Source of the DNA: Tubiluchus corallicola | Lineage: Eukaryota > Animalia > Priapulida | NCBI GenBank assembly: GCA_030141605.1 | Contig: JAQGDQ010000007.1 | Location: forward strand, 421,173 to 485,172 | Direction of reading: 5' to 3' | DNA: 64,000 bases | Part shown: positions 1-64,000 of the stretch, one piece after another | How the letters are laid out: each line of letters opens with the position of its first letter | How positions within the stretch are numbered: position 1 is the first letter of the stretch | The notes under the pieces: generated by a model | Database searches by the model: none | Seen by the model: the letters and a program-made list of their open reading frames with translations, nothing else | What the model was told of the DNA's origin: nothing | Position numbers and translations under genes: made by a program

Positions 1-269
1 GGACATGACAATACGATACAATACATATTTATTTTATCAACTTTTATTAGAATAAGGTGTACAAATAAAAATTAAAACTCACAAAACATTTTATTTGCAT
101 TTTTTTGCATTTTTCTTGCTTTGTGACTTATGTATATTGGCACTTGTATGACTATTCTTTGTATTTGTCACATTAATAGTACAAAGCAAGGATTTGCTTT
201 ATATCGTCATGCTGAAATTTATTATTTGTTATTTAGTATTACTATTAATTTTTTTGTTTTTCTCACAAG

Positions 270-410
270 CATTTTTGCCAGGAGACACATTTTGGGATGG
301 ATTATTTTCGGATGGTTGCTATTTCACCAATATGAGTTTTGCAAATTACACCATATTGGAGTTAACATCGATGTCACCCACAATGTGCATCCACTTTTGC
401 TATGATTTGG
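270..410 (+). CDS. Exon A1 (N-half of split WSC-like domain)
   Basis: caag|CA..TTG G|gtatga; 141 nt; AFLPGD..GCY..MCIHFCYDL. Confidence 0.85.
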
Positions 411-3400
411 GTATGATTTAAATTTAGATTCACTCTTTAGTGCAAGCGGTTAAGAAACTGAACAAATCACTGCAGGCAAAAACTAGTATAAGGTTTGGAG
501 AAGGTTGTGTGCCTATTTTATAGCACTTTGAATTGTTTTATATGTAAATATTACCAGGTCACTATCACATCATTTGCTTCGTCAAATCATGTTGTCTTCT
601 TAACACATCGCAGAGTTTCATGTCCGTTAGTTAGTCAGGTGTGTCAAAAAGGGACTTGAACAATTTGAGCAGCTTTGAGAAGGAAAATATTTCTCAAAAT
701 ATATTATTTAGCACTCTGACTTTTGTCAAAATAAAAACATTTGTGCATGATTTCTTAATGTTAAAGTCACCTGTAAACGTTTTTATTTTAAATTTTTTGC
801 TTACATGTCAACCATTAATGGTAAGGGGTGTTCTCCCAAAGCAATGTAATGAATACACTGCACTTGGCATTTACTTCAAATTTTGGTGTACTCACTTTTT
901 GTTGATTGTGTGGCAATATCGTCAGCATAGGAGATTGCTAGAAAAGATCGTTCATACTTGGTAAATTTTACTGTTCATGTTGTTGGGACACCATGCAGTG
1001 TCCCTCTGAGCCACTAAACTCAGTGAGGCATGATGATTGTCAACCGCTGCTTTATTTTTCGGCATAAACAGCTTGTCAATGTTGTTAGCAATGTTCGTTA
1101 CTGTATTTTACAGGGGAAAATTTTGCCATATTACCCAGTTACGATGAATGCATATGTACACCCACCTTACAGCCATATTTTCGGTCTCAAAATGAGAAGT
1201 ATTGTGCTCCTTGCAGTGGAGCTTTTTCCGGACGTAACAATAATTTTGGCGTTTGTGGTTCTAAAGTCACTAGTTATGCAGGAATTTATACTGTTTATGG
1301 CGGTAAGTAAGCTTTTTGTAAGTCTTTTAATAATGAATTAGGTCTATGTCCCAACTGTAACATTTTTTGAAATTGGGATTTTTATGGATGATTTAATTAA
1401 TTTATGCTTTTTTGTGCATCTTTAGTTTAATTAGTTAGATTTAATACTTCAGCCTGCCTAGTTCAATGCAGGATTAATACTATTAATAATTATTATTTAT
1501 TATTGGCTATGACTCATTGCTATATTTAGTGTGGAAATCAGGTCGTCATGACTACAGAGGATGCTGGGATTTTAGTAATGTCACTGCATTTGCAAAGTCC
1601 TATTCTGGTGTGAATTCAGCTTATGAGTGTGTCTCTCGGTGCCGATCATTTAGCAAAACAGTGCAGTCTACTGGCACTTTTGCACTGATGGGAAAAAGTG
1701 GTGCAAATTACGTCTGCTATTGTGATGATTCAGTTGGGCCTGGAAAAGCTACAGCTGCTGCAATTTTGCCATGTGAAAAATGTCCCGGGGATGTTGATGA
1801 TGGTTATTGTGGAAGTAATGGAAATGTTTATGCAGTGTACGACACGGGAGGTAGTACTTTTTTGCTTTCAATATTTAATGTAAAAATCATGCTTCCCATT
1901 ACAGTTTGTCACACATTTTTACAATCTAATTGATTAATTTTTATTTCAACTTTAGCACCACATGAGTATCAAGGATGTTTTGCATACTATAAGCCTGAGA
2001 TGTTCTTTCCGGTTGCACACTCACTAGGAAATCAATCCACTACTTTAGATATTGATTGCATGAATGCATGCAGGGATAGAGGCTATTTGTTTGGAAGCCT
2101 GTATAATTCGCCAAACATAAGCGTGGTTGGATACGATTGTTTTTGTGGAAATGGGTTTCCATACAACAAGTTTGTGTGGAATTGCCCACGCTGTGAAAAA
2201 GTAGGCCAGGCATCTGGAAGTACTGTAATGGGGACATGTCCTAGAGATGATGTAGTGGCTGTTTATGCTACTCAAAGTAAGTATGATTTCACTGATTAAG
2301 TCTTGAATGTTGTGTGCTATTTAATATTAAAAATGAAACTTACAATAATACATGCACTGATTCTTCATGTTTTATCCTAATGTAAGAAATTGCTTTTTTG
2401 TATTTGAAGAATTTATCAATATTCTGTACTAACACAACATTAATTTGCTTTACAAGTTGTTGCATTCCTTGTTCTTCTTGTTCTGTAGAGAGCACATAAT
2501 GTTTAACTAATGACTGTTTTGCCACAGTTTTAATTTCTCTTTAGATTTTGCAGTTGACTCAGATTTCTTGGGCTGCTGGCGTGATAAATCTTATCTTGCA
2601 ACAAACCCTGACAACCTTGGAGATAGAGACATGCCTGAAATCAGTTTTTTGTCTGGCATGTCACCGGAGAAATGCAGGGCACATTGTCTAGAGCTTAATT
2701 ATGTTTATTCGGCATTACAAGCCGGGAATGAATGCTTTTGTGGAAACACATATGGACGATATGGGCCTGCATTAAATCCTTGCGATAGAGAATGTGATAC
2801 AGCCGGCGCAAAATGTAATATATATGACCCGAATTGTATTTCTTGTGGCGGATCTTGGGCACTGGCAGTTTATCGTACAAATGGTAGGAACCAGCATATT
2901 GTTAATAATATGAACAAATTATAGTGAATACGTTTACATCCAACAAAATGTATTTAATCTTTTTTTAGGCATATTTGTGAAACAAATTTTTACTTATGTT
3001 ATATGCTATTTTAAATAGACCCGAGAGATGCATTTAGCTTTGCTTAATGTCCAGTAAACATGTGGCATGTGGCAACAGTCACAGAATTTCACACATAATA
3101 CAATATTTTTTCAGTTGATGAATTATCTTGTTTCATCTTCTTAGGATAAAGCAAAATTTAAATGGGATTTATTAATAAAAGAGCTTATCTCATGTTAGCA
3201 AGCTGAAATTTAATTTGGATAGCAAAGTACAAGTACAATTATACTTTATGAAATTTTCCTTTATGGAAGAAAGATTATCTTTCAAGATCCTAGCTTTATC
3301 TGATTGATGTCAGTCAATGAAGTCGGAGAGGACGAAAGCTTCTCAAGAAAAAATGAAGAATTTTGAGAATTATGGGCACTTTTTAACTTTTTTTTTACAA

Positions 3401-6400
3401 ATATGGGATATGTGCGTATAAGAAAATTTTCCATTAGGGGTTAGGAGGCAAAAAAACGAAAAATAGGGCCAAGAAGAAAAATGCGCCTAGGGTCAAGCAG
3501 TAATACCATGCAGTATGTCAAAGGAAAATCTCGGTGAGACGAACTGAATGGCATAGGTTACAGTCAGAATAGTTAGCCTGCGACCCCAAGCGGGGGAAAA
3601 ATAACGGCAGAGGAGAAAATGCTTTCCAGTGTCATCCAAAACTAGGTTGTACTATATCAATAGAAAGGTCTCAATGAGTATGAGCTACTATTGGTTGATC
3701 TCTGACTCTAGTAGGGGGTCAAAAACCGGAAAATGGAAGTTGGGAACAGAAATGCATGGAGTGTCCAGGAGTACCATTTAGTATATCAAATTAAAGGTGG
3801 AATGGTTGAGGCAAATCGAAAGTCATAGGTTACAACGAGAATGTTAACCTGCAACCACTCTAGGAGACAAAATAGAGGCTGACGAAGCAAATTTATTACA
3901 GTGCCAACCGAGCCAGCTTGTATTACACTAATTGAAAGGTGTTAATGAGACAAATTGAATTGTATCTGTAATGACAAGATTGGTTGACTGATGACCCATG
4001 GGTCATGGGTTGAAAAGTTATGAGTTGAGATTTCATTGTAAAGTGCAGTTTCTACGGAATCAAGCATAGTGAATTTGATCAAATCAAAGTCACAACTTTC
4101 AAACAAAAGGCTGGCATCTTTTCATGAGTCAATTCACTGTACTTTGCTAAAAGTAAATGAAATAATAATTATACATAGTTAATGTCATCAATAAAGTGAT
4201 AAGTCATGTTGATTGTAATTTATTAAGTTTACAATTTAGCATTTACTTATATTGATTATTTTATATTGTTAATTGATTATTATTTAACCGAATCATTATT
4301 GTAATCAAATATTAATTTTTGATAGCTTTACTTACTTTATTTTTTGGTACTTTTTTGGTATCACCTAAGGGAGCTGTGCAACCAGCCAATTGAAAGAAAC
4401 TGTCTTTGGCAAAGTTCATGACTAATTGACATTAAGTAATTAACTAAGTTAATCAATTTTGTTACTTCTCGTTAACTTTAATGCAAAATACAATTTCTGA
4501 TTGATTGGTGGCAGTGTAGAACAGTGAACATTTGTTAAGCATGAGGATGTACATCAACTCATTTTTATGTAGATGGCTATGGCAAAATTATGACATCAGC
4601 AAAATCAATACTTATCAGTACTTTCCAACGCTTAGATTTCTCGGGATATTTTTTAAGCAGATATTCATGAGATTAGATTATTTAAAAAGGATTCTATTTT
4701 GCTATTTGTGTGATGTTCATTCCTTATTTTTAACAAAGTACCTAGATTGCTTAGGTTGTAGTCAGTTTCTATGGTCTTTTTAATTTACTCCAACGACTTC
4801 CTTGTTGCAAACTTTGATTGCAGAGGACTACTTGGGATGATCAATGGAACTGAGTATGTTATATTTAAGAAGGAGATTAATTATGTTTGCTGTTTGTAAT
4901 ACAAGGTTTTATGGTCACATTGCTTATTTTTCAAACATTAGTTTATCAAAGCCAGTGGAGAGGCAAGTAAAGCAATGCAGATAAACAGCAATATCTTATT
5001 TACTGTTAGTAGTTTTCTGTTGCACATTATCTTTTGCGAGTGACACTATAACAAATCAGGTATTTTATATATTATGATTAATAATAAGTTTCGTTTTTTC
5101 CAGCATTTGTACCAGGAGAGGAAGTTCAAACTGGTTGCTTCAAATTCATTCAAGAATTCTCAAGTTCCAATGTATTAAATCGCATGACAATGACTCCTGC
5201 AATGTGCATTCGTTTTTGTTATGATTTGGGTATGATACAGACTTATTAATTACATTCAATAAATTTAATTTTAATACATTATGAATATGTTAAATAATAT
5301 TACGGTTACTTGTTTTGTAGCACAACCGGGTAGTTTGTCAAAAAATCTAGTCTTCATCATCATATTTTAATCATGCAGACAACTTTTTGCTTAACGTATA
5401 TATGTATGTGTTATTACTTACCATTTGGACCTATTAATGTATTCAAAAAATAAAACATTTTAGCTGGGATAAATTATCACTCTCATAAATGTAATTAGTC
5501 AACGTCATCTAACTTTTTGCTGCAAACTTGCATGTTTAATAGATTTCATCAATTTACATTTTACGTAGCCGTTCCTCCAGCTTCCTCTTTTGGTGCCACA
5601 TTTTACAATGTTTTGTGGTTAGCAAGAAAAAATTGATTTCTCATTTTGTAAACATTAGTTTTGGACATGTTCTAACTTTTAGTTGGTTAGTTTTGATTGG
5701 TAACTCATTTGACAGATACGTATTGTTTACCATCTGCATTTGTCCTATTTTGGATTACATATCATTAGTTTTGGATCCATACATACCAGCAAAAGAACTT
5801 CCAAAAACAGGAGATATCTTTGATCAGAGTGATGAAAACTCATCTGCAACTGGTACCGCAACACTAGTAGTCATACAAAGACACCCTCTACCAAATGGCA
5901 CAGCAACACATTTTATGTCAGCCTTTAGAGACTATCATTTACTCTTCACTAAACCATCCTTATCTTTTTTTAACCACACATACTAATCACATTCCACACC
6001 TGTTTTACATTCCTTATTTATGTATTTTATGCTAACCTCATTTGCCCAGTTCTATTCACTTTAATATTTTCTTTGCCTGCTCACACACATGCCTGTAGTT
6101 TTCAATTTAATGCTTTGCCAACATCAGCATAAATATTATCATAGCTGATTATAAATACAGATAGTTCTTAAACGTTTAGCTTGCTTAGTTAATTGAAAGA
6201 GGCAAGAGTTTGTAAACTGTTGAGAAATTTTTCTTTTCGTATTGGGTTCCCTCAATAATGTTTTCAAATGATTTTATATTAATCACATTTATCTTATTTT
6301 TCCAGTTTAATTTGTCGAAAATTACAACTATGTTCGATTAGCCTGGACAGTTTGAGTTAAGGCATCAAATTGATTTGAATTTAATTGTTCTACTGGGTCA

Positions 6401-9400
6401 CTAAGAAACGTGAATCTGCTGAGATTGTGTCAACCTGAGCTGTCCAGAGACTAAATGAATGACTTGGCATATGACTTGATAGTGAAGATTATAGTTTGTC
6501 CCCCAGTTACTAACTTCATTTCTTTTTTTCAGATCAAGATTTTGCTGTGTTAAACAATTACGATGAATGTACATGTGGAGATTGTTTAACACCTCAGACT
6601 ATGCATGACCAGAGATATTGCGCTGCCTGTGGTGGAGCATTTATCAGCCGTAATAATTATTTTGAGCTGTGCGGTTCAAAATCAACAGGCTATAGTAGCG
6701 TTCAAAGAGTTTATTCTGGTGAGCAAAACTGATTTCAAACTTTGATACAAAGGGCTTATATTAACAATTTACCTTACATTATATTGTGTTTATTTAATTT
6801 TTAACTCATGAACTTGTTAAATAAACTTGTGTTTATTTCCTTATAATCAGTGTATATTATAAACTTATACTTGTATGGCAGAATACACTTAATAGATATG
6901 TGATTAAACCATTACATAAGCTGTCTTGGAGACTACAATTTGCAAGTGTAGAATGAGGTGGTCTTTATCTTTATAAATTTTTTTCTTAAACTTTAATAAA
7001 AACTGTTTTACTTTTTGTCACTGCTTTGGGGAATTGCAGAATCACTTTTGATATTCAATGAAGTTTTTGCTGGCTAATGGTGTGCTGGATTTTTATTGAA
7101 ACAAGTGCAAAACTGAAGTTTAAAGCTCAATTGTGGCACTTGTTTGAATTACACGATCAGTTCATATTGCATTACTTGATACTCGTATCAGTTAAGATAT
7201 TTACATTGTGTTGGGTATGAATATTTAATATTTAGTTGTTCTGATACAAAATTTGTTTAAACTGTTGAGCTTCACAGTGGTCTTAGTCTTTATAACGATT
7301 GCTTACGTATAGTGTGGAAAACAGCTCGTCATGACTACAGAGGATGCTGGGATTTTGGAAATGGCACTTCGTTTGCAAAATCAATCCCTGGTGTGAATTC
7401 AGCTTTTGAGTGCGTCTTTTTGTGCCGAACATTTAGCAAAACAGCACAGTCTATTGGTAGTTTTGCATTGGTAGAGAAAAGTGGTGCAGACTATGTCTGC
7501 TATTGTGATGATTCAATAGGGACAGGAAGAGCTTCTGTAGCTGCTAATTGTGGTTTTACGCCGTCAGCTCATCTGTCATGCCAGAAATGTCCGGGTGGCA
7601 ACGACGGTTTCTGTGGCGGTGACAATGGTTATGCAGTATATGACACAGGAGGTAGTAATTCTGTTTTTAATCCTCGCAACATCATATTGTTTTTTGTTTT
7701 TTTTTGTAAATCATTCATTTATTCAATATTGCACATTTGTGAACAGTTCCCATGACTGATAAGCTCACCTTAGGTTGGTATACAATTGTTAACAACAACA
7801 TAAGTCCATTTGTAATGGTTGCTAATGTAAAGAAAAAATACTGAATATAAAGAGCAGCAATAAATAATGCATAATAAAAATTATTTAAAATGTTTTATTC
7901 CATCAATATATTGTTGTGTTATCTTAATGTAAATAAACATTTTGATCTTCAGTCGATAAAGGGCTGCTTGAATGCAAAATGCAAATTTTGACCTTGTATT
8001 TAATAACTGATGACAAAGAGAGAGAATTAGATAAATAAAATCTTTTTAAATTAGCTGAAAAAAACATAAATTATTTTGATCGTGAGTCAATGAGGGCTGA
8101 ACATATGCAGAGTAGAAATTTTGACCTGCATATTTAAATAATTGATGTCAAAAGAAGAGAATTAGATAAATAAAGGCGCCTTAAATTCTCTGCTGTCAAA
8201 AAATGACATTATTATTTATTTCCCATTACATTTTTGTATCTGTGACTATTCAGATGTTCATTTATTGGGAGAATCACACTCTTAAACCCCTGTGATGTAC
8301 AGAGTTGCTATGTGTATTTGATGGAATAAACAATATTTGTTATTGAGGTTTACCAAGCATTTCTCTATGTAATATACCCCTTTTTGTTTTAGCACCACAT
8401 GAGTATCAAGGATGTTTCGCATACTATGAGCCAGATATATACTTCCCTGTTAAAGAATCACTTGATCAAGGATCTACTTCTTTAGATGATGATTGTCTAA
8501 CAAAGTGCAGAAATAAGGGATACTTTTTTGGTAGTGTCTATTATTCGTCAGTTGCTGAGTATGCATGTGCTTGCGGAAACGGGTTTCCGTTCCCCAAATT
8601 TTCACTGAATTGTGCATACTGTATGAAGACAACCAGTGGAACATGTCCCGGAAAAAATGCAGTTTCTGTTTACTCTACTGAAAGTGAGTATAATTACTGA
8701 CTTGTAGTATTACAGGTCACAGTGGTGGTTGTGGTGTTATGGTTATGCAGGTTATAGTGGGGATGTTGATGGTGTGGTGGTTGTTTAGCAACAGGAACAA
8801 TAATATTAACAATATTAACAATGTAATTACTCTGTGCAAAGGTTAGCAGTTTAAATCAATAAATCTGCCTAATTCAATGACAAAAGTTTATTGAATTTGA
8901 CATTTAAAAGACCATAAGGGCATCTCTTGAACTCGTCGACCTCGCTTTACAGGAATGAGAATTTTCCGCGGATACGCGGAATTCCGAGTTTTTGGAAGAC
9001 CAATAGTGCCATTTTTGTAAATCGCGTAAATTTGTTGAGAAAATTTTTACGGACCCAGTACATACAACCAGCTGACCACTAGTTGGCAGGCCGTCACTTT
9101 GTTTACATCACATACATCAGTGTAACCACGTGTATATCTGTATGTATAAAAATATAGAATCAATTGTGTGGAGTTATTTGAGTCAATTGCAGACAGTTTT
9201 TATATACTTTTGCATCGGAGCGGCCAGTACTTAGAGGCATTTTTGAGACAATTAGGTATCATGTATCCTTGATAGTTGGGTATTTTAAATTATGCATGAA
9301 ACAAAGTAATTGATATTTTAAGTCCACTTAGAGGCTCTCTATGGTCACAAAATTGCAATTTGTTGCTGTCTCCAAGGGGGCTTCGCCCCGTTGAACCCCC

Positions 9401-12400
9401 ATGGGGGCCTACGCAGCCTCCAAACGCTCGGTCTGTTTCAGAGTTTTTTGCAATTTGTCATTCTCATCCCCGGCTTTACTGTCACTCCGCTCCTGTACTT
9501 CTTTCACACTAGTGCACTGCATCACTGCAAGACAGCGCATCAGTAGCTGCAGCCTTTACAAAATTGCAAACAACAGTGACATTAGTGGTTATTGGTATTA
9601 GTATGTTTTCAGCCTCAGTAAGTTATATCATTTTACACTTTGCTGTATTTATAAAAGAGTTTCTCTTTAGCACCTCAATCGTCTTTCAGAAGTCAGTGAA
9701 CACAGAGCATTGTTTTATATAAAGTTATTTAAAACAGAATGCTACTTCACAATCCCAGATCATAAGGTGTTGTTTACTGACATTTTGCATAGTGAGTTTA
9801 GAGCTACAGTTTGCTGTCTTTTTATATTTTTCAGATTATCCAGTGATGTCAGACGTCTTAGGTTGTTGGGAGGAAAAACGTCCTGGTGCATCTGGGATGC
9901 ATGATGGAGAAAGAGACATGCCATATGAGGCACCAGCAATTGCTAATTTAACACCAGAAAAATGCAGGGCACATTGTTTAGAGCAGAATTATGCTTATGC
10001 GGGTTTGGTATCTGGAACACATTGCTTTTGTGGGGACACATATGGGAGATACCATCCTGCATTAAACCCGTGCAACGCTAAGTGTGGTACGTCCGGTAGC
10101 GGGCGCGAACTATGCAATTTACATGACACGTCTTGTTCTACATGTGGTGGAGACTGGGCATTACAGGCTTACTCTACAAATGGTGAGCTTGTAGTTTGCA
10201 AACACTTTGCAGCTAATGAGTTTATGTTTTGAGTTTTGTTTTAGTCACTCAATCGTAGAAATGTAATAAGTTATCATACTTTGAAGCGACATTGACACAT
10301 TTTTGGACAGTGTTTACTTTTTTAAGTGTACCACTGTTCTTGTACACCTTTTCAAGCATACAAGATAGTAAAAAAATTAATTTAGTCTAATGTAATGTAT
10401 TTTTGGCCAGTTACGTTTGGTCTTTGGTTTGCAGGCTACAAAGTTGTAGGTGGTCCTGAATTGGGTCATTGTTCTTTCTCTGCTAAGACTCCCTTGAGAT
10501 TACTTTATGAATTACATTACACTCAGTTTATTTTGAAATATTGGTCTGGTATTTCAGCAGAAAGTATGAAGGTGAACTATGGGAACTAAAGTGGCAGCAG
10601 TAGCTGCATGTTTGTTGCATTTCTCTAGTTTTGTAATAATCAAATGATCAAAGTATTACTGACAAACTAGTGCTTATGTTTTTAAATTTGTCTGAATTTG
10701 AGCCTAATCACTACACAGAACTAATGATGTAAGGGCTGTTACCTAATATGAGTGATGTTATTATATTGCTTTAATAATCTGGCCCGTAAACATTTCAGTA
10801 TCAATTGCAAATGTTTATTTTTTAACTAGATTCTAAATTGATACAGATTCAGTTATGAAGTTAAAACCAACATTCATATATACAATAAAAAGGAACATAT
10901 ATAAGATGTGGTCCTTTCTACATGAGTATGCACAGTTTGTATTTTAAATCAACAGATATAAATAATCTGCTAAAGTCATAAAACTCTCAGTGCATTGAAT
11001 GACATTTTTGTTATTTTTTGTTTAAGCCTTTTTGCCAGGAGATGCACTTCGAACTGGTTGCCTCAGACTCAGTCAGAACTTCGTCAATCAGAGTTTTGGT
11101 AGCTTAAATCGGATGACGATGTCTTCCGCAATGTGTGTCAAGTACTGCTACCAGTCTGGTATAATTTCAGTTTTGGATTTACAGTTATTTACGATTTTAT
11201 AGTAATCTGATATTGGATCCAACATTTACAAATTGCATTTTTATTGTTATTGTACAAACGGCTATCGGGTAATTTCATTAAGCAGTATTTCAAATGGGGA
11301 TCAGCATTGAAGTCCTGGTTTGGTTTGAAACCAATTTAATAAGTGTAATTTTAGAAATGCATTATTGCAGAACTATGGTTATGCATTTTAATACTTCTGA
11401 ATGTTCAGGGTTTTCATGAGTTCATTTATCTTTTATTATTGGCCTAATGTCTTTAAAGATTTTTAAAAATGTCTTTTTTGTAATTTGCCTATGTTGAACA
11501 ACTCATACATGTCAATAAGTGTTTTCCATATTCCAGGGACATTTTGACGTCATTCATCAACTGAAGAAAAGCAGTGCACTGTTAATTTCCGTCAAAATTT
11601 AAAAAAAAAAGATTTACAATCTTTCAGCATCAATAAAGTTGCCGTAATACTAATTATATCTTTAAAAAAGCCATAAGATAACTAAGGTTTATTAATTCTG
11701 ACTAATCACAGTGAAAACATCTCTTTGAGTGAGTTAATTCGCAGTTAATTGATTAATAATTTTTTAATCATTTTGCTCTCAAGGTGATATTTACAGCCTG
11801 GTAAATTTGCAATTTTGGGTGAAATTACAAGTAGTTAGATACAACTGTTAGCACAGAATGCATTATTTAGTCATGTAAACTATAAAGTGATACTTCACGT
11901 CTTGCTTCTCTGAGTTTACAGTTTTTTATGTTAATTATGTTTATGGTAATTAGGACCAACTTAAAAAACAGTACAGTGCCTTAAGTATTTAGTGGTTTGT
12001 CAGAATTAGTTTTTAATGTCATACATACAAAGAAGCTTTTTACCTGAACATTCATTTTTTATATTGTTTGGGACTGTGCAAACTAGTAATGATAAGTAGT
12101 GCTATTTTTGTTAAAATGTGTCTTCATCACTCTCAAATTGTTGATTGTCGTAATGCCTATGTGTGAATGCTCACTATAAGAAATTGTATCTTTCAAAAAT
12201 GTTTTTATGCTATTTTTTGCATTTGTATTAGCTCATTTTTGTGCTGCTATGGACCTGAAACTGATAGTCATGGTAGTCATTAACTAAAGTTTCATCTATA
12301 GGAGTCTGTGTCTCTGCTGAACTGGTCTTTTTTGCCAGGGAGCTGATCTTTTGTACTAGTTTGATTCATATGTTGACTTTGAAGCTATCAACACACATGC

Positions 12401-15400
12401 AGTAGAGAGTGCCAATGAAATTACCTGCAGTAAACTAAGCTTAAATACTTGAATGCTTTGTTTTTTCCATCTTATTTCTAATGTAAACAAATTTAACACT
12501 ATCATGCAAAGTTATATGTCACAGATGGCATTATTTGTGTTTTATTAACGTGATTTTGATTATACTTCGAGCTAACGTATGATGATCAGAAAGTTTCAAG
12601 TTTTTTGAGTCAGTATTAACTGTACGTTCTTGAGTATATATATATATATATGTGTGTATTATGCACACAAATAAATTTGCTATTTCTAAAATATTTAGAA
12701 TCAATTTATAAAACAGTAAATGTATATCTGAAATTCCAGAAGTTACGAGTAGAATTATGCAAGACGAATCAAAACTTTCTGTTAATTTGGAGCAGGAAAT
12801 ATAATAGATTTTGTCAATAAATTATTGTTGTTACAAGAAACGGTTAATATTTGCAGACCAGGATTTTGCTGTATTAACCAGCTACGATGAATGTACATGT
12901 GCTCTCGGCAATATTCCTATAGAAGCCGTAGTTGAAACAAAGTATTGCGCTGTCTGTGGTGGAGCTTTTACAGGACGTAATAATTACTTTGATCATTGTG
13001 GAAGTAAAAATACAGGTTATGCCATGGTATACAGGGTTTATTCTGGTGAGTAATGTGTGTTTAAAGTGTGCCAAGTAGTGTAAAGCTAAAGCCACACTGA
13101 CCCATCATAGATTTTGGTCAGATTTTATTTTAGTTAATGAAACAAGAAAATATTTAGCTTTTTGCTGGTTGGGCAGAAACAACAATTCTTGTCAAATTTA
13201 AAGTTTGGTGGTTGAAATTTTTCAAATTTTCTGGTCAACATGAAGTTAGCAACACCAATATCATATTAATATTCTTTTTCTTCTTCTTCTGGTGTCATCT
13301 CCCTAGGACGTGGACTGTCTAGATTTTCCTGTTTTCTCCTTTCTACACATTCTGGATTTGATGTTTCCATCTGTTACTCCTGTAGAAAATTTCTTTTTTT
13401 GTCTTCCTCTCTTGCGTTTTCCATCGATAATTACAACAATATACTTCGCATCCTGTTGGGACTAAGTGACCGAAAAAGGATAATTGCTTACTAGTAGAAA
13501 TTAAAGATTTCATCAGCCATTCTCGAAATTTCTTCATTTGTTTTGTGGTCTTTTGAAGCGATAAGAAGCATTCTCCTTCATATCCATATTTCAAAAACTT
13601 TTATTTTAGGTACAAGATTTTGATTCACTGTCCAGGTTTCAGATGCATAAAGTGATAAAACACATCCCTGGTGAGTTTCACGGTAGATCTGAAAGCTTTC
13701 TGATAAACCATGTTGAAAGCGAATTACTGTAGTTTGATTCCAGTATACGTTCTCTGTCAAGTATTTATCACTAGCATTTATATCAATGCCTTCCAGACAT
13801 TCCACAATGCAGTTGTGGTAGACATGGTCGAATGCTTTCTCATAGTTGTTGAAGCTTTTCTGCTTTTTGAGACAATTCTCTAGGTTCTGTAATAAAAATG
13901 TCTACCCATCATTTGCGTAAAAGTTTGCCAGTCATTAATTTTTCTTTCTATTTTTGCATCATTCTGTAATTTGTAATGCTTAATAATAGTTTCAATAATC
14001 TTTCAGTGTCACATTAGATAGCATGTTAGTCAACATTAGTCAAGTCTGTATGATGTGGGCTTATTTACATTGGACCTTGTATGATAAAGTAACTAAGCTT
14101 GGGAAAGCTAAAGCTGCACTCGGGGGAGGTTTCTTGTTATGGTCATTCGTCTGCGTTACTTCCTCTTACCATGATTTGACAAGATAGCTAACATTTCCCA
14201 TAACAGAATTGTCCTAAAATTATTTGCATTAATGTAGCTAGCTCGTATCAGATTTAGTATAGATTTTTTTCTATAATTGTTTTTTATATTGTATGTGCAG
14301 TGTTGGAAGTTGACTACATTAATAAACTTTAATCTGACAAGGTTTCAATGAGATTAATAAATCAACAAGTGTCTGCATTTCGTCTATTACAGTGTGGAAT
14401 GAAGCTCGTCCGGAGTACAGAGGTTGCTGGAATTTTTCCTTTGATATTACCTTTGCAAGCTCATCAAATGTGAGTTCAGCTTATGAGTGCGTGTCACATT
14501 GCTCATTGTTCAGCAGGATAAGTGGATCCTTGGGCAGTTTTGCTTTGCTGGAAAAGAGCGGCACAAACTACATTTGTCATTGTGATGATACTACTGGTAC
14601 AGGAAGAGCTACTTTTGCCTCTGACCTACCATGTGAAAAATGTCTCGGTGGCAGTAATGGCTACTGTGGCAGTGGTGCTGGCGTTTATGCTGTGTATGAC
14701 ACTGGAGGTAATGACTGTTGCATTCTAATATCTCTATTAACCATTAGTTAAATAATGTTCACTTTTTTCATGTGTACACATACATTTTATATGAATTATT
14801 TTTTCAGCTGTTGAGGTACTCAAGATAAAACAACTTTGTTTTAGAAAATATTAAAAGTAGAGAGAAGACCCATAAGATCATAATAATTACAGATGAAACT
14901 GTGAAAGTGCTATATTTTAACTTCCAACATTATTCATGATAATAGATGTCACTTTGCTAAATGCTAGATAGAGGCAAGACATCACCTTGACAAAACCCCT
15001 GGAATGTATTACACTCAATAGAAAACTCGGCGAGAATATAAAAGGTTTTTCTGGTGTTTACCTAGAAACGTGTACAGAACAGCAACAGCTCTCTAAATCA
15101 CCATAGATACAGAATTTTTCCTTAGCACTGCTACACTGATTAAATTCAGTTAACGATATTTCACTCATTTGTGATCACTTGATGAAATTTATACTGACTG
15201 GTATTCTTAGTGTACATATATGTAATGGCAAATAAATAATTGTATTTGATCAGACTTTCTGCTGTTCCTGATTTAGTCTTTAAGGCTGTATTGTTTTGTT
15301 ACGCTAATCCAGTGAACAGTAATTTTTGTGCAATCAGAACTTTGAATTATAGAATCTATAGTAGCAGATTTTAGATGAAGGCATAAGTTTTCACTATGTT

Positions 15401-18400
15401 AACAGAATTTTGACTGAATTTATTTTGACCGATAGGCAGTGACTCTTTAGTAGTATTTAGTAATAATTTAAAATAATTTATATTGTTTAATTATAAATAA
15501 CGCTATATTTCATAATTATATCAGTTTGACACTGTCAATGGCTCTCAATTCTTAATGAATATACTGGTTTTCATATATTTACAAGTAACCCATATTATTT
15601 TTATCTTTTTCTTTAGCACCACATAAGTATCAAGGCTGTTTTGCATATTATAAACCTGACATATTCTTTCCACAAACGGAGTCGCTCGTGCAAGTTACCA
15701 ACGATTTAGATATTGTGTGTGTAACAATGTGCAGGGATAAAGGATATTACTTCAGCGGCTTCTATCCTTCTCTAACTGATGAATACATCTGCAGATGTGG
15801 CAATGGATTTCCATTTGATAAATTTTCCTTGAACTGTGAAAGTTGCACAAAAACAACAACTGGAACATGTCCTGGAAAAAATGCTATTTCCGTTTACACT
15901 ACTGAAAGTGAGTATTTTTTTACTGACTGTTGTTATTGTGATCAATATTGAAGTCTTTGGCAGTAATATTTCTTACTTCTTGAAAGGTTGTCGTTTGCAA
16001 ATCCCAAGTAGACAGTTTTCATATTAGCCTGGTAGAACTGGTAGCCATTCTGTTTCACATTAGTCTGTTACATGTCTAGTAAATGTATCTATGACTTTCT
16101 AATAAGCTGCAGTGACAAGGTTTTTTCTTTATTGTAAATGTTTTCTGTTAAATTTCATAAACATTGCTATTAAACTTCATTACCAAATACAGGAACTTTG
16201 TTAGTAGAAGACCGGACGATTGTGTAGACTCAATCTCATTTTAATCTACTGTCCAAAATAAACATTCTCTTGCCTATAAAAGTTAACAATTGTTCCTTAT
16301 GTTTGAATAATTAGCTTAGAAAGTTAATTAATGGCAACCGAACACAGCTATTGTATTGCTTGCGTCACAAACTAACCACGGTTCATGCAATGGCAGGCGT
16401 CTTCCCTGTCAAGCACATTTGCATAGGTGTTACAGTACTGCTTAGATGCATGATGTCATGAAAAATGGGCTCTAGATCATATAGACGTCAGAAACTAATA
16501 CCGCAGTTCATGGTCATGCTTATCACGGTACCGTCGTCTATTTGTCGGTCACGCGAATGTGAAAAAAAGGTGCCGCTGCCAATCTTAGTAGATTCACTGA
16601 GCCGTGCTTAGCTTTGAAAGTTTAACGAAATTTGAGTATCCGAGGTAATTATTATTTAATTTAAGCTTTGATTTAAAATAAGCTATTGCAGTTTTCAATA
16701 TTTTAGAGCATTCTTTATTCTGAACTCGTGTTTACACAATCATCCGGTTTTCCTTTAATAAGCTTTCACTGGGAAATATGAAGCAACAGCTTTAACATGA
16801 GTTCCACACTTTTTGATTGCACATTAACAAAAATTTTTGTGCTTTAGAAAAATTGTGTTTCTTTGCGATTTTTGCTAGATTTTTGTTTTGTACTTGTTTG
16901 TGAAAATGTGCAATTTTCAAGTAGCAAATAGAAATACATAGTCAGTGATTAATATACGATTTGGTTGCAACACGTATAACTTTGACAGCATATGCAGTTG
17001 TACTGATGCTTCTACACTAACTTTACTCTAGTATATCCAGTTTTGACAAACCTATTTGGTTGCCATTAGAACAAGAATTGGGTCAAAACACTCATGTCAC
17101 AGTGAGTCTGTCAAGCATAACCATAATTTGAACGAGCATTAGGATTTGCTAGCAATTTATTGTTATTGGATTATTGTTTGGTTCTACCTACAAAGTATAA
17201 AAATTTAAATAAAAATCTGTGCTCGATCATTTCTGATATTAGATTGCTTCACTTTCTATATTTAAATTACAAATCTAATTTAAAGAAAAAAGCAGCAAGT
17301 TTACATGCATTTACAAATCTGATTTAAAGAGAAAAACAGTAAGTTTGCATATGTAGTTGTGAATTTGTATACCAAGATTTTAGAACATCAAGAGTTTAGT
17401 GAAAGCACACTTATCATTACACTGCCATAACTTAAATGCCATGTACACTCGATCTCCTTCTTCCACCTATCTTCTGCCTTATTGTCTTATAGCGCCAAAA
17501 TTAGTATCTAACGAAATTGAAGATTCTAAACTAAATTTAAAACAATTTTACAATATAGACTGAACTCAACAAGTGCTAATCGAGTTTTTCTTAGATAATT
17601 ATTTTTATTCATATAACAGCTTTCTCCTCTAGCTTGTGAATTTTAAGGTCCCAACTTCTAGGGAAATTTGACTGAGGTAACATATGCCTGCTCAGAAACA
17701 ACAAAGAAAATTTACTTTTTTGAGCTATGCAACAAGTTTGCTTTACTATTGTGAACAATTCTTTTTTGTAGATTATGCAGTCGAGTCAGACATCTTAGGT
17801 TGTTGGGAAAATACAGGCCTGAATGCAACAGAAAGAGATATGGTTTATCGTTCATCTGGAATAGTAAACTTAACACCAGATAAATGTAGGTTGCATTGTG
17901 CTGAACTTGATTATGCATATGCTGGCTTGGAAAATGGTACAATCTGTTACTGTGGAAATACATATGGAAGATATGCACCTGCTAGAAACCCTTGCAATCT
18001 CAAATGTGGAAGTGAAAGTGAACAGTGTAATTTATTTGACGAATCTTGTTTCACTTGTGGTGGTTCGTCGGCAATAGAGGTGCATCCTACAAACAGTAAG
18101 TGCATTAGCAATTTTAATATTCAAGGCTAAATAGAAATATTTTTAGAAACATAATCGGTGCATTTTTAAAGTGTTCAGCCAAAAAAAGGCTAAAGGTGCT
18201 TGTGGTACTCAACTTGACTATAGGAAAAGTGGCCATTTGAACTCATTTTTATAATTTGGACGACTTCCAAAATGTGTAAGAAAACCTGTCTGATGTAGGC
18301 AGTTAGGTAATACTGAACTAAGATGATCTTACAAAAAGGCAAGTAAGAAAGCTTATTGACGAGTGGTTGTCGAATTCTGATCTCCACAGATGCCTTACCC

Positions 18401-21400
18401 ACTTATAATTGATGCCATGTTGAGGTAACTGACTGATCAATTGGCTTCATGAATAACTAAAGCAGAAAAATATTTGGAAGGGTATCAGTACAGTTGCTTA
18501 TTTTTTCGATCTTAAATTTCTAGAGAAGATTTTGAATTAAGCACACGTTGGAACTCATATTTTACTTGTACAAGATTTAAGGTATATTTATACAAAATTT
18601 AACATCATCGTTATCGTCATCATTGTTGTTGATGTCTTCATCGGCATCATCATCATCACCATCACCATCATCGTCATTATTGTCAAAAATCAGTCACTTG
18701 ATCCTTCATGTTGTGGTATTTAGAGCAATGATTTTTTTTATAGTTTAGGTACCATTTTTATGTTATCATTTGTGGTAAATATTTAGATGGTGCTTTAAGA
18801 TATTATCTCATGCTTTTTACTTTCTCTCGTTTTAATACTAGCTGCTTTTTTAGATTCAGAGTAATCCAGGGCGGTAATTTTTTTCTAATCTACTATTTGT
18901 TAAATGCCTTTGTTTAAGTATTCCAGCCTGGGGAAAAACTAAGAACTGGCTGCTACAGCTCCAGTCCAAGTTATAATTTGAACGATTCTACTACTGAGAT
19001 GCGATTGAGCATGACGCCCAAAATGTGTGTGCACCACTGTTTTGCATTTGGTAGGCACTTTTTTCCTTTTTGTATTAACCATTACTATGTTTGTGTTGCT
19101 GTTAAAAGAAAATTTGCGTAAAAATTAATTGCACTGTTTCTTTTTTGCTTTGTACTGATCTAAACTAAATGTAGATTATTAGTTTATGATGTAGTGCAGT
19201 TTTCATAATTTGAAATTATGTAAATTTTATACAGCACATGACTTTGCTGTGTTAACGAACCACGATGAATGCAAGTGTGCAAGCAATGTGGAATTTCAAG
19301 ATGCACAGGACACTAAACATTGTGCAAAGTGCATTGGTGCTTGGACTGGCAGAAACAACAATTACTTTGGTTTTTGTGGAAGACAAGCTTACATTAGCGT
19401 ATATAGGGTGTACTCTGGTATGCTCAATTATTTTATTTTTCTCAGCTATATTTAAGATGTAATATAATGTAATATTTTCACTTTAGACTAGTTCTTATTT
19501 AATGATGGTACCACCTTCCAGGAAGATCTGTCATTTAGTGAAACGTTGCTAAACGAAACAATGCCTTCCCTAAGATTTAATGTAAAAATGTTTAGTTGCA
19601 TTCTAGGAGCAAAAAACAGCATTGCTTGGTTAGGTAAAATGGCTAGCTGCTTTCAGAAAAGTAAAAATCCCTGAAGCGTGGCTATGTAAAAGTGATCAGT
19701 TATGTTACAGGAAAAAAAGCAATAACATTTTGCTTCTAAGTGAAACTCCATATCTGATTTATTGCTCACAGTTCTACATTACGTTTTTGTTTGTTTAATT
19801 GAAAAGCAATGAGTAACTGTAGTATGAAAATTAAAATCTAAATTTGAAAAATAAGTGCTTCCTCCTCAGGTTGCTTTCCTTTACATACTTTTCCTCCTCC
19901 TTTCTCTTTTTTCATAAAAAGTCCAACATTTCTTAATTAGATGTTTCCGTTTTTAGTCAGCACTTTCTTAGAACACTGCATTTTGCTTTTACTACGTCTT
20001 GTCGTACTTTTGACTACATTGTCTATCAGGGTCATTTGCAATGTTGTCTTTGTAACATCTAAAATGCGAATCAGACAAATGCGGCAATTAACTATGTAAC
20101 TTGGAAGTTTTCTCAACCAGAGGAATTTTGTCTGAATGTGGGAAAGCAATGAATCATTGCGGTCAACCTGGACAATCTGACTGATATGGCTGACTGCCTG
20201 CTATCAATTTATATTAACCTTGCATGACTAATTATTTTCCATGTAATAACCATTATTACCAGAGTAATAACCATACGGTGATCTGGGTTAATTATTGTGC
20301 TTCCTTTAGAGTGTGAGAGCAGTAAGCAGGATTTTGTGCTTAATGTAAGAAGTAAGAAATGGTCACGAAAGCGAAACGTGATATTAAGTGAAAAAAAGCT
20401 ATCAGAAGATTAGCATCGTTAAAACGAAACTTTGCTAGGTGGGGCTTTGCAAGCTATATAGCAAAGTGCAGCCTACTAGCAGGATGCACATGTTAATGTT
20501 TGATCAGTTAAACATAGAATGTTTATGTGAAGGTTAATGGTTACAGCACGTTCTCCTCTCTCAGTATTGGATCTTTACATGTTACAGACAGTGCCACAAT
20601 GCAGTATCTTAATGATCATTTTTTATGAATACTATGGTATGTTGACAATTTTTTAATTTGTGACTCACTTTACATTCTAGAATCAATGCTCACGTTTTGT
20701 ATTACTTTTATTTTCTACTTTACTTTTATTTAGTGTGGAAGCGAGCTGCTGACGATCATGAGTACAGAGGATGTTGGAGGTTTGCCCCGAATGTTACATT
20801 TTCATTGTCATTTTCCAGTCAGTCGGCTTTTGACTGCCTGTCCCAATGCCGACAGCAGCAACTTAGGGCTCCATTTGCTTTGATTGGGAAGGTAAACAAT
20901 GCATACACATGTTTTTGTGATGACTCCTTTGGTACAGGGAAAGCGATTGCTGCTTCAGGTGTTGCATGTCCAAGATGCCCTGGAGAAAACAGCGGTTTCT
21001 GTGGAGATCGTAACAATGTTTATGCCGTGTACGATACTGGAGGTAATGTAATAATAACCGTAATAATAATTTCTTCACTATTTACAGTGCTAAAATGTAT
21101 AAATAGAGAATGTAATAATAGAATATTACATCATTGCTAGCATTATCCTTTAGGAATTTAGGGATTCTGAAGTGCAGAAGGACCTTCTAAAAATTCCGTG
21201 TCATCATAGCATTAGAATTAGCTCGCATTAGAAATAATAACAATTAAATAGAAAAGCAATTTTTGGTAATTCGAAACAGTAGCAAGATTGAAAATCAGTT
21301 GCTTTGCAAGTTTATGCTGCTTTCTATCTGTGTGCGTTATTTCCTTCATCAGTGAGGCTGTATTTTCATCGCCTTTAGTTCGTTTGTTGGTTATGTTTCT

Positions 21401-24400
21401 GTCTGTACGCATTTTCTTGTTTTTCCTTTTGTTGAATTTTTTCTTCTTTTAGCACCACTTGAGTATCAAGGATGTTTTGCATATTATAAACCAGAGATAT
21501 ACTTCCCAGTTACTGAATCACTTGGAGGCGAGAACAATAACTTGGATAGTGTGTGTGAATTGTTATGCGAAAATAAAGGATATTTCTTTGGAAGCCTGCA
21601 CTATTCACAGATTGATAAGTACACATGTAGATGTGGCAATGGATTTCCATTCAGAAAGTTTTCACTAAATTGTCTTAGTTGTCAAGATACGGTTACTGGA
21701 GTTTGCCCTGATGGAAATGCAGTCCTTGTTTACGCTACCTCGAGTGAGTCTTTGTTGAGGATCTTAATGTACTAAATCAATAGGAGTTCCAATCTGTAAG
21801 AAAAATGAACTTTGACCAATGAAAAAGAAGTAGTATTAGTATTCTTTGATGTAGCCAGAACAAAACAATTTATTTTTTAATTACCATTACTTTCGTTAAT
21901 TTGCTTCTACGTGTTAGCGTTGCCTTGATACATTAAATACCTTTGGGATTAAAAGACTTTGCAAATGCATATTATGTGCTTTAGAGTTATTATTGTTTTC
22001 CTTCCTATATATACTAACCTTCGTATTGATCATGACCTGTAATTTTACTATTTACGTTTACTCATGTTTAAAATGTATGAACTCATTTTTGTACCTAATA
22101 AACAAATAAATAAAAGAAATATACTATTTGCCTGCATTATGGAATTTTCTAGATTATGGCCATGCATCAGATGTTTTGGGCTGCTGGGAAGATAATGTGG
22201 AAAGAGACATGGCATATATGGCAGTAACTATATTTGTGACACCAGAAGCATGCAAATTACATTGTTGGGAGCTCGACTATGCATTTGCAGGCTTGCAGAA
22301 TGGAACAGAGTGTTTTTGTGGAAATTCGTACGGAAGATATGGACCTGCCAGGAATCCGTGTAACATGAGATGCGGCAATGACACTGAGCTATGTAATGTG
22401 CATGATAATACTTGTTTAACTTGTGGCGGTGAATGGGCATTACTGGTGTATCCTACAGATGGTGAGTAAAATATGAATTTAAATGCATTCATCAAAAATG
22501 AAATTAATATTGTGAGTATTTTAAATGATATAAAAATCTTGTTACTGTCAAAAAAGTAAATAGGAGGTGTACTTTATTTAGGGCAGATTTTTTGTCAGAT
22601 AACAAAGATCAGTGTAACACGACTGTATCACAGCACTTTGCTTGGACTCAAAATGTGACTTTTTATTAACATTTATTTAAAATAATTGTTTAAAAAAAGC
22701 AAATTTTCAGTCAAACCCAGGCAAAGTGTTGGGACCCAGTCGTGTTACATTGACCTTTGCTGTCTGATAAGAAAATTGGACATTAATAAAGTACACTACA
22801 CATTTAATTTTTCAACACTTCGCTGGCTGCTTTAAAATTTGACTTGCTTGCATATCTGGTTAAATCTATGTGTATTAGCTGTTTGATTATATTTTTTACG
22901 TGATTGCATTGAAAATAATAACAGATTATTATTTCCACAATGTTGCAAATGTTAGTAACTAAAAAGTGTTAACTTAGTGTATTAATAAGTGCGAATAAAT
23001 GGTATATTTAAATAAATAGACACAAATAATTATCCATAATTACATGCTTAAAAATATTGCATTAACATGTAAAATACTAAGGAGATTAAAATACCAGGTA
23101 AAAATCTATAACTTAACAAATAATTGATGCTTGATACTAAGTTCACTCTGTCAGTAACTTAACAAATAATTGATACTTGATACCAAGTTCACTCTGCTAG
23201 TAACTTAACAAATAATTGATGCTTGATACCAAGTTCACTCTGCCACTAACTTAACAAATAATTGATGCTTGATACCAAGTTCACTTTGCTAGTAACTTAA
23301 CAAATAATTGATGCTTGACACAAAGTTCACTCTGCTAGTAACTTAACAAATAATTGATGCTTGATACCAAGTTCACTCTGCTAGTAGCTTAACAAATAAT
23401 TGATTCTTGATACTAAGTTCACTCTGCTAGTAACTTAACAAATAATTGATGCTTCACACTAAGTTCACTCTGCTAGTAACTTAACAAATAATTGATACTT
23501 GATACCAAGTTCACTTTGCCAGTAACTTAACAAATAATTGATGCTTGATACCAAGTTCACTGTGCTAGTAACTTAACAAATAATTGATGGTTGATACCAA
23601 GTTCACTCTGCTAGTAACTTAACAAATAATTGATGCTTGATACTAACTTAACAAATAATTGATGCTTGATACTAACTTAACAAATAATTGATACTTGATA
23701 CTAAGTTCACTCTGTTAGTAACTTAACAGATAATTAATGCTTGATACTAAGTTCACTCTGCTAGTAACTTAACAAATAATTGATACTTGATACGAAGTTC
23801 ACTCTGCTAGTAACTTAACAAATAATTGATACTTGATACGAAGTTCACTCTGCTAGTAACTTAACAAATAATTGATGCTTGATACCAAGTTCACTCTGCT
23901 AGTAACTTAACAAATAATTGATGCTTGATACCAAGTTCACTCAGCTAGTAACTTAACAAATAATTGATGCTTGATACTAAGTTCACTCTGCTAGTAACTT
24001 AACAAATAATTGATGCTTGATACTAAGTTCACTCTGTCAGTAACTTAACAAATAATTGATGGTTGATACTAAGTTCACTCTGTCAGTAACTTAACAAATA
24101 ATTGATACTTGATACCAAGTTCACTCTGTCAGTAACTTAACAAATAATTGATGCTTGATACCAAGTTCACTCTGTCAGTAACTTAACAAATAATTGATAC
24201 TTGATACGAAGTTCACTCTGCTAGTAACTTAACAGATAATTAATGCTTGATACCAAGTTCACTCTGCCAGTAACTTAACAAATAATTGATACTTGATACG
24301 AAGTTCACTCTGCTAGTAACTTAACAAATGATTGATACTTGATACCAAGTTCACTTTGCTAGTAACTTAACAAATAATTGATGCTTGATACCAAGTTCAC

Positions 24401-27400
24401 TCTGCTAGTAACTTAACAAATAACTGATGTTTGATACCATAAAGCATTTGGTTTTTCTGACTGATTGGAAGAGTATGTTCACCTGCCACCACTTTCTATA
24501 TTTGAATTTTAAATTTGGTGTAATTTGCCTACAAAAATTTTGCGTTGACAATTTCATGTTTATGACACAAAGCAGGTGCTTAGACATCATCATAAATTAC
24601 AACAGTGGTGTGTTTAAGGCACTCCTTTGAAGGTGGCATTTGAAGTCAGGCAGTTTGTCTAATTTTCATAGTTCACTTTTCATTTTCTTCGTCAAAATAC
24701 TGATATTTTCTCTGAAATTTTCCTTGTTGTTATAATCCCATGGTCAGTACAGTTAAATACATACATTAATACACATAATGTCTACCTTTGTGGAAACAGT
24801 GACCGTCAAATCATTTATACAAACAAGTCATATAATACGTTATCAATCAATCAGTTTCAAAACAAAAATGTTAAAAAAATGATCACAATTTCTGTAACAG
24901 ATTAAACAACTGACTGTGAAAAAAGGTCAAAAATATCTAAACAATGCACATAGTAGCTTAAAGTTGACAAGACTATGACTAAGTAATACTGTATATTAGT
25001 GATTGAATCAGGTCTTTATTTTTGGCATTTGTTTAGAAAATCATCGAGATTTATGAACCTAACTACTTGACTGCTAAACCAAGAATGTTTTGTATTGTTG
25101 AGTTAAACTGCATTTGGTTTTACTTTTTTACATAAGCATTTATGTTCGGAGAAGAACTGGGATCTGGTTGCTATAAACAAAATGATGCATACGTCTTTGA
25201 TGAGTCTACGATGTTAAGAAGAAAAAGCATGTCGGCAAGAATGTGTGTGAGTCACTGCTATGGATTGGGTATGTTTCATTTGCTAAACTATGCCATATAA
25301 TAAATGTCAATATGTGGGATAGGTGGCAGCATGGTATGCTATTTTTTGTTTCATATCATGCCTCAGTAATCGCAGAGTGCAAGTTTATAATGAAAAATAT
25401 CTCTTTTGGTGTATAAAATCAACATTGGTGTTCCTCAGGGCCCTGTTTCCTAGTTTGCTTTTAAGCTTGCTATTTATGATGATGATAATACTCTATAGCT
25501 ATGATATTTACAGCAAACATTCATTTAACAACTCCTGGTTAGGGACTGTGAATTGGTTTTGAAGTGGGGCCGAAACTGGATCGCCACATTTAATGCAAAG
25601 AAAAAGCTTTCTTGCCATTACACATTGCTCTGGATTTCTTTGGGGCATTTGTCACAAAATGAGCCTTATTGGGAGCAATTACTTCAATGGTACATTTATG
25701 TCACTCTAAATAAAAGTTTTTCCAAAAATAGTTTTTTCCTAAAAATCAAAATCAAAGCAGGTTTGCATTTAAAAAAAATCCACCTTCATATTTTTATCAG
25801 GTAAATAAACTATCTATATTATAATTGTACAGAGTGTTGTTCATTACCTAATTAATTTTGTTCTAAAAACACACAATTTGCTTTGAGCAGCTAATTAGTA
25901 ATTAATAACTTCCCTAGCTAAGAGCAAAGGATTGTGATGAAATCTGGGACACAGTTTAGTTTTTATCTCAAGTGGTGAAGTATACTTAGTTTCTGATCTC
26001 ATTACATTTTCTCATGTTTATTGTTCATGTCTGATCATTCATGCAATAAACTACTAGGTGATTATTTATATTTATGCAGGGCACAATTTTGGTGTGTTGA
26101 CAAGTTATGAAGAATGCAAGTGCACGAGTAGCGTAACCTTTCAAGATGAAGTTGACTCTTCCAAATGTGCAGCATGTGGTGGTTCGTGGAATGGGAGAAG
26201 AAATCACTGGGGTTTTTGTGGGAGGAAAGGTTATATTGGTGTATACAAGACCTATTCAGGTAGGTGTGAGATAAAATAACAAATAACTAAATCACTATTT
26301 GGTGACGATATTTTAATCAGTTGCTTTAAAAAAACTTTTGGAAGTTTGATATAACAAGCCTCAAGTTAAATTCTGAAACGTGTTGGCCTACTACAGTAAT
26401 GATATTTTCAAACTGCCCAGCAAGTTATAGCTGAAAACATCAGTCACCTACTCAAGCAGTTTTTAAAACAAAAATAATGTTGTATACGTTTGTCTGTAAT
26501 TATATATTTTTTGGTGTTTGGTATTATTTAGATTGACTTCATATGATTGTTTATTTTTCTACTTTTTTTAAGTTGCTATAATTATCTTAGAGTAGATTTC
26601 TTGTTGGAGAGGAGTATTTCAGAGGTTCAGTGTCTTTTTCGAAATTATAACTGATTTACTGGAGAAATCTTGGCGGTATTGGAGGGGTGGGTGGGGTGAT
26701 ACTTCAAGAAGAGCTATTGTTGAATAACAAGTGTTCCTTATTGTTGTAATGATAGCCTCTCAACATCGGATGAACCCTGCAAAACTGACTAGAATGATTG
26801 TATTGATAATCATTAGGTCTCCACAGGTATACGCATGCTTATATCTGACTGATTTCATGAGTCTCATGCGCTTATTTCTTAATCATTTTTAGCCGTATGA
26901 GCTAGGGTGACGAACTTCAGAGGGTCTATAGTTCTGAGTGGGGAAGGGCAGTAGCGTGGTAACCTTTGACCTCTGGTCAAGAGATCAGGACTGATGGTGT
27001 GATTTCGTTTTTCCGTAACTCTGTATCTCCTCTTAGGGCCTTTACTTTTTTCAATTTTTTTCACAAGTCTTCAGTATTATTCGGTGGATGTTTGCCTGGG
27101 GCTTTAAAAAGCTGGGACTTCCCAGGCTGGATATAGGAGCAAAATATGAAAATTAAAGGATCAAAGGTCACAGCGACAGTAGCAATTGGGACCAATGACC
27201 TTATCATTCAGTTCTCTTACAGTATTGAACCAAGAGTCTTATGTTTTTGCATGTGTGGATAGCTAAGTAAAGGTAGATGTGCACTAGGTATTTATCTGAA
27301 AGTGGGCATGGCCAGGCCACATGGCATGTGAAAAACTGTTATAGTAGAATTTTGTCAATAACTGGAAAAGTAAACAGGCTGGAATCACGAAACTTGCGAG

Positions 27401-29260
27401 GGCAGGTACCTTGCATGCAGTCTAACATTGTATTGGACATGTTGCATAGCTAGCATCGAAACACTATCAAATGAATGAGTTATTTGTAACAAGACTGTTG
27501 ATTTGACCCTGGTGATCTTATACAATACTGTTTGGTTTGATAAAAAGAATATTTAAAATCAGTAGTTTTTTAGTTGTATTCGCTAATTTTCTTATGATAA
27601 TGTTTTTTGGATGGGGTGTTTATCTACTGCTGCTTGTTTTATTTCTTTGTAGACTTTAAACTTCATAAGTTGCAAATTTTTGTCGCGGTTCGTAAAATGC
27701 TTTCTGTGCTTTTTATTATGTACAGTGTGGAGAGAAGCACGATATCAGTACAGAGGATGCTGGAGGTTCCCCCCTGGCATCACTTTCACAAAGTCGTTTA
27801 ATGGTGAAAATTCAGCGTATAGGTGCATGTCTCGTTGCTGGGCTGTCAGCAGGAAAGCAAAATTTATTGGCAGTTTTGCATTGATAGGAAGGAACAATAA
27901 TAATTATATTTGCCATTGTGATGACACCTTTGGAACAGGAAACGCTATAGGTGCTTCCAATGTGCCTTGTGAAAAATGCCCGGGTGACAGTGATGGTTTC
28001 TGTGGCACCACTGCTGATATCTATGCAGTCTATGACACTGGAGGTAATGTTTTGTTAAGTTATCTTCCCGATAGGTATTAGTGATGAACATTAAAATTTG
28101 AAGTATACAAAGAGGAAATCAGAAGGCTGCTCCTAATCTTTTTTCAACTGTGTTTTTGCACTTTTGAATAAATTTAATAGTGATAGGAGCTTTTAAGAGG
28201 GACTTAGCATGGTTACTGGTACATATTTCCAAGAATGGTGTATCCTGGTGGTCCTGGAATATTGAACTGTGATCATTAGAAAAATGTTATATGTTGGCAT
28301 GGTTATTAAAGCATTTATTGATTCTAGTAGACATAGTACACATATTTACAGCACATGCATGTTTTCTCTTTCAGCACCACATGAATATCAAGGATGTTTT
28401 CCGTATTATCGTTCAGTTACATTTTTCCCAGTTACGGAAAATCTCATGCAGACATCCAATACACTGGATGCCGACTGCGCTATAAAGTGCAGAGATCAAG
28501 GATATCTCTTTAGCAGCCTATTTTATATACAGACTCAATTTAGTTGTAAATGTGGAAATGGATTTCCTTTTCAAAAATTTTCTTCTGATTGCGGCAGTTG
28601 TACAAGGACAACAATTGGAATTTGTCCCGGAGAGAATGCGGTTACTGTTTATTCTACGGAAAGTGAGTATTTGACAATTACTGCAATAAGTAGTTAAATG
28701 CTGATGACGATAACAATGACAATGATAACTACAATGTCGATGGAACATCAATGACATTAACAAATAACAACTTTAAAACTGCATGTGGTGCCAGTCTATG
28801 GTACTCGTACAGGTTATTCTAACAGGTTTTTGCAAAATTTTTGTCTTTTCTTTGATACTCTATGTGCAGAGCCGGCTCTAGGTAATTTGATGCCCTAGGC
28901 AAAATTATTTTTAGCACCCTCTCCTTAATGGTCAAACCCTTTCCTCACGGTCCTTACAGCACTCTCCTAATATTGAATTTTTCTTGTATACATTGTAATA
29001 ATATACAACGACAGGTGCTTATTACGGGCTTATACATGTATTATAGTGTGCTAATTACTGTAGTTTTTACCTACAGCTGGTGCTGATTACCTTTGTAATT
29101 AAGTTATAACTTCTTGAATTTGAATTTGGATTGATATATGACTTGTCTCTTCCCATTTTTACCTTTCCTTTCCTTTATTCCATCCCCAAGACTTCGATTC
29201 TTAATGGTTTATCTTACACAGTTAGATAAATGCTATTGTGAGATTTTTTTATTAACAGAA

Positions 29261-29304
<44 letters not shown>

Positions 29305-32300
29305 TATAAGCATTCTAGAAACTAGGGAATATAGCAGGGTAACGCGTCAGTAATGTCTGCGTGAAATCATGTAATCTTTGGAATCCAGATAAAGCAAAAC
29401 TAGAAAGTGTTTTGCTGGGGGAAGACACTTGCTGACATCGGTTAGTCACATTTTGAAAAGAAATTAGTTCGTTTCATTTAATTAGTGTGATGCACTTAAG
29501 GAATTACACTATGCTATTACTTACACTAGGCTTAGAATTTAAAGAATTACTTTCAGAATTTGGCATCCAAAATATTTTGCTCCCGAGGCAACTGTCCAGT
29601 TTGCCTAGTGGTAGAGCTGGCCTTGTCTAAGTGTGCACTCTGAGGCAGCTGCCTAGTTTGCCTAGTGGTAGAGTCGGTCTTGTCTAAGTCAAACCTGTTT
29701 TGATAAAATGTTTTTATTTTTGGCAAATTTATTGTGGCAACAGGGGCATCGCTAGGGTTGGTGTCACCTGTGCACTTGAGCTCATGTACTGTATTATACA
29801 AATTTTTTATGCCCCACACAAACATGCGATTTTCAGTTGTGCAATTAAATATTGCAAAATCTGCAAATAACTAAAGTCGATGAGAGTGCGCAGATATATG
29901 CAACTAAAAATTGTGCAATTAAAAAATTGCAATCTGTGCTCCAACTTTTAGTTACAGAACTGTTTTGTAATGTACTGTTTTCAAGAGAGTGTGGAGACAT
30001 GCAATTTTTAATTGTACAACTTCTAATCAAGACACATTGGTTAGAGAAAAAAGAAAAACAAATAAATGGCGATAAATCATCGTACAATGTCTGCTACTAT
30101 TTTTCAAGAAATTCAGCCACACATTCAGAAAATGGAAAGCACAATACGAAGTTTTGAATTGCGCACACATATCAGTGCTATGAACACATTTCTACTGTCA
30201 CTGCTGATTACTGTATCATGTACTTGCATCAGGCAGAAGATTTACATCTTCCAATACATTACAAAAATAGAACTTTAAACTGTTAAATGCATGTTGTATA
30301 TTTAGCCGTTTTATGTTAGCTTGTAAAAATTATTTGGATTCGAGTATTTTTTAAATTAACTATTTTCTTTGTGTAATGTTCCAAGGGCTATTACATTCCT
30401 AATTTTTATATAATGGTTATTAAAATATACTACATGCATATTTATGGGTTCGTCTGCTGTTTTTAAGGCTATTTAGTTAAAAACAAAACAAGATGAAACA
30501 AATTTTAAAGCTATAATTATTACAAAACAAAAGAGTACAATAACAAGTCAACAATAAGAGTTCAAAATTATTACTAATGGCTTGCTGTGAAAACCAACAA
30601 GGAAAGACGAGGATAGGAAAATGAATGCGCATAACTTATCTTTATGTTCATGATGATATTGTTGACAATACAACGATCCTTCTCCCACATTGACAATGCT
30701 GACACAGGCAATCCTTCATGAGTCATAACAATGTGGATGACAACAACTAACCATCAGCTTTCAGCAACCCTCTTGTCTACAATAGCAACATACCCACTGG
30801 AATGGAATAACATCACACTCCTGTGGCTTGACCAGCTCTTCAAACCATGTAACAGCATTGGGACTGAGAAAGACAGGCTATGTAACAGGAACACTGTCCT
30901 TTTGCCAAAACAACATTTAGCTCAGCTCTCCATGGTAAAGAAGTTATATCACAGATCATGTACCAGCCTTTCCAGACAAATACGTTAACTACAAGTTTGC
31001 TGGAACATGGCCACTGGCCAAACCAACATTAAACGTCTGCACCAGTGGAAATTTTCAACTGAACTGTTCAAAACAGATGAAGCACTCCAACAGGTAAGTA
31101 CAAACCATTTTAAGTGACAGGGGTGAGGAGATGATGAAATGAAAAAACACATGAAGCAAAGTGTGGGGTGTATGTTGCTAATAGCTAAGCAAGCCATTTA
31201 CTATCAAAATTAGCAACATACACCCCACACTTTGCTTCTTGTATTTTAATTGGTTTATACAGGAAATTACAAAATGTATAAATAACATGGACATACAATA
31301 AACTGCTTATTTTGTTCGTTATTCCATTCATCATTTTTAAGCACTTTTTGTGCACAAGATAAAGAGTGCTTATTTACAGTGCTGCACGAGTTTAGATTTT
31401 TGCATAGATAGGACTCGTTAAAACGACTGTGCAAACTCTTACAGAAATAATTTAATATCTGCGTAGACTTAATAATTATGTAGTACTTTAAGTAACTGAG
31501 AGTCACTGCTGTGTCGGAATGTTTTTTCTGCAGCTAATGTTCCTATACCTGATGAATGGTCAATAATACACAACAGTTCATCAAAACTATTTGGATTCAT
31601 CTAATAATAAACTAAGGAATTTGCTCCAAAGTGCCTGTAAATTGCTATATTACTTGTAAAGTAGCCCTTTTAATAAACCCTGACTAGTTATTGTGAGGGC
31701 CCAATACTTCCGGTGTCTCTTTGTCCGTGAATTAATAATGCGCAAATTGAAGCATGTCTTCAAGATCCACACCGTCAGTTGCACAATGTAAAATTGCATG
31801 TCTGTGTACCGGATTTTGGTACAAGAATAAAATTGCTGAAACTTTCAGTTGTGCAACTTTTAATTGTTCAATTGAAAAGTGCATGGCTGGAGCCTAAGTA
31901 ATATCTGATGTATGTAGTTAGCACTGCCTACATGACGATTAGGAGAAACATCATCTAGACACATCATTTTGTTTTTCATCCTATTGAGTTAAAGAACACG
32001 TTGGTATATTGGCAAGTTTCTTTTAAAATGAAACTTTTAATATTTTTATTTTTTTATGAGACATTTTCACATTTAATGAGAAGCAACACTTTTAATCATA
32101 TGAAAATACACTACTTAGTCGAATTTTCAAAAGAAACTGCCATTAAAACACAAACTATTCCCTAAATTTAAATGATAACAATCAAAACTTTCCTTTCCTT
32201 GACTTCATTGCTGCAAGTTTCAATTACATCTTCAAAATAAATTACTGTTGCTAAGCCACATTCAACTGATAGGTCAGATAGCTTTGGCTGTCCCACTGTA

Positions 32301-35300
32301 GATCGCATGTGGTTTTTGATTTGTTTAAGCTTTGAAAAGCTTCTTTCACATAATGCCACAGAAACACCGGTAAGGAAACACAGGATGGTGTCATCCTGTG
32401 TTTTGACACCCAAGAGCAAATACTGTAAATCCTCGCTGAATGACTCGCCTCTTAGCAACGTTTTGTTCTAATGTCGCTGAACATTTGTCACATTTTTTCA
32501 CTTAACGACTCACGTTTCATTGACAATGTTTTTACTTTGCTAAAAGCCAATTTTTTATTTTATCAACAATTTTGTACCTAATTTGAAGCATTAAAATAAC
32601 ATGTATTACATTATTCTGTTCTAAAAATCACAATTAAAACAGAACAAATATTATGTTTGTTATTGTTTCCTGGCTGTCTACTAAACACTAGCCGTTTGCA
32701 TCAAGTGAGATATATTTGCAATTTATACGCTTCCAATTGATAGACACCTGGGTGTAAACTTCATACAAGGAATTTTGCCTACAAACCTGTTGCTAAAACA
32801 ACCAGACTAGCCAAAATTGTCTCTTAATTGCATCTTGAAACTGATGTCTTTGAGGTTTTTGCCAATAATAAAAACATTTCTTTTTTCTGTGAAGAGACAA
32901 ATGAACTGGAATTTTTTACAACTTATGCCACAAATACCGCATAAAAATATCAAGATTGGTAGTCTGATCTTTTTCGATGCCTTTGAGAAGATAAAAAAAT
33001 TTCTGGATATTTTTCTAGGTTTTGCTTTGCAGCTATGATTTTCAAAAATTTTTAGAATTGTGTGGGGTATAATTTTCATAATCTCTTCCTCATTTTTTGC
33101 CATGTGCTAAGTAAGGATTTGATGAGAACTATTATTCTTTATTGTTGATTTCTAGATTACGCTGTAGAGTCAGACCTGCTAGGTTGCTGGCGTGACAAAA
33201 GTCCTATTGCAGATCATTCATATTTTGGAGAAAGAGATATGTCACATTCTGCTGGTTTACAAACACGAGATGATTGCAGGTCATATTGTCGTTTGAATTC
33301 TTATACTTTTTATGGGATAGAAGCTGGAGCAGAATGCTATTGTGGAAACAGTTATGGGCGACATGGACCTGCACTAAACCCCTGCAACGTGAAGTGTAGC
33401 AAAAACTATACTGATGACATATGCAACTTGTATAACACATCTTGTCGTACTTGTGGTGGAGCTTGGGCATTGCAGGTTTATTACACAAATGGTAAGAATT
33501 ATACAGTTTTGGTACAGGAGAAATTATACATACATTATACATTAGCTGAAATAAGTGACATGATAGTTTTTACAATTACAAACCCTTTTTTACATCAGAA
33601 ATTGGGATTATTTTAAGGGTATGATTAAAAAGGTTAATGTAACTTGTTTTACGTAAATTGGATAAATTACTTAGCTTCTGACCATTGTTAACTTGTACGA
33701 ACTTTTGTACGTTGCATTAAGATCAAGTTGTTGTATTTTGCAAATTAGTTTTTTCTGTTGAGAGCCCTTATTAATGCTGTTGTGTACTCATGAATAAAAC
33801 AGCTAAGACTTTTCTTAGTTGCACAGCATTATTTTTACTCATTGACAAGCTGTAGTTTCAAGCCACAGTTGAATAAAAAAACATGATGGATAGCATGTAT
33901 AACAGTTATAATCAGTATAATTGTACAGAACAATACAGAAAATATAACAGTACAGAAAAAATCAGGTACAAAAAAGCAAGCGGTCATCCACCCAATATAT
34001 ATGTAGTCACAGTGTTGTTTAACTTTCAGCAAAAATTTAGCAGACAAAAGATTATAATAATAATGCAAAACTAACAGTAATGCTACTTACAAAAAAACGT
34101 GCATATTTTGAGCAAACACTACCTTTCATGGAAACAAACTCATGGAATTACAGTATATTCTTGAATCTTAGAAAAAAGCATTCAAAACATTTATGAGATA
34201 CAATTTACCAAGTCAACTAACTTATTAACCAAGCAGGACTAGCTAACAGCAAAACTACCTATCCATGTGAATCAAAAAGCAAGAACAATTCACACACGGC
34301 TTCTTACACAATTTACATATGCAACTTGCAAAATAGTTTAACCAAACGGGGGGTAGGCAGTGATAGGTAAGGTCAGCCAGAGGTAACAAATATATTTTGT
34401 TAAATGAGAACATTAACTCTTTGTCTATCCAGCAACGCAGTACATAGATTTAGCAAAGTAAACTATAAACATATCAGCTTTTGATATTTTAAATGATGGT
34501 TGCATTTTTCATTGGGTTTTGTGGAATTATCGTTTACCAGATGCATGTAGTTCTTGTTACTAATTAATGCTGCTCAACTGCTTTTAGAAAAAGTATGCTC
34601 TTTCCGTTTTGTGAGAGAAATCTCAGTGGCCCTTCTTAGAATTTATAAGATAAATATTTTGTACTATATACTGAAGTAACAAAGGCGATTGTGGTTTTAA
34701 GACCTTTGATGAAAAAGATGGTACTTGTAAGACATTTTTGATTTTTCTTGTGTGAAACTTTAACATTTTATAGATCTGAAGTTTAGACTCTTCAGCTATT
34801 GATTAGTTAACTGCTATGCTAACAAAACCAAGCAGTTTTAGATTATGCTGAAAAGAGTTTTTTGTGCTTTTGGGTGGGAGGTTAAAACAAGAAAACGCAA
34901 AAATGTGTTTTTGCTGTTTGTTACTATGTATAAAAATGACAAATGTTACAAAAAATCATAAAACACAAAAGTAAGGCATTAAAATGCACATTTTTTAAAT
35001 TAAAAACTTTGGTATAATAATTATTATTTAGATATGATTTGGATTGACTTTTTCATTTTTGTTAAAGCTCTTAGTCCTGGAGATGAACATCAAACTGGTT
35101 GTTATAATGCCAGCTGGGATTATGAGACCTTTGGCAGTTTAAAACGGATAACGATGTCTTCCAAGATGTGTATCAGTTATTGTTACCAATTAGGTATCTA
35201 TTGAGAAATTCTTGGATATTTTGTTAATAAGGATACATATTAAAGGATAAGAAAAGAGGTCTTTGAAGTGATTTTGACAAAAATTGCCCTAAAAATATAT

Positions 35301-38300
35301 TAGTTTGTAGCAATCTTAAGCGCATATCGTACTCACGTTAAACGAAAATCCTATTCGCTTTCATTTTAAATCTCCCGCGATACTGTTCCGACTGCGTCAT
35401 TATGTCACATCACACAGACACACACAACGTAGGTGTAAATCGTACATGCACAGTTAGCAGGCCTAGTGCAGCTGAGTTTAAATACTCTAGGTTGTTCGCA
35501 GTGTGCGTACACACTGTTGTACAGTACTTCCTGCAGCTTCACGCATAAGTTTCATCAATTTTTGATTGTCTAAAACCATTTATTGGTGGCGGGTTGAGTT
35601 GCTAATTATTAATAAGGACTCTCGCTTCATTAGATGTCCAGGAGAAAATAGTAATAGCATCCCATCTGTGATTCAGACAGTAACATCAATTGAAATTCGT
35701 TTTCAGTTTCAACCTAAAAAGGGCGTCCTTAGAATGGCAGCCGCTGCATGTGAACTTGATTCTAGTAACAGTGAAAGTCCTGACAAAAAAAGTTTTATGC
35801 ATTAACCCTTTATATTAACTTATTGTTAGATCTTGCACTTATAATTGCAAAAAATGTTATTGTAGGCTCCCTTTACCACACCTAGATTTATAACTACTAG
35901 GCTTAAAGTTTTACCCGAGGAAGCACCTTTTTAATTTGATATCGATGCACATTACTAACGTGTATTTACTTTTCAACATTTTCTAGTTTTTTCATAAACC
36001 ATTATATTAACTTAACTGCACCGACCAGGCAGCATTTATACATATAATTTTACTTGTCTGCCTGTGTTCTGTGTTCATCTATGTAAGCAGTCATTTTTTT
36101 CATGCTCCTATTAGATCAAAACTTCAAATGATGCGATCAGCCTGTTTGGCAAAAATTCTTGACAAATTAACACACCTGAAGATACACCTTAAGAATTTTT
36201 TTATAAAAAAATAAATATTTTTAACTAATACACTGTACACATGCAAGACAAAACGAGATTGATTTACATGGTTGTAACAAAAGTGTCCAATTAAATGTCA
36301 AATAAAAATTAATGTACCTATAGCCTAATAATTTTGGTTGCCACTAGACTTGTGTCATCTAAACTAGAACCAACAATATCAACAACTGTGTATTTTTACA
36401 CATAAGGTATTATTCAAGCATTTATATTATTCATGATTGGTTGATAAGCATGTGTGAATAAAATAGGAATGTGTAAACAAATGTGATACATACTGTATGA
36501 GTTTGGAAATTACAAACACTGTGACATATGCATATGCTTAAATGATCACTGAGCGGCTTTGTCGCCAAAAACCAAAAACTTGTTACATGTAAGCACACAA
36601 TTTTGTAAATAAATCTAGGACCTAAAAGTGGACATGCAAATCTATTTGAAGCCTTATTTCCTTTGCTGATATACAGTGTGTGGCATATATATGCTGACAC
36701 ATCTATTTTAAGATTTAGGCGTATTAGCCCTACATATCAATTAATACAGTTTCTGCAGAAATAGGTAGTCCAATAAAAAGAAGTGTCATTTAGAATGGCC
36801 AGGTTTAACATTATGCTATTTAACATGCTAACAACATACATGGTGAGAATGATGTGCCTCTAAGATATCCCACGAAACATAACTCTGACTCGTCACATGC
36901 CTAATGTATTTCATGATGTAGTACTTCATAATTATATCACTGACACTGCAATGCACTGCACAAATTTCATTTTATCAAAACATGACAATACACAAAACGA
37001 GGCTAGCGTTCACACACTGACTAGCAGTTTTCACACTTTGCAGGAGTGTAAAATTTTTTTTTACTTAACCAAAAACTTTATGCAATAGTCTACAGTCAAC
37101 ATATGCACTGAAAATGCAAGTAAGTATACATTAGTTGAATAAATGAGTAAAACAGAAAACTGTAGTACAACATACATTCACTGTTACAAATCGAATTGCC
37201 GTAAGCATTATTATACAAATTTAAGTCTGTTGATGGTCAAAACAGAAAACTTACAAATTTTGTGAAAAGAATTATGACTTTTGTTAAAATCTACAAATGC
37301 TTTGAAAAACTATTTTAATAAATTGCTGGTTGATAGTCTTTTAAAAGGGCAAAAGCTAATGGGCAAATTTCACAGCAAATTTCGAAAACATTCAAGTTAT
37401 CTTATTGATTTTCCGTACCGTGACAAGTATGGAAAATCACTATGATATCAGTATAGCAAGCACTGAATGACAATAAAATCAATTACAATTACAATTAAAT
37501 GTGAATGTGATGTCATGTCATGTGATCAGTCACATGCTGGCTTATCAATTGATGGTCTAAAAGAAACATGTCTGCGCATACGTAGGTGATATAATTTTTT
37601 AATGCGAGTTTTCTGAAATTTACTTTATTCTGCCCTTTCCTTGTCCTTTAAAGGACAAGAAAAGGCCTAGTTAAAGCAAGTTTCAGAAAATTTTCGTTAA
37701 AGAATTATAACGGTTAGAGGCAATCTTAATCATACTCACGTTTATCATACTCACGGTAAAAGAATTTCCAGTTTGTTTTCATTTTAAATACTCCTGAAAG
37801 ACTGTCACGGTAGTGCCATATTAGATTGCGTCACAGAACCACAACACATATCTTTATAGTACACATGTTCAGAACTCACTGCGACTGCGTTCGAGTGATG
37901 TCATGCCATGCGATCCGTCACATGTTGGCTTTTCATTTGGCGGACTAAATGAAACGTGTGTGCCAACGTTTACTGAAGCGGTTGAAATATTTTACGAAAA
38001 TTGGAGTAAATGCGAAAACGTGAGTACATTATTCGCTTAAGATTATACTTAGGTGATATAATTTTTTATTGCGAATTTTCTGAGGCTTACTTTGGTTGCC
38101 ATTTTCTTGTCCTTTAATGAGAAGTTAACTTTCTGGTTATTAGCTTTTATATGAGTTTCAAGTTTCTTACAATTTAATAAAGTTCTGAAAGAGAACATGC
38201 AGTGAGATTGTTGAATTTAGAAACATGATGATGATTCCATTTGGCAAACATGAAAAAAAATAAGCCAAATATGAAAAAAAACTGAAAATTGCAACATGGT

Positions 38301-41300
38301 ATTATATGTGTATTATGTTCAGTAAAATTTGCACTTCCTTTAACTACTTTATTTATGAATTTATGAACTCTTGTTAATAATCTTGTTGCATTTGTAGGCA
38401 TTAGTTATGGTTGCCATATTTTTTTATACATTGTGAGCTAGAATCCTGCATTAAACTACAAATGTGCATTAATTTACAAGCTCTACTCAATGGCGGTGTT
38501 TGTGAAAAGACTGGAATCCTCTAAGATGAGGCACTGAACCAGTAGAGGTGTCTCAGCTTTAATATACTCTCATGAGGTAAACAGCCAGAATCAGTTTGGC
38601 AAAGGTTTCCCAGAATGAGTTTCAGACCTATTCACTGAATAACCTTTATGCCTTTTAACTTTGATTGTGAAGCACATGTGCCATGACCACTTGGCTATAT
38701 ATCTTGCTTCATTTTCATGTGATGTTGATTTTCATCTTATTGGTCTCTTGCTTGTAGGTAGAGATTTTGCCATATTAAAGAATTATGATGAATGTACATG
38801 TGGAAACGGCAGCACAGCATTTCAATTTGTAGATAAAAAGTATTGCGGTGCTTGTGGTGCAGCATTTACAGGGCGTAACAACTATTTTAGCCTATGCGGA
38901 GATAAAAACATTGGTTATGCAGCTGTGTACAAAGTTTATCAAGGTAAGTATATTAATATTAATGATTTTTAAGTGTTTAACATTGTTTTTTGTTTAATAA
39001 TTATTTGTCTTACTTTAACAGTTTTTGTCGGCAAGTGGTTATGTGTTATTTAAATAGATCTACCACAACTAGTTGTATTTTTTGTATTTGCAATTAATTC
39101 TTAACAGACAAAAATGCATTTGCTTTTTATTCACAAGGTGAATTTTTTACTTTTATTTGTGTAGAGTGGACTGAGGCTCGTCTTGAGTACAGGGGCTGCT
39201 GGAGTTTTCCATCTGCTTTAACATTTGCAAAGTCATTTCCTGGTGTGAATTCAGCTTACGAATGCATCTCTTTATGCAAGGCATTTAGCATGACATCATC
39301 GCCTGGTAGTTTCGCATTGATGGGGAAGGACAGTGGCAATTTTGTCTGCCATTGTGATAACTCCAGTGGTATTGGAAGAGCTACAGGTCCCACTTCTGTA
39401 CCATGTAAAAAATGCCCAGGAGGCAACGATGGCTACTGTTGTGAGGCTGCCGATACATTTGCGGTGTACGATACTGGAGGTAGTACTTTCCTTGTGAATT
39501 ATGTGGCTGGAATTGTGATTTTTAACTTTTGTTACATTTTCTGTTGTATGCTTCGTAATAAATGCAGATTTTTATTTCTTTTTTAGCACCACATGAGTAT
39601 CAAGGATGTTTTTTACATTTTGAGTCGGAGATGCACCAACTAGTTTCCTATTCCCTAGTGCAAAGTGGTACTGCTTTAGATACTGAATGTCTAACAATGT
39701 GCAGAAATAGTGGATATTTTTTTAGCAGTATCCATTACACGCAGTATGATGAATACGTGTGTTACTGTGGTAACTCATATCCTTTTCAGAAATATACATT
39801 CAGTTGTGCAAGTTGTACAAAGACAAGAGTTGGAACGTGTCCTCGAAGGAGTGCAGTCTCTGTTTACACCACTGAAAGTAAATGTACATTATTATCTTAC
39901 TTTGAGAAAGAATAACACCTTGTGATGAATGCATATTTTGGAAAGCCAAACGTCACTTAGATTTTTCATCCAGTTGTTTACTCACCCAAAAGCAAAATTC
40001 CTGCATCAATACGAAATCAAGAAACAACGGTCAAATAAATCTAGGAAATAAAGAACAATTTTTGCTTGGCACTAAAACTGTTCATTCAGTATCCTAACTG
40101 AGTTGAGTGGTTACCCGGAAACTCCAGTTTATACATATAGTCACCAATAAATTCTATTAGTAATTGTTAGTTGGATTAAAATGTAAAATTCAAAACACAT
40201 TAAAAATAGCATTTGCTGGTAAAAGAAGTCACAGAGTCTCAGAAGAGCATTTTCTTATTTGCAAGCAACAATTGCTATGTTATTAAAGATTTATTGTATG
40301 CAACTTTGTTATTTAGATAAATTGTTTCCTCATAATGTGCATAATGGTTGGCAGCTGTAATTAATTTAGTGTTTTTCATGCATTTTTAGATTATCCAGTA
40401 ACATCAGATATCTTAGGCTGTTGGAGGGAAGATAGAAACATGCCGTATAAGGCACCAACAATGGCTAATTTAACACCAGAGAAATGCAGGGCACATTGTT
40501 TTGAGCAGAATTATGATTATGCGGGTTTGGTATTTGGATCAGATTGTTTTTGTGGGAACACTTATCCAGGAGTTTATCCTGGAGCACACCCGTGCAACTA
40601 TAAATGTGGTATGACTGGCAGTCAACATGAAGTATGCAATTTACATGACACAACATGTTCTACTTGTGGTGGAAACTGGTCAATAGCAGTTTATCCTACA
40701 TACAGTGAGAGCTTTACAGTTTTTTTAGCTTGGAATTAAATTGTAGTTGATAACTTTTTACTTAATGTAATGTAATAAAACTGTGTTACATGTACGTAAA
40801 TTAGTCGAACAGTGTAACTTTCTGTGAGTTTGAAAGTTGCAGAACACTGTTTGTTGTGAGCAAGTTGTAGAGTAGTATACGGATTCATTTTGATGTTTAT
40901 GGGGGAATCGGTTACTGTAAGAAAAATACCGAATAGTTTTGTTAAACTAGGCAAAGTATGTAAAAAATGCATGAAAAACTAGTCGACGAAGACTTGCAAA
41001 TAACAGACAGGCGGGTAAGTGGCATTATAAGATGATGTGGTATCAGAGCTGCATGAATCTAACTAATCTAGAGTTTCAGTGGCGATATCTGACCAATTCT
41101 TATGAACTCGACTTTAATTGTTGGCTTAACTAGAGTTGAAAGTCTGGTGTACACTTGCATGATCGTGCACACAATTTTATTGATTGCCTGGTTGCTACAG
41201 TCCAAGAGAACCATCTGTTGTACAGAGTTCCAAGCAAGGTCAACCGATCAGCCGGGGAAAAAATAAAGTCGTATCATTTTTTAACAAAAATATTTCCCTA

Positions 41301-44209
41301 AAAATAGAGTATACTGGAGGCCAAAGTGTATCACAGTTGAAATTTTCTGCATTATCTGATTTCTCACAAGTGATACTATACATTGTTGCAGTGCAAACAC
41401 TGCAGTTACTGAAAGCTTATTTCAATTTTTTCGTCTAAAATTAATTTTTAATTTGTCTAAGGTCAGCTGATATATTTCATATATAATTTTTTGTGAAATC
41501 CATTGCTTGGGGAGTAGAAACCTAGAAAATTATCAAGTATAACGTAATCACTGCTTAGTGAGAACAGTTCTTCACGAACCCATAAAAAGGTCAGACATCT
41601 CAAGGAAATTATTATTTTTGTCTTTTTGTACAAACTTTTATTTTTCGTCTGTTTCCTCAATGGGTAATGTTGAGAAGGTGTCTCACGAATTCTATTGCTG
41701 TTTGCTCTGTTTAGCTTCGTTGATAAATTTAATAATTGCATCATCTGCCCACACACTATTGCTGCTTGTAATAAGCACTCTAAACCCTGTAGCAGAAGGA
41801 GGGGAAAAAACCAGCTTCACAGATTGTGGTGGATGTTTTAACACTTTACTAGAGCTTCTGTGTACCCCAAACTAACAGCTAATACCAGTAAATACCGTCA
41901 ATTGAAGGTACTTGTTATTTATAGTTTGTGTACAAGTAAACTAATAATTCAGATGTCAGCTCAATCTCTCAATAATTCAATAACTCAAGAATATTTCTTG
42001 TCTATTTCAAGTTTCTGTTCCGGGAGAAGAACTAGGGACTGGCTGCTATAGAAAAAATCCAAATTATAATGCCACATTAATGCCATTCCATGCAGGCTTG
42101 ACACCTAAAATGTGCATACGTTACTGTTTTGAACTCGGTAAGCAGCTTTGTTCACTGGCAGTCACGTGAGTATGTTATTGCCAATAGACATTGGTATGTA
42201 TGAATTATGTACGCTAAATAATATTTAATAAATGTGTGCATGACAGTTAGCACATTTTTGAGTTTTTTCTTGAACAATCTTGTGTTTAGACTAGACTGTG
42301 CGATGGTCAAATCTATTCTTGTTGGCCTACGGCATCTAAAATAGTAGGGATTTTAGTACTGGATTGTCTTGTTTTTAATTTGTTGTTTTATTTCAATTTG
42401 TTTGTTTTTATTTACTTGTATTTGTCATAGCATACCTGTAACTTGTCCAGAAATCATTAATGAGTTATTTACTGCTCTGACACATTTGTACTGATGTTAA
42501 TATATACACTGTTATGTTTGCTTTAGCTATATGTTCGTTTAATAATAGCACTTTGTACTGCCTCACATGCAGTATTCCAACTGGCTTTTATTTTTGTTAA
42601 AGTGCATACAGTGGAGCAAGTAAATTGACCATAAAATTGAGCCTTAATTTTTTTTAAGGTTATGATTTCACCCTGTCGACTAGTTCTTGGGAATGCAGGT
42701 GCACAAGTGAGAAAGCTTTTGAAAGTGAAACTAATATTAGATACTGCGTATCATGTTTTGGTGCCTTTACTGCTCGAAATAACTACTATGGCTTATGTGG
42801 GAGAAATGATCACATTGGCTTGTACAGGGTTTACTCTGGTAGGAATATTTGCTTTTGTAAAATTAATATTTTTTCTATGCTATATAAAAATAAAAAGTAA
42901 GGATTTATAACATTCTTATGTGAAAGTTTTTGTTATCAAAAAATCATGGTAATAATAGCCAAGAATTATCTGCTCATCTGTCATTTTAACAATTATCTGA
43001 AATTCTCCTGGCTAACACATGATGTAAAAAGTTGAAGTTTTAGAAATGTGAAAATAATACTAAAACAGTTTTTTATACTGATTAACTTCAGGCCAAATCT
43101 TTGAGAGTGCGTCATAAACCTGATGACACAGTACTATATAAGGTTATCAGGAGCTCTGAGGTTGAACATTCTTTACAGGCAGATCCTCTCAAAATTAACA
43201 ACTACTGCAGGGCAAACAAGTTAGCTCTTAATGCCTCAAAAAACAAGCTCATCATCATTACTAGAGACTCTCACCTTGATGCCATTAAATGTACTATCGA
43301 TGGTGAGGCTATCAAGAAAGTGCAGACTTATAAACATCTTGGAGTATATCTGTCCAAGGAGGATGCCTGTTTGAATTTATTTTAGAACATGTCGGGGTTC
43401 CAACTCTGAAAACTTTAGAGTATTGTATTATTCACTGGTTTGGCCAATTCTGGAGTACACTGCCAGTGTTTGGTCTCCGACATTGTCTGTGGCATTTATA
43501 AACTAAAAAAGACGACAGTATATTTACCTCCTAGACCGTAGACTGATGCTTAAGTACAATAATAGCCTGCAAACTCAAATTTATGAGTCTCAAATGCAAC
43601 TCTTAAAATTATAAGTCTCACATGCAGAAGGCACCTTCCCTCTCTTGTATTTGGATATTAGGTAAAGCGCAGTTTGTTCCTTCACCAATTAGATAGCTTA
43701 TGGATATTTTCAAGATCAAGCCGTATGCAGAAACAGAACCATTTTATAACAGATTTCCGTGCTTGTGGAACGAATTACTTGCATGGCATCATTATCTTCT
43801 TTCAAACAGGCCATCTTCTGTGATTTACTATCCAAGAGCACTCATTTTAATCCTTTGGCCTCATACGTGCTTCATTTATTTTTAGTGTTTAGTCCTATTT
43901 GTAGATAATTTTTGTATTTTAAGTAATTTGACTTGAATATTTTGTGTAATTTTTATTTTAGTTCTATGTGCCTACTACTGTATGGATGACAGGGAGTGAT
44001 CTGTTCGAGGATTTAGTTCATTACTGTCATCCATGGCACACAGTAGTAGGCACAACTTCGTGTTGATCATGACTATAGAATTTTACTGTTTACATTTACT
44101 CAAGTTTAAAATGTTTATATTTATTTTTCTGCCTAATAAATAATAAAATGTGATGATGATGATGATAATAATAATAATAATAATAATAATAATCACCATC
44201 ATCATCATG

Positions 44210-44242
<33 letters not shown>

Positions 44243-47200
44243 TTGTCAGCGTTTTTATTCACAGGCATATTATTCTACCTGACTCTGAAAAATGACTCTT
44301 ATAGTTACTGAAAATGATATTATTAATAGAATCACCAATTTTATCTTCCTCATATCCAGTACAATTTTTCTGTTCTTTTTTATCTAGTTTGGAAAACAGT
44401 ATCTGCTGGCGATAGTGAATATAGAGGCTGTTGGAATTATTTATCCACTGTGACTTTCCTCCACTCAATCAGTGGCATAAATTCTGCATATGAGTGCTTG
44501 TTCCAATGTAGACTCTTTCAGAAACAAACAAAAGTTTTGATTCATTTTGCTTTGATTGGTAAAAAAGATGGTGATTACATGTGTCATTGTGACGATTCTT
44601 CGGGTGTGGGCAAAGCCATTGCTGCTACGGATGTAGCCTGTCCTAATTGTTCTAGTGGAAATAGCGGATTCTGTGGAGGTGATAACAATGTTTATGCAGT
44701 GTACGACACTGGAGGTAAGTTGTGAGATTTGTTTTGGAGTCTAAAGAGTGTGATTTTGTTGCCCTTTTCCTTGGAACTTTTTCTCATAGTCTACTATTCA
44801 TAAATTTTCCAATCGTATGAAATTAAAACTTGTAAGTGTCTTTCAAGGCTGCTTCAAGCTTTACCATGGGTATTAAAATTTCATTTATATGACACGGCAG
44901 GTTGCAAGGTTGAAACATTTGCTGTTTATTTAATGTAATAACATTATGTCTTTCTAGAGTAGAACTTGCAAAAGAGAGTAGAACTTGTAAAATAGAGTTG
45001 CTCTGGTGCAAGTATAAAATGCCTGCTCTAGTACTGCTTGTTTTAGGTTTGAACATTAGCAAAGTTATAAAATGATTACTATGATTGGGCGATAATCATT
45101 GTTATTTGATTTTCATTGCAAATTTTTAAAACTTTACTCTGAGAAACAAACCTGACTTCGGTTGATAAGACTAATTCAAATTGATAAGACTTGATTCAAA
45201 TTTGGTGGAAATTATTTAGGTAGTTTTTTCCAATTGATGTTTTAGTACATTTTGCTATAATGCAATTTTAGCCCACTAGCAGTTCTCTCTTTAGTGAACT
45301 TGTCTCTTTATGATACAGTGCTGATAGAACTTGTCATTATTTAGTAAAAATATAACTTTTAATTCTTTGAAGCAGTGCTTCTTTCTCTCAATTGCTTTGC
45401 ATGGTTACTCGCTTCTATTTTCTTGCATTACTTAGATTTTGTTTTGCCATGACGTTGGCATTGTAGTGTGTCTATTTACTGAATGCTTTTACACTTTCAG
45501 CACCACATCAGTATCAAGGGTGTTTTGGTCGTTATAAAACAGCGATGTATTTCCCAATTACGGAATCACTCAGCACACAAGGATCTGGTTTAGATGATGA
45601 ATGTGTAGCAAAATGCAGGAATCAAGGTTATTACTACAGCAGCCTCCATTACACACAGACTGGTGAATATGTGTGTAAATGTGGCAATGGATTTTCTTTT
45701 ACAAGATTTTCATTAAATTGTGCAAGTTGTGCTAAGACAACAACTGGAACCTGCCCTGGGAAAAATGCAGTTTCTGTGTACTCTACTGAAAGTAAGTGTT
45801 ATATATTTTTATTTTGGCATTTTAGAAACTTTGTCGAAGATAATTTTGTGACACTTCTTATAATGTTAATCAAACAGACATTAAATGCCAATTCAGCCTC
45901 ACAAAGAAATGGCTTAGTCTTTTTTGAGGTGCATAGATAGTTAGTTATCAGTGTGTGGTGCAGTTACTGCATGTGCAAAAGCAATGTGAATGGGAAGCAG
46001 ATGAATGATAATGTCACACCACCTAAGTTTGATGAAACAAACAAGGTTTGAAACAGACAGTTTTAGCAACTGATATATGTTCTTTCCTAGTGGGAGTGAA
46101 ACATATTAGGTAGAGATGCTGAAAGATGGTGACTACAGTTTACAAACAAATGTTGCAATAAATGTAAACATTACCGTGTGTAAAAAGAGTAACATTGTTA
46201 TAACTACTGAAAGCGCTTAGTGTTTGAAATAAAAGACTGCACTAATGCAATAGTTTAAGTGTTCACAGAATTATCTGAAGAAGTAGAGCTCCCATGTGGG
46301 AACTGGTGTACAAGTTCATTTGTTGTAAGATTGTAAATATTTATATTGAAAGCAGTCAAAAGTGCACAGATTCGTAAATAAGGCATATCTTATCTGGTGC
46401 AAAAGAGTGTGGCTAATTAAGTAATGACCATCTGTTTCATAAGTTGAACCACGTTGACAAGTTGAAAGTACTAGAGATCTTCATATTTTTTACATCTTTT
46501 GTGCTATAAATCGTAATTAAGTTGACTTTATTGTCTTATAAAAAGATTTGATGCTGTTCTACCAGCCTTTGGGACAGCTTGTTGAATTAAGAATTTAGAA
46601 TTAAGCTATTTTTTCCTTTTCTAAGTATTATTCTAAGTATTTCTACAGTATTTGCATTTCTCCCAGGATTCAATAGTTTCGTGTTGTTTACAATATTTAT
46701 CAGATTTTTCTTTGGCCTGATTTGGAAGTTTTTAAGAGAAAGTTGGCTTCAACAGCTGTCCTGCTCTTTTGTCTTCTGGCTCAATAAGTTTTATAGCATT
46801 TATTAATTCTGTCTGTCAGATGGTATGATTCACGGTAATGTACATTGAACCTCTCCAAGGTACCTATTTTGTGGTGACATAATCTATGCATTATAATATA
46901 TAGCTTGAATGTGTTATTATAAATTACTGGTGTAGTCGTTACTTGTTTGCATCTTTTTTGAAGTGTGTTTTAGCTTGGAACATAATTTGTGATAATGCAT
47001 ATTGTGAAATGGTAGCTATAACTAATTTGTTGTTTTTCATGCATGTTTAGATTATGCAGTGATGTCAGATGTCTTGGGTTGTTGGGAAGAAAAACGTCCT
47101 GGTGCATCTGGGTCACATGATGGAGAAAGAAACATGCCATATGAGGCACCAGCAATTGCTAATTTAACACCAGAAAAATGCAGGGCACATTGTTTAGAGC

Positions 47201-50200
47201 AGAATTATGCTTATGCGGGTTTGGTATCTGGAACACTTTGCTTTTGTGGGGACACATATGGGAGATACCATCCTGCATTAAACCCGTGCAACGCTAAGTG
47301 TGGTACGTCCGGTAGTGGGCGCGAACTATGCAATTTACATGACACGTCTTGTTCTACATGTGGTGGAAACTGGGCATCAGAGGTTTATCCTACATACGGT
47401 GAGAGTTTACAGTATTTTCCTAAACCAATTGATAGTTGGTAACTTATGGTTAATGTAATGGGCTTCTTTAACATAATTTTTCTATTAATAGAATATTTTT
47501 ATTTTTATGTATCAGTATTTGTACCAGGAGAAGAACTGCGAACCGGGTGCTTTAAGTTCGCCCAAAATTTTCAGGGTATGGGTGGATTAAAACAGATAAC
47601 AATGTCTTCCACGATGTGCATCCATTATTGCTATGCTTTAGGTATGATTAAAGTTTTGTTTCTATAAATGCTTGAAAATTTTGAGATGTTTAGCTAGAGA
47701 AAACGAAGTTGAGCTAACTTTTAGGTTATTGTTTGCATTTGCTTTAGCTTGCTTATTAGCTTGCTTATTTGCTTGCAGTACTACAAAATAGTACTGCATC
47801 AACATCAGTTATAGTAAGCAATTGTTCGAATAATTTGTTATTATAAGCATTTGTAATTGGAATTACTGTACTGTTCAAATAACCGATAAGTGTGAAATCA
47901 TTCGAATTGTTGGATTAAAAGTTTATGTGTCATTAGCATTCATAAGGTAGTATTTTGTCCATTGTCTTGTTCACTTCTTGTTTTTCAATTTTCTTAATAA
48001 ATTACTTTCTAACATTCTTTTACTTTTGGGCTTGTCTTCCCATAGCTTCCCTGTTGCCATAATAACTTGTTTTGTGGAGAAATATGTGATTCTGTCAGTT
48101 TTAACTGAAATTTATTTTGTAGGCCATCTTATTTATGATCATGGTGAGAACTTATAGGGAGTAAGGATTTTATATGTTTGATAATTTTTTTGAGTTACAA
48201 GGTAACAACTTTATCATGTCATTGTTTTTTGTGTTCATTCTCAAAGTGTCCATTGATTTCGAAAAGTATTTGTTAATTGTTATAAGACCCCGTTTCATTC
48301 ATAAATCTTGTGAATCACATTACATATCTATTGTTTTTTATTGTAAGTTTGGAAACAATCTAGTCTGTAGTGTGTGCCATGTTTGGCTCTCTGTAATTTT
48401 CTGAGTGTTTCGAGAGTTCTGTATAAAGAAAAATATGAACTTAGGAGCCTCTTCTGATAGTCTTTTGATGTTGTACCTATTATATTTAGTATGTTACGTA
48501 ACTTATTTGTTTTAAGTAATAATTTGTTATTAATTACTTGACGAGTTCACTGTTGTTGGTGTCACTTCTGCGTAAAATAGGTTCATTTATTCTGACCTTG
48601 TATCTTGACATGTAACAGAATATTATTATCATTGCCATCAATGTTTTCGTTGTCATCGCCATCATTGTAGTCATCATCATTACAGAGATAGCCTTATTGT
48701 TTACAGATCAAGGTTATGCCGTATTAACAAATTACGATGAATGTAAGTGTGCAACAGTCGGCACCTTACCACTTCATACTGCAGAGGAAAAGCACTATTG
48801 TGTAGCTTGTGGTGGCGCTTTTAATGGACGTAATAATTACCTTAGTCTCTGCGGAAGTAAATACAGAGATTATGCTGCTGTCTATAGAGTTTATTCTGGT
48901 AAGTAGTTATGATCCTAAATTTGTTTAGCCACAGATGTTAATTACATGTTATTCGTAATGTAGTGGATTTCCTCAAATTATCTTTGATGACAGCTTTTGT
49001 GAATGCGACTGTAGGTATTTCACTCGTGCAAGGTTTGATTATGGAAATGAATTTACTCGGCTTAGTCTCTATAATGGCAAAATACGAGGCAGCAGGAACT
49101 GACTAGAATACTCTCGCAAGTAATGTTATTGTACATAAACATAAAAGAATTACTTTTCTCTGCATTCAGTTTAATTTCTTTGGTTGGTTTTGTTCAAAGT
49201 TTTATCGTAAGGTGTGGTACAAAGCGACTTACAAAAATGTTATGATAGCAACCCGTGAAAGTATGATATCACTGACCTTGAACAACTGCAAGAGTTTCTG
49301 AGTATTGAGTTAATTCAGATATGCAAAAATAGGCTATGAGCAGTTTTTTGTGCATATCTTAAATAATGCCACATTTGGCACTTTTTAAGATTTCTAAGAT
49401 CCTGTGAAACATGGTCATCCAGTATTCCCAAGACTGGTAAATTTTCAATATGACCATTGGACCGCAGTTGTCTTTTTTTAATATCAATGCAATTTTGAAA
49501 ATTAATAAAGATATAAGAAATTTTAACGCTGCACATATTTCTATTATTCCTTAAGTTTTGAAGTTTTCAGTTGAAGATTTGAGTTAAATCTCAGCAATTT
49601 GATTATTAACCAAATAGGTCTAATTGTATTTTTACCACTCCTCTAATATGTTTTATTGTTTATAGTATGGAAAGAAGCCAGTCACGAGTACAGAGGATGC
49701 TGGAAGCTCCCATATGATGCCACTTTTGCAATATCATTCAATGATGTGAATTCAGCTTATGAATGCATGACCCATTGCTTGTACTTTCGCCCGTCTAGGA
49801 TAGGTAGTTTTGCACTGCTGCAGATGAAAAATTCAAGATTCGTTTGCCACTGTGATGATAGCACAGGTACCGGAAGAGCTACAGTTGCTGCAGATTTGCC
49901 ATGTGAAAAATGTCCTGGTGGCAATGATGGATACTGTAGTGTAACTGCCAATACCTTTGCGGTGTACGACACTGGAGGTAATACTTTTCTATTAGCTACT
50001 AATGTTGTATTAATGACGTTAAATTTTTATTACTCTTCCAAGACTTGTTGATGATAATGCATGCTTTTTAATTTTATTTTAGCACCACACGAGTATGAAG
50101 GATGTTTTGGACATTATAAACCTGAGACATACTTCCCAGTTACTAAATCACTTGCACAGGACTCTGATGCTTTAGACAATGAATGTGTAACAAAGTGCAG

Positions 50201-53200
50201 AGATGAAGGATATTTGTTTGGCAGTCTCCATTATTCACAGGCTTATGAATATGTATGTAAATGTGGCAATGGATTTCCTTTCATGAGGTTTTCATTAAAT
50301 TGTGCAAGATGTACAAACACAACAACTGGAACTTGCCCTGGGAAAAATGCAGTTTCTGTTTACTCAACTGACAGTAAGTGTTTACTATTAATTTGCATTC
50401 TTGTCAGTGTAAACTACTAATATTATATTATTAGTCAAAATGCTAATTATTATAAGCTTTAAAACTCTTTAACATTTCTAGCTGATTTGTACATGTAACA
50501 CGTTTCATATTTCTTTAAAGGTTGTCTTACCTAGTGCAAGAGAGAAGCATAATCAATAGACCTGTGGTGGCCAAATTGATCACTGGCTTTTTTCACTTTT
50601 TATAAGATCATTAAAATGATCTGCAGAGAATGAAAAATGAACTTCTTTTACACTGTTTGGCATTCTGTAAAAAGTTGTCCAGAATTTGATGGCAGGGACA
50701 GCGTAACGTTGACGGTTGTGCTGGGACTAAAATTTAGTTACTTATCAAGGATTATCTTTAAGATAAAATGCATAGATGTGTATACTTTTTCCTTTAACAA
50801 TGGAAATTGCCAGGAGCAGTGTTGTAGCTATGTGAGACACCCAGAAGCAGTTTTCCCAGTGGCCATTCATTTATTTACTGAACAAGCTTAGTGTTGTTTA
50901 ACTTTGGTCGCTGAGCACAACTTAGCATGTTTCAGTTACTTGCCTTGTTCCAATGTGTTTTTCTTTTAGATTATCCAGTCGAGTCAGACATCATGGGTTG
51001 TTGGAAAGACAAAGGTTTGACTGAAGCAGAAAGAGATATGGTTTATCGTTCATCTGGAATAGTAAACTTAACACCAGATAAATGTAGGTTGCATTGTGCT
51101 CAACTTGATTACGCATATGCTGGCTTGGAAAATGGTACAATCTGTTACTGTGGAAATACATATGGAAGATATGCACCTGCTAGAAACCCTTGCAATCTCA
51201 AATGTGGAAGTGAAAGTGAACAGTGTAGTTTACATGACGAATCTTGTTTCACTTGTGGTGGTTCATCGGCAATAGAGGTGCATCCTACAAACAGTAAGTA
51301 TGTCATCAGTTTTGAAATTTGAAGTTAAATGGAAATAGTATTTTAGGAGTTAAAATGGGATTGTTTATACTAGTATGTTGTACGTGTTAGCTATTTGATA
51401 GTGTTGTCTCCTTAAAACCGACTTCGAAATTTCCATTTGTTAATAGCTATTTGCCTCTTTCACATATTTAACCAGTTCATACTGGATATTTATATTACAG
51501 CTTGATTTTTTCTGTTGCTGTTTCTTTGTGTATCTTTTGCTGATTGTTTGTTTTCTTCACAGTGAGTTATTACGGTTTAGTTCACTATTAATCAATAAGT
51601 AATTTTTAATGATAGGAATTTCCAAATATACCTTTTTTCTTATCTATTCATGGTTTTTGTATTTAAGTATTCACTCCGGGCGAAGAACTACGATCTGGCT
51701 GCCATCTCTCAAGTCAGACTTATAACTTAAATGAGTCTACAACGTTAAAGCGCTTAAGTATTTCTTCTGAAATGTGTGTGCACCACTGTTTTGCCCTTGG
51801 TGAGCAATTTTTAACAAGTAATTATTTCGTATGTTTTAAAATATATGTTGTATTTTTTGCGTATTTTAAACTGGTGTAGCTGCGATATCAAAAGTAGTTT
51901 ATTGCATCGTTGGTTTCCTTTTTTCATAGTCTTAGTTATTGGTAGGATTAACGTTTTAGTAAGAAACAATTTTTGCTTGCATTAAGTTTGATACATTTTA
52001 TGTCGACAAGTATTAAAGTGTTTTATAATGAATGAACTGTATGCTGAATTGTTGATTTATAATTTTGAATGATATTTGTATTAATCAAAACTGATTGCAT
52101 ACTTTTTTTAATGCACGTGTGCAGTTAAGTGAATACATTAAGTAAATTAGATTGTATCTTAATTTTTTGCAGATCATGACTTTGCTGTTTTAACTAAATA
52201 TGATGAATGCAAGTGTACAAGCAATGTGGAATTTCAACTAGAATCTGATGTTAAATACTGTGGAAGATGCGCAAGTGCTTGGACTAGCGGAAACAATTAC
52301 TTTCGTTTGTGTGGAAGAAACAATTACTATGCCGTAAATAGAGTATACTCTGGTATGTCTATTTATCAATTGTAGCTGTTTATTTCTATTATTTTTATGC
52401 AAAATGAAAGGGTTATTCGTTATTTTTATTTACCAAGTTACATTTATGCACTAATGGTAGATGTGTTAAGCTCAATATATTACATATTCCATCAATGAAA
52501 CAAAGTCAGAAAATGTGAAAGTTTTAGCCTGGATGTTGAACTGTAGACTCTGAATTATTATTATTGTTGTTGTTGTTGTTGTTGTTATTATTATTATTAT
52601 TCTGTATCATTACAAAACTACAAAACAAAATTATCCAAAATTAATCTGCTCAGAATTTGTCCAGGAATTGTCCCAGAATTTTCAGGCCATTAATACATTG
52701 CTTTAATCTGCAGCATCTCCAGCAATTTTACATATGTAGGAAGTATTAGAGATCAAGACTATATCACAAGTATATATAATTAGTGCATAAGTCTTATCAC
52801 AGTAATGCACAATATGTATGAAGTGTACTACAGATGGTAATCCATTGCAACAAATAATAATGACAATTGTTAATAATGATTATATATGTAAATCAACACA
52901 TATTTAATATGTACCAGTTAGCTTACACTGTAATGTAACCAAATATCTAGCTTTCTCAATAGAGGCATTCAGAAAAAATGCACTCATTTAATACGGACTC
53001 AATATCACATTTAGTATCGGGGCATTCCACGAGAGACTGGTACAGAGTTTGTAGCACTAAATTACAAAAATTACAAATTCTATTTTGTCTAGAAGTCTTG
53101 CCCATCTTTCAGTTTCAATTCTAAGATGACCAGTACGGTACCTTGTAAATGTTTTACTATAATACTCAATCAGAATGCAATTATTATAAATATTTTGCAA

Positions 53201-56200
53201 ATTCAGCCTAGGGTTGCAGATATAACATCTAAAGTTTCTAAACTATTGTACCATGTGTCTTACTTTATGAAGATAGATCTTCCTTTTAACGGATTAACTG
53301 TTCAACCTATCCAAGATTTTCAGTGTATTGACCTATTTTATTACATAACTAGGTAAACTTTGTAGTCCTTGAGTAATTGATAAGTTATTGTGTTTTATTG
53401 TTGTCTGCCAATATTTTTTCCTGTTGGATATTATGAAAATCTGTCAGAAATATTAATAGTAAAATTTGCTGGATTTGAGTATTTATTTCACCAATTATTC
53501 TCAGAACATACGTTCTTTTGACTACCATATTATTTAACTTGGTATCACATTTGTTTTCTTGTTAATGTTTTTACCTAATTTTCTTACTATATATAGTGTG
53601 GAAACGAACTGCAGATGATCCTGACTACAGAGGCTGTTGGAAGTTTTGGTTTGGAACTGCTTTCTATAAGTCATTCAGTGGTGTTAGTTCTGCTTATGAA
53701 TGCTTGTCACTGTGCCGAAATCTTGGAAAAGGAACACAAGTTTCCATATTTTTTGCACTGATTGGGAAAAAGAACAACAACTACATGTGCCAGTGTGACC
53801 GCACATTGGGCACAGGAAGAGCCGTTGTTGCTACGGATTTATCCTGTCCAAGATGTCCACTAGGAGATGAAGGATTTTGTGGAAATCAAGATGATGTTTA
53901 TGCCGTTTATGATCTTGGAGGTAACATCAAAATATTTATATCAAGGTTGCTTTGATGTTTCACATGGAACCTTTCTTTTTTCTGTTGCAGCTATTAGTCT
54001 TTAAGAAATATTTTTTCAATTAAAGTACAAGCAAGCAGACAAATAAAAACAGCCTATTTTACGTCCTGGCAGTATTGAGGCAAAAAGCTTGTTTTTATCG
54101 TTATCGTATCGATATTATTCTAATCTAGTTACCAGCTCGAATTTGGCACATATCGTTGCTTATCGCATACCTTTATAAAATCATTTCACTTTGCTTTTCT
54201 ATTTATCTACAGTAATGATAAAAAGTTTTTATCTACAGGATAAAAAGAATTATTTAAAATTATACGTTTGGCAGACGCCGAAATATTTTCTTGTACCTTT
54301 GCCTGGCATTAATGGCTATCTTCATTCTGAATTATACTAACAAAGTGTAGAGACCCCTTTATACTTTGATACTGATGTGTGGATGCCAAATACACTGTAC
54401 CGTGTTTTAATGTCACTACCGGTCATGTGCAGCTCGCATAGATAAATATTTTTATTGTAATAATATGTTTGTCTGCCACAGCTTACTTATTTATGAATAA
54501 TTATGACAAACAAACCTGTATTTCAAAACTGGCAGCCATTTAAGTATACAGCTCTGAACACCCTGAAGCACTTAATAGTTTTAATTGTTAATGATATTGA
54601 TGATACGATAAATTATTTCGATTGCTAAAATGGTACTGAATTTAGCAATTTGATATGCTACTACAGTGCTAAAAGAAAATAAGCCTAAATTGCTTAGACT
54701 TGGCTGCTAAGTATATGCAGGGTGTAAGGAAATGACATATTATGTTTACAACTAAGTTAAGATTTCAAAGTAAATCCTGAAATGTGTTACAACATGTGCA
54801 ACTTTCCATGATGCATTTTGTTTCCCTTTTCTTCAATAAGCCTTTTCACAGATTTACTATGTGTACTCAGAGTTGCTGTTGGTCAAAGCAACGTATCTTA
54901 ACTGCAACTGTCACGTGACCTTATGCACATAACTGCAGGTAGGTGAAACAGGTAAAATGCATTTTTATTACATACTACACATGTATAGTTATAAACTAAC
55001 ACGTTATACTTTTGCCCGAAAACATTTAGCGGTAGTTCACGTAAAATAACAACAGCATGCATGGACGGTTGAGGAGCGTTGTTAAGTATAAACAAACGTG
55101 TTGTTTGGTTCAGATGAAGTTGTTAGGTTCCCTTAACCTTTGGCCATTGGTTGAGGAGCGTTGTTAAGTATAAACAAACGTGTTGTTTGGTTCAGATGAA
55201 GTTGTTAGGTTCCCTTAACCTTTGGCCATTGGCGGCTCAAGTATAGGTATTGTGGAACTGCGGCACTCCCTATTTTCATTCAATATTATCAACAATATTC
55301 AGTCTCATAAGTTTTTTTCCTTAATTCTTTCTTTATACTTGTACAGAACCAGAGCACGCGAGGGTAGTACTGTTTGCTTCACAGCCTAGCACAGTTTGCT
55401 TTAACAATGCGCGATTTGGCTATTGTGCACATGCGGCCATGCGTAGCAAAAGCACTGTCGCTCACACAGTTTGTTGTCAGTTTCGCGTGCTTACCGTAAA
55501 TGGATCAAGCTTGAACTGCGACAATTTAGGCTATTAGTAAGCAAAAAATATATGTTTTGTTTAGAATTTTATCAAGTTTCGATGAAACATTCATGTTTGT
55601 TTGTTTAAAATTACAATTACAAATTACAACATTGCATTTACATATGTTTGCCTCGTTTTACGCTGTATTAAACAGTGGCTAAAATTTTCTGATGCAGCAC
55701 CCCCCTAATTTTAGCAAAAAGCTGCCCCTGCCTTTGACCTTTTCACGATCGTCATCAATCGCTAGAACTGTGAAAAGGCTTATTTAAAGGAGTAATGCAA
55801 TCCTTGAATAAGATTGTAGTTCCTGCTAATACAAATTATATGTGCAAGAGTTGGCAAAATATACCATCTTCTATTTCTCTATTTCCACAAACTTCATCAG
55901 CATTTGTGTAATTTTAGCCCCACTGATTGTTCCTGAGACAATAATTGAATAGCTGAGATATGGTAGGTAATATGCACTGAAACAATTTTTGTGGCTACTC
56001 AACTTGTTTGTTCACATCAATTAACTCATAACATCTGAAGTTAAATCAAAAGGGCGACGCAATTCCTTTATGTATTTAGAACAAAATTAATTTGAAGTTG
56101 CACAAAATAATTTTATGACGATATTATGATACTATTACACATAAAGTTGTTTTGTCGTTTAATCAAAATATTATACGAAAACTTTAAGCGTACACTCGGC

Positions 56201-59200
56201 CTTTGTGTACAGATGTGGTGACTGTCATACAATGATGCATTCAATTTCCTGGTAGATTAAAATGGAAATATTTGAAGACCAAATTGTAAAAAATTTGTGG
56301 TCTTGTAAATGTGGCACTTTTGTTTATGATAGTAAATTCTTTTAATTTTTTTAGATGCACCTAACCATCAAGGATGCTTTGCATACTACAAGCCAGACAT
56401 ACACTTTCCAGTTACTGTACCTCTCAGTGGAGTAAATGATTTAGATGATATTTGTTTGATAAACTGTACAGATAAAGGCTATTACTATGGCAGTGTACAT
56501 TGTTCACAGAACGGAGAATTCTCGTGTAAATGTGGGAATGGATTTCCTTTTAGGAAATTTTCATTGAATTGTGCAAGATGTGTAAAGACAACAACTGGAA
56601 CATGTCCAGGAAAAAATGCAGTATCTGTTTACTCTACTGAAAGTAAGCATTTTTGGATATACACTGTTAAGCAATTATTCCTATTCTAATCAAGAAAGAA
56701 ATGTGATTGATTACTACATCCAAATATCTGTTCCATAAAATTATTTTGTTTTCCAAGACAGATCATATTCTCAATGTATTTTGCAGCACTCTTACTCTTA
56801 GTCTTTCTTACTCTGAGTATTTTTTAATTTACATTATCTTTATATACATTATTTTTATTCGTACTTTATTTTGTACACCACTTTGGGTTAGTTAGTTAAG
56901 TTAAACATAAAAAACAACAACACTATTTACATACACATACAAACTATATATTTGTTATCAGTATTTGTATGCAAATACTAAACAGTTGCTAAGTAACTTA
57001 TGATTATTTCATTTGTTCATTACTTTAGGTGTTCGTCATATGTACCTTCGATCCCATATAAACATTCCTTGATTGTAATGACATAGACAATTAAATTAGC
57101 GATACAACGCTCCATAAAAACGTCTAAGTTCAGTTTCTTAAACTAAAAAATATGTAAACACTCAAATGTCTTACATTAAATCTGATAATGCTTCTAGCAT
57201 CACTATACACAGTTTTTCATATTGCGATTAATAGTAAGTCTTATTCATGTTTTTTCATTATGGGTAAGAAAACACTATGATTGGCTGCCGTTAACCTTGT
57301 ACTTATAGGTCACATAAATAATGCAAAACATGCATATCATGCAATAGTGAAAAAAAAGTGAATTTCAATTTACAAATTACAAAATTACTGAATGTCAGGT
57401 GTTTTTAGCAGAAATATTCATAAATCTGATGAGATGATAGCAGTAAACAATTCAGTGTTTAAAAAAACAAAGCCAGTGTGACAGTTGAACATAGTACTTA
57501 AATTAATGTATACAAACTAACTGTTAAAGCATCTGATAGTTTTTTGATAAACTTTCCTTCTTATAATTTAAGTTTGTGCATGTTTTTTGGCAATTTGCAC
57601 TAGTTTAACAGCGTGACAAATTATTCTTCAGCTCTAAGTGTCGTTTTTGTTTGCTTGCATAAAAAGTTAAGAAATATCTTTTTTCCAGCAGTGCTGCCAT
57701 TCATAATTCTGTAAGAAAATACATTTTTAATTAGCATATTGAAGTTATAAAATTAATGTGAATACACATGTTTGGTTTATCAGGTTTGTTTTTAAAGCAT
57801 TGATTATTAAATGTCATGTTTAGATAACTGGCACCTTTGCTTTAAGCAGTAAGCTTTTCTGTGATTAGTTTTTTCTATGTACATTTTTATCTTCTAGATT
57901 TTGAGTTTACTTCGAAAATCTTGGGATGCTGGGAAGATAGAGATCCTGATGCAGAACAGCCTCATAATGGAGAAAGAGACATGTCATACCTGATTACATT
58001 TCAGAATTTGACACCTGAAAAGTGCAAGCTGCATTGTTTGGAACTTGATTATGCATTTGCAGGCTTACAGAATGGAACTGAGTGTTATTGTAGTAATTCG
58101 TATGGGAGATACCAACCTTCCAGAAACCCTTGTAACATGAAATGTGGCAGTACTAGTGAACGTTGTAATTTGCATGATAAATCTTGTTTAACTTGTGGTG
58201 GTGAGTGGGCATTAGAGGTTTATCCTTCAAGTGGTGAGTATTTGTGTAAATTTGTAATTTTGAAATACACCCATATCTCGGTTTGCTGGACCTCGCTTTT
58301 ATGGATATCGGAAGACTCGGGCAAAATCTGGACCCCTAAAATGTCTCACATACTACGGACACAGTCTGTTGTTTTGCGAGCTGACTGCTAGTTGGTGGGC
58401 TATCACTTTGTTTACATTATTACATCAGTGTAAACAAGCAGTGTGTAATGAAATGTGTGTTGCTCGTATTGTTTCCAAGACTACATAAAAATAGTAAAAG
58501 CTGATTGGTCACACACAAAAGTATCTTATTTAAGCATATGCAGAAATATTATACAGTCAATTACACAGAGTTATTTGTGTCAATTGCCAACAGTCTTTAT
58601 ATACTTTTGCATGGGAGCTATCTGTACTAGATGTTTTTGAGACAATCAGGCGATTTATTCTACATTACTGTGAGTCTAATACGCAGCGCTAACTGTGTAT
58701 TAGCTTTGTATCGGTAAATACGGACAATTGGAACTTCATATTTTGCAAACTGAGATATGAGTGTATGTGTTAGCTCTGTTGGTATATGTAAATTATCTGC
58801 ATTTACTAATTTGTTTATAAGTATAGTTTTAGAGACTAGCACTGCTGCCACTTCACTATTCTTGACAACTTATACATCTAATGAAGCATTTTAATTTTTG
58901 TGTATTAATTCTCATTGAAAATTTAATTTTACATTGGACTCACAGAAGGAGGAACAGAAGGTGAAAACCTGAAAATACATTATTCATCACATTTCAGTCA
59001 GGTTCCAAGTTCCGAGTTTAGTTAAATTAAAATTGATTATTGAATTAAATTAGTAAAACCAAGTAAATAAAACACTACCTGTAACATTTGTGCATTATTT
59101 ATTATACTAATTTCAATTTAATCCAAATGTTACACATTGTGCTTTTGTAGCCTTTTGCTTACAAATGTAAACTAGTTAATAATTGATTTGTACCATTGTT

Positions 59201-62200
59201 GCATTTGTGTTGTTGTTGTTTGTTGTTGTTGTTGTTGTTGTTTGCTGTTGCTGTTGTTTATCAAAAGCAGCATCATTGCTGTTGCTGTTGTTGATGAAGA
59301 TGTTGACTGTGATTATCTTGATGATAACGATAACAGTGACAATGATGTTTTCCTGTTAGAAGAAAATTTGGAAGGAAGTTTAGCCAGAAATTTTTGTATT
59401 CAAGGATTTTTTTGTATTCCTCAAATATTTTTAGGGTTTTGCTACTCTGATAATTAATATTATAAGTACTTTTTTGTTGCTATTGTCTCAAGGCTTGATT
59501 AACTCATTTTTTACACTTTTCAGCTTTAGTATCAGCAGCTGTTAATGAAACTGATTAACTTCATTAAAATCACTAACATTGCGTGTATTGTGTTAGAATT
59601 TTTTGCATTGTCTTTCCTTTTTAACCTGTTGAAAAATAGCCATGGGCTAATGTTGTCCTTAGTAAAATTTTAACAATAGATAAAATTTTTACTACTTGCT
59701 ATTACTACAAGTTTTTATTTTGGTTATTCTGCCTTGCCTAACCAGTGTTTAATTTTTTCTATTGTTCTAGACTTTGTGCCTGGAGAAGAACTGGGAACTG
59801 GTTGCTTTAGACAAATTCAAACAGATGCTTTTGATGAATCTACCATCTTAAGAAGACAAAGCATGTCGGCAAGAATGTGTGTTGGTCACTGCTATGAACT
59901 GGGTATATGTTGTTTAATTTACTTGCTTTACAATTATTCTGGGTGAAATCTACAGTCAAAGTTGTGGTAAATTAGAAAAATTAGTATAATTTCCAAAAAA
60001 AACATAACTTTTGGACACTAAGCATTTATTAATTTCTTTTCTCAAGTCATGATACTACCCTGGTCTCTAATGTGAATTATGCAAGACGTCGTATGTCTAA
60101 TTTAATTAAAAAATGGTATTTTTTCTGTGCTTACCAAAATTATATTGTATTTTACATTGTATTTTAAAAAAGCTTCACACTCATTAAATAAGTCACTTAT
60201 TCCATGCTATGCATCTAATACACTTTTCGTCAGAATATTTGTATGCTCTGTGCAACATTTTCACTGTGGGAATGTGCAATCGGTTGTATTTGTTTAACAT
60301 TTTTAGGTGCAGTAGAGCATGTTGGCTTTGTGCAGGAGAAGTTTCAGTTTAAGTAAAACAAGACCCAATTTGCAAAGTGTTAAAAGAGTTATTGCGTAGA
60401 CCAAAAGTTACATTACAGATTTAGAATTTATAGTTTGCAATGTTTCATGACAGTCACCAATTTCCATTAACTGACCACCTTCAGAGCTTGATGCTGTAAC
60501 CATTGAGTCCCTGTTCTACTTGTAATTTCTTCTTTTATTTTGGAATCCTAATTAGTACAGATATTTGTCAGAAAACATTGCAGTTGTGCAGTAGCAAATA
60601 TTTTGTTTGGATAGTTGATCCTTATTCTCACTCTCATGTGTCTCTGTCTATTTGTCTTTCTGTTTTTATTTTTATTTTTACGCAGAACATGACTTTGCTG
60701 TGTTGACTAATTATGATGAATGTAAGTGCACAAGCAACACAGTTTTCCAAGCTGAAGGTGACACTAAACACTGTGCACCGTGCGGTGGTTCCTGGAATGG
60801 GAGAAACAATCAGTACGGTCTCTGTGGAAGGAAAGGTTACGTCGGCGTGTACAGAGTTTATTCTGGTAGGTTAAGATAGAAATTAAGAAAATATAATTTA
60901 TTGTTTTGCTTCATTCTACTAAATTGCTAAATCAAAGTATTCTAAAATAAACTATAAATCACGGGTTGAGTGTCAGATCCAGCTGTATTTGGATCTTCAA
61001 GTTTTTCACGTTTAAGAGGTTTAAACAATAGTCAGAGACTTTGACTGCTGTTCATCACAGCATATGAACTAACTTGCTTTGCTGCACTCGATTTATGATG
61101 TATGTGACGAAGCTTGCTATAATTCCTGTACAGAGTTATTTAAAAAGATAAAAAATAGCTTATTAAGCAAATTTAACTGCTTTGTTGTACGGAAATTTAT
61201 CTTATTATTGTAACTTGTATAGATTTACTGCATTTGGATTCTTGGAATCTACCGCGTATAGAACGTCCAGTTTATTCAACATGCACTTTCCAAAGTGCTA
61301 ATAAATGGATAAGTTCATCTTCTAGTAGGCATCGTTAATATTTGTATAATCCATACACTTAGCTGATTCTTGGAAACTGTTACAAACTGATCAGATCCAG
61401 TTGAGCCCCACACAAATGCCAATAAGTAGCTCCTCATGATGCTGTTTATCATTGTATTTTTGGCTTTAAAAGCTGTGCTGTAATTCATACGTAATGTCAA
61501 TGTAATCCATTTCAAAAAGCTGTTTTTCAGCTCAGAAATGCTGCAACTATGTAAAACTGGTTCAACTGTGACAAGCTGAAAATGCCTGATTTTGAATATC
61601 TACAACTTTTGAATCACTTTAAGCATTTCACTTATCTGTTGAACTCCACTGAGCTTACGTGTCTTTTCTTTGCAGTATGGAAAGAGGCTCGTCATGAGTA
61701 TAGAGGATGCTGGAGATTCCCATCTACTCTCACTTTTGCGACATCTTTTATTAATATAAATTCCGCCTACGAATGTCTATATAAATGCAATGAACTCAAA
61801 ACAACTCAATCTGAACATTATTTCGTACTTCTTGGCCAACAAAATGGTGACAGCGTCTGTCATTGTGACGACAACTTAGGAACAGGAAATGCTATTGCAC
61901 CTGCTGATTTTTCTTGCAGTAAATGCCCTAATGAAGAAAGTGGTTACTGTGGCATGGATAAAGATGTGTATGCAGTGTATGACACAGGAGGTAACATGCA
62001 TTGACGGAATTATTCAGTATTATATGTAAACTATGTATTTAGTTGTGTATAGGCAATGTTGAGTAGTAAGAATGAGATTTAATATGCTACTAAAATATGC
62101 TATAGGTTACTTACACTTTTTTATTTTGTGTCAAATGTTGGTGAACCCAAGAGTGGATGATATTGCTCACTCATCGGGAAGGTCCGTGTTTCCTTCCGAT

Positions 62201-63090
62201 TCTTGTCAAAATCTATTTTTTGTTTTTGGTTTTTTCATTGCAGAAGCTCGTTCTTATCATGGCTGTTTTGCAAATTATAAAACGGAGTCGTACTATCCTT
62301 TTACTGTGTCACTTGCAAACTTTACCTCTGACTTGGACACTGAATGTCTCACGCTATGTCAAAATAAAGGTTATTACTTTAGCAGTCTTCATTATTTGGA
62401 GACAGACAACTACACTTGTAAGTGTGGCAATGGTTTTCCATTCAAAAGGTTCTCATTAAACTGTGCAAGCTGTACAGAGACAACTCATGGATTTTGTCCG
62501 AAGAAAAATGCAGTTTCTGTTTATGCTACAGAAAGTAAGTTTTGGTCCAGTGTTACTGGGTGTTTATTAAATTTATTTTGAATAAATATTGCACTGGAGT
62601 GTTTACATGTTGATATGCAGTAAATAATTTTGATAGTTTGTGATTTGGCTTATTTTCACTTAACGTAATAATTGTTTTGTTTATTTCTGTTTGGGAAAGC
62701 AGTCTCTAGTAAAATTCATCATAATTTTTTGTGTTTTTATTGTAGATTTTCCAGTTGACTCTGACATGTTAGGCTGCTGGGAAAACAAAGATTCAAAACA
62801 ACCAGACCTGAAAGATAGTCACTTTGAAGTCAAAGACATGACACCAGACAAGTGTGAAACCCACTGTTCTGAAGAGCTGTATGGTTATGCTGGCGTACAG
62901 AATGGTACGCACTGTTACTGTGGCAATATATACGGACATCAGTTGCCTGCAAAAAACCCTTGCAACTATGTCTGTGGTTATGAGAAATATGGCAATTGGA
63001 TCTCGCATGAAACAGAAAACTGCAGTGTTTATGAACAAGACTGTATAAGTTGTGGTGGTAGATGGGCTCTGCAACTACACCCGACCAATG
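270..63090 (+). CDS. Partial giant multi-exon gene (50 exons, ~4201 aa in window) encoding ~40 tandem WSC-like domains; 5' and 3' ends outside window
   Basis: 10 x (A,B,C,D,E) exon cassette. All exons are AG..GT bounded, phase 1-1, with lengths divisible by 3 and no stops. E exons match the WSC pattern LGCW..(L/M)TPEKC..HC..Y.YAGL..G..C.CG..C..C..CGG.WAL.VY. Many N-x-S/T sequons suggest an extracellular protein. Confidence 0.9.
1114..1302 (+). CDS. Exon B1 (C-half of split WSC-like domain)
   Basis: cag|GG..GGC G|gtaagt; 189 nt; ENFAILPSYDECIC..CAPCSGAFSGRNNNFGVCG..VY. Confidence 0.88.
1530..1850 (+). CDS. Exon C1 (WSC-like domain)
   Basis: tag|TG TGG..GGA G|gtagta; 321 nt; VWK..YRGCW..YAVYDTG. 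Confidence 0.9.
1956..2276 (+). CDS. Exon D1 (WSC-like domain)
   Basis: tag|CA CCA..CAA A|gtaagt; 321 nt; APHEYQGCF..CFCGNGFP..VAVY. Confidence 0.9.
2545..2883 (+). CDS. Exon E1 (WSC domain, 10 Cys)
   Basis: tag|AT..AAT G|gtagga; 339 nt; LGCW..MSPEKC..CFCGN..CGGSWALAVY. Confidence 0.92.
3500..3990. repeat. Diverged ~270-bp tandem duplication in a GC-richer intronic island (probable TE remnant)
   Basis: ataggttacagtcagaatagttagcctgcgacc (~3553) vs ataggttacaacgagaatgttaacctgcaacc (~3825); gaaaggtctcaatgag vs gaaaggtgttaatgag. Confidence 0.55.
5104..5229 (+). CDS. Exon A2
   Basis: cag|CA TTT GTA CCA GGA..TTG G|gtatga; 126 nt. Confidence 0.88.
6533..6718 (+). CDS. Exon B2
   Basis: cag|AT CAA GAT TTT..TCT G|gtgagc; 186 nt. 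Confidence 0.9.
7313..7651 (+). CDS. Exon C2
   Basis: tag|TG TGG AAA..GGA G|gtagta; 339 nt; insertion with an extra Cys. Confidence 0.9.
7960..8173. repeat. Diverged direct repeat, period ~133 bp
   Basis: agggctg..aaattttgacct..gagaattagataaataaa occurs twice. Confidence 0.6.
8393..8683 (+). CDS. Exon D2 (absent from ORF track)
   Basis: tag|CA CCA CAT..GAA A|gtgagt; 291 nt; APHEYQGCF..CPGKNAVSVYSTE. Confidence 0.9.
8925..9260 (+). mobile_element. Dispersed repeat, copy 1 (MITE-like); copy 2 at ~58265-58650
   Basis: Shared blocks gacctcgcttt, ctagttgg..tcactttgtttacat..tacatcagtgtaa, tttatatacttttgcat..tttttgagacaat. Confidence 0.6.
9835..10182 (+). CDS. Exon E2
   Basis: cag|AT TAT CCA..AAT G|gtgagc; 348 nt. 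Confidence 0.92.
11027..11158 (+). CDS. Exon A3
   Basis: taag|CC TTT TTG CCA GGA..TCT G|gtataa; 132 nt. Confidence 0.85.
12857..13045 (+). CDS. Exon B3
   Basis: cag|AC CAG GAT..TCT G|gtgagt; 189 nt. Confidence 0.9.
13275..13870 (-). mobile_element. Degenerate RTE-clade LINE fragment with internal deletion
   Basis: Minus-strand YEKAFDHV, VYWNQTTVIR..QGCVLS, YASETWT..KVFEIW, KQLSFFGH; (GAA)n-type 3' tail near 13275-13290. Confidence 0.75.
14393..14707 (+). CDS. Exon C3
   Basis: cag|TG TGG AAT..GGA G|gtaatg; 315 nt. Confidence 0.9.
15617..15907 (+). CDS. Exon D3
   Basis: tag|CA CCA CAT..GAA A|gtgagt; 291 nt. Confidence 0.9.
17772..18095 (+). CDS. Exon E3
   Basis: tag|AT TAT GCA..AAC A|gtaagt; 324 nt. 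Confidence 0.92.
18919..19050 (+). CDS. Exon A4
   Basis: taag|TA TTC CAG CCT GGG..TTT G|gtaggc; 132 nt. Confidence 0.85.
19235..19417 (+). CDS. Exon B4
   Basis: cag|CA CAT GAC..TCT G|gtatgc; 183 nt. Confidence 0.9.
20734..21042 (+). CDS. Exon C4
   Basis: tag|TG TGG AAG..GGA G|gtaatg; 309 nt. Confidence 0.9.
21453..21743 (+). CDS. Exon D4
   Basis: tag|CA CCA CTT..TCG A|gtgagt; 291 nt. Confidence 0.9.
22153..22461 (+). CDS. Exon E4
   Basis: tag|AT TAT GGC..GAT G|gtgagt; 309 nt. Confidence 0.92.
22567..22796. mobile_element. MITE-like ~230-bp fold-back
   Basis: Imperfect inverted arms of at least 80 bp: gtgtactttatt..gtgtaacacgactg..cactttgcttgg / ccaggcaaagtg..cagtcgtgttaca..aataaagtacac. 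Confidence 0.7.
23109..24439. repeat. 46-bp minisatellite, ~29-30 copies
   Basis: Unit taacttaacaaataattgatgcttgataccaagttcactctgctag repeated head-to-tail; two 29-bp truncated units near 23615-23672. Confidence 0.97.
25137..25268 (+). CDS. Exon A5
   Basis: taag|CA TTT ATG TTC GGA..TTG G|gtatgt; 132 nt. Confidence 0.85.
25320..25680 (+). mobile_element. Highly degenerate LINE reverse-transcriptase fragment
   Basis: Frameshifted LSNRRVQV, (I)GVPQG and WGRNWIATFNAKK motifs. Confidence 0.55.
26080..26259 (+). CDS. Exon B5
   Basis: cag|GG CAC AAT..TCA G|gtaggt; 180 nt. Confidence 0.9.
27726..28043 (+). CDS. Exon C5
   Basis: cag|TG TGG AGA..GGA G|gtaatg; 318 nt. Confidence 0.9.
28375..28662 (+). 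CDS. Exon D5
   Basis: cag|CA CCA CAT..GAA A|gtgagt; 288 nt. Confidence 0.9.
28867..29625. mobile_element. Non-autonomous hAT-type element
   Basis: Termini cagagccggctctag / gtagagctggccttg; 8-bp TSD tctatgtg / tctaagtg (7/8 match); gccctaggcaaa / tttgcctag subterminal motifs. Confidence 0.7.
29263..29301. repeat. (TA)n microsatellite
   Basis: ~19 TA units. Confidence 0.95.
29810..31894 (-). mobile_element. PIF/Harbinger-like DNA transposon relic
   Basis: Imperfect TIRs (catgcgattttcagttgtgcaattaaa vs reverse complement catgcacttttcaattgaacaattaaa) flanked by tta/taa. Minus-strand relic MNPNSFDELL..AVTLSYL at ~31480-31600 resembles the Harbinger transposase N-terminus. Confidence 0.55.
32168..32458 (-). 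pseudogene. hAT transposase C-terminal dimerisation-domain fragment (ZMYM1-like)
   Basis: VSVALCERSFSKLKQIKNHMRSTVGQPKLSDLS..FEDVI. Confidence 0.75.
33156..33491 (+). CDS. Exon E5
   Basis: tag|AT TAC GCT..AAT G|gtaaga; 336 nt. Confidence 0.92.
35068..35193 (+). CDS. Exon A6
   Basis: aaag|CT CTT AGT CCT GGA..TTA G|gtatct; 126 nt. Confidence 0.83.
35240..37651. mobile_element. TTAA-flanked Kolobok-like non-autonomous element, long copy (~2.4 kb)
   Basis: ttaa|aggataagaaaa .. tttccttgtcct|ttaa; both ends homologous to the adjacent short copy. Confidence 0.6.
37648..38117. mobile_element. TTAA-flanked Kolobok-like element, short copy (~470 bp)
   Basis: ttaa|aggacaagaaaa .. ttttcttgtcct|ttaa with ~65-bp imperfect TIRs. 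Confidence 0.65.
38758..38943 (+). CDS. Exon B6
   Basis: tag|GT AGA GAT TTT..CAA G|gtaagt; 186 nt. Confidence 0.9.
39165..39479 (+). CDS. Exon C6
   Basis: tag|AG TGG ACT..GGA G|gtagta; 315 nt. Confidence 0.9.
39587..39877 (+). CDS. Exon D6
   Basis: tag|CA CCA CAT..GAA A|gtaaat; 291 nt. Confidence 0.9.
40390..40704 (+). CDS. Exon E6
   Basis: tag|AT TAT CCA..TAC A|gtgaga; 315 nt. Confidence 0.92.
42012..42137 (+). CDS. Exon A7
   Basis: caag|TT TCT GTT CCG GGA..CTC G|gtaagc; 126 nt. Confidence 0.85.
42659..42838 (+). CDS. Exon B7
   Basis: taag|GT TAT GAT TTC..TCT G|gtagga; 180 nt. Confidence 0.86.
43100..44145 (+). mobile_element. 5'-truncated CR1/L2-like LINE fragment
   Basis: DDTVLYKVI..LQAD..NKLALNASK..YKHLGV then LYYSLVWPILEYTASVWSP; decays into 3' region ending at an A-rich/(AAT)n tract; right boundary uncertain. 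Confidence 0.7.
44150..44240. repeat. Compound (GAT)n/(AAT)n/(CAT)n/(ATT)n microsatellite
   Basis: Directly visible. Confidence 0.9.
44388..44714 (+). CDS. Exon C7
   Basis: tag|TT TGG AAA..GGA G|gtaagt; 327 nt. Confidence 0.9.
45501..45791 (+). CDS. Exon D7
   Basis: cag|CA CCA CAT..GAA A|gtaagt; 291 nt. Confidence 0.9.
47051..47398 (+). CDS. Exon E7
   Basis: tag|AT TAT GCA..TAC G|gtgaga; 348 nt; near-identical to E2. Confidence 0.92.
47516..47641 (+). CDS. Exon A8
   Basis: cag|TA TTT GTA CCA GGA..TTA G|gtatga; 126 nt. Confidence 0.88.
48707..48898 (+). CDS. Exon B8
   Basis: cag|AT CAA GGT..TCT G|gtaagt; 192 nt. Confidence 0.9.
49666..49977 (+). CDS. Exon C8
   Basis: tag|TA TGG AAA..GGA G|gtaata; 312 nt. 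Confidence 0.9.
50083..50373 (+). CDS. Exon D8
   Basis: tag|CA CCA CAC..GAC A|gtaagt; 291 nt. Confidence 0.9.
50970..51293 (+). CDS. Exon E8
   Basis: tag|AT TAT CCA..AAC A|gtaagt; 324 nt; near-identical to E3. Confidence 0.92.
51668..51799 (+). CDS. Exon A9
   Basis: taag|TA TTC ACT CCG GGC..CTT G|gtgagc; 132 nt. Confidence 0.85.
52173..52352 (+). CDS. Exon B9
   Basis: cag|AT CAT GAC..TCT G|gtatgt; 180 nt. Confidence 0.9.
53597..53920 (+). CDS. Exon C9
   Basis: tag|TG TGG AAA..GGA G|gtaaca; 324 nt. Confidence 0.9.
55067..55232. repeat. Perfect 82-bp tandem duplication
   Basis: ggttgaggagcgttgttaag..cctttggccatt twice, starting at 55067 and 55149. Confidence 0.95.
56355..56642 (+). CDS. 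Exon D9
   Basis: tag|AT GCA CCT AAC CAT CAA GGA TGC..GAA A|gtaagc; 288 nt. Confidence 0.9.
57898..58233 (+). CDS. Exon E9
   Basis: tag|AT TTT GAG..AGT G|gtgagt; 336 nt. Confidence 0.92.
58265..58650 (+). mobile_element. Dispersed repeat, copy 2 (homologous to ~8925-9260)
   Basis: Same conserved blocks as copy 1. Confidence 0.6.
59205..59250. repeat. (GTT)n microsatellite
   Basis: Directly visible. Confidence 0.9.
59771..59902 (+). CDS. Exon A10
   Basis: tag|AC TTT GTG CCT GGA..CTG G|gtatat; 132 nt. Confidence 0.88.
60686..60865 (+). CDS. Exon B10
   Basis: cag|AA CAT GAC..TCT G|gtaggt; 180 nt. Confidence 0.9.
61676..61990 (+). CDS. Exon C10
   Basis: cag|TA TGG AAA..GGA G|gtaaca; 315 nt. 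Confidence 0.9.
62244..62534 (+). CDS. Exon D10
   Basis: cag|AA GCT CGT..GAA A|gtaagt; 291 nt; NAGNAG acceptor. Confidence 0.9.
62746..63090 (+). CDS. Exon E10
   Basis: tag|AT TTT CCA..AAT G|gtaaga; 345 nt. Confidence 0.92.
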
Positions 63091-63318
63091 GTAAGAATAG
63101 CTCACTGATTTTTACAGTGTTTCACATTTGTGAAAAGCAGCTTGCAGGAAATATTTTGCCCAGTTTGACGTAAATGTATTTAACTATTGTATTTCGAATT
63201 TGCTATAACTAGTAGAAATGATGGTGCCTTGCTCCAAGATCTCAAGGGGATTCACATTGATGGGTTTATACCAGAGAATTAATACTTATAAGCAGTAGTA
63301 TTAATAATTATACTTACA

Positions 63319-64000
63319 GGCAGTAGAGCTCTGGGTGCCTTGATTGGTAAATATAAAAAGTTAAATGGGCTGGGTTATTATTCTTTTACTAAGTTATTCA
63401 ATGCAGGTGTATGTCCTATACTTGATTATGGTTCAGAAGTATGGGGATATAACAAGTACCCTAAAATTGATACTGTCCAGAATAAGGCATTAAGAATATT
63501 TCTTGGTGTTCATAATTTTGCTGCTAATCAATGTATACAGGGTGATATGGGATGGTCACCATCTTCAGTTAGAAGAAAGTTATCTATGATAAGGTATTGG
63601 AATCGTCTTTTAACATTTGATAATTCTAGACTTGTTAAGAGAATATTTCTTTGGGACCGTAATGCCAACGTTGGTTGGTCATATGAAATTTCTAAAGTAC
63701 TAGAGGAAGCAGGGTTCCAGCAAGCTTTTGTTAATATGGATACTGTACCTCTTAGCAGAGCATGGGCACAGCTGTATGAGAAACACTGTGTTGATTGGAA
63801 AGCAAAAAATGCAGATTACCCCAAACTTAGAACATATATATTGTATAAGAACAGCTTTGGAGTAGAACCATATGTTTATATTAATATGCAAGGAAAATAC
63901 AGGTCTGCGCTTGCAAAGCTAAGAAGTGGTACTCTTCCCCTGGAACTGGAGCATGGTAGGTTTAGAAATGTTAAGGTTGGTGAACGTTTGTGTAAGATAT
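63319..64000 (+). mobile_element. 5'-truncated LINE, ORF2 C-terminal region, reading frame open to window end
   Basis: ~227 stop-free codons: GSRALGALI..VCPILDYGSEVWG..VQNKALRIFLGVH..GDMGW..RYWNRL..PKLRTY..RSALAKLRSGTLPLELEHGRF..RLCKI. Confidence 0.8.

What the first reader, a model, noticed from the sequence alone, without database searches (positions are those of the whole stretch)
270..63090. Giant poly-WSC protein gene built from a 5-exon / 4-domain cassette repeated at least 10 times
Seen: 50 exons in strict ABCDE order splice into one 4,201-codon frame with ~40 WSC-like domains, no other domain type, and no start or stop, so the full protein is larger still. Units differ substantially in sequence, yet none has a stop or frameshift, which implies purifying selection. 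Established: WSC is a disulfide-rich extracellular domain linked to glycan binding, and well-known animal carriers (Kremen, polycystin-1, WSCD1/2, Drosophila Oxt) have only 1-2 copies. Inference: a very long multivalent glycan-binding protein (pattern recognition, mucus/adhesive or matrix scaffold). I do not recognise this architecture.
Basis: partly seen in the sequence, partly recalled or inferred. Interest (0 to 1): 0.88.

Follow-up and report, generated by a model that had tools for sequence, protein, structure and literature searches.

The report
Giant gene with forty WSC domains
This stretch of an invertebrate genome holds 50 intact exons that are predicted to splice into at least 40 WSC-type domains in a four-domain unit repeated ten times, likely a very long extracellular protein that would grip polysaccharides; an unstudied flatworm gene model with 32 WSC domains shows the design is rare but not unique.

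Summary
Observation confirmed. Fifty GT-AG exons in strict ABCDE order, all multiples of 3 with phase-1 introns, join into 4,201 codons with no stop. dN/dS is 0.23-0.45 for all 45 unit pairs. Type E is canonical WSC (4 of 4 tested pass Pfam's cut-off). AB, C and D are divergent WSC; the C model matches Kremen1 and yeast Wsc1 (Z 10.3, 8.3). No other domain exon was found in the introns, and both gene ends lie outside the window.

The novelty claim is weakened. An uncharacterised Macrostomum lignano model (PAA60592.1, 4,054 aa, partial) has 32 WSC domains with its own four-domain period plus VWA and F5/8 domains; other records carry 13-18. None looks orthologous. Proteins over 2,000 aa were not searched systematically.

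New here: three atypical WSC subtypes, exon-limited gene conversion (E2/E7, E3/E8) and a five-unit signal in the array.

Best reading: a secreted or surface multivalent polysaccharide-binding scaffold. Ligand, splicing and ends are untested. The scan had not reported this on other DNA. Other notes call the genome a probable priapulid (unchecked). A new variant of a known but unstudied kind.

The parts
270..2883 (+). Unit 1: exons A 270-410, B 1114-1302, C 1530-1850, D 1956-2276, E 2545-2883 (A+B = one domain; C, D, E one each)
   Evidence: Pfam WSC E1 43.3 bits, C1 17.9, D1 17.5
5104..10182 (+). Unit 2: A 5104-5229, B 6533-6718, C 7313-7651, D 8393-8683, E 9835-10182
   Evidence: model of C2 matches Kremen1 WSC Z 10.3
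11027..18095 (+). Unit 3: A 11027-11158, B 12857-13045, C 14393-14707, D 15617-15907, E 17772-18095
   Evidence: E3 54.2 bits Pfam WSC
18919..22461 (+). Unit 4: A 18919-19050, B 19235-19417, C 20734-21042, D 21453-21743, E 22153-22461
25137..33491 (+). Unit 5: A 25137-25268, B 26080-26259, C 27726-28043, D 28375-28662, E 33156-33491
35068..40704 (+). Unit 6: A 35068-35193, B 38758-38943, C 39165-39479, D 39587-39877, E 40390-40704
   Evidence: ESM Atlas top hits for C6 are WSC clusters at 0.93
42012..47398 (+). Unit 7: A 42012-42137, B 42659-42838, C 44388-44714, D 45501-45791, E 47051-47398
   Evidence: E7 44.6 bits
47516..51293 (+). Unit 8: A 47516-47641, B 48707-48898, C 49666-49977, D 50083-50373, E 50970-51293; only 117 nt separate E7 from A8
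   Evidence: ESM Atlas top hits for D8 are WSC clusters at 0.94
51668..58233 (+). Unit 9: A 51668-51799, B 52173-52352, C 53597-53920, D 56355-56642, E 57898-58233
59771..63090 (+). Unit 10: A 59771-59902, B 60686-60865, C 61676-61990, D 62244-62534, E 62746-63090; ends at an open phase-1 donor, so the gene likely continues
   Evidence: E10 53.5 bits
9810..10187 (+). Likely gene-conversion tract shared with 47026-47403 (E2/E7, 93% DNA identity, confined to the exon and a few intron bases)
   Evidence: both versions present in run X1
17762..18139 (+). Likely gene-conversion tract shared with 50960-51337 (E3/E8, 91% DNA identity)

Best explanation
The window is the middle of one giant animal gene whose 50 exons are predicted to splice into a chain of at least 40 WSC-type domains (four types, ten units), likely a secreted or cell-surface scaffold that would bind long polysaccharide chains through many weak sites at once. 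Shown: exon structure, open frame, purifying selection, WSC membership of type E, a WSC-fold prediction for type C, and no hydrophobic membrane stretch in the 4,200 residues. Inferred: the four-domain unit (one canonical E plus three remodelled domains) is the working module, forming a composite binding surface as proposed for the three-WSC fungal lectin SiWsc3, and repeating it gives avidity and reach, roughly 100-150 nm if extended (my estimate at 3-4 nm per domain). Such a protein would cross-link glucan- or chitin-type polymers in cuticle, mucus or egg coat, or trap microbes. The array likely grew by copying a class 1-1 five-exon block with its introns, followed by unequal exchange and exon-limited conversion.
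For: Open 4,201-codon frame with canonical splice sites; dN/dS 0.23-0.45. E passes Pfam WSC in 4 of 4 tested and its profile hits Kremen1 at E 9e-10. 37 of 40 domains score above the best (13.2 bits) of 996 reported shuffles on a profile of database WSC domains. The C model aligns to Kremen1, Wsc1 and the Fusarium glyoxal oxidase entry at Z 10.3, 8.3 and 8.0, next hit 5.4. 8.2% Cys, 32 N-glycosylation sequons and a highest 19-residue hydropathy of 1.03 fit an extracellular protein. Aromatic content is 8-18% per domain. Type order is fixed over ten units: 53% identity at lag 4 against 21-23% at other lags. WSC arrays are fused to polysaccharide enzymes in records found here (6 WSC + GH16 in Homalodisca; glyoxal oxidase, GH71 and peroxidase fusions in fungi). 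SiWsc3 binds long beta-1,3-glucan with three WSC domains together (PMC9024836 Discussion, second-hand).
Against: No binding evidence exists for any domain here. PMC9024836 finds no glycan pocket in single WSC domains, and Kremen1's WSC contacts the protein Dkk1. Three of four types depart from the fungal consensus: Cys6-x2-Cys7 instead of x3, and terminal CGG in 0 of 10 D, 0 of 10 AB and 2 of 10 C, so transfer of function from fungal WSC is weak. Signal peptide, anchor or catalytic end are outside the window; the Macrostomum analogue also carries VWA and F5/8 domains, so 'WSC only' holds for this window alone. All exons are phase 1-1, so any subset is in frame. The D model was poor (pLDDT 61) and gave no clear fold match.
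Confidence: 0.55

Rival explanations
1. One giant protein, but the WSC array acts as a protein-binding or self-associating rod (adhesion, matrix or reproductive secretion, or the stalk of a receptor), not as a lectin.
For: Kremen1 WSC binds Dkk1 and Wsc1's aromatic clusters may drive self-clustering (PMC9024836). Macrostomum prostate and seminal-fluid genes carry WSC domains or WSCD2 homology (passages of PMC4490696, and PMC6953679). The 32-WSC Macrostomum model has VWA domains. Three of four types lack the consensus loop motif.
Against: No RGD, furin site, mucin-like stretch or membrane segment in 4,200 residues. A passive spacer would not obviously need four distinct types kept in fixed order with type-specific invariant aromatics.
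Confidence: 0.27
2. The array is a splicing repertoire: mRNAs include only some units or exons, giving shorter proteins of varied specificity or length.
For: All 50 exons are phase 1-1, so skipping keeps the frame. Unit sequences differ by 32-54%. Unchecked notes report several mutually exclusive exon arrays elsewhere in this genome.
Against: Copies are interleaved (ABCDE ABCDE), not grouped as in mutually exclusive arrays. There are no decayed copies. Splice-site scores are similar for all types (mean acceptor 7.3-10.2, donor 6.5-9.5 bits, scored on a matrix built from these same sites). E7-A8 and E8-A9 introns are an ordinary 117 and 374 nt.
Confidence: 0.13
3. Ten separate four-domain genes in tandem, or a dead array, or an assembly artefact.
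For: No RNA support could be obtained here; near-identical E exons could in principle reflect mis-assembly.
Against: Every E ends at a GT donor in open frame. 117 nt between E7 and A8 leaves no room for a terminal exon, promoter and signal exon, and no hidden exon scored as coding. 0 stops and dN/dS about 0.34. Run X1 holds separate contigs for the E2 and E8 versions (E2's runs into its own upstream intron), and the letters they show on E7 and E3 are the paralogue's letters; X1 may be the source sample.
Confidence: 0.05

Closest known systems
Macrostomum lignano hypothetical protein PAA60592.1 (P0205; 4,054 aa, partial) and relatives PAA60591.1 (15 WSC), A0A1I8HTR8 and PAA81169.1 (13 WSC each)
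   Same: Animal poly-WSC proteins. P0205 has 32 Pfam WSC stretches and a four-domain period (80% identity at lag 4 against 46-58% at lags 1-3). The two 13-WSC proteins are nearly WSC-only and start with signal-like hydrophobic ends (read by eye).
   Different: Its domains are all canonical, basic and often identical, whereas the four types here are 21-23% identical to each other and the chain is acidic (pI 5.6). P0205 carries VWA and F5/8 domains. The window's profiles score it at most AB 11, C 6, D 13, E 43 bits against 137-179 for own domains, and the arrays group apart in a quick tree, so likely independent expansions. The IDs appear in no paper searched; its identical repeats could be assembly-inflated.
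Serendipita indica SiWsc3 lectin (three WSC domains; as described in PMC9024836 Discussion)
   Same: Built only of repeated WSC domains; the domains together appear to form the carbohydrate site; binds long beta-1,3-glucan.
   Different: Fungal, 39 kDa, three domains; here at least 40 domains of four types in an animal, ligand untested.
Kremen1 (PDB 5FWS) and yeast Wsc1 (PDB 7PZ2) WSC domains
   Same: Fold and eight-cysteine frame.
   Different: Single domains in membrane receptors. Here E has ten cysteines, and AB, C and D have a Cys-x2-Cys loop and mostly lack CGG.
Homalodisca vitripennis XP_046665345.1 (6 WSC + GH16; a cluster member is named beta-1,3-glucan-binding protein-like)
   Same: Animal tandem WSC array tied to glucan recognition by annotation.
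   Different: Six canonical domains and a GH16 domain; no GH16 in this window.
Glycerotoxin of Glycera tridactyla (PMC5336659, passages)
   Same: Secreted invertebrate protein with WSC domains.
   Different: Only two WSC domains beside EGF, CCP and a large unknown region; nothing but WSC is seen here, and no sequence comparison was made.

Membership tests
WSC domain (PF01822), type E | Passes Pfam curated cut-off (27.8 bits) | tested here: met
   4 of 4 E exons tested, 43.3-54.2 bits; 6 not scanned
WSC domain (PF01822), types AB, C, D | Passes Pfam curated cut-off | tested here: not met
   C 3 of 3 and D 3 of 3 hit WSC only at 11.9-18.8 bits; A and B halves alone 0 of 5; joined AB not run against Pfam
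WSC domain, all types | Eight cysteines with the Wsc1 spacing (21,3,15,1,14,3,7; from PMC9024836 residue numbers) | tested here: met
   All 40 have at least 8 Cys with Cx3C and CxC in place; AB, C, D have x2 instead of x3 in the last loop; E has an extra pair
WSC domain, all types | Terminal CGG motif | tested here: inconclusive
   Met in E 10 of 10; C 2 of 10; AB 0 of 10 (CG kept in all); D 0 of 10 (CP)
WSC domain, type C | PAN/Apple core wrapped by the long L5 loop (WSC fold) | tested here: met
   AlphaFold2 model pLDDT 70.7; Z 10.3 Kremen1 (rmsd 2.8, 95 aligned), 8.3 Wsc1; Foldseek top six rows are Kremen1/Wsc1 but E only 0.002-0.02
WSC domain, type D | WSC fold | tested here: inconclusive
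   Model pLDDT 61, best Z 4.7; sequence evidence points to WSC: ESM Atlas 0.94, 194 features, all 10 above shuffles
WSC domain, type AB | WSC fold | not tested
   No model made for the two-exon domain; profile evidence only: 15.6-35.9 bits, all 10 above shuffles, hhalign to E 95% over 32 columns
WSC-only lectins (SiWsc3 type) | Direct binding of long-chain beta-1,3-glucan | not testable with these tools
   Needs a binding assay
WSC-only lectins (SiWsc3 type) | Signal peptide and no other domain | not testable with these tools
   Both ends lie outside the window; no genome is held
Orthologue of Macrostomum poly-WSC proteins | Type-specific similarity and shared grouping of domains | tested here: not met
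   Profile scores at background WSC level; arrays separate in a quick 99-column tree, monophyly test unfinished
Polycystin-1 / Kremen / WSCD1-2 / glycerotoxin | One or two WSC domains among other domains (PKD, REJ, kringle, CUB, sulfotransferase, EGF; recalled except Kremen and glycerotoxin) | tested here: not met
   40 consecutive WSC-type domains with no other domain in 4,200 residues

The most novel reading that the evidence does not exclude
The longest WSC array yet seen in any protein (at least 40 domains, over 465 kDa, both ends still open), and the first in which three remodelled WSC subtypes and one canonical domain form a fixed four-part polysaccharide-binding module: a giant lectin-like matrix or immune-trap protein of a little-studied phylum, reached independently of the flatworm four-domain array.
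Probability: 0.3. Interest if true: 0.65.

Novelty: new variant of a known kind. Interest (0 to 1): 0.45.

Why it matters
What animal WSC domains bind is an open question, and the literature suggests that glycan binding needs several domains together. A natural four-domain unit, conserved ten times under purifying selection, is a ready construct to test that. Two animal lineages apparently reached a four-WSC repeat independently, which hints that four is a functional unit. Three subtypes here fall below Pfam's cut-off, so annotation pipelines would undercount such arrays. Against this, giant repeat proteins built from class 1-1 exon cassettes are common in animals, and no function is shown.

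Tried and rejected
No whole genome is held, so the ends could not be read. Sequencing-run search: no RNA holder listed. X1 behaves as DNA (contigs run through exon-intron borders, no splice joints listed) and X2 laid only 7 contigs, the listed ones on repeats, so splicing is untested. C-profile search among 197-2,000 aa proteins: 0 of 7,994 candidates scored (weak evidence). D-profile search of 1.84 billion representatives: 33 hits, all generic multi-WSC proteins, best single domain 36 bits against 145-169 for own domains. Metagenome scan: 1 locus from 73 pattern matches, a 20-residue match with no other WSC signal in L001, judged chance. D fold search inconclusive. The retrotransposon fragment gave 34 relatives, none with an organism name, so no taxon. 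Rfam: 0 matches. The test that the 40 domains form one clade did not finish. A clean five-unit block duplication was rejected: C and D show no lag-5 signal and unit 7 falls in a different A/B class from unit 2. The simple (XY)2 origin of the unit is not favoured: AB resembles E and C resembles D (shallow profiles). Paper searches with no relevant description: 0 papers; 0; 0, WSC + Priapulus; 13 papers, none on an animal poly-WSC protein. Earlier scan notes: none near this place, none with WSC in this genome, no look-alike sequence; one search listed 8 of 23 WSC notes, none a poly-WSC array. Supplements of the Macrostomum seminal-fluid papers were not read and might link its poly-WSC genes to a tissue.

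Full report
1. Observation. A six-frame motif scan and tblastn with the first unit give ten copies each of five exon types in strict A-B-C-D-E order on the + strand. Every exon has an AG acceptor and a GT donor at the homologous position, a length divisible by three and phase-1 introns on both sides. The 4,200 whole residues are 8.2% Cys, about 465 kDa, pI 5.6, with 32 N-glycosylation sequons and no membrane-like stretch. Introns are 105-4,493 nt. No extra or decayed A-E exon exists on either strand, and no other coding-like phase-1 exon was found in the 49 introns. The window begins in an intron and ends in one that holds a retrotransposon fragment, so both ends of the gene are missing, and no genome is held.

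2. Selection and reality. Units are 46-68% identical. Nei-Gojobori dN/dS is 0.23-0.45 in 45 of 45 pairs (dS is near saturation, so values are rough). Run X1, which behaves as DNA, has contigs that match several units with 0-2 differences and run through exon-intron borders. It supports the assembly, though it may be the source sample. No RNA holder was listed, so splicing is predicted, not seen.

3. What the domains are. A+B, C, D and E each make one domain. E is canonical WSC: 4 of 4 tested pass Pfam's cut-off, its profile finds Kremen1 and Wsc1 in the PDB, all ten end in CGG, and it has a fifth cysteine pair. C and D hit WSC only below the cut-off (6 of 6 tested, 11.9-18.8 bits). On a profile built from 250 of 337 database WSC stretches (selected with the E profile, so it leans to E), E scores 60-76, AB 16-36, D 19-36 and C 10-30 bits; the best of 996 reported shuffles is 13.2, so 37 of 40 exceed it. 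The AlphaFold2 model of C2 (pLDDT 70.7) aligns best to Kremen1 (Z 10.3), Wsc1 (8.3) and the Fusarium glyoxal oxidase entry (8.0), well above the apple domains that follow. The D model was poor and inconclusive, but ESM Atlas puts both C6 and D8 with WSC clusters (0.93-0.94). AB, C and D share a departure from the family: Cys-x2-Cys in the last loop and mostly no CGG. So '40 WSC-type domains' is fair, with 10 canonical and 30 remodelled.

4. How the array grew. Types are 21-23% identical to each other and about 53% to their own kind, so the four-domain unit is old and was copied whole with its introns. This is the usual class 1-1 route for extracellular modules (recalled). AB resembles E and C resembles D (hhalign 95% each; C+D also group at SH-aLRT 84), which suggests the natural unit may be E-AB-C-D. 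Units five apart are more alike than chance (57% against 48-52%; p = 0.0008 in 20,000 permutations, one of 56 tests). The signal comes from E, A and B (p 0.001, 0.005, 0.008), not C or D (0.16, 0.78). E2/E7 and E3/E8 are 90-91% identical with pS 0.07-0.08, while their neighbours are not, and the DNA match stops within about 45 nt of the exon. That is best read as recent exon-limited gene conversion. X1 holds both versions: the differences it shows on E7 and E3 are, at 7 of 8 and 6 of 6 listed places, the letters of E2 and E8 (the eighth, 47151, matches the X1 variant at the homologous place in E2).

5. Relatives. No protein with C- or D-type domains was found, so the gene looks lineage-restricted within what these tools hold. 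The E search (203-2,000 aa only) returned 160 proteins, 120 listed, led by Macrostomum lignano poly-WSC proteins. Among the 164 proteins then held, the highest counts were 18 (an unnamed Logan protein, P0050), 15, 13 and 13 (Macrostomum), 9-11 in tremellomycete fungi and 9 in an oyster. A cluster look-up then surfaced Macrostomum PAA60592.1, 4,054 aa and partial, with 32 Pfam WSC stretches, two VWA and three F5/8 domains and its own four-domain period. It is uncharacterised, its repeats are partly identical and could be inflated by assembly, and it is not an evident orthologue. It was found only as a cluster member; proteins above 2,000 aa were never searched directly, so I cannot claim the window holds the record.

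6. Mechanism. PMC9024836 (passages and Discussion read) reports that single WSC domains lack a glycan pocket, that direct glycan binding was not shown for yeast sensors, that the three-WSC lectin SiWsc3 binds long beta-1,3-glucan with the domains acting together (second-hand there), and that Kremen1's WSC contacts Dkk1. The records found here often fuse WSC arrays to polysaccharide enzymes. From this I infer a multivalent polysaccharide-binding scaffold whose working module is the four-domain unit (0.55). Rivals are a protein-binding or adhesive rod (0.27), a splicing repertoire (0.13) and separate genes or artefact (0.05). For the rod, passages of PMC4490696 and PMC6953679 place WSC proteins in flatworm prostate secretion, and passages of PMC12911473 report a predicted WSC protein in spittlebug foam. 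Passages of PMC5336659 and PMC5460417 were read and gave no match of architecture. All other papers were seen as search listings only.

7. Organism. The DNA is 34% GC with CpG at 0.47 of expectation, as in a methylated invertebrate genome. Unchecked notes on other pieces of this genome call it a probable priapulid; I could not test that. No paper in the library holds both WSC and Priapulus.

8. Verdict. The gene is real, intact and unusual in size and in its three remodelled WSC subtypes. I found no paper on any animal poly-WSC protein, but database models show the kind exists. New variant of a known, unstudied kind; interest 0.45.

Noticed in passing
window 63292-64000 (+): Open 236-codon C-terminal fragment of a non-LTR retrotransposon in the intron after E10; 34 relatives, four with a reverse-transcriptase Pfam mark, up to 54% identical over the full length.
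   Followed up: partly
window 23109-24439: 46-bp minisatellite, 28.7 copies, 91% matches, with a run of 29-bp truncated units inside (23615-23704).
   Followed up: no
window 22551-22812, 31144-31247, 37590-37709: Self-complementary (palindromic) intron elements, MITE-like.
   Followed up: no
window about 8560-9600, 15860-16900, 55050-56350: Very high-copy interspersed repeats: summed depth in the thousands in run X1 against about 10 for unique DNA.
   Followed up: no
window 55067-55232: Perfect 82-bp tandem duplication (100% identity), a recent event or an assembly slip.
   Followed up: no
window 13581-13901 (-), 43086-43382 (+), 32171-32467 (-): Decayed transposon reading frames: two look like reverse-transcriptase pieces and one like a hAT transposase C-terminus (motifs recalled, not tested).
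   Followed up: no
P0205 / P0048 (Macrostomum lignano PAA60592.1, PAA60591.1; consecutive accessions, both on a 166,145-nt contig): Two partial models with 32 and 15 WSC domains; they may be one gene or a tandem pair, and the four-domain repeat has identical copies.
   Followed up: partly
P0050 (unnamed Logan record, 1,971 aa): Signal-like start followed by 18 WSC domains, strongly basic, open at the C-terminal end; another unstudied poly-WSC protein.
   Followed up: partly
P0002 (Homalodisca vitripennis XP_046665345.1): Six WSC domains fused to a GH16 beta-glucan-binding-protein domain in a leafhopper, with a relative in Cuerna arida.
   Followed up: no
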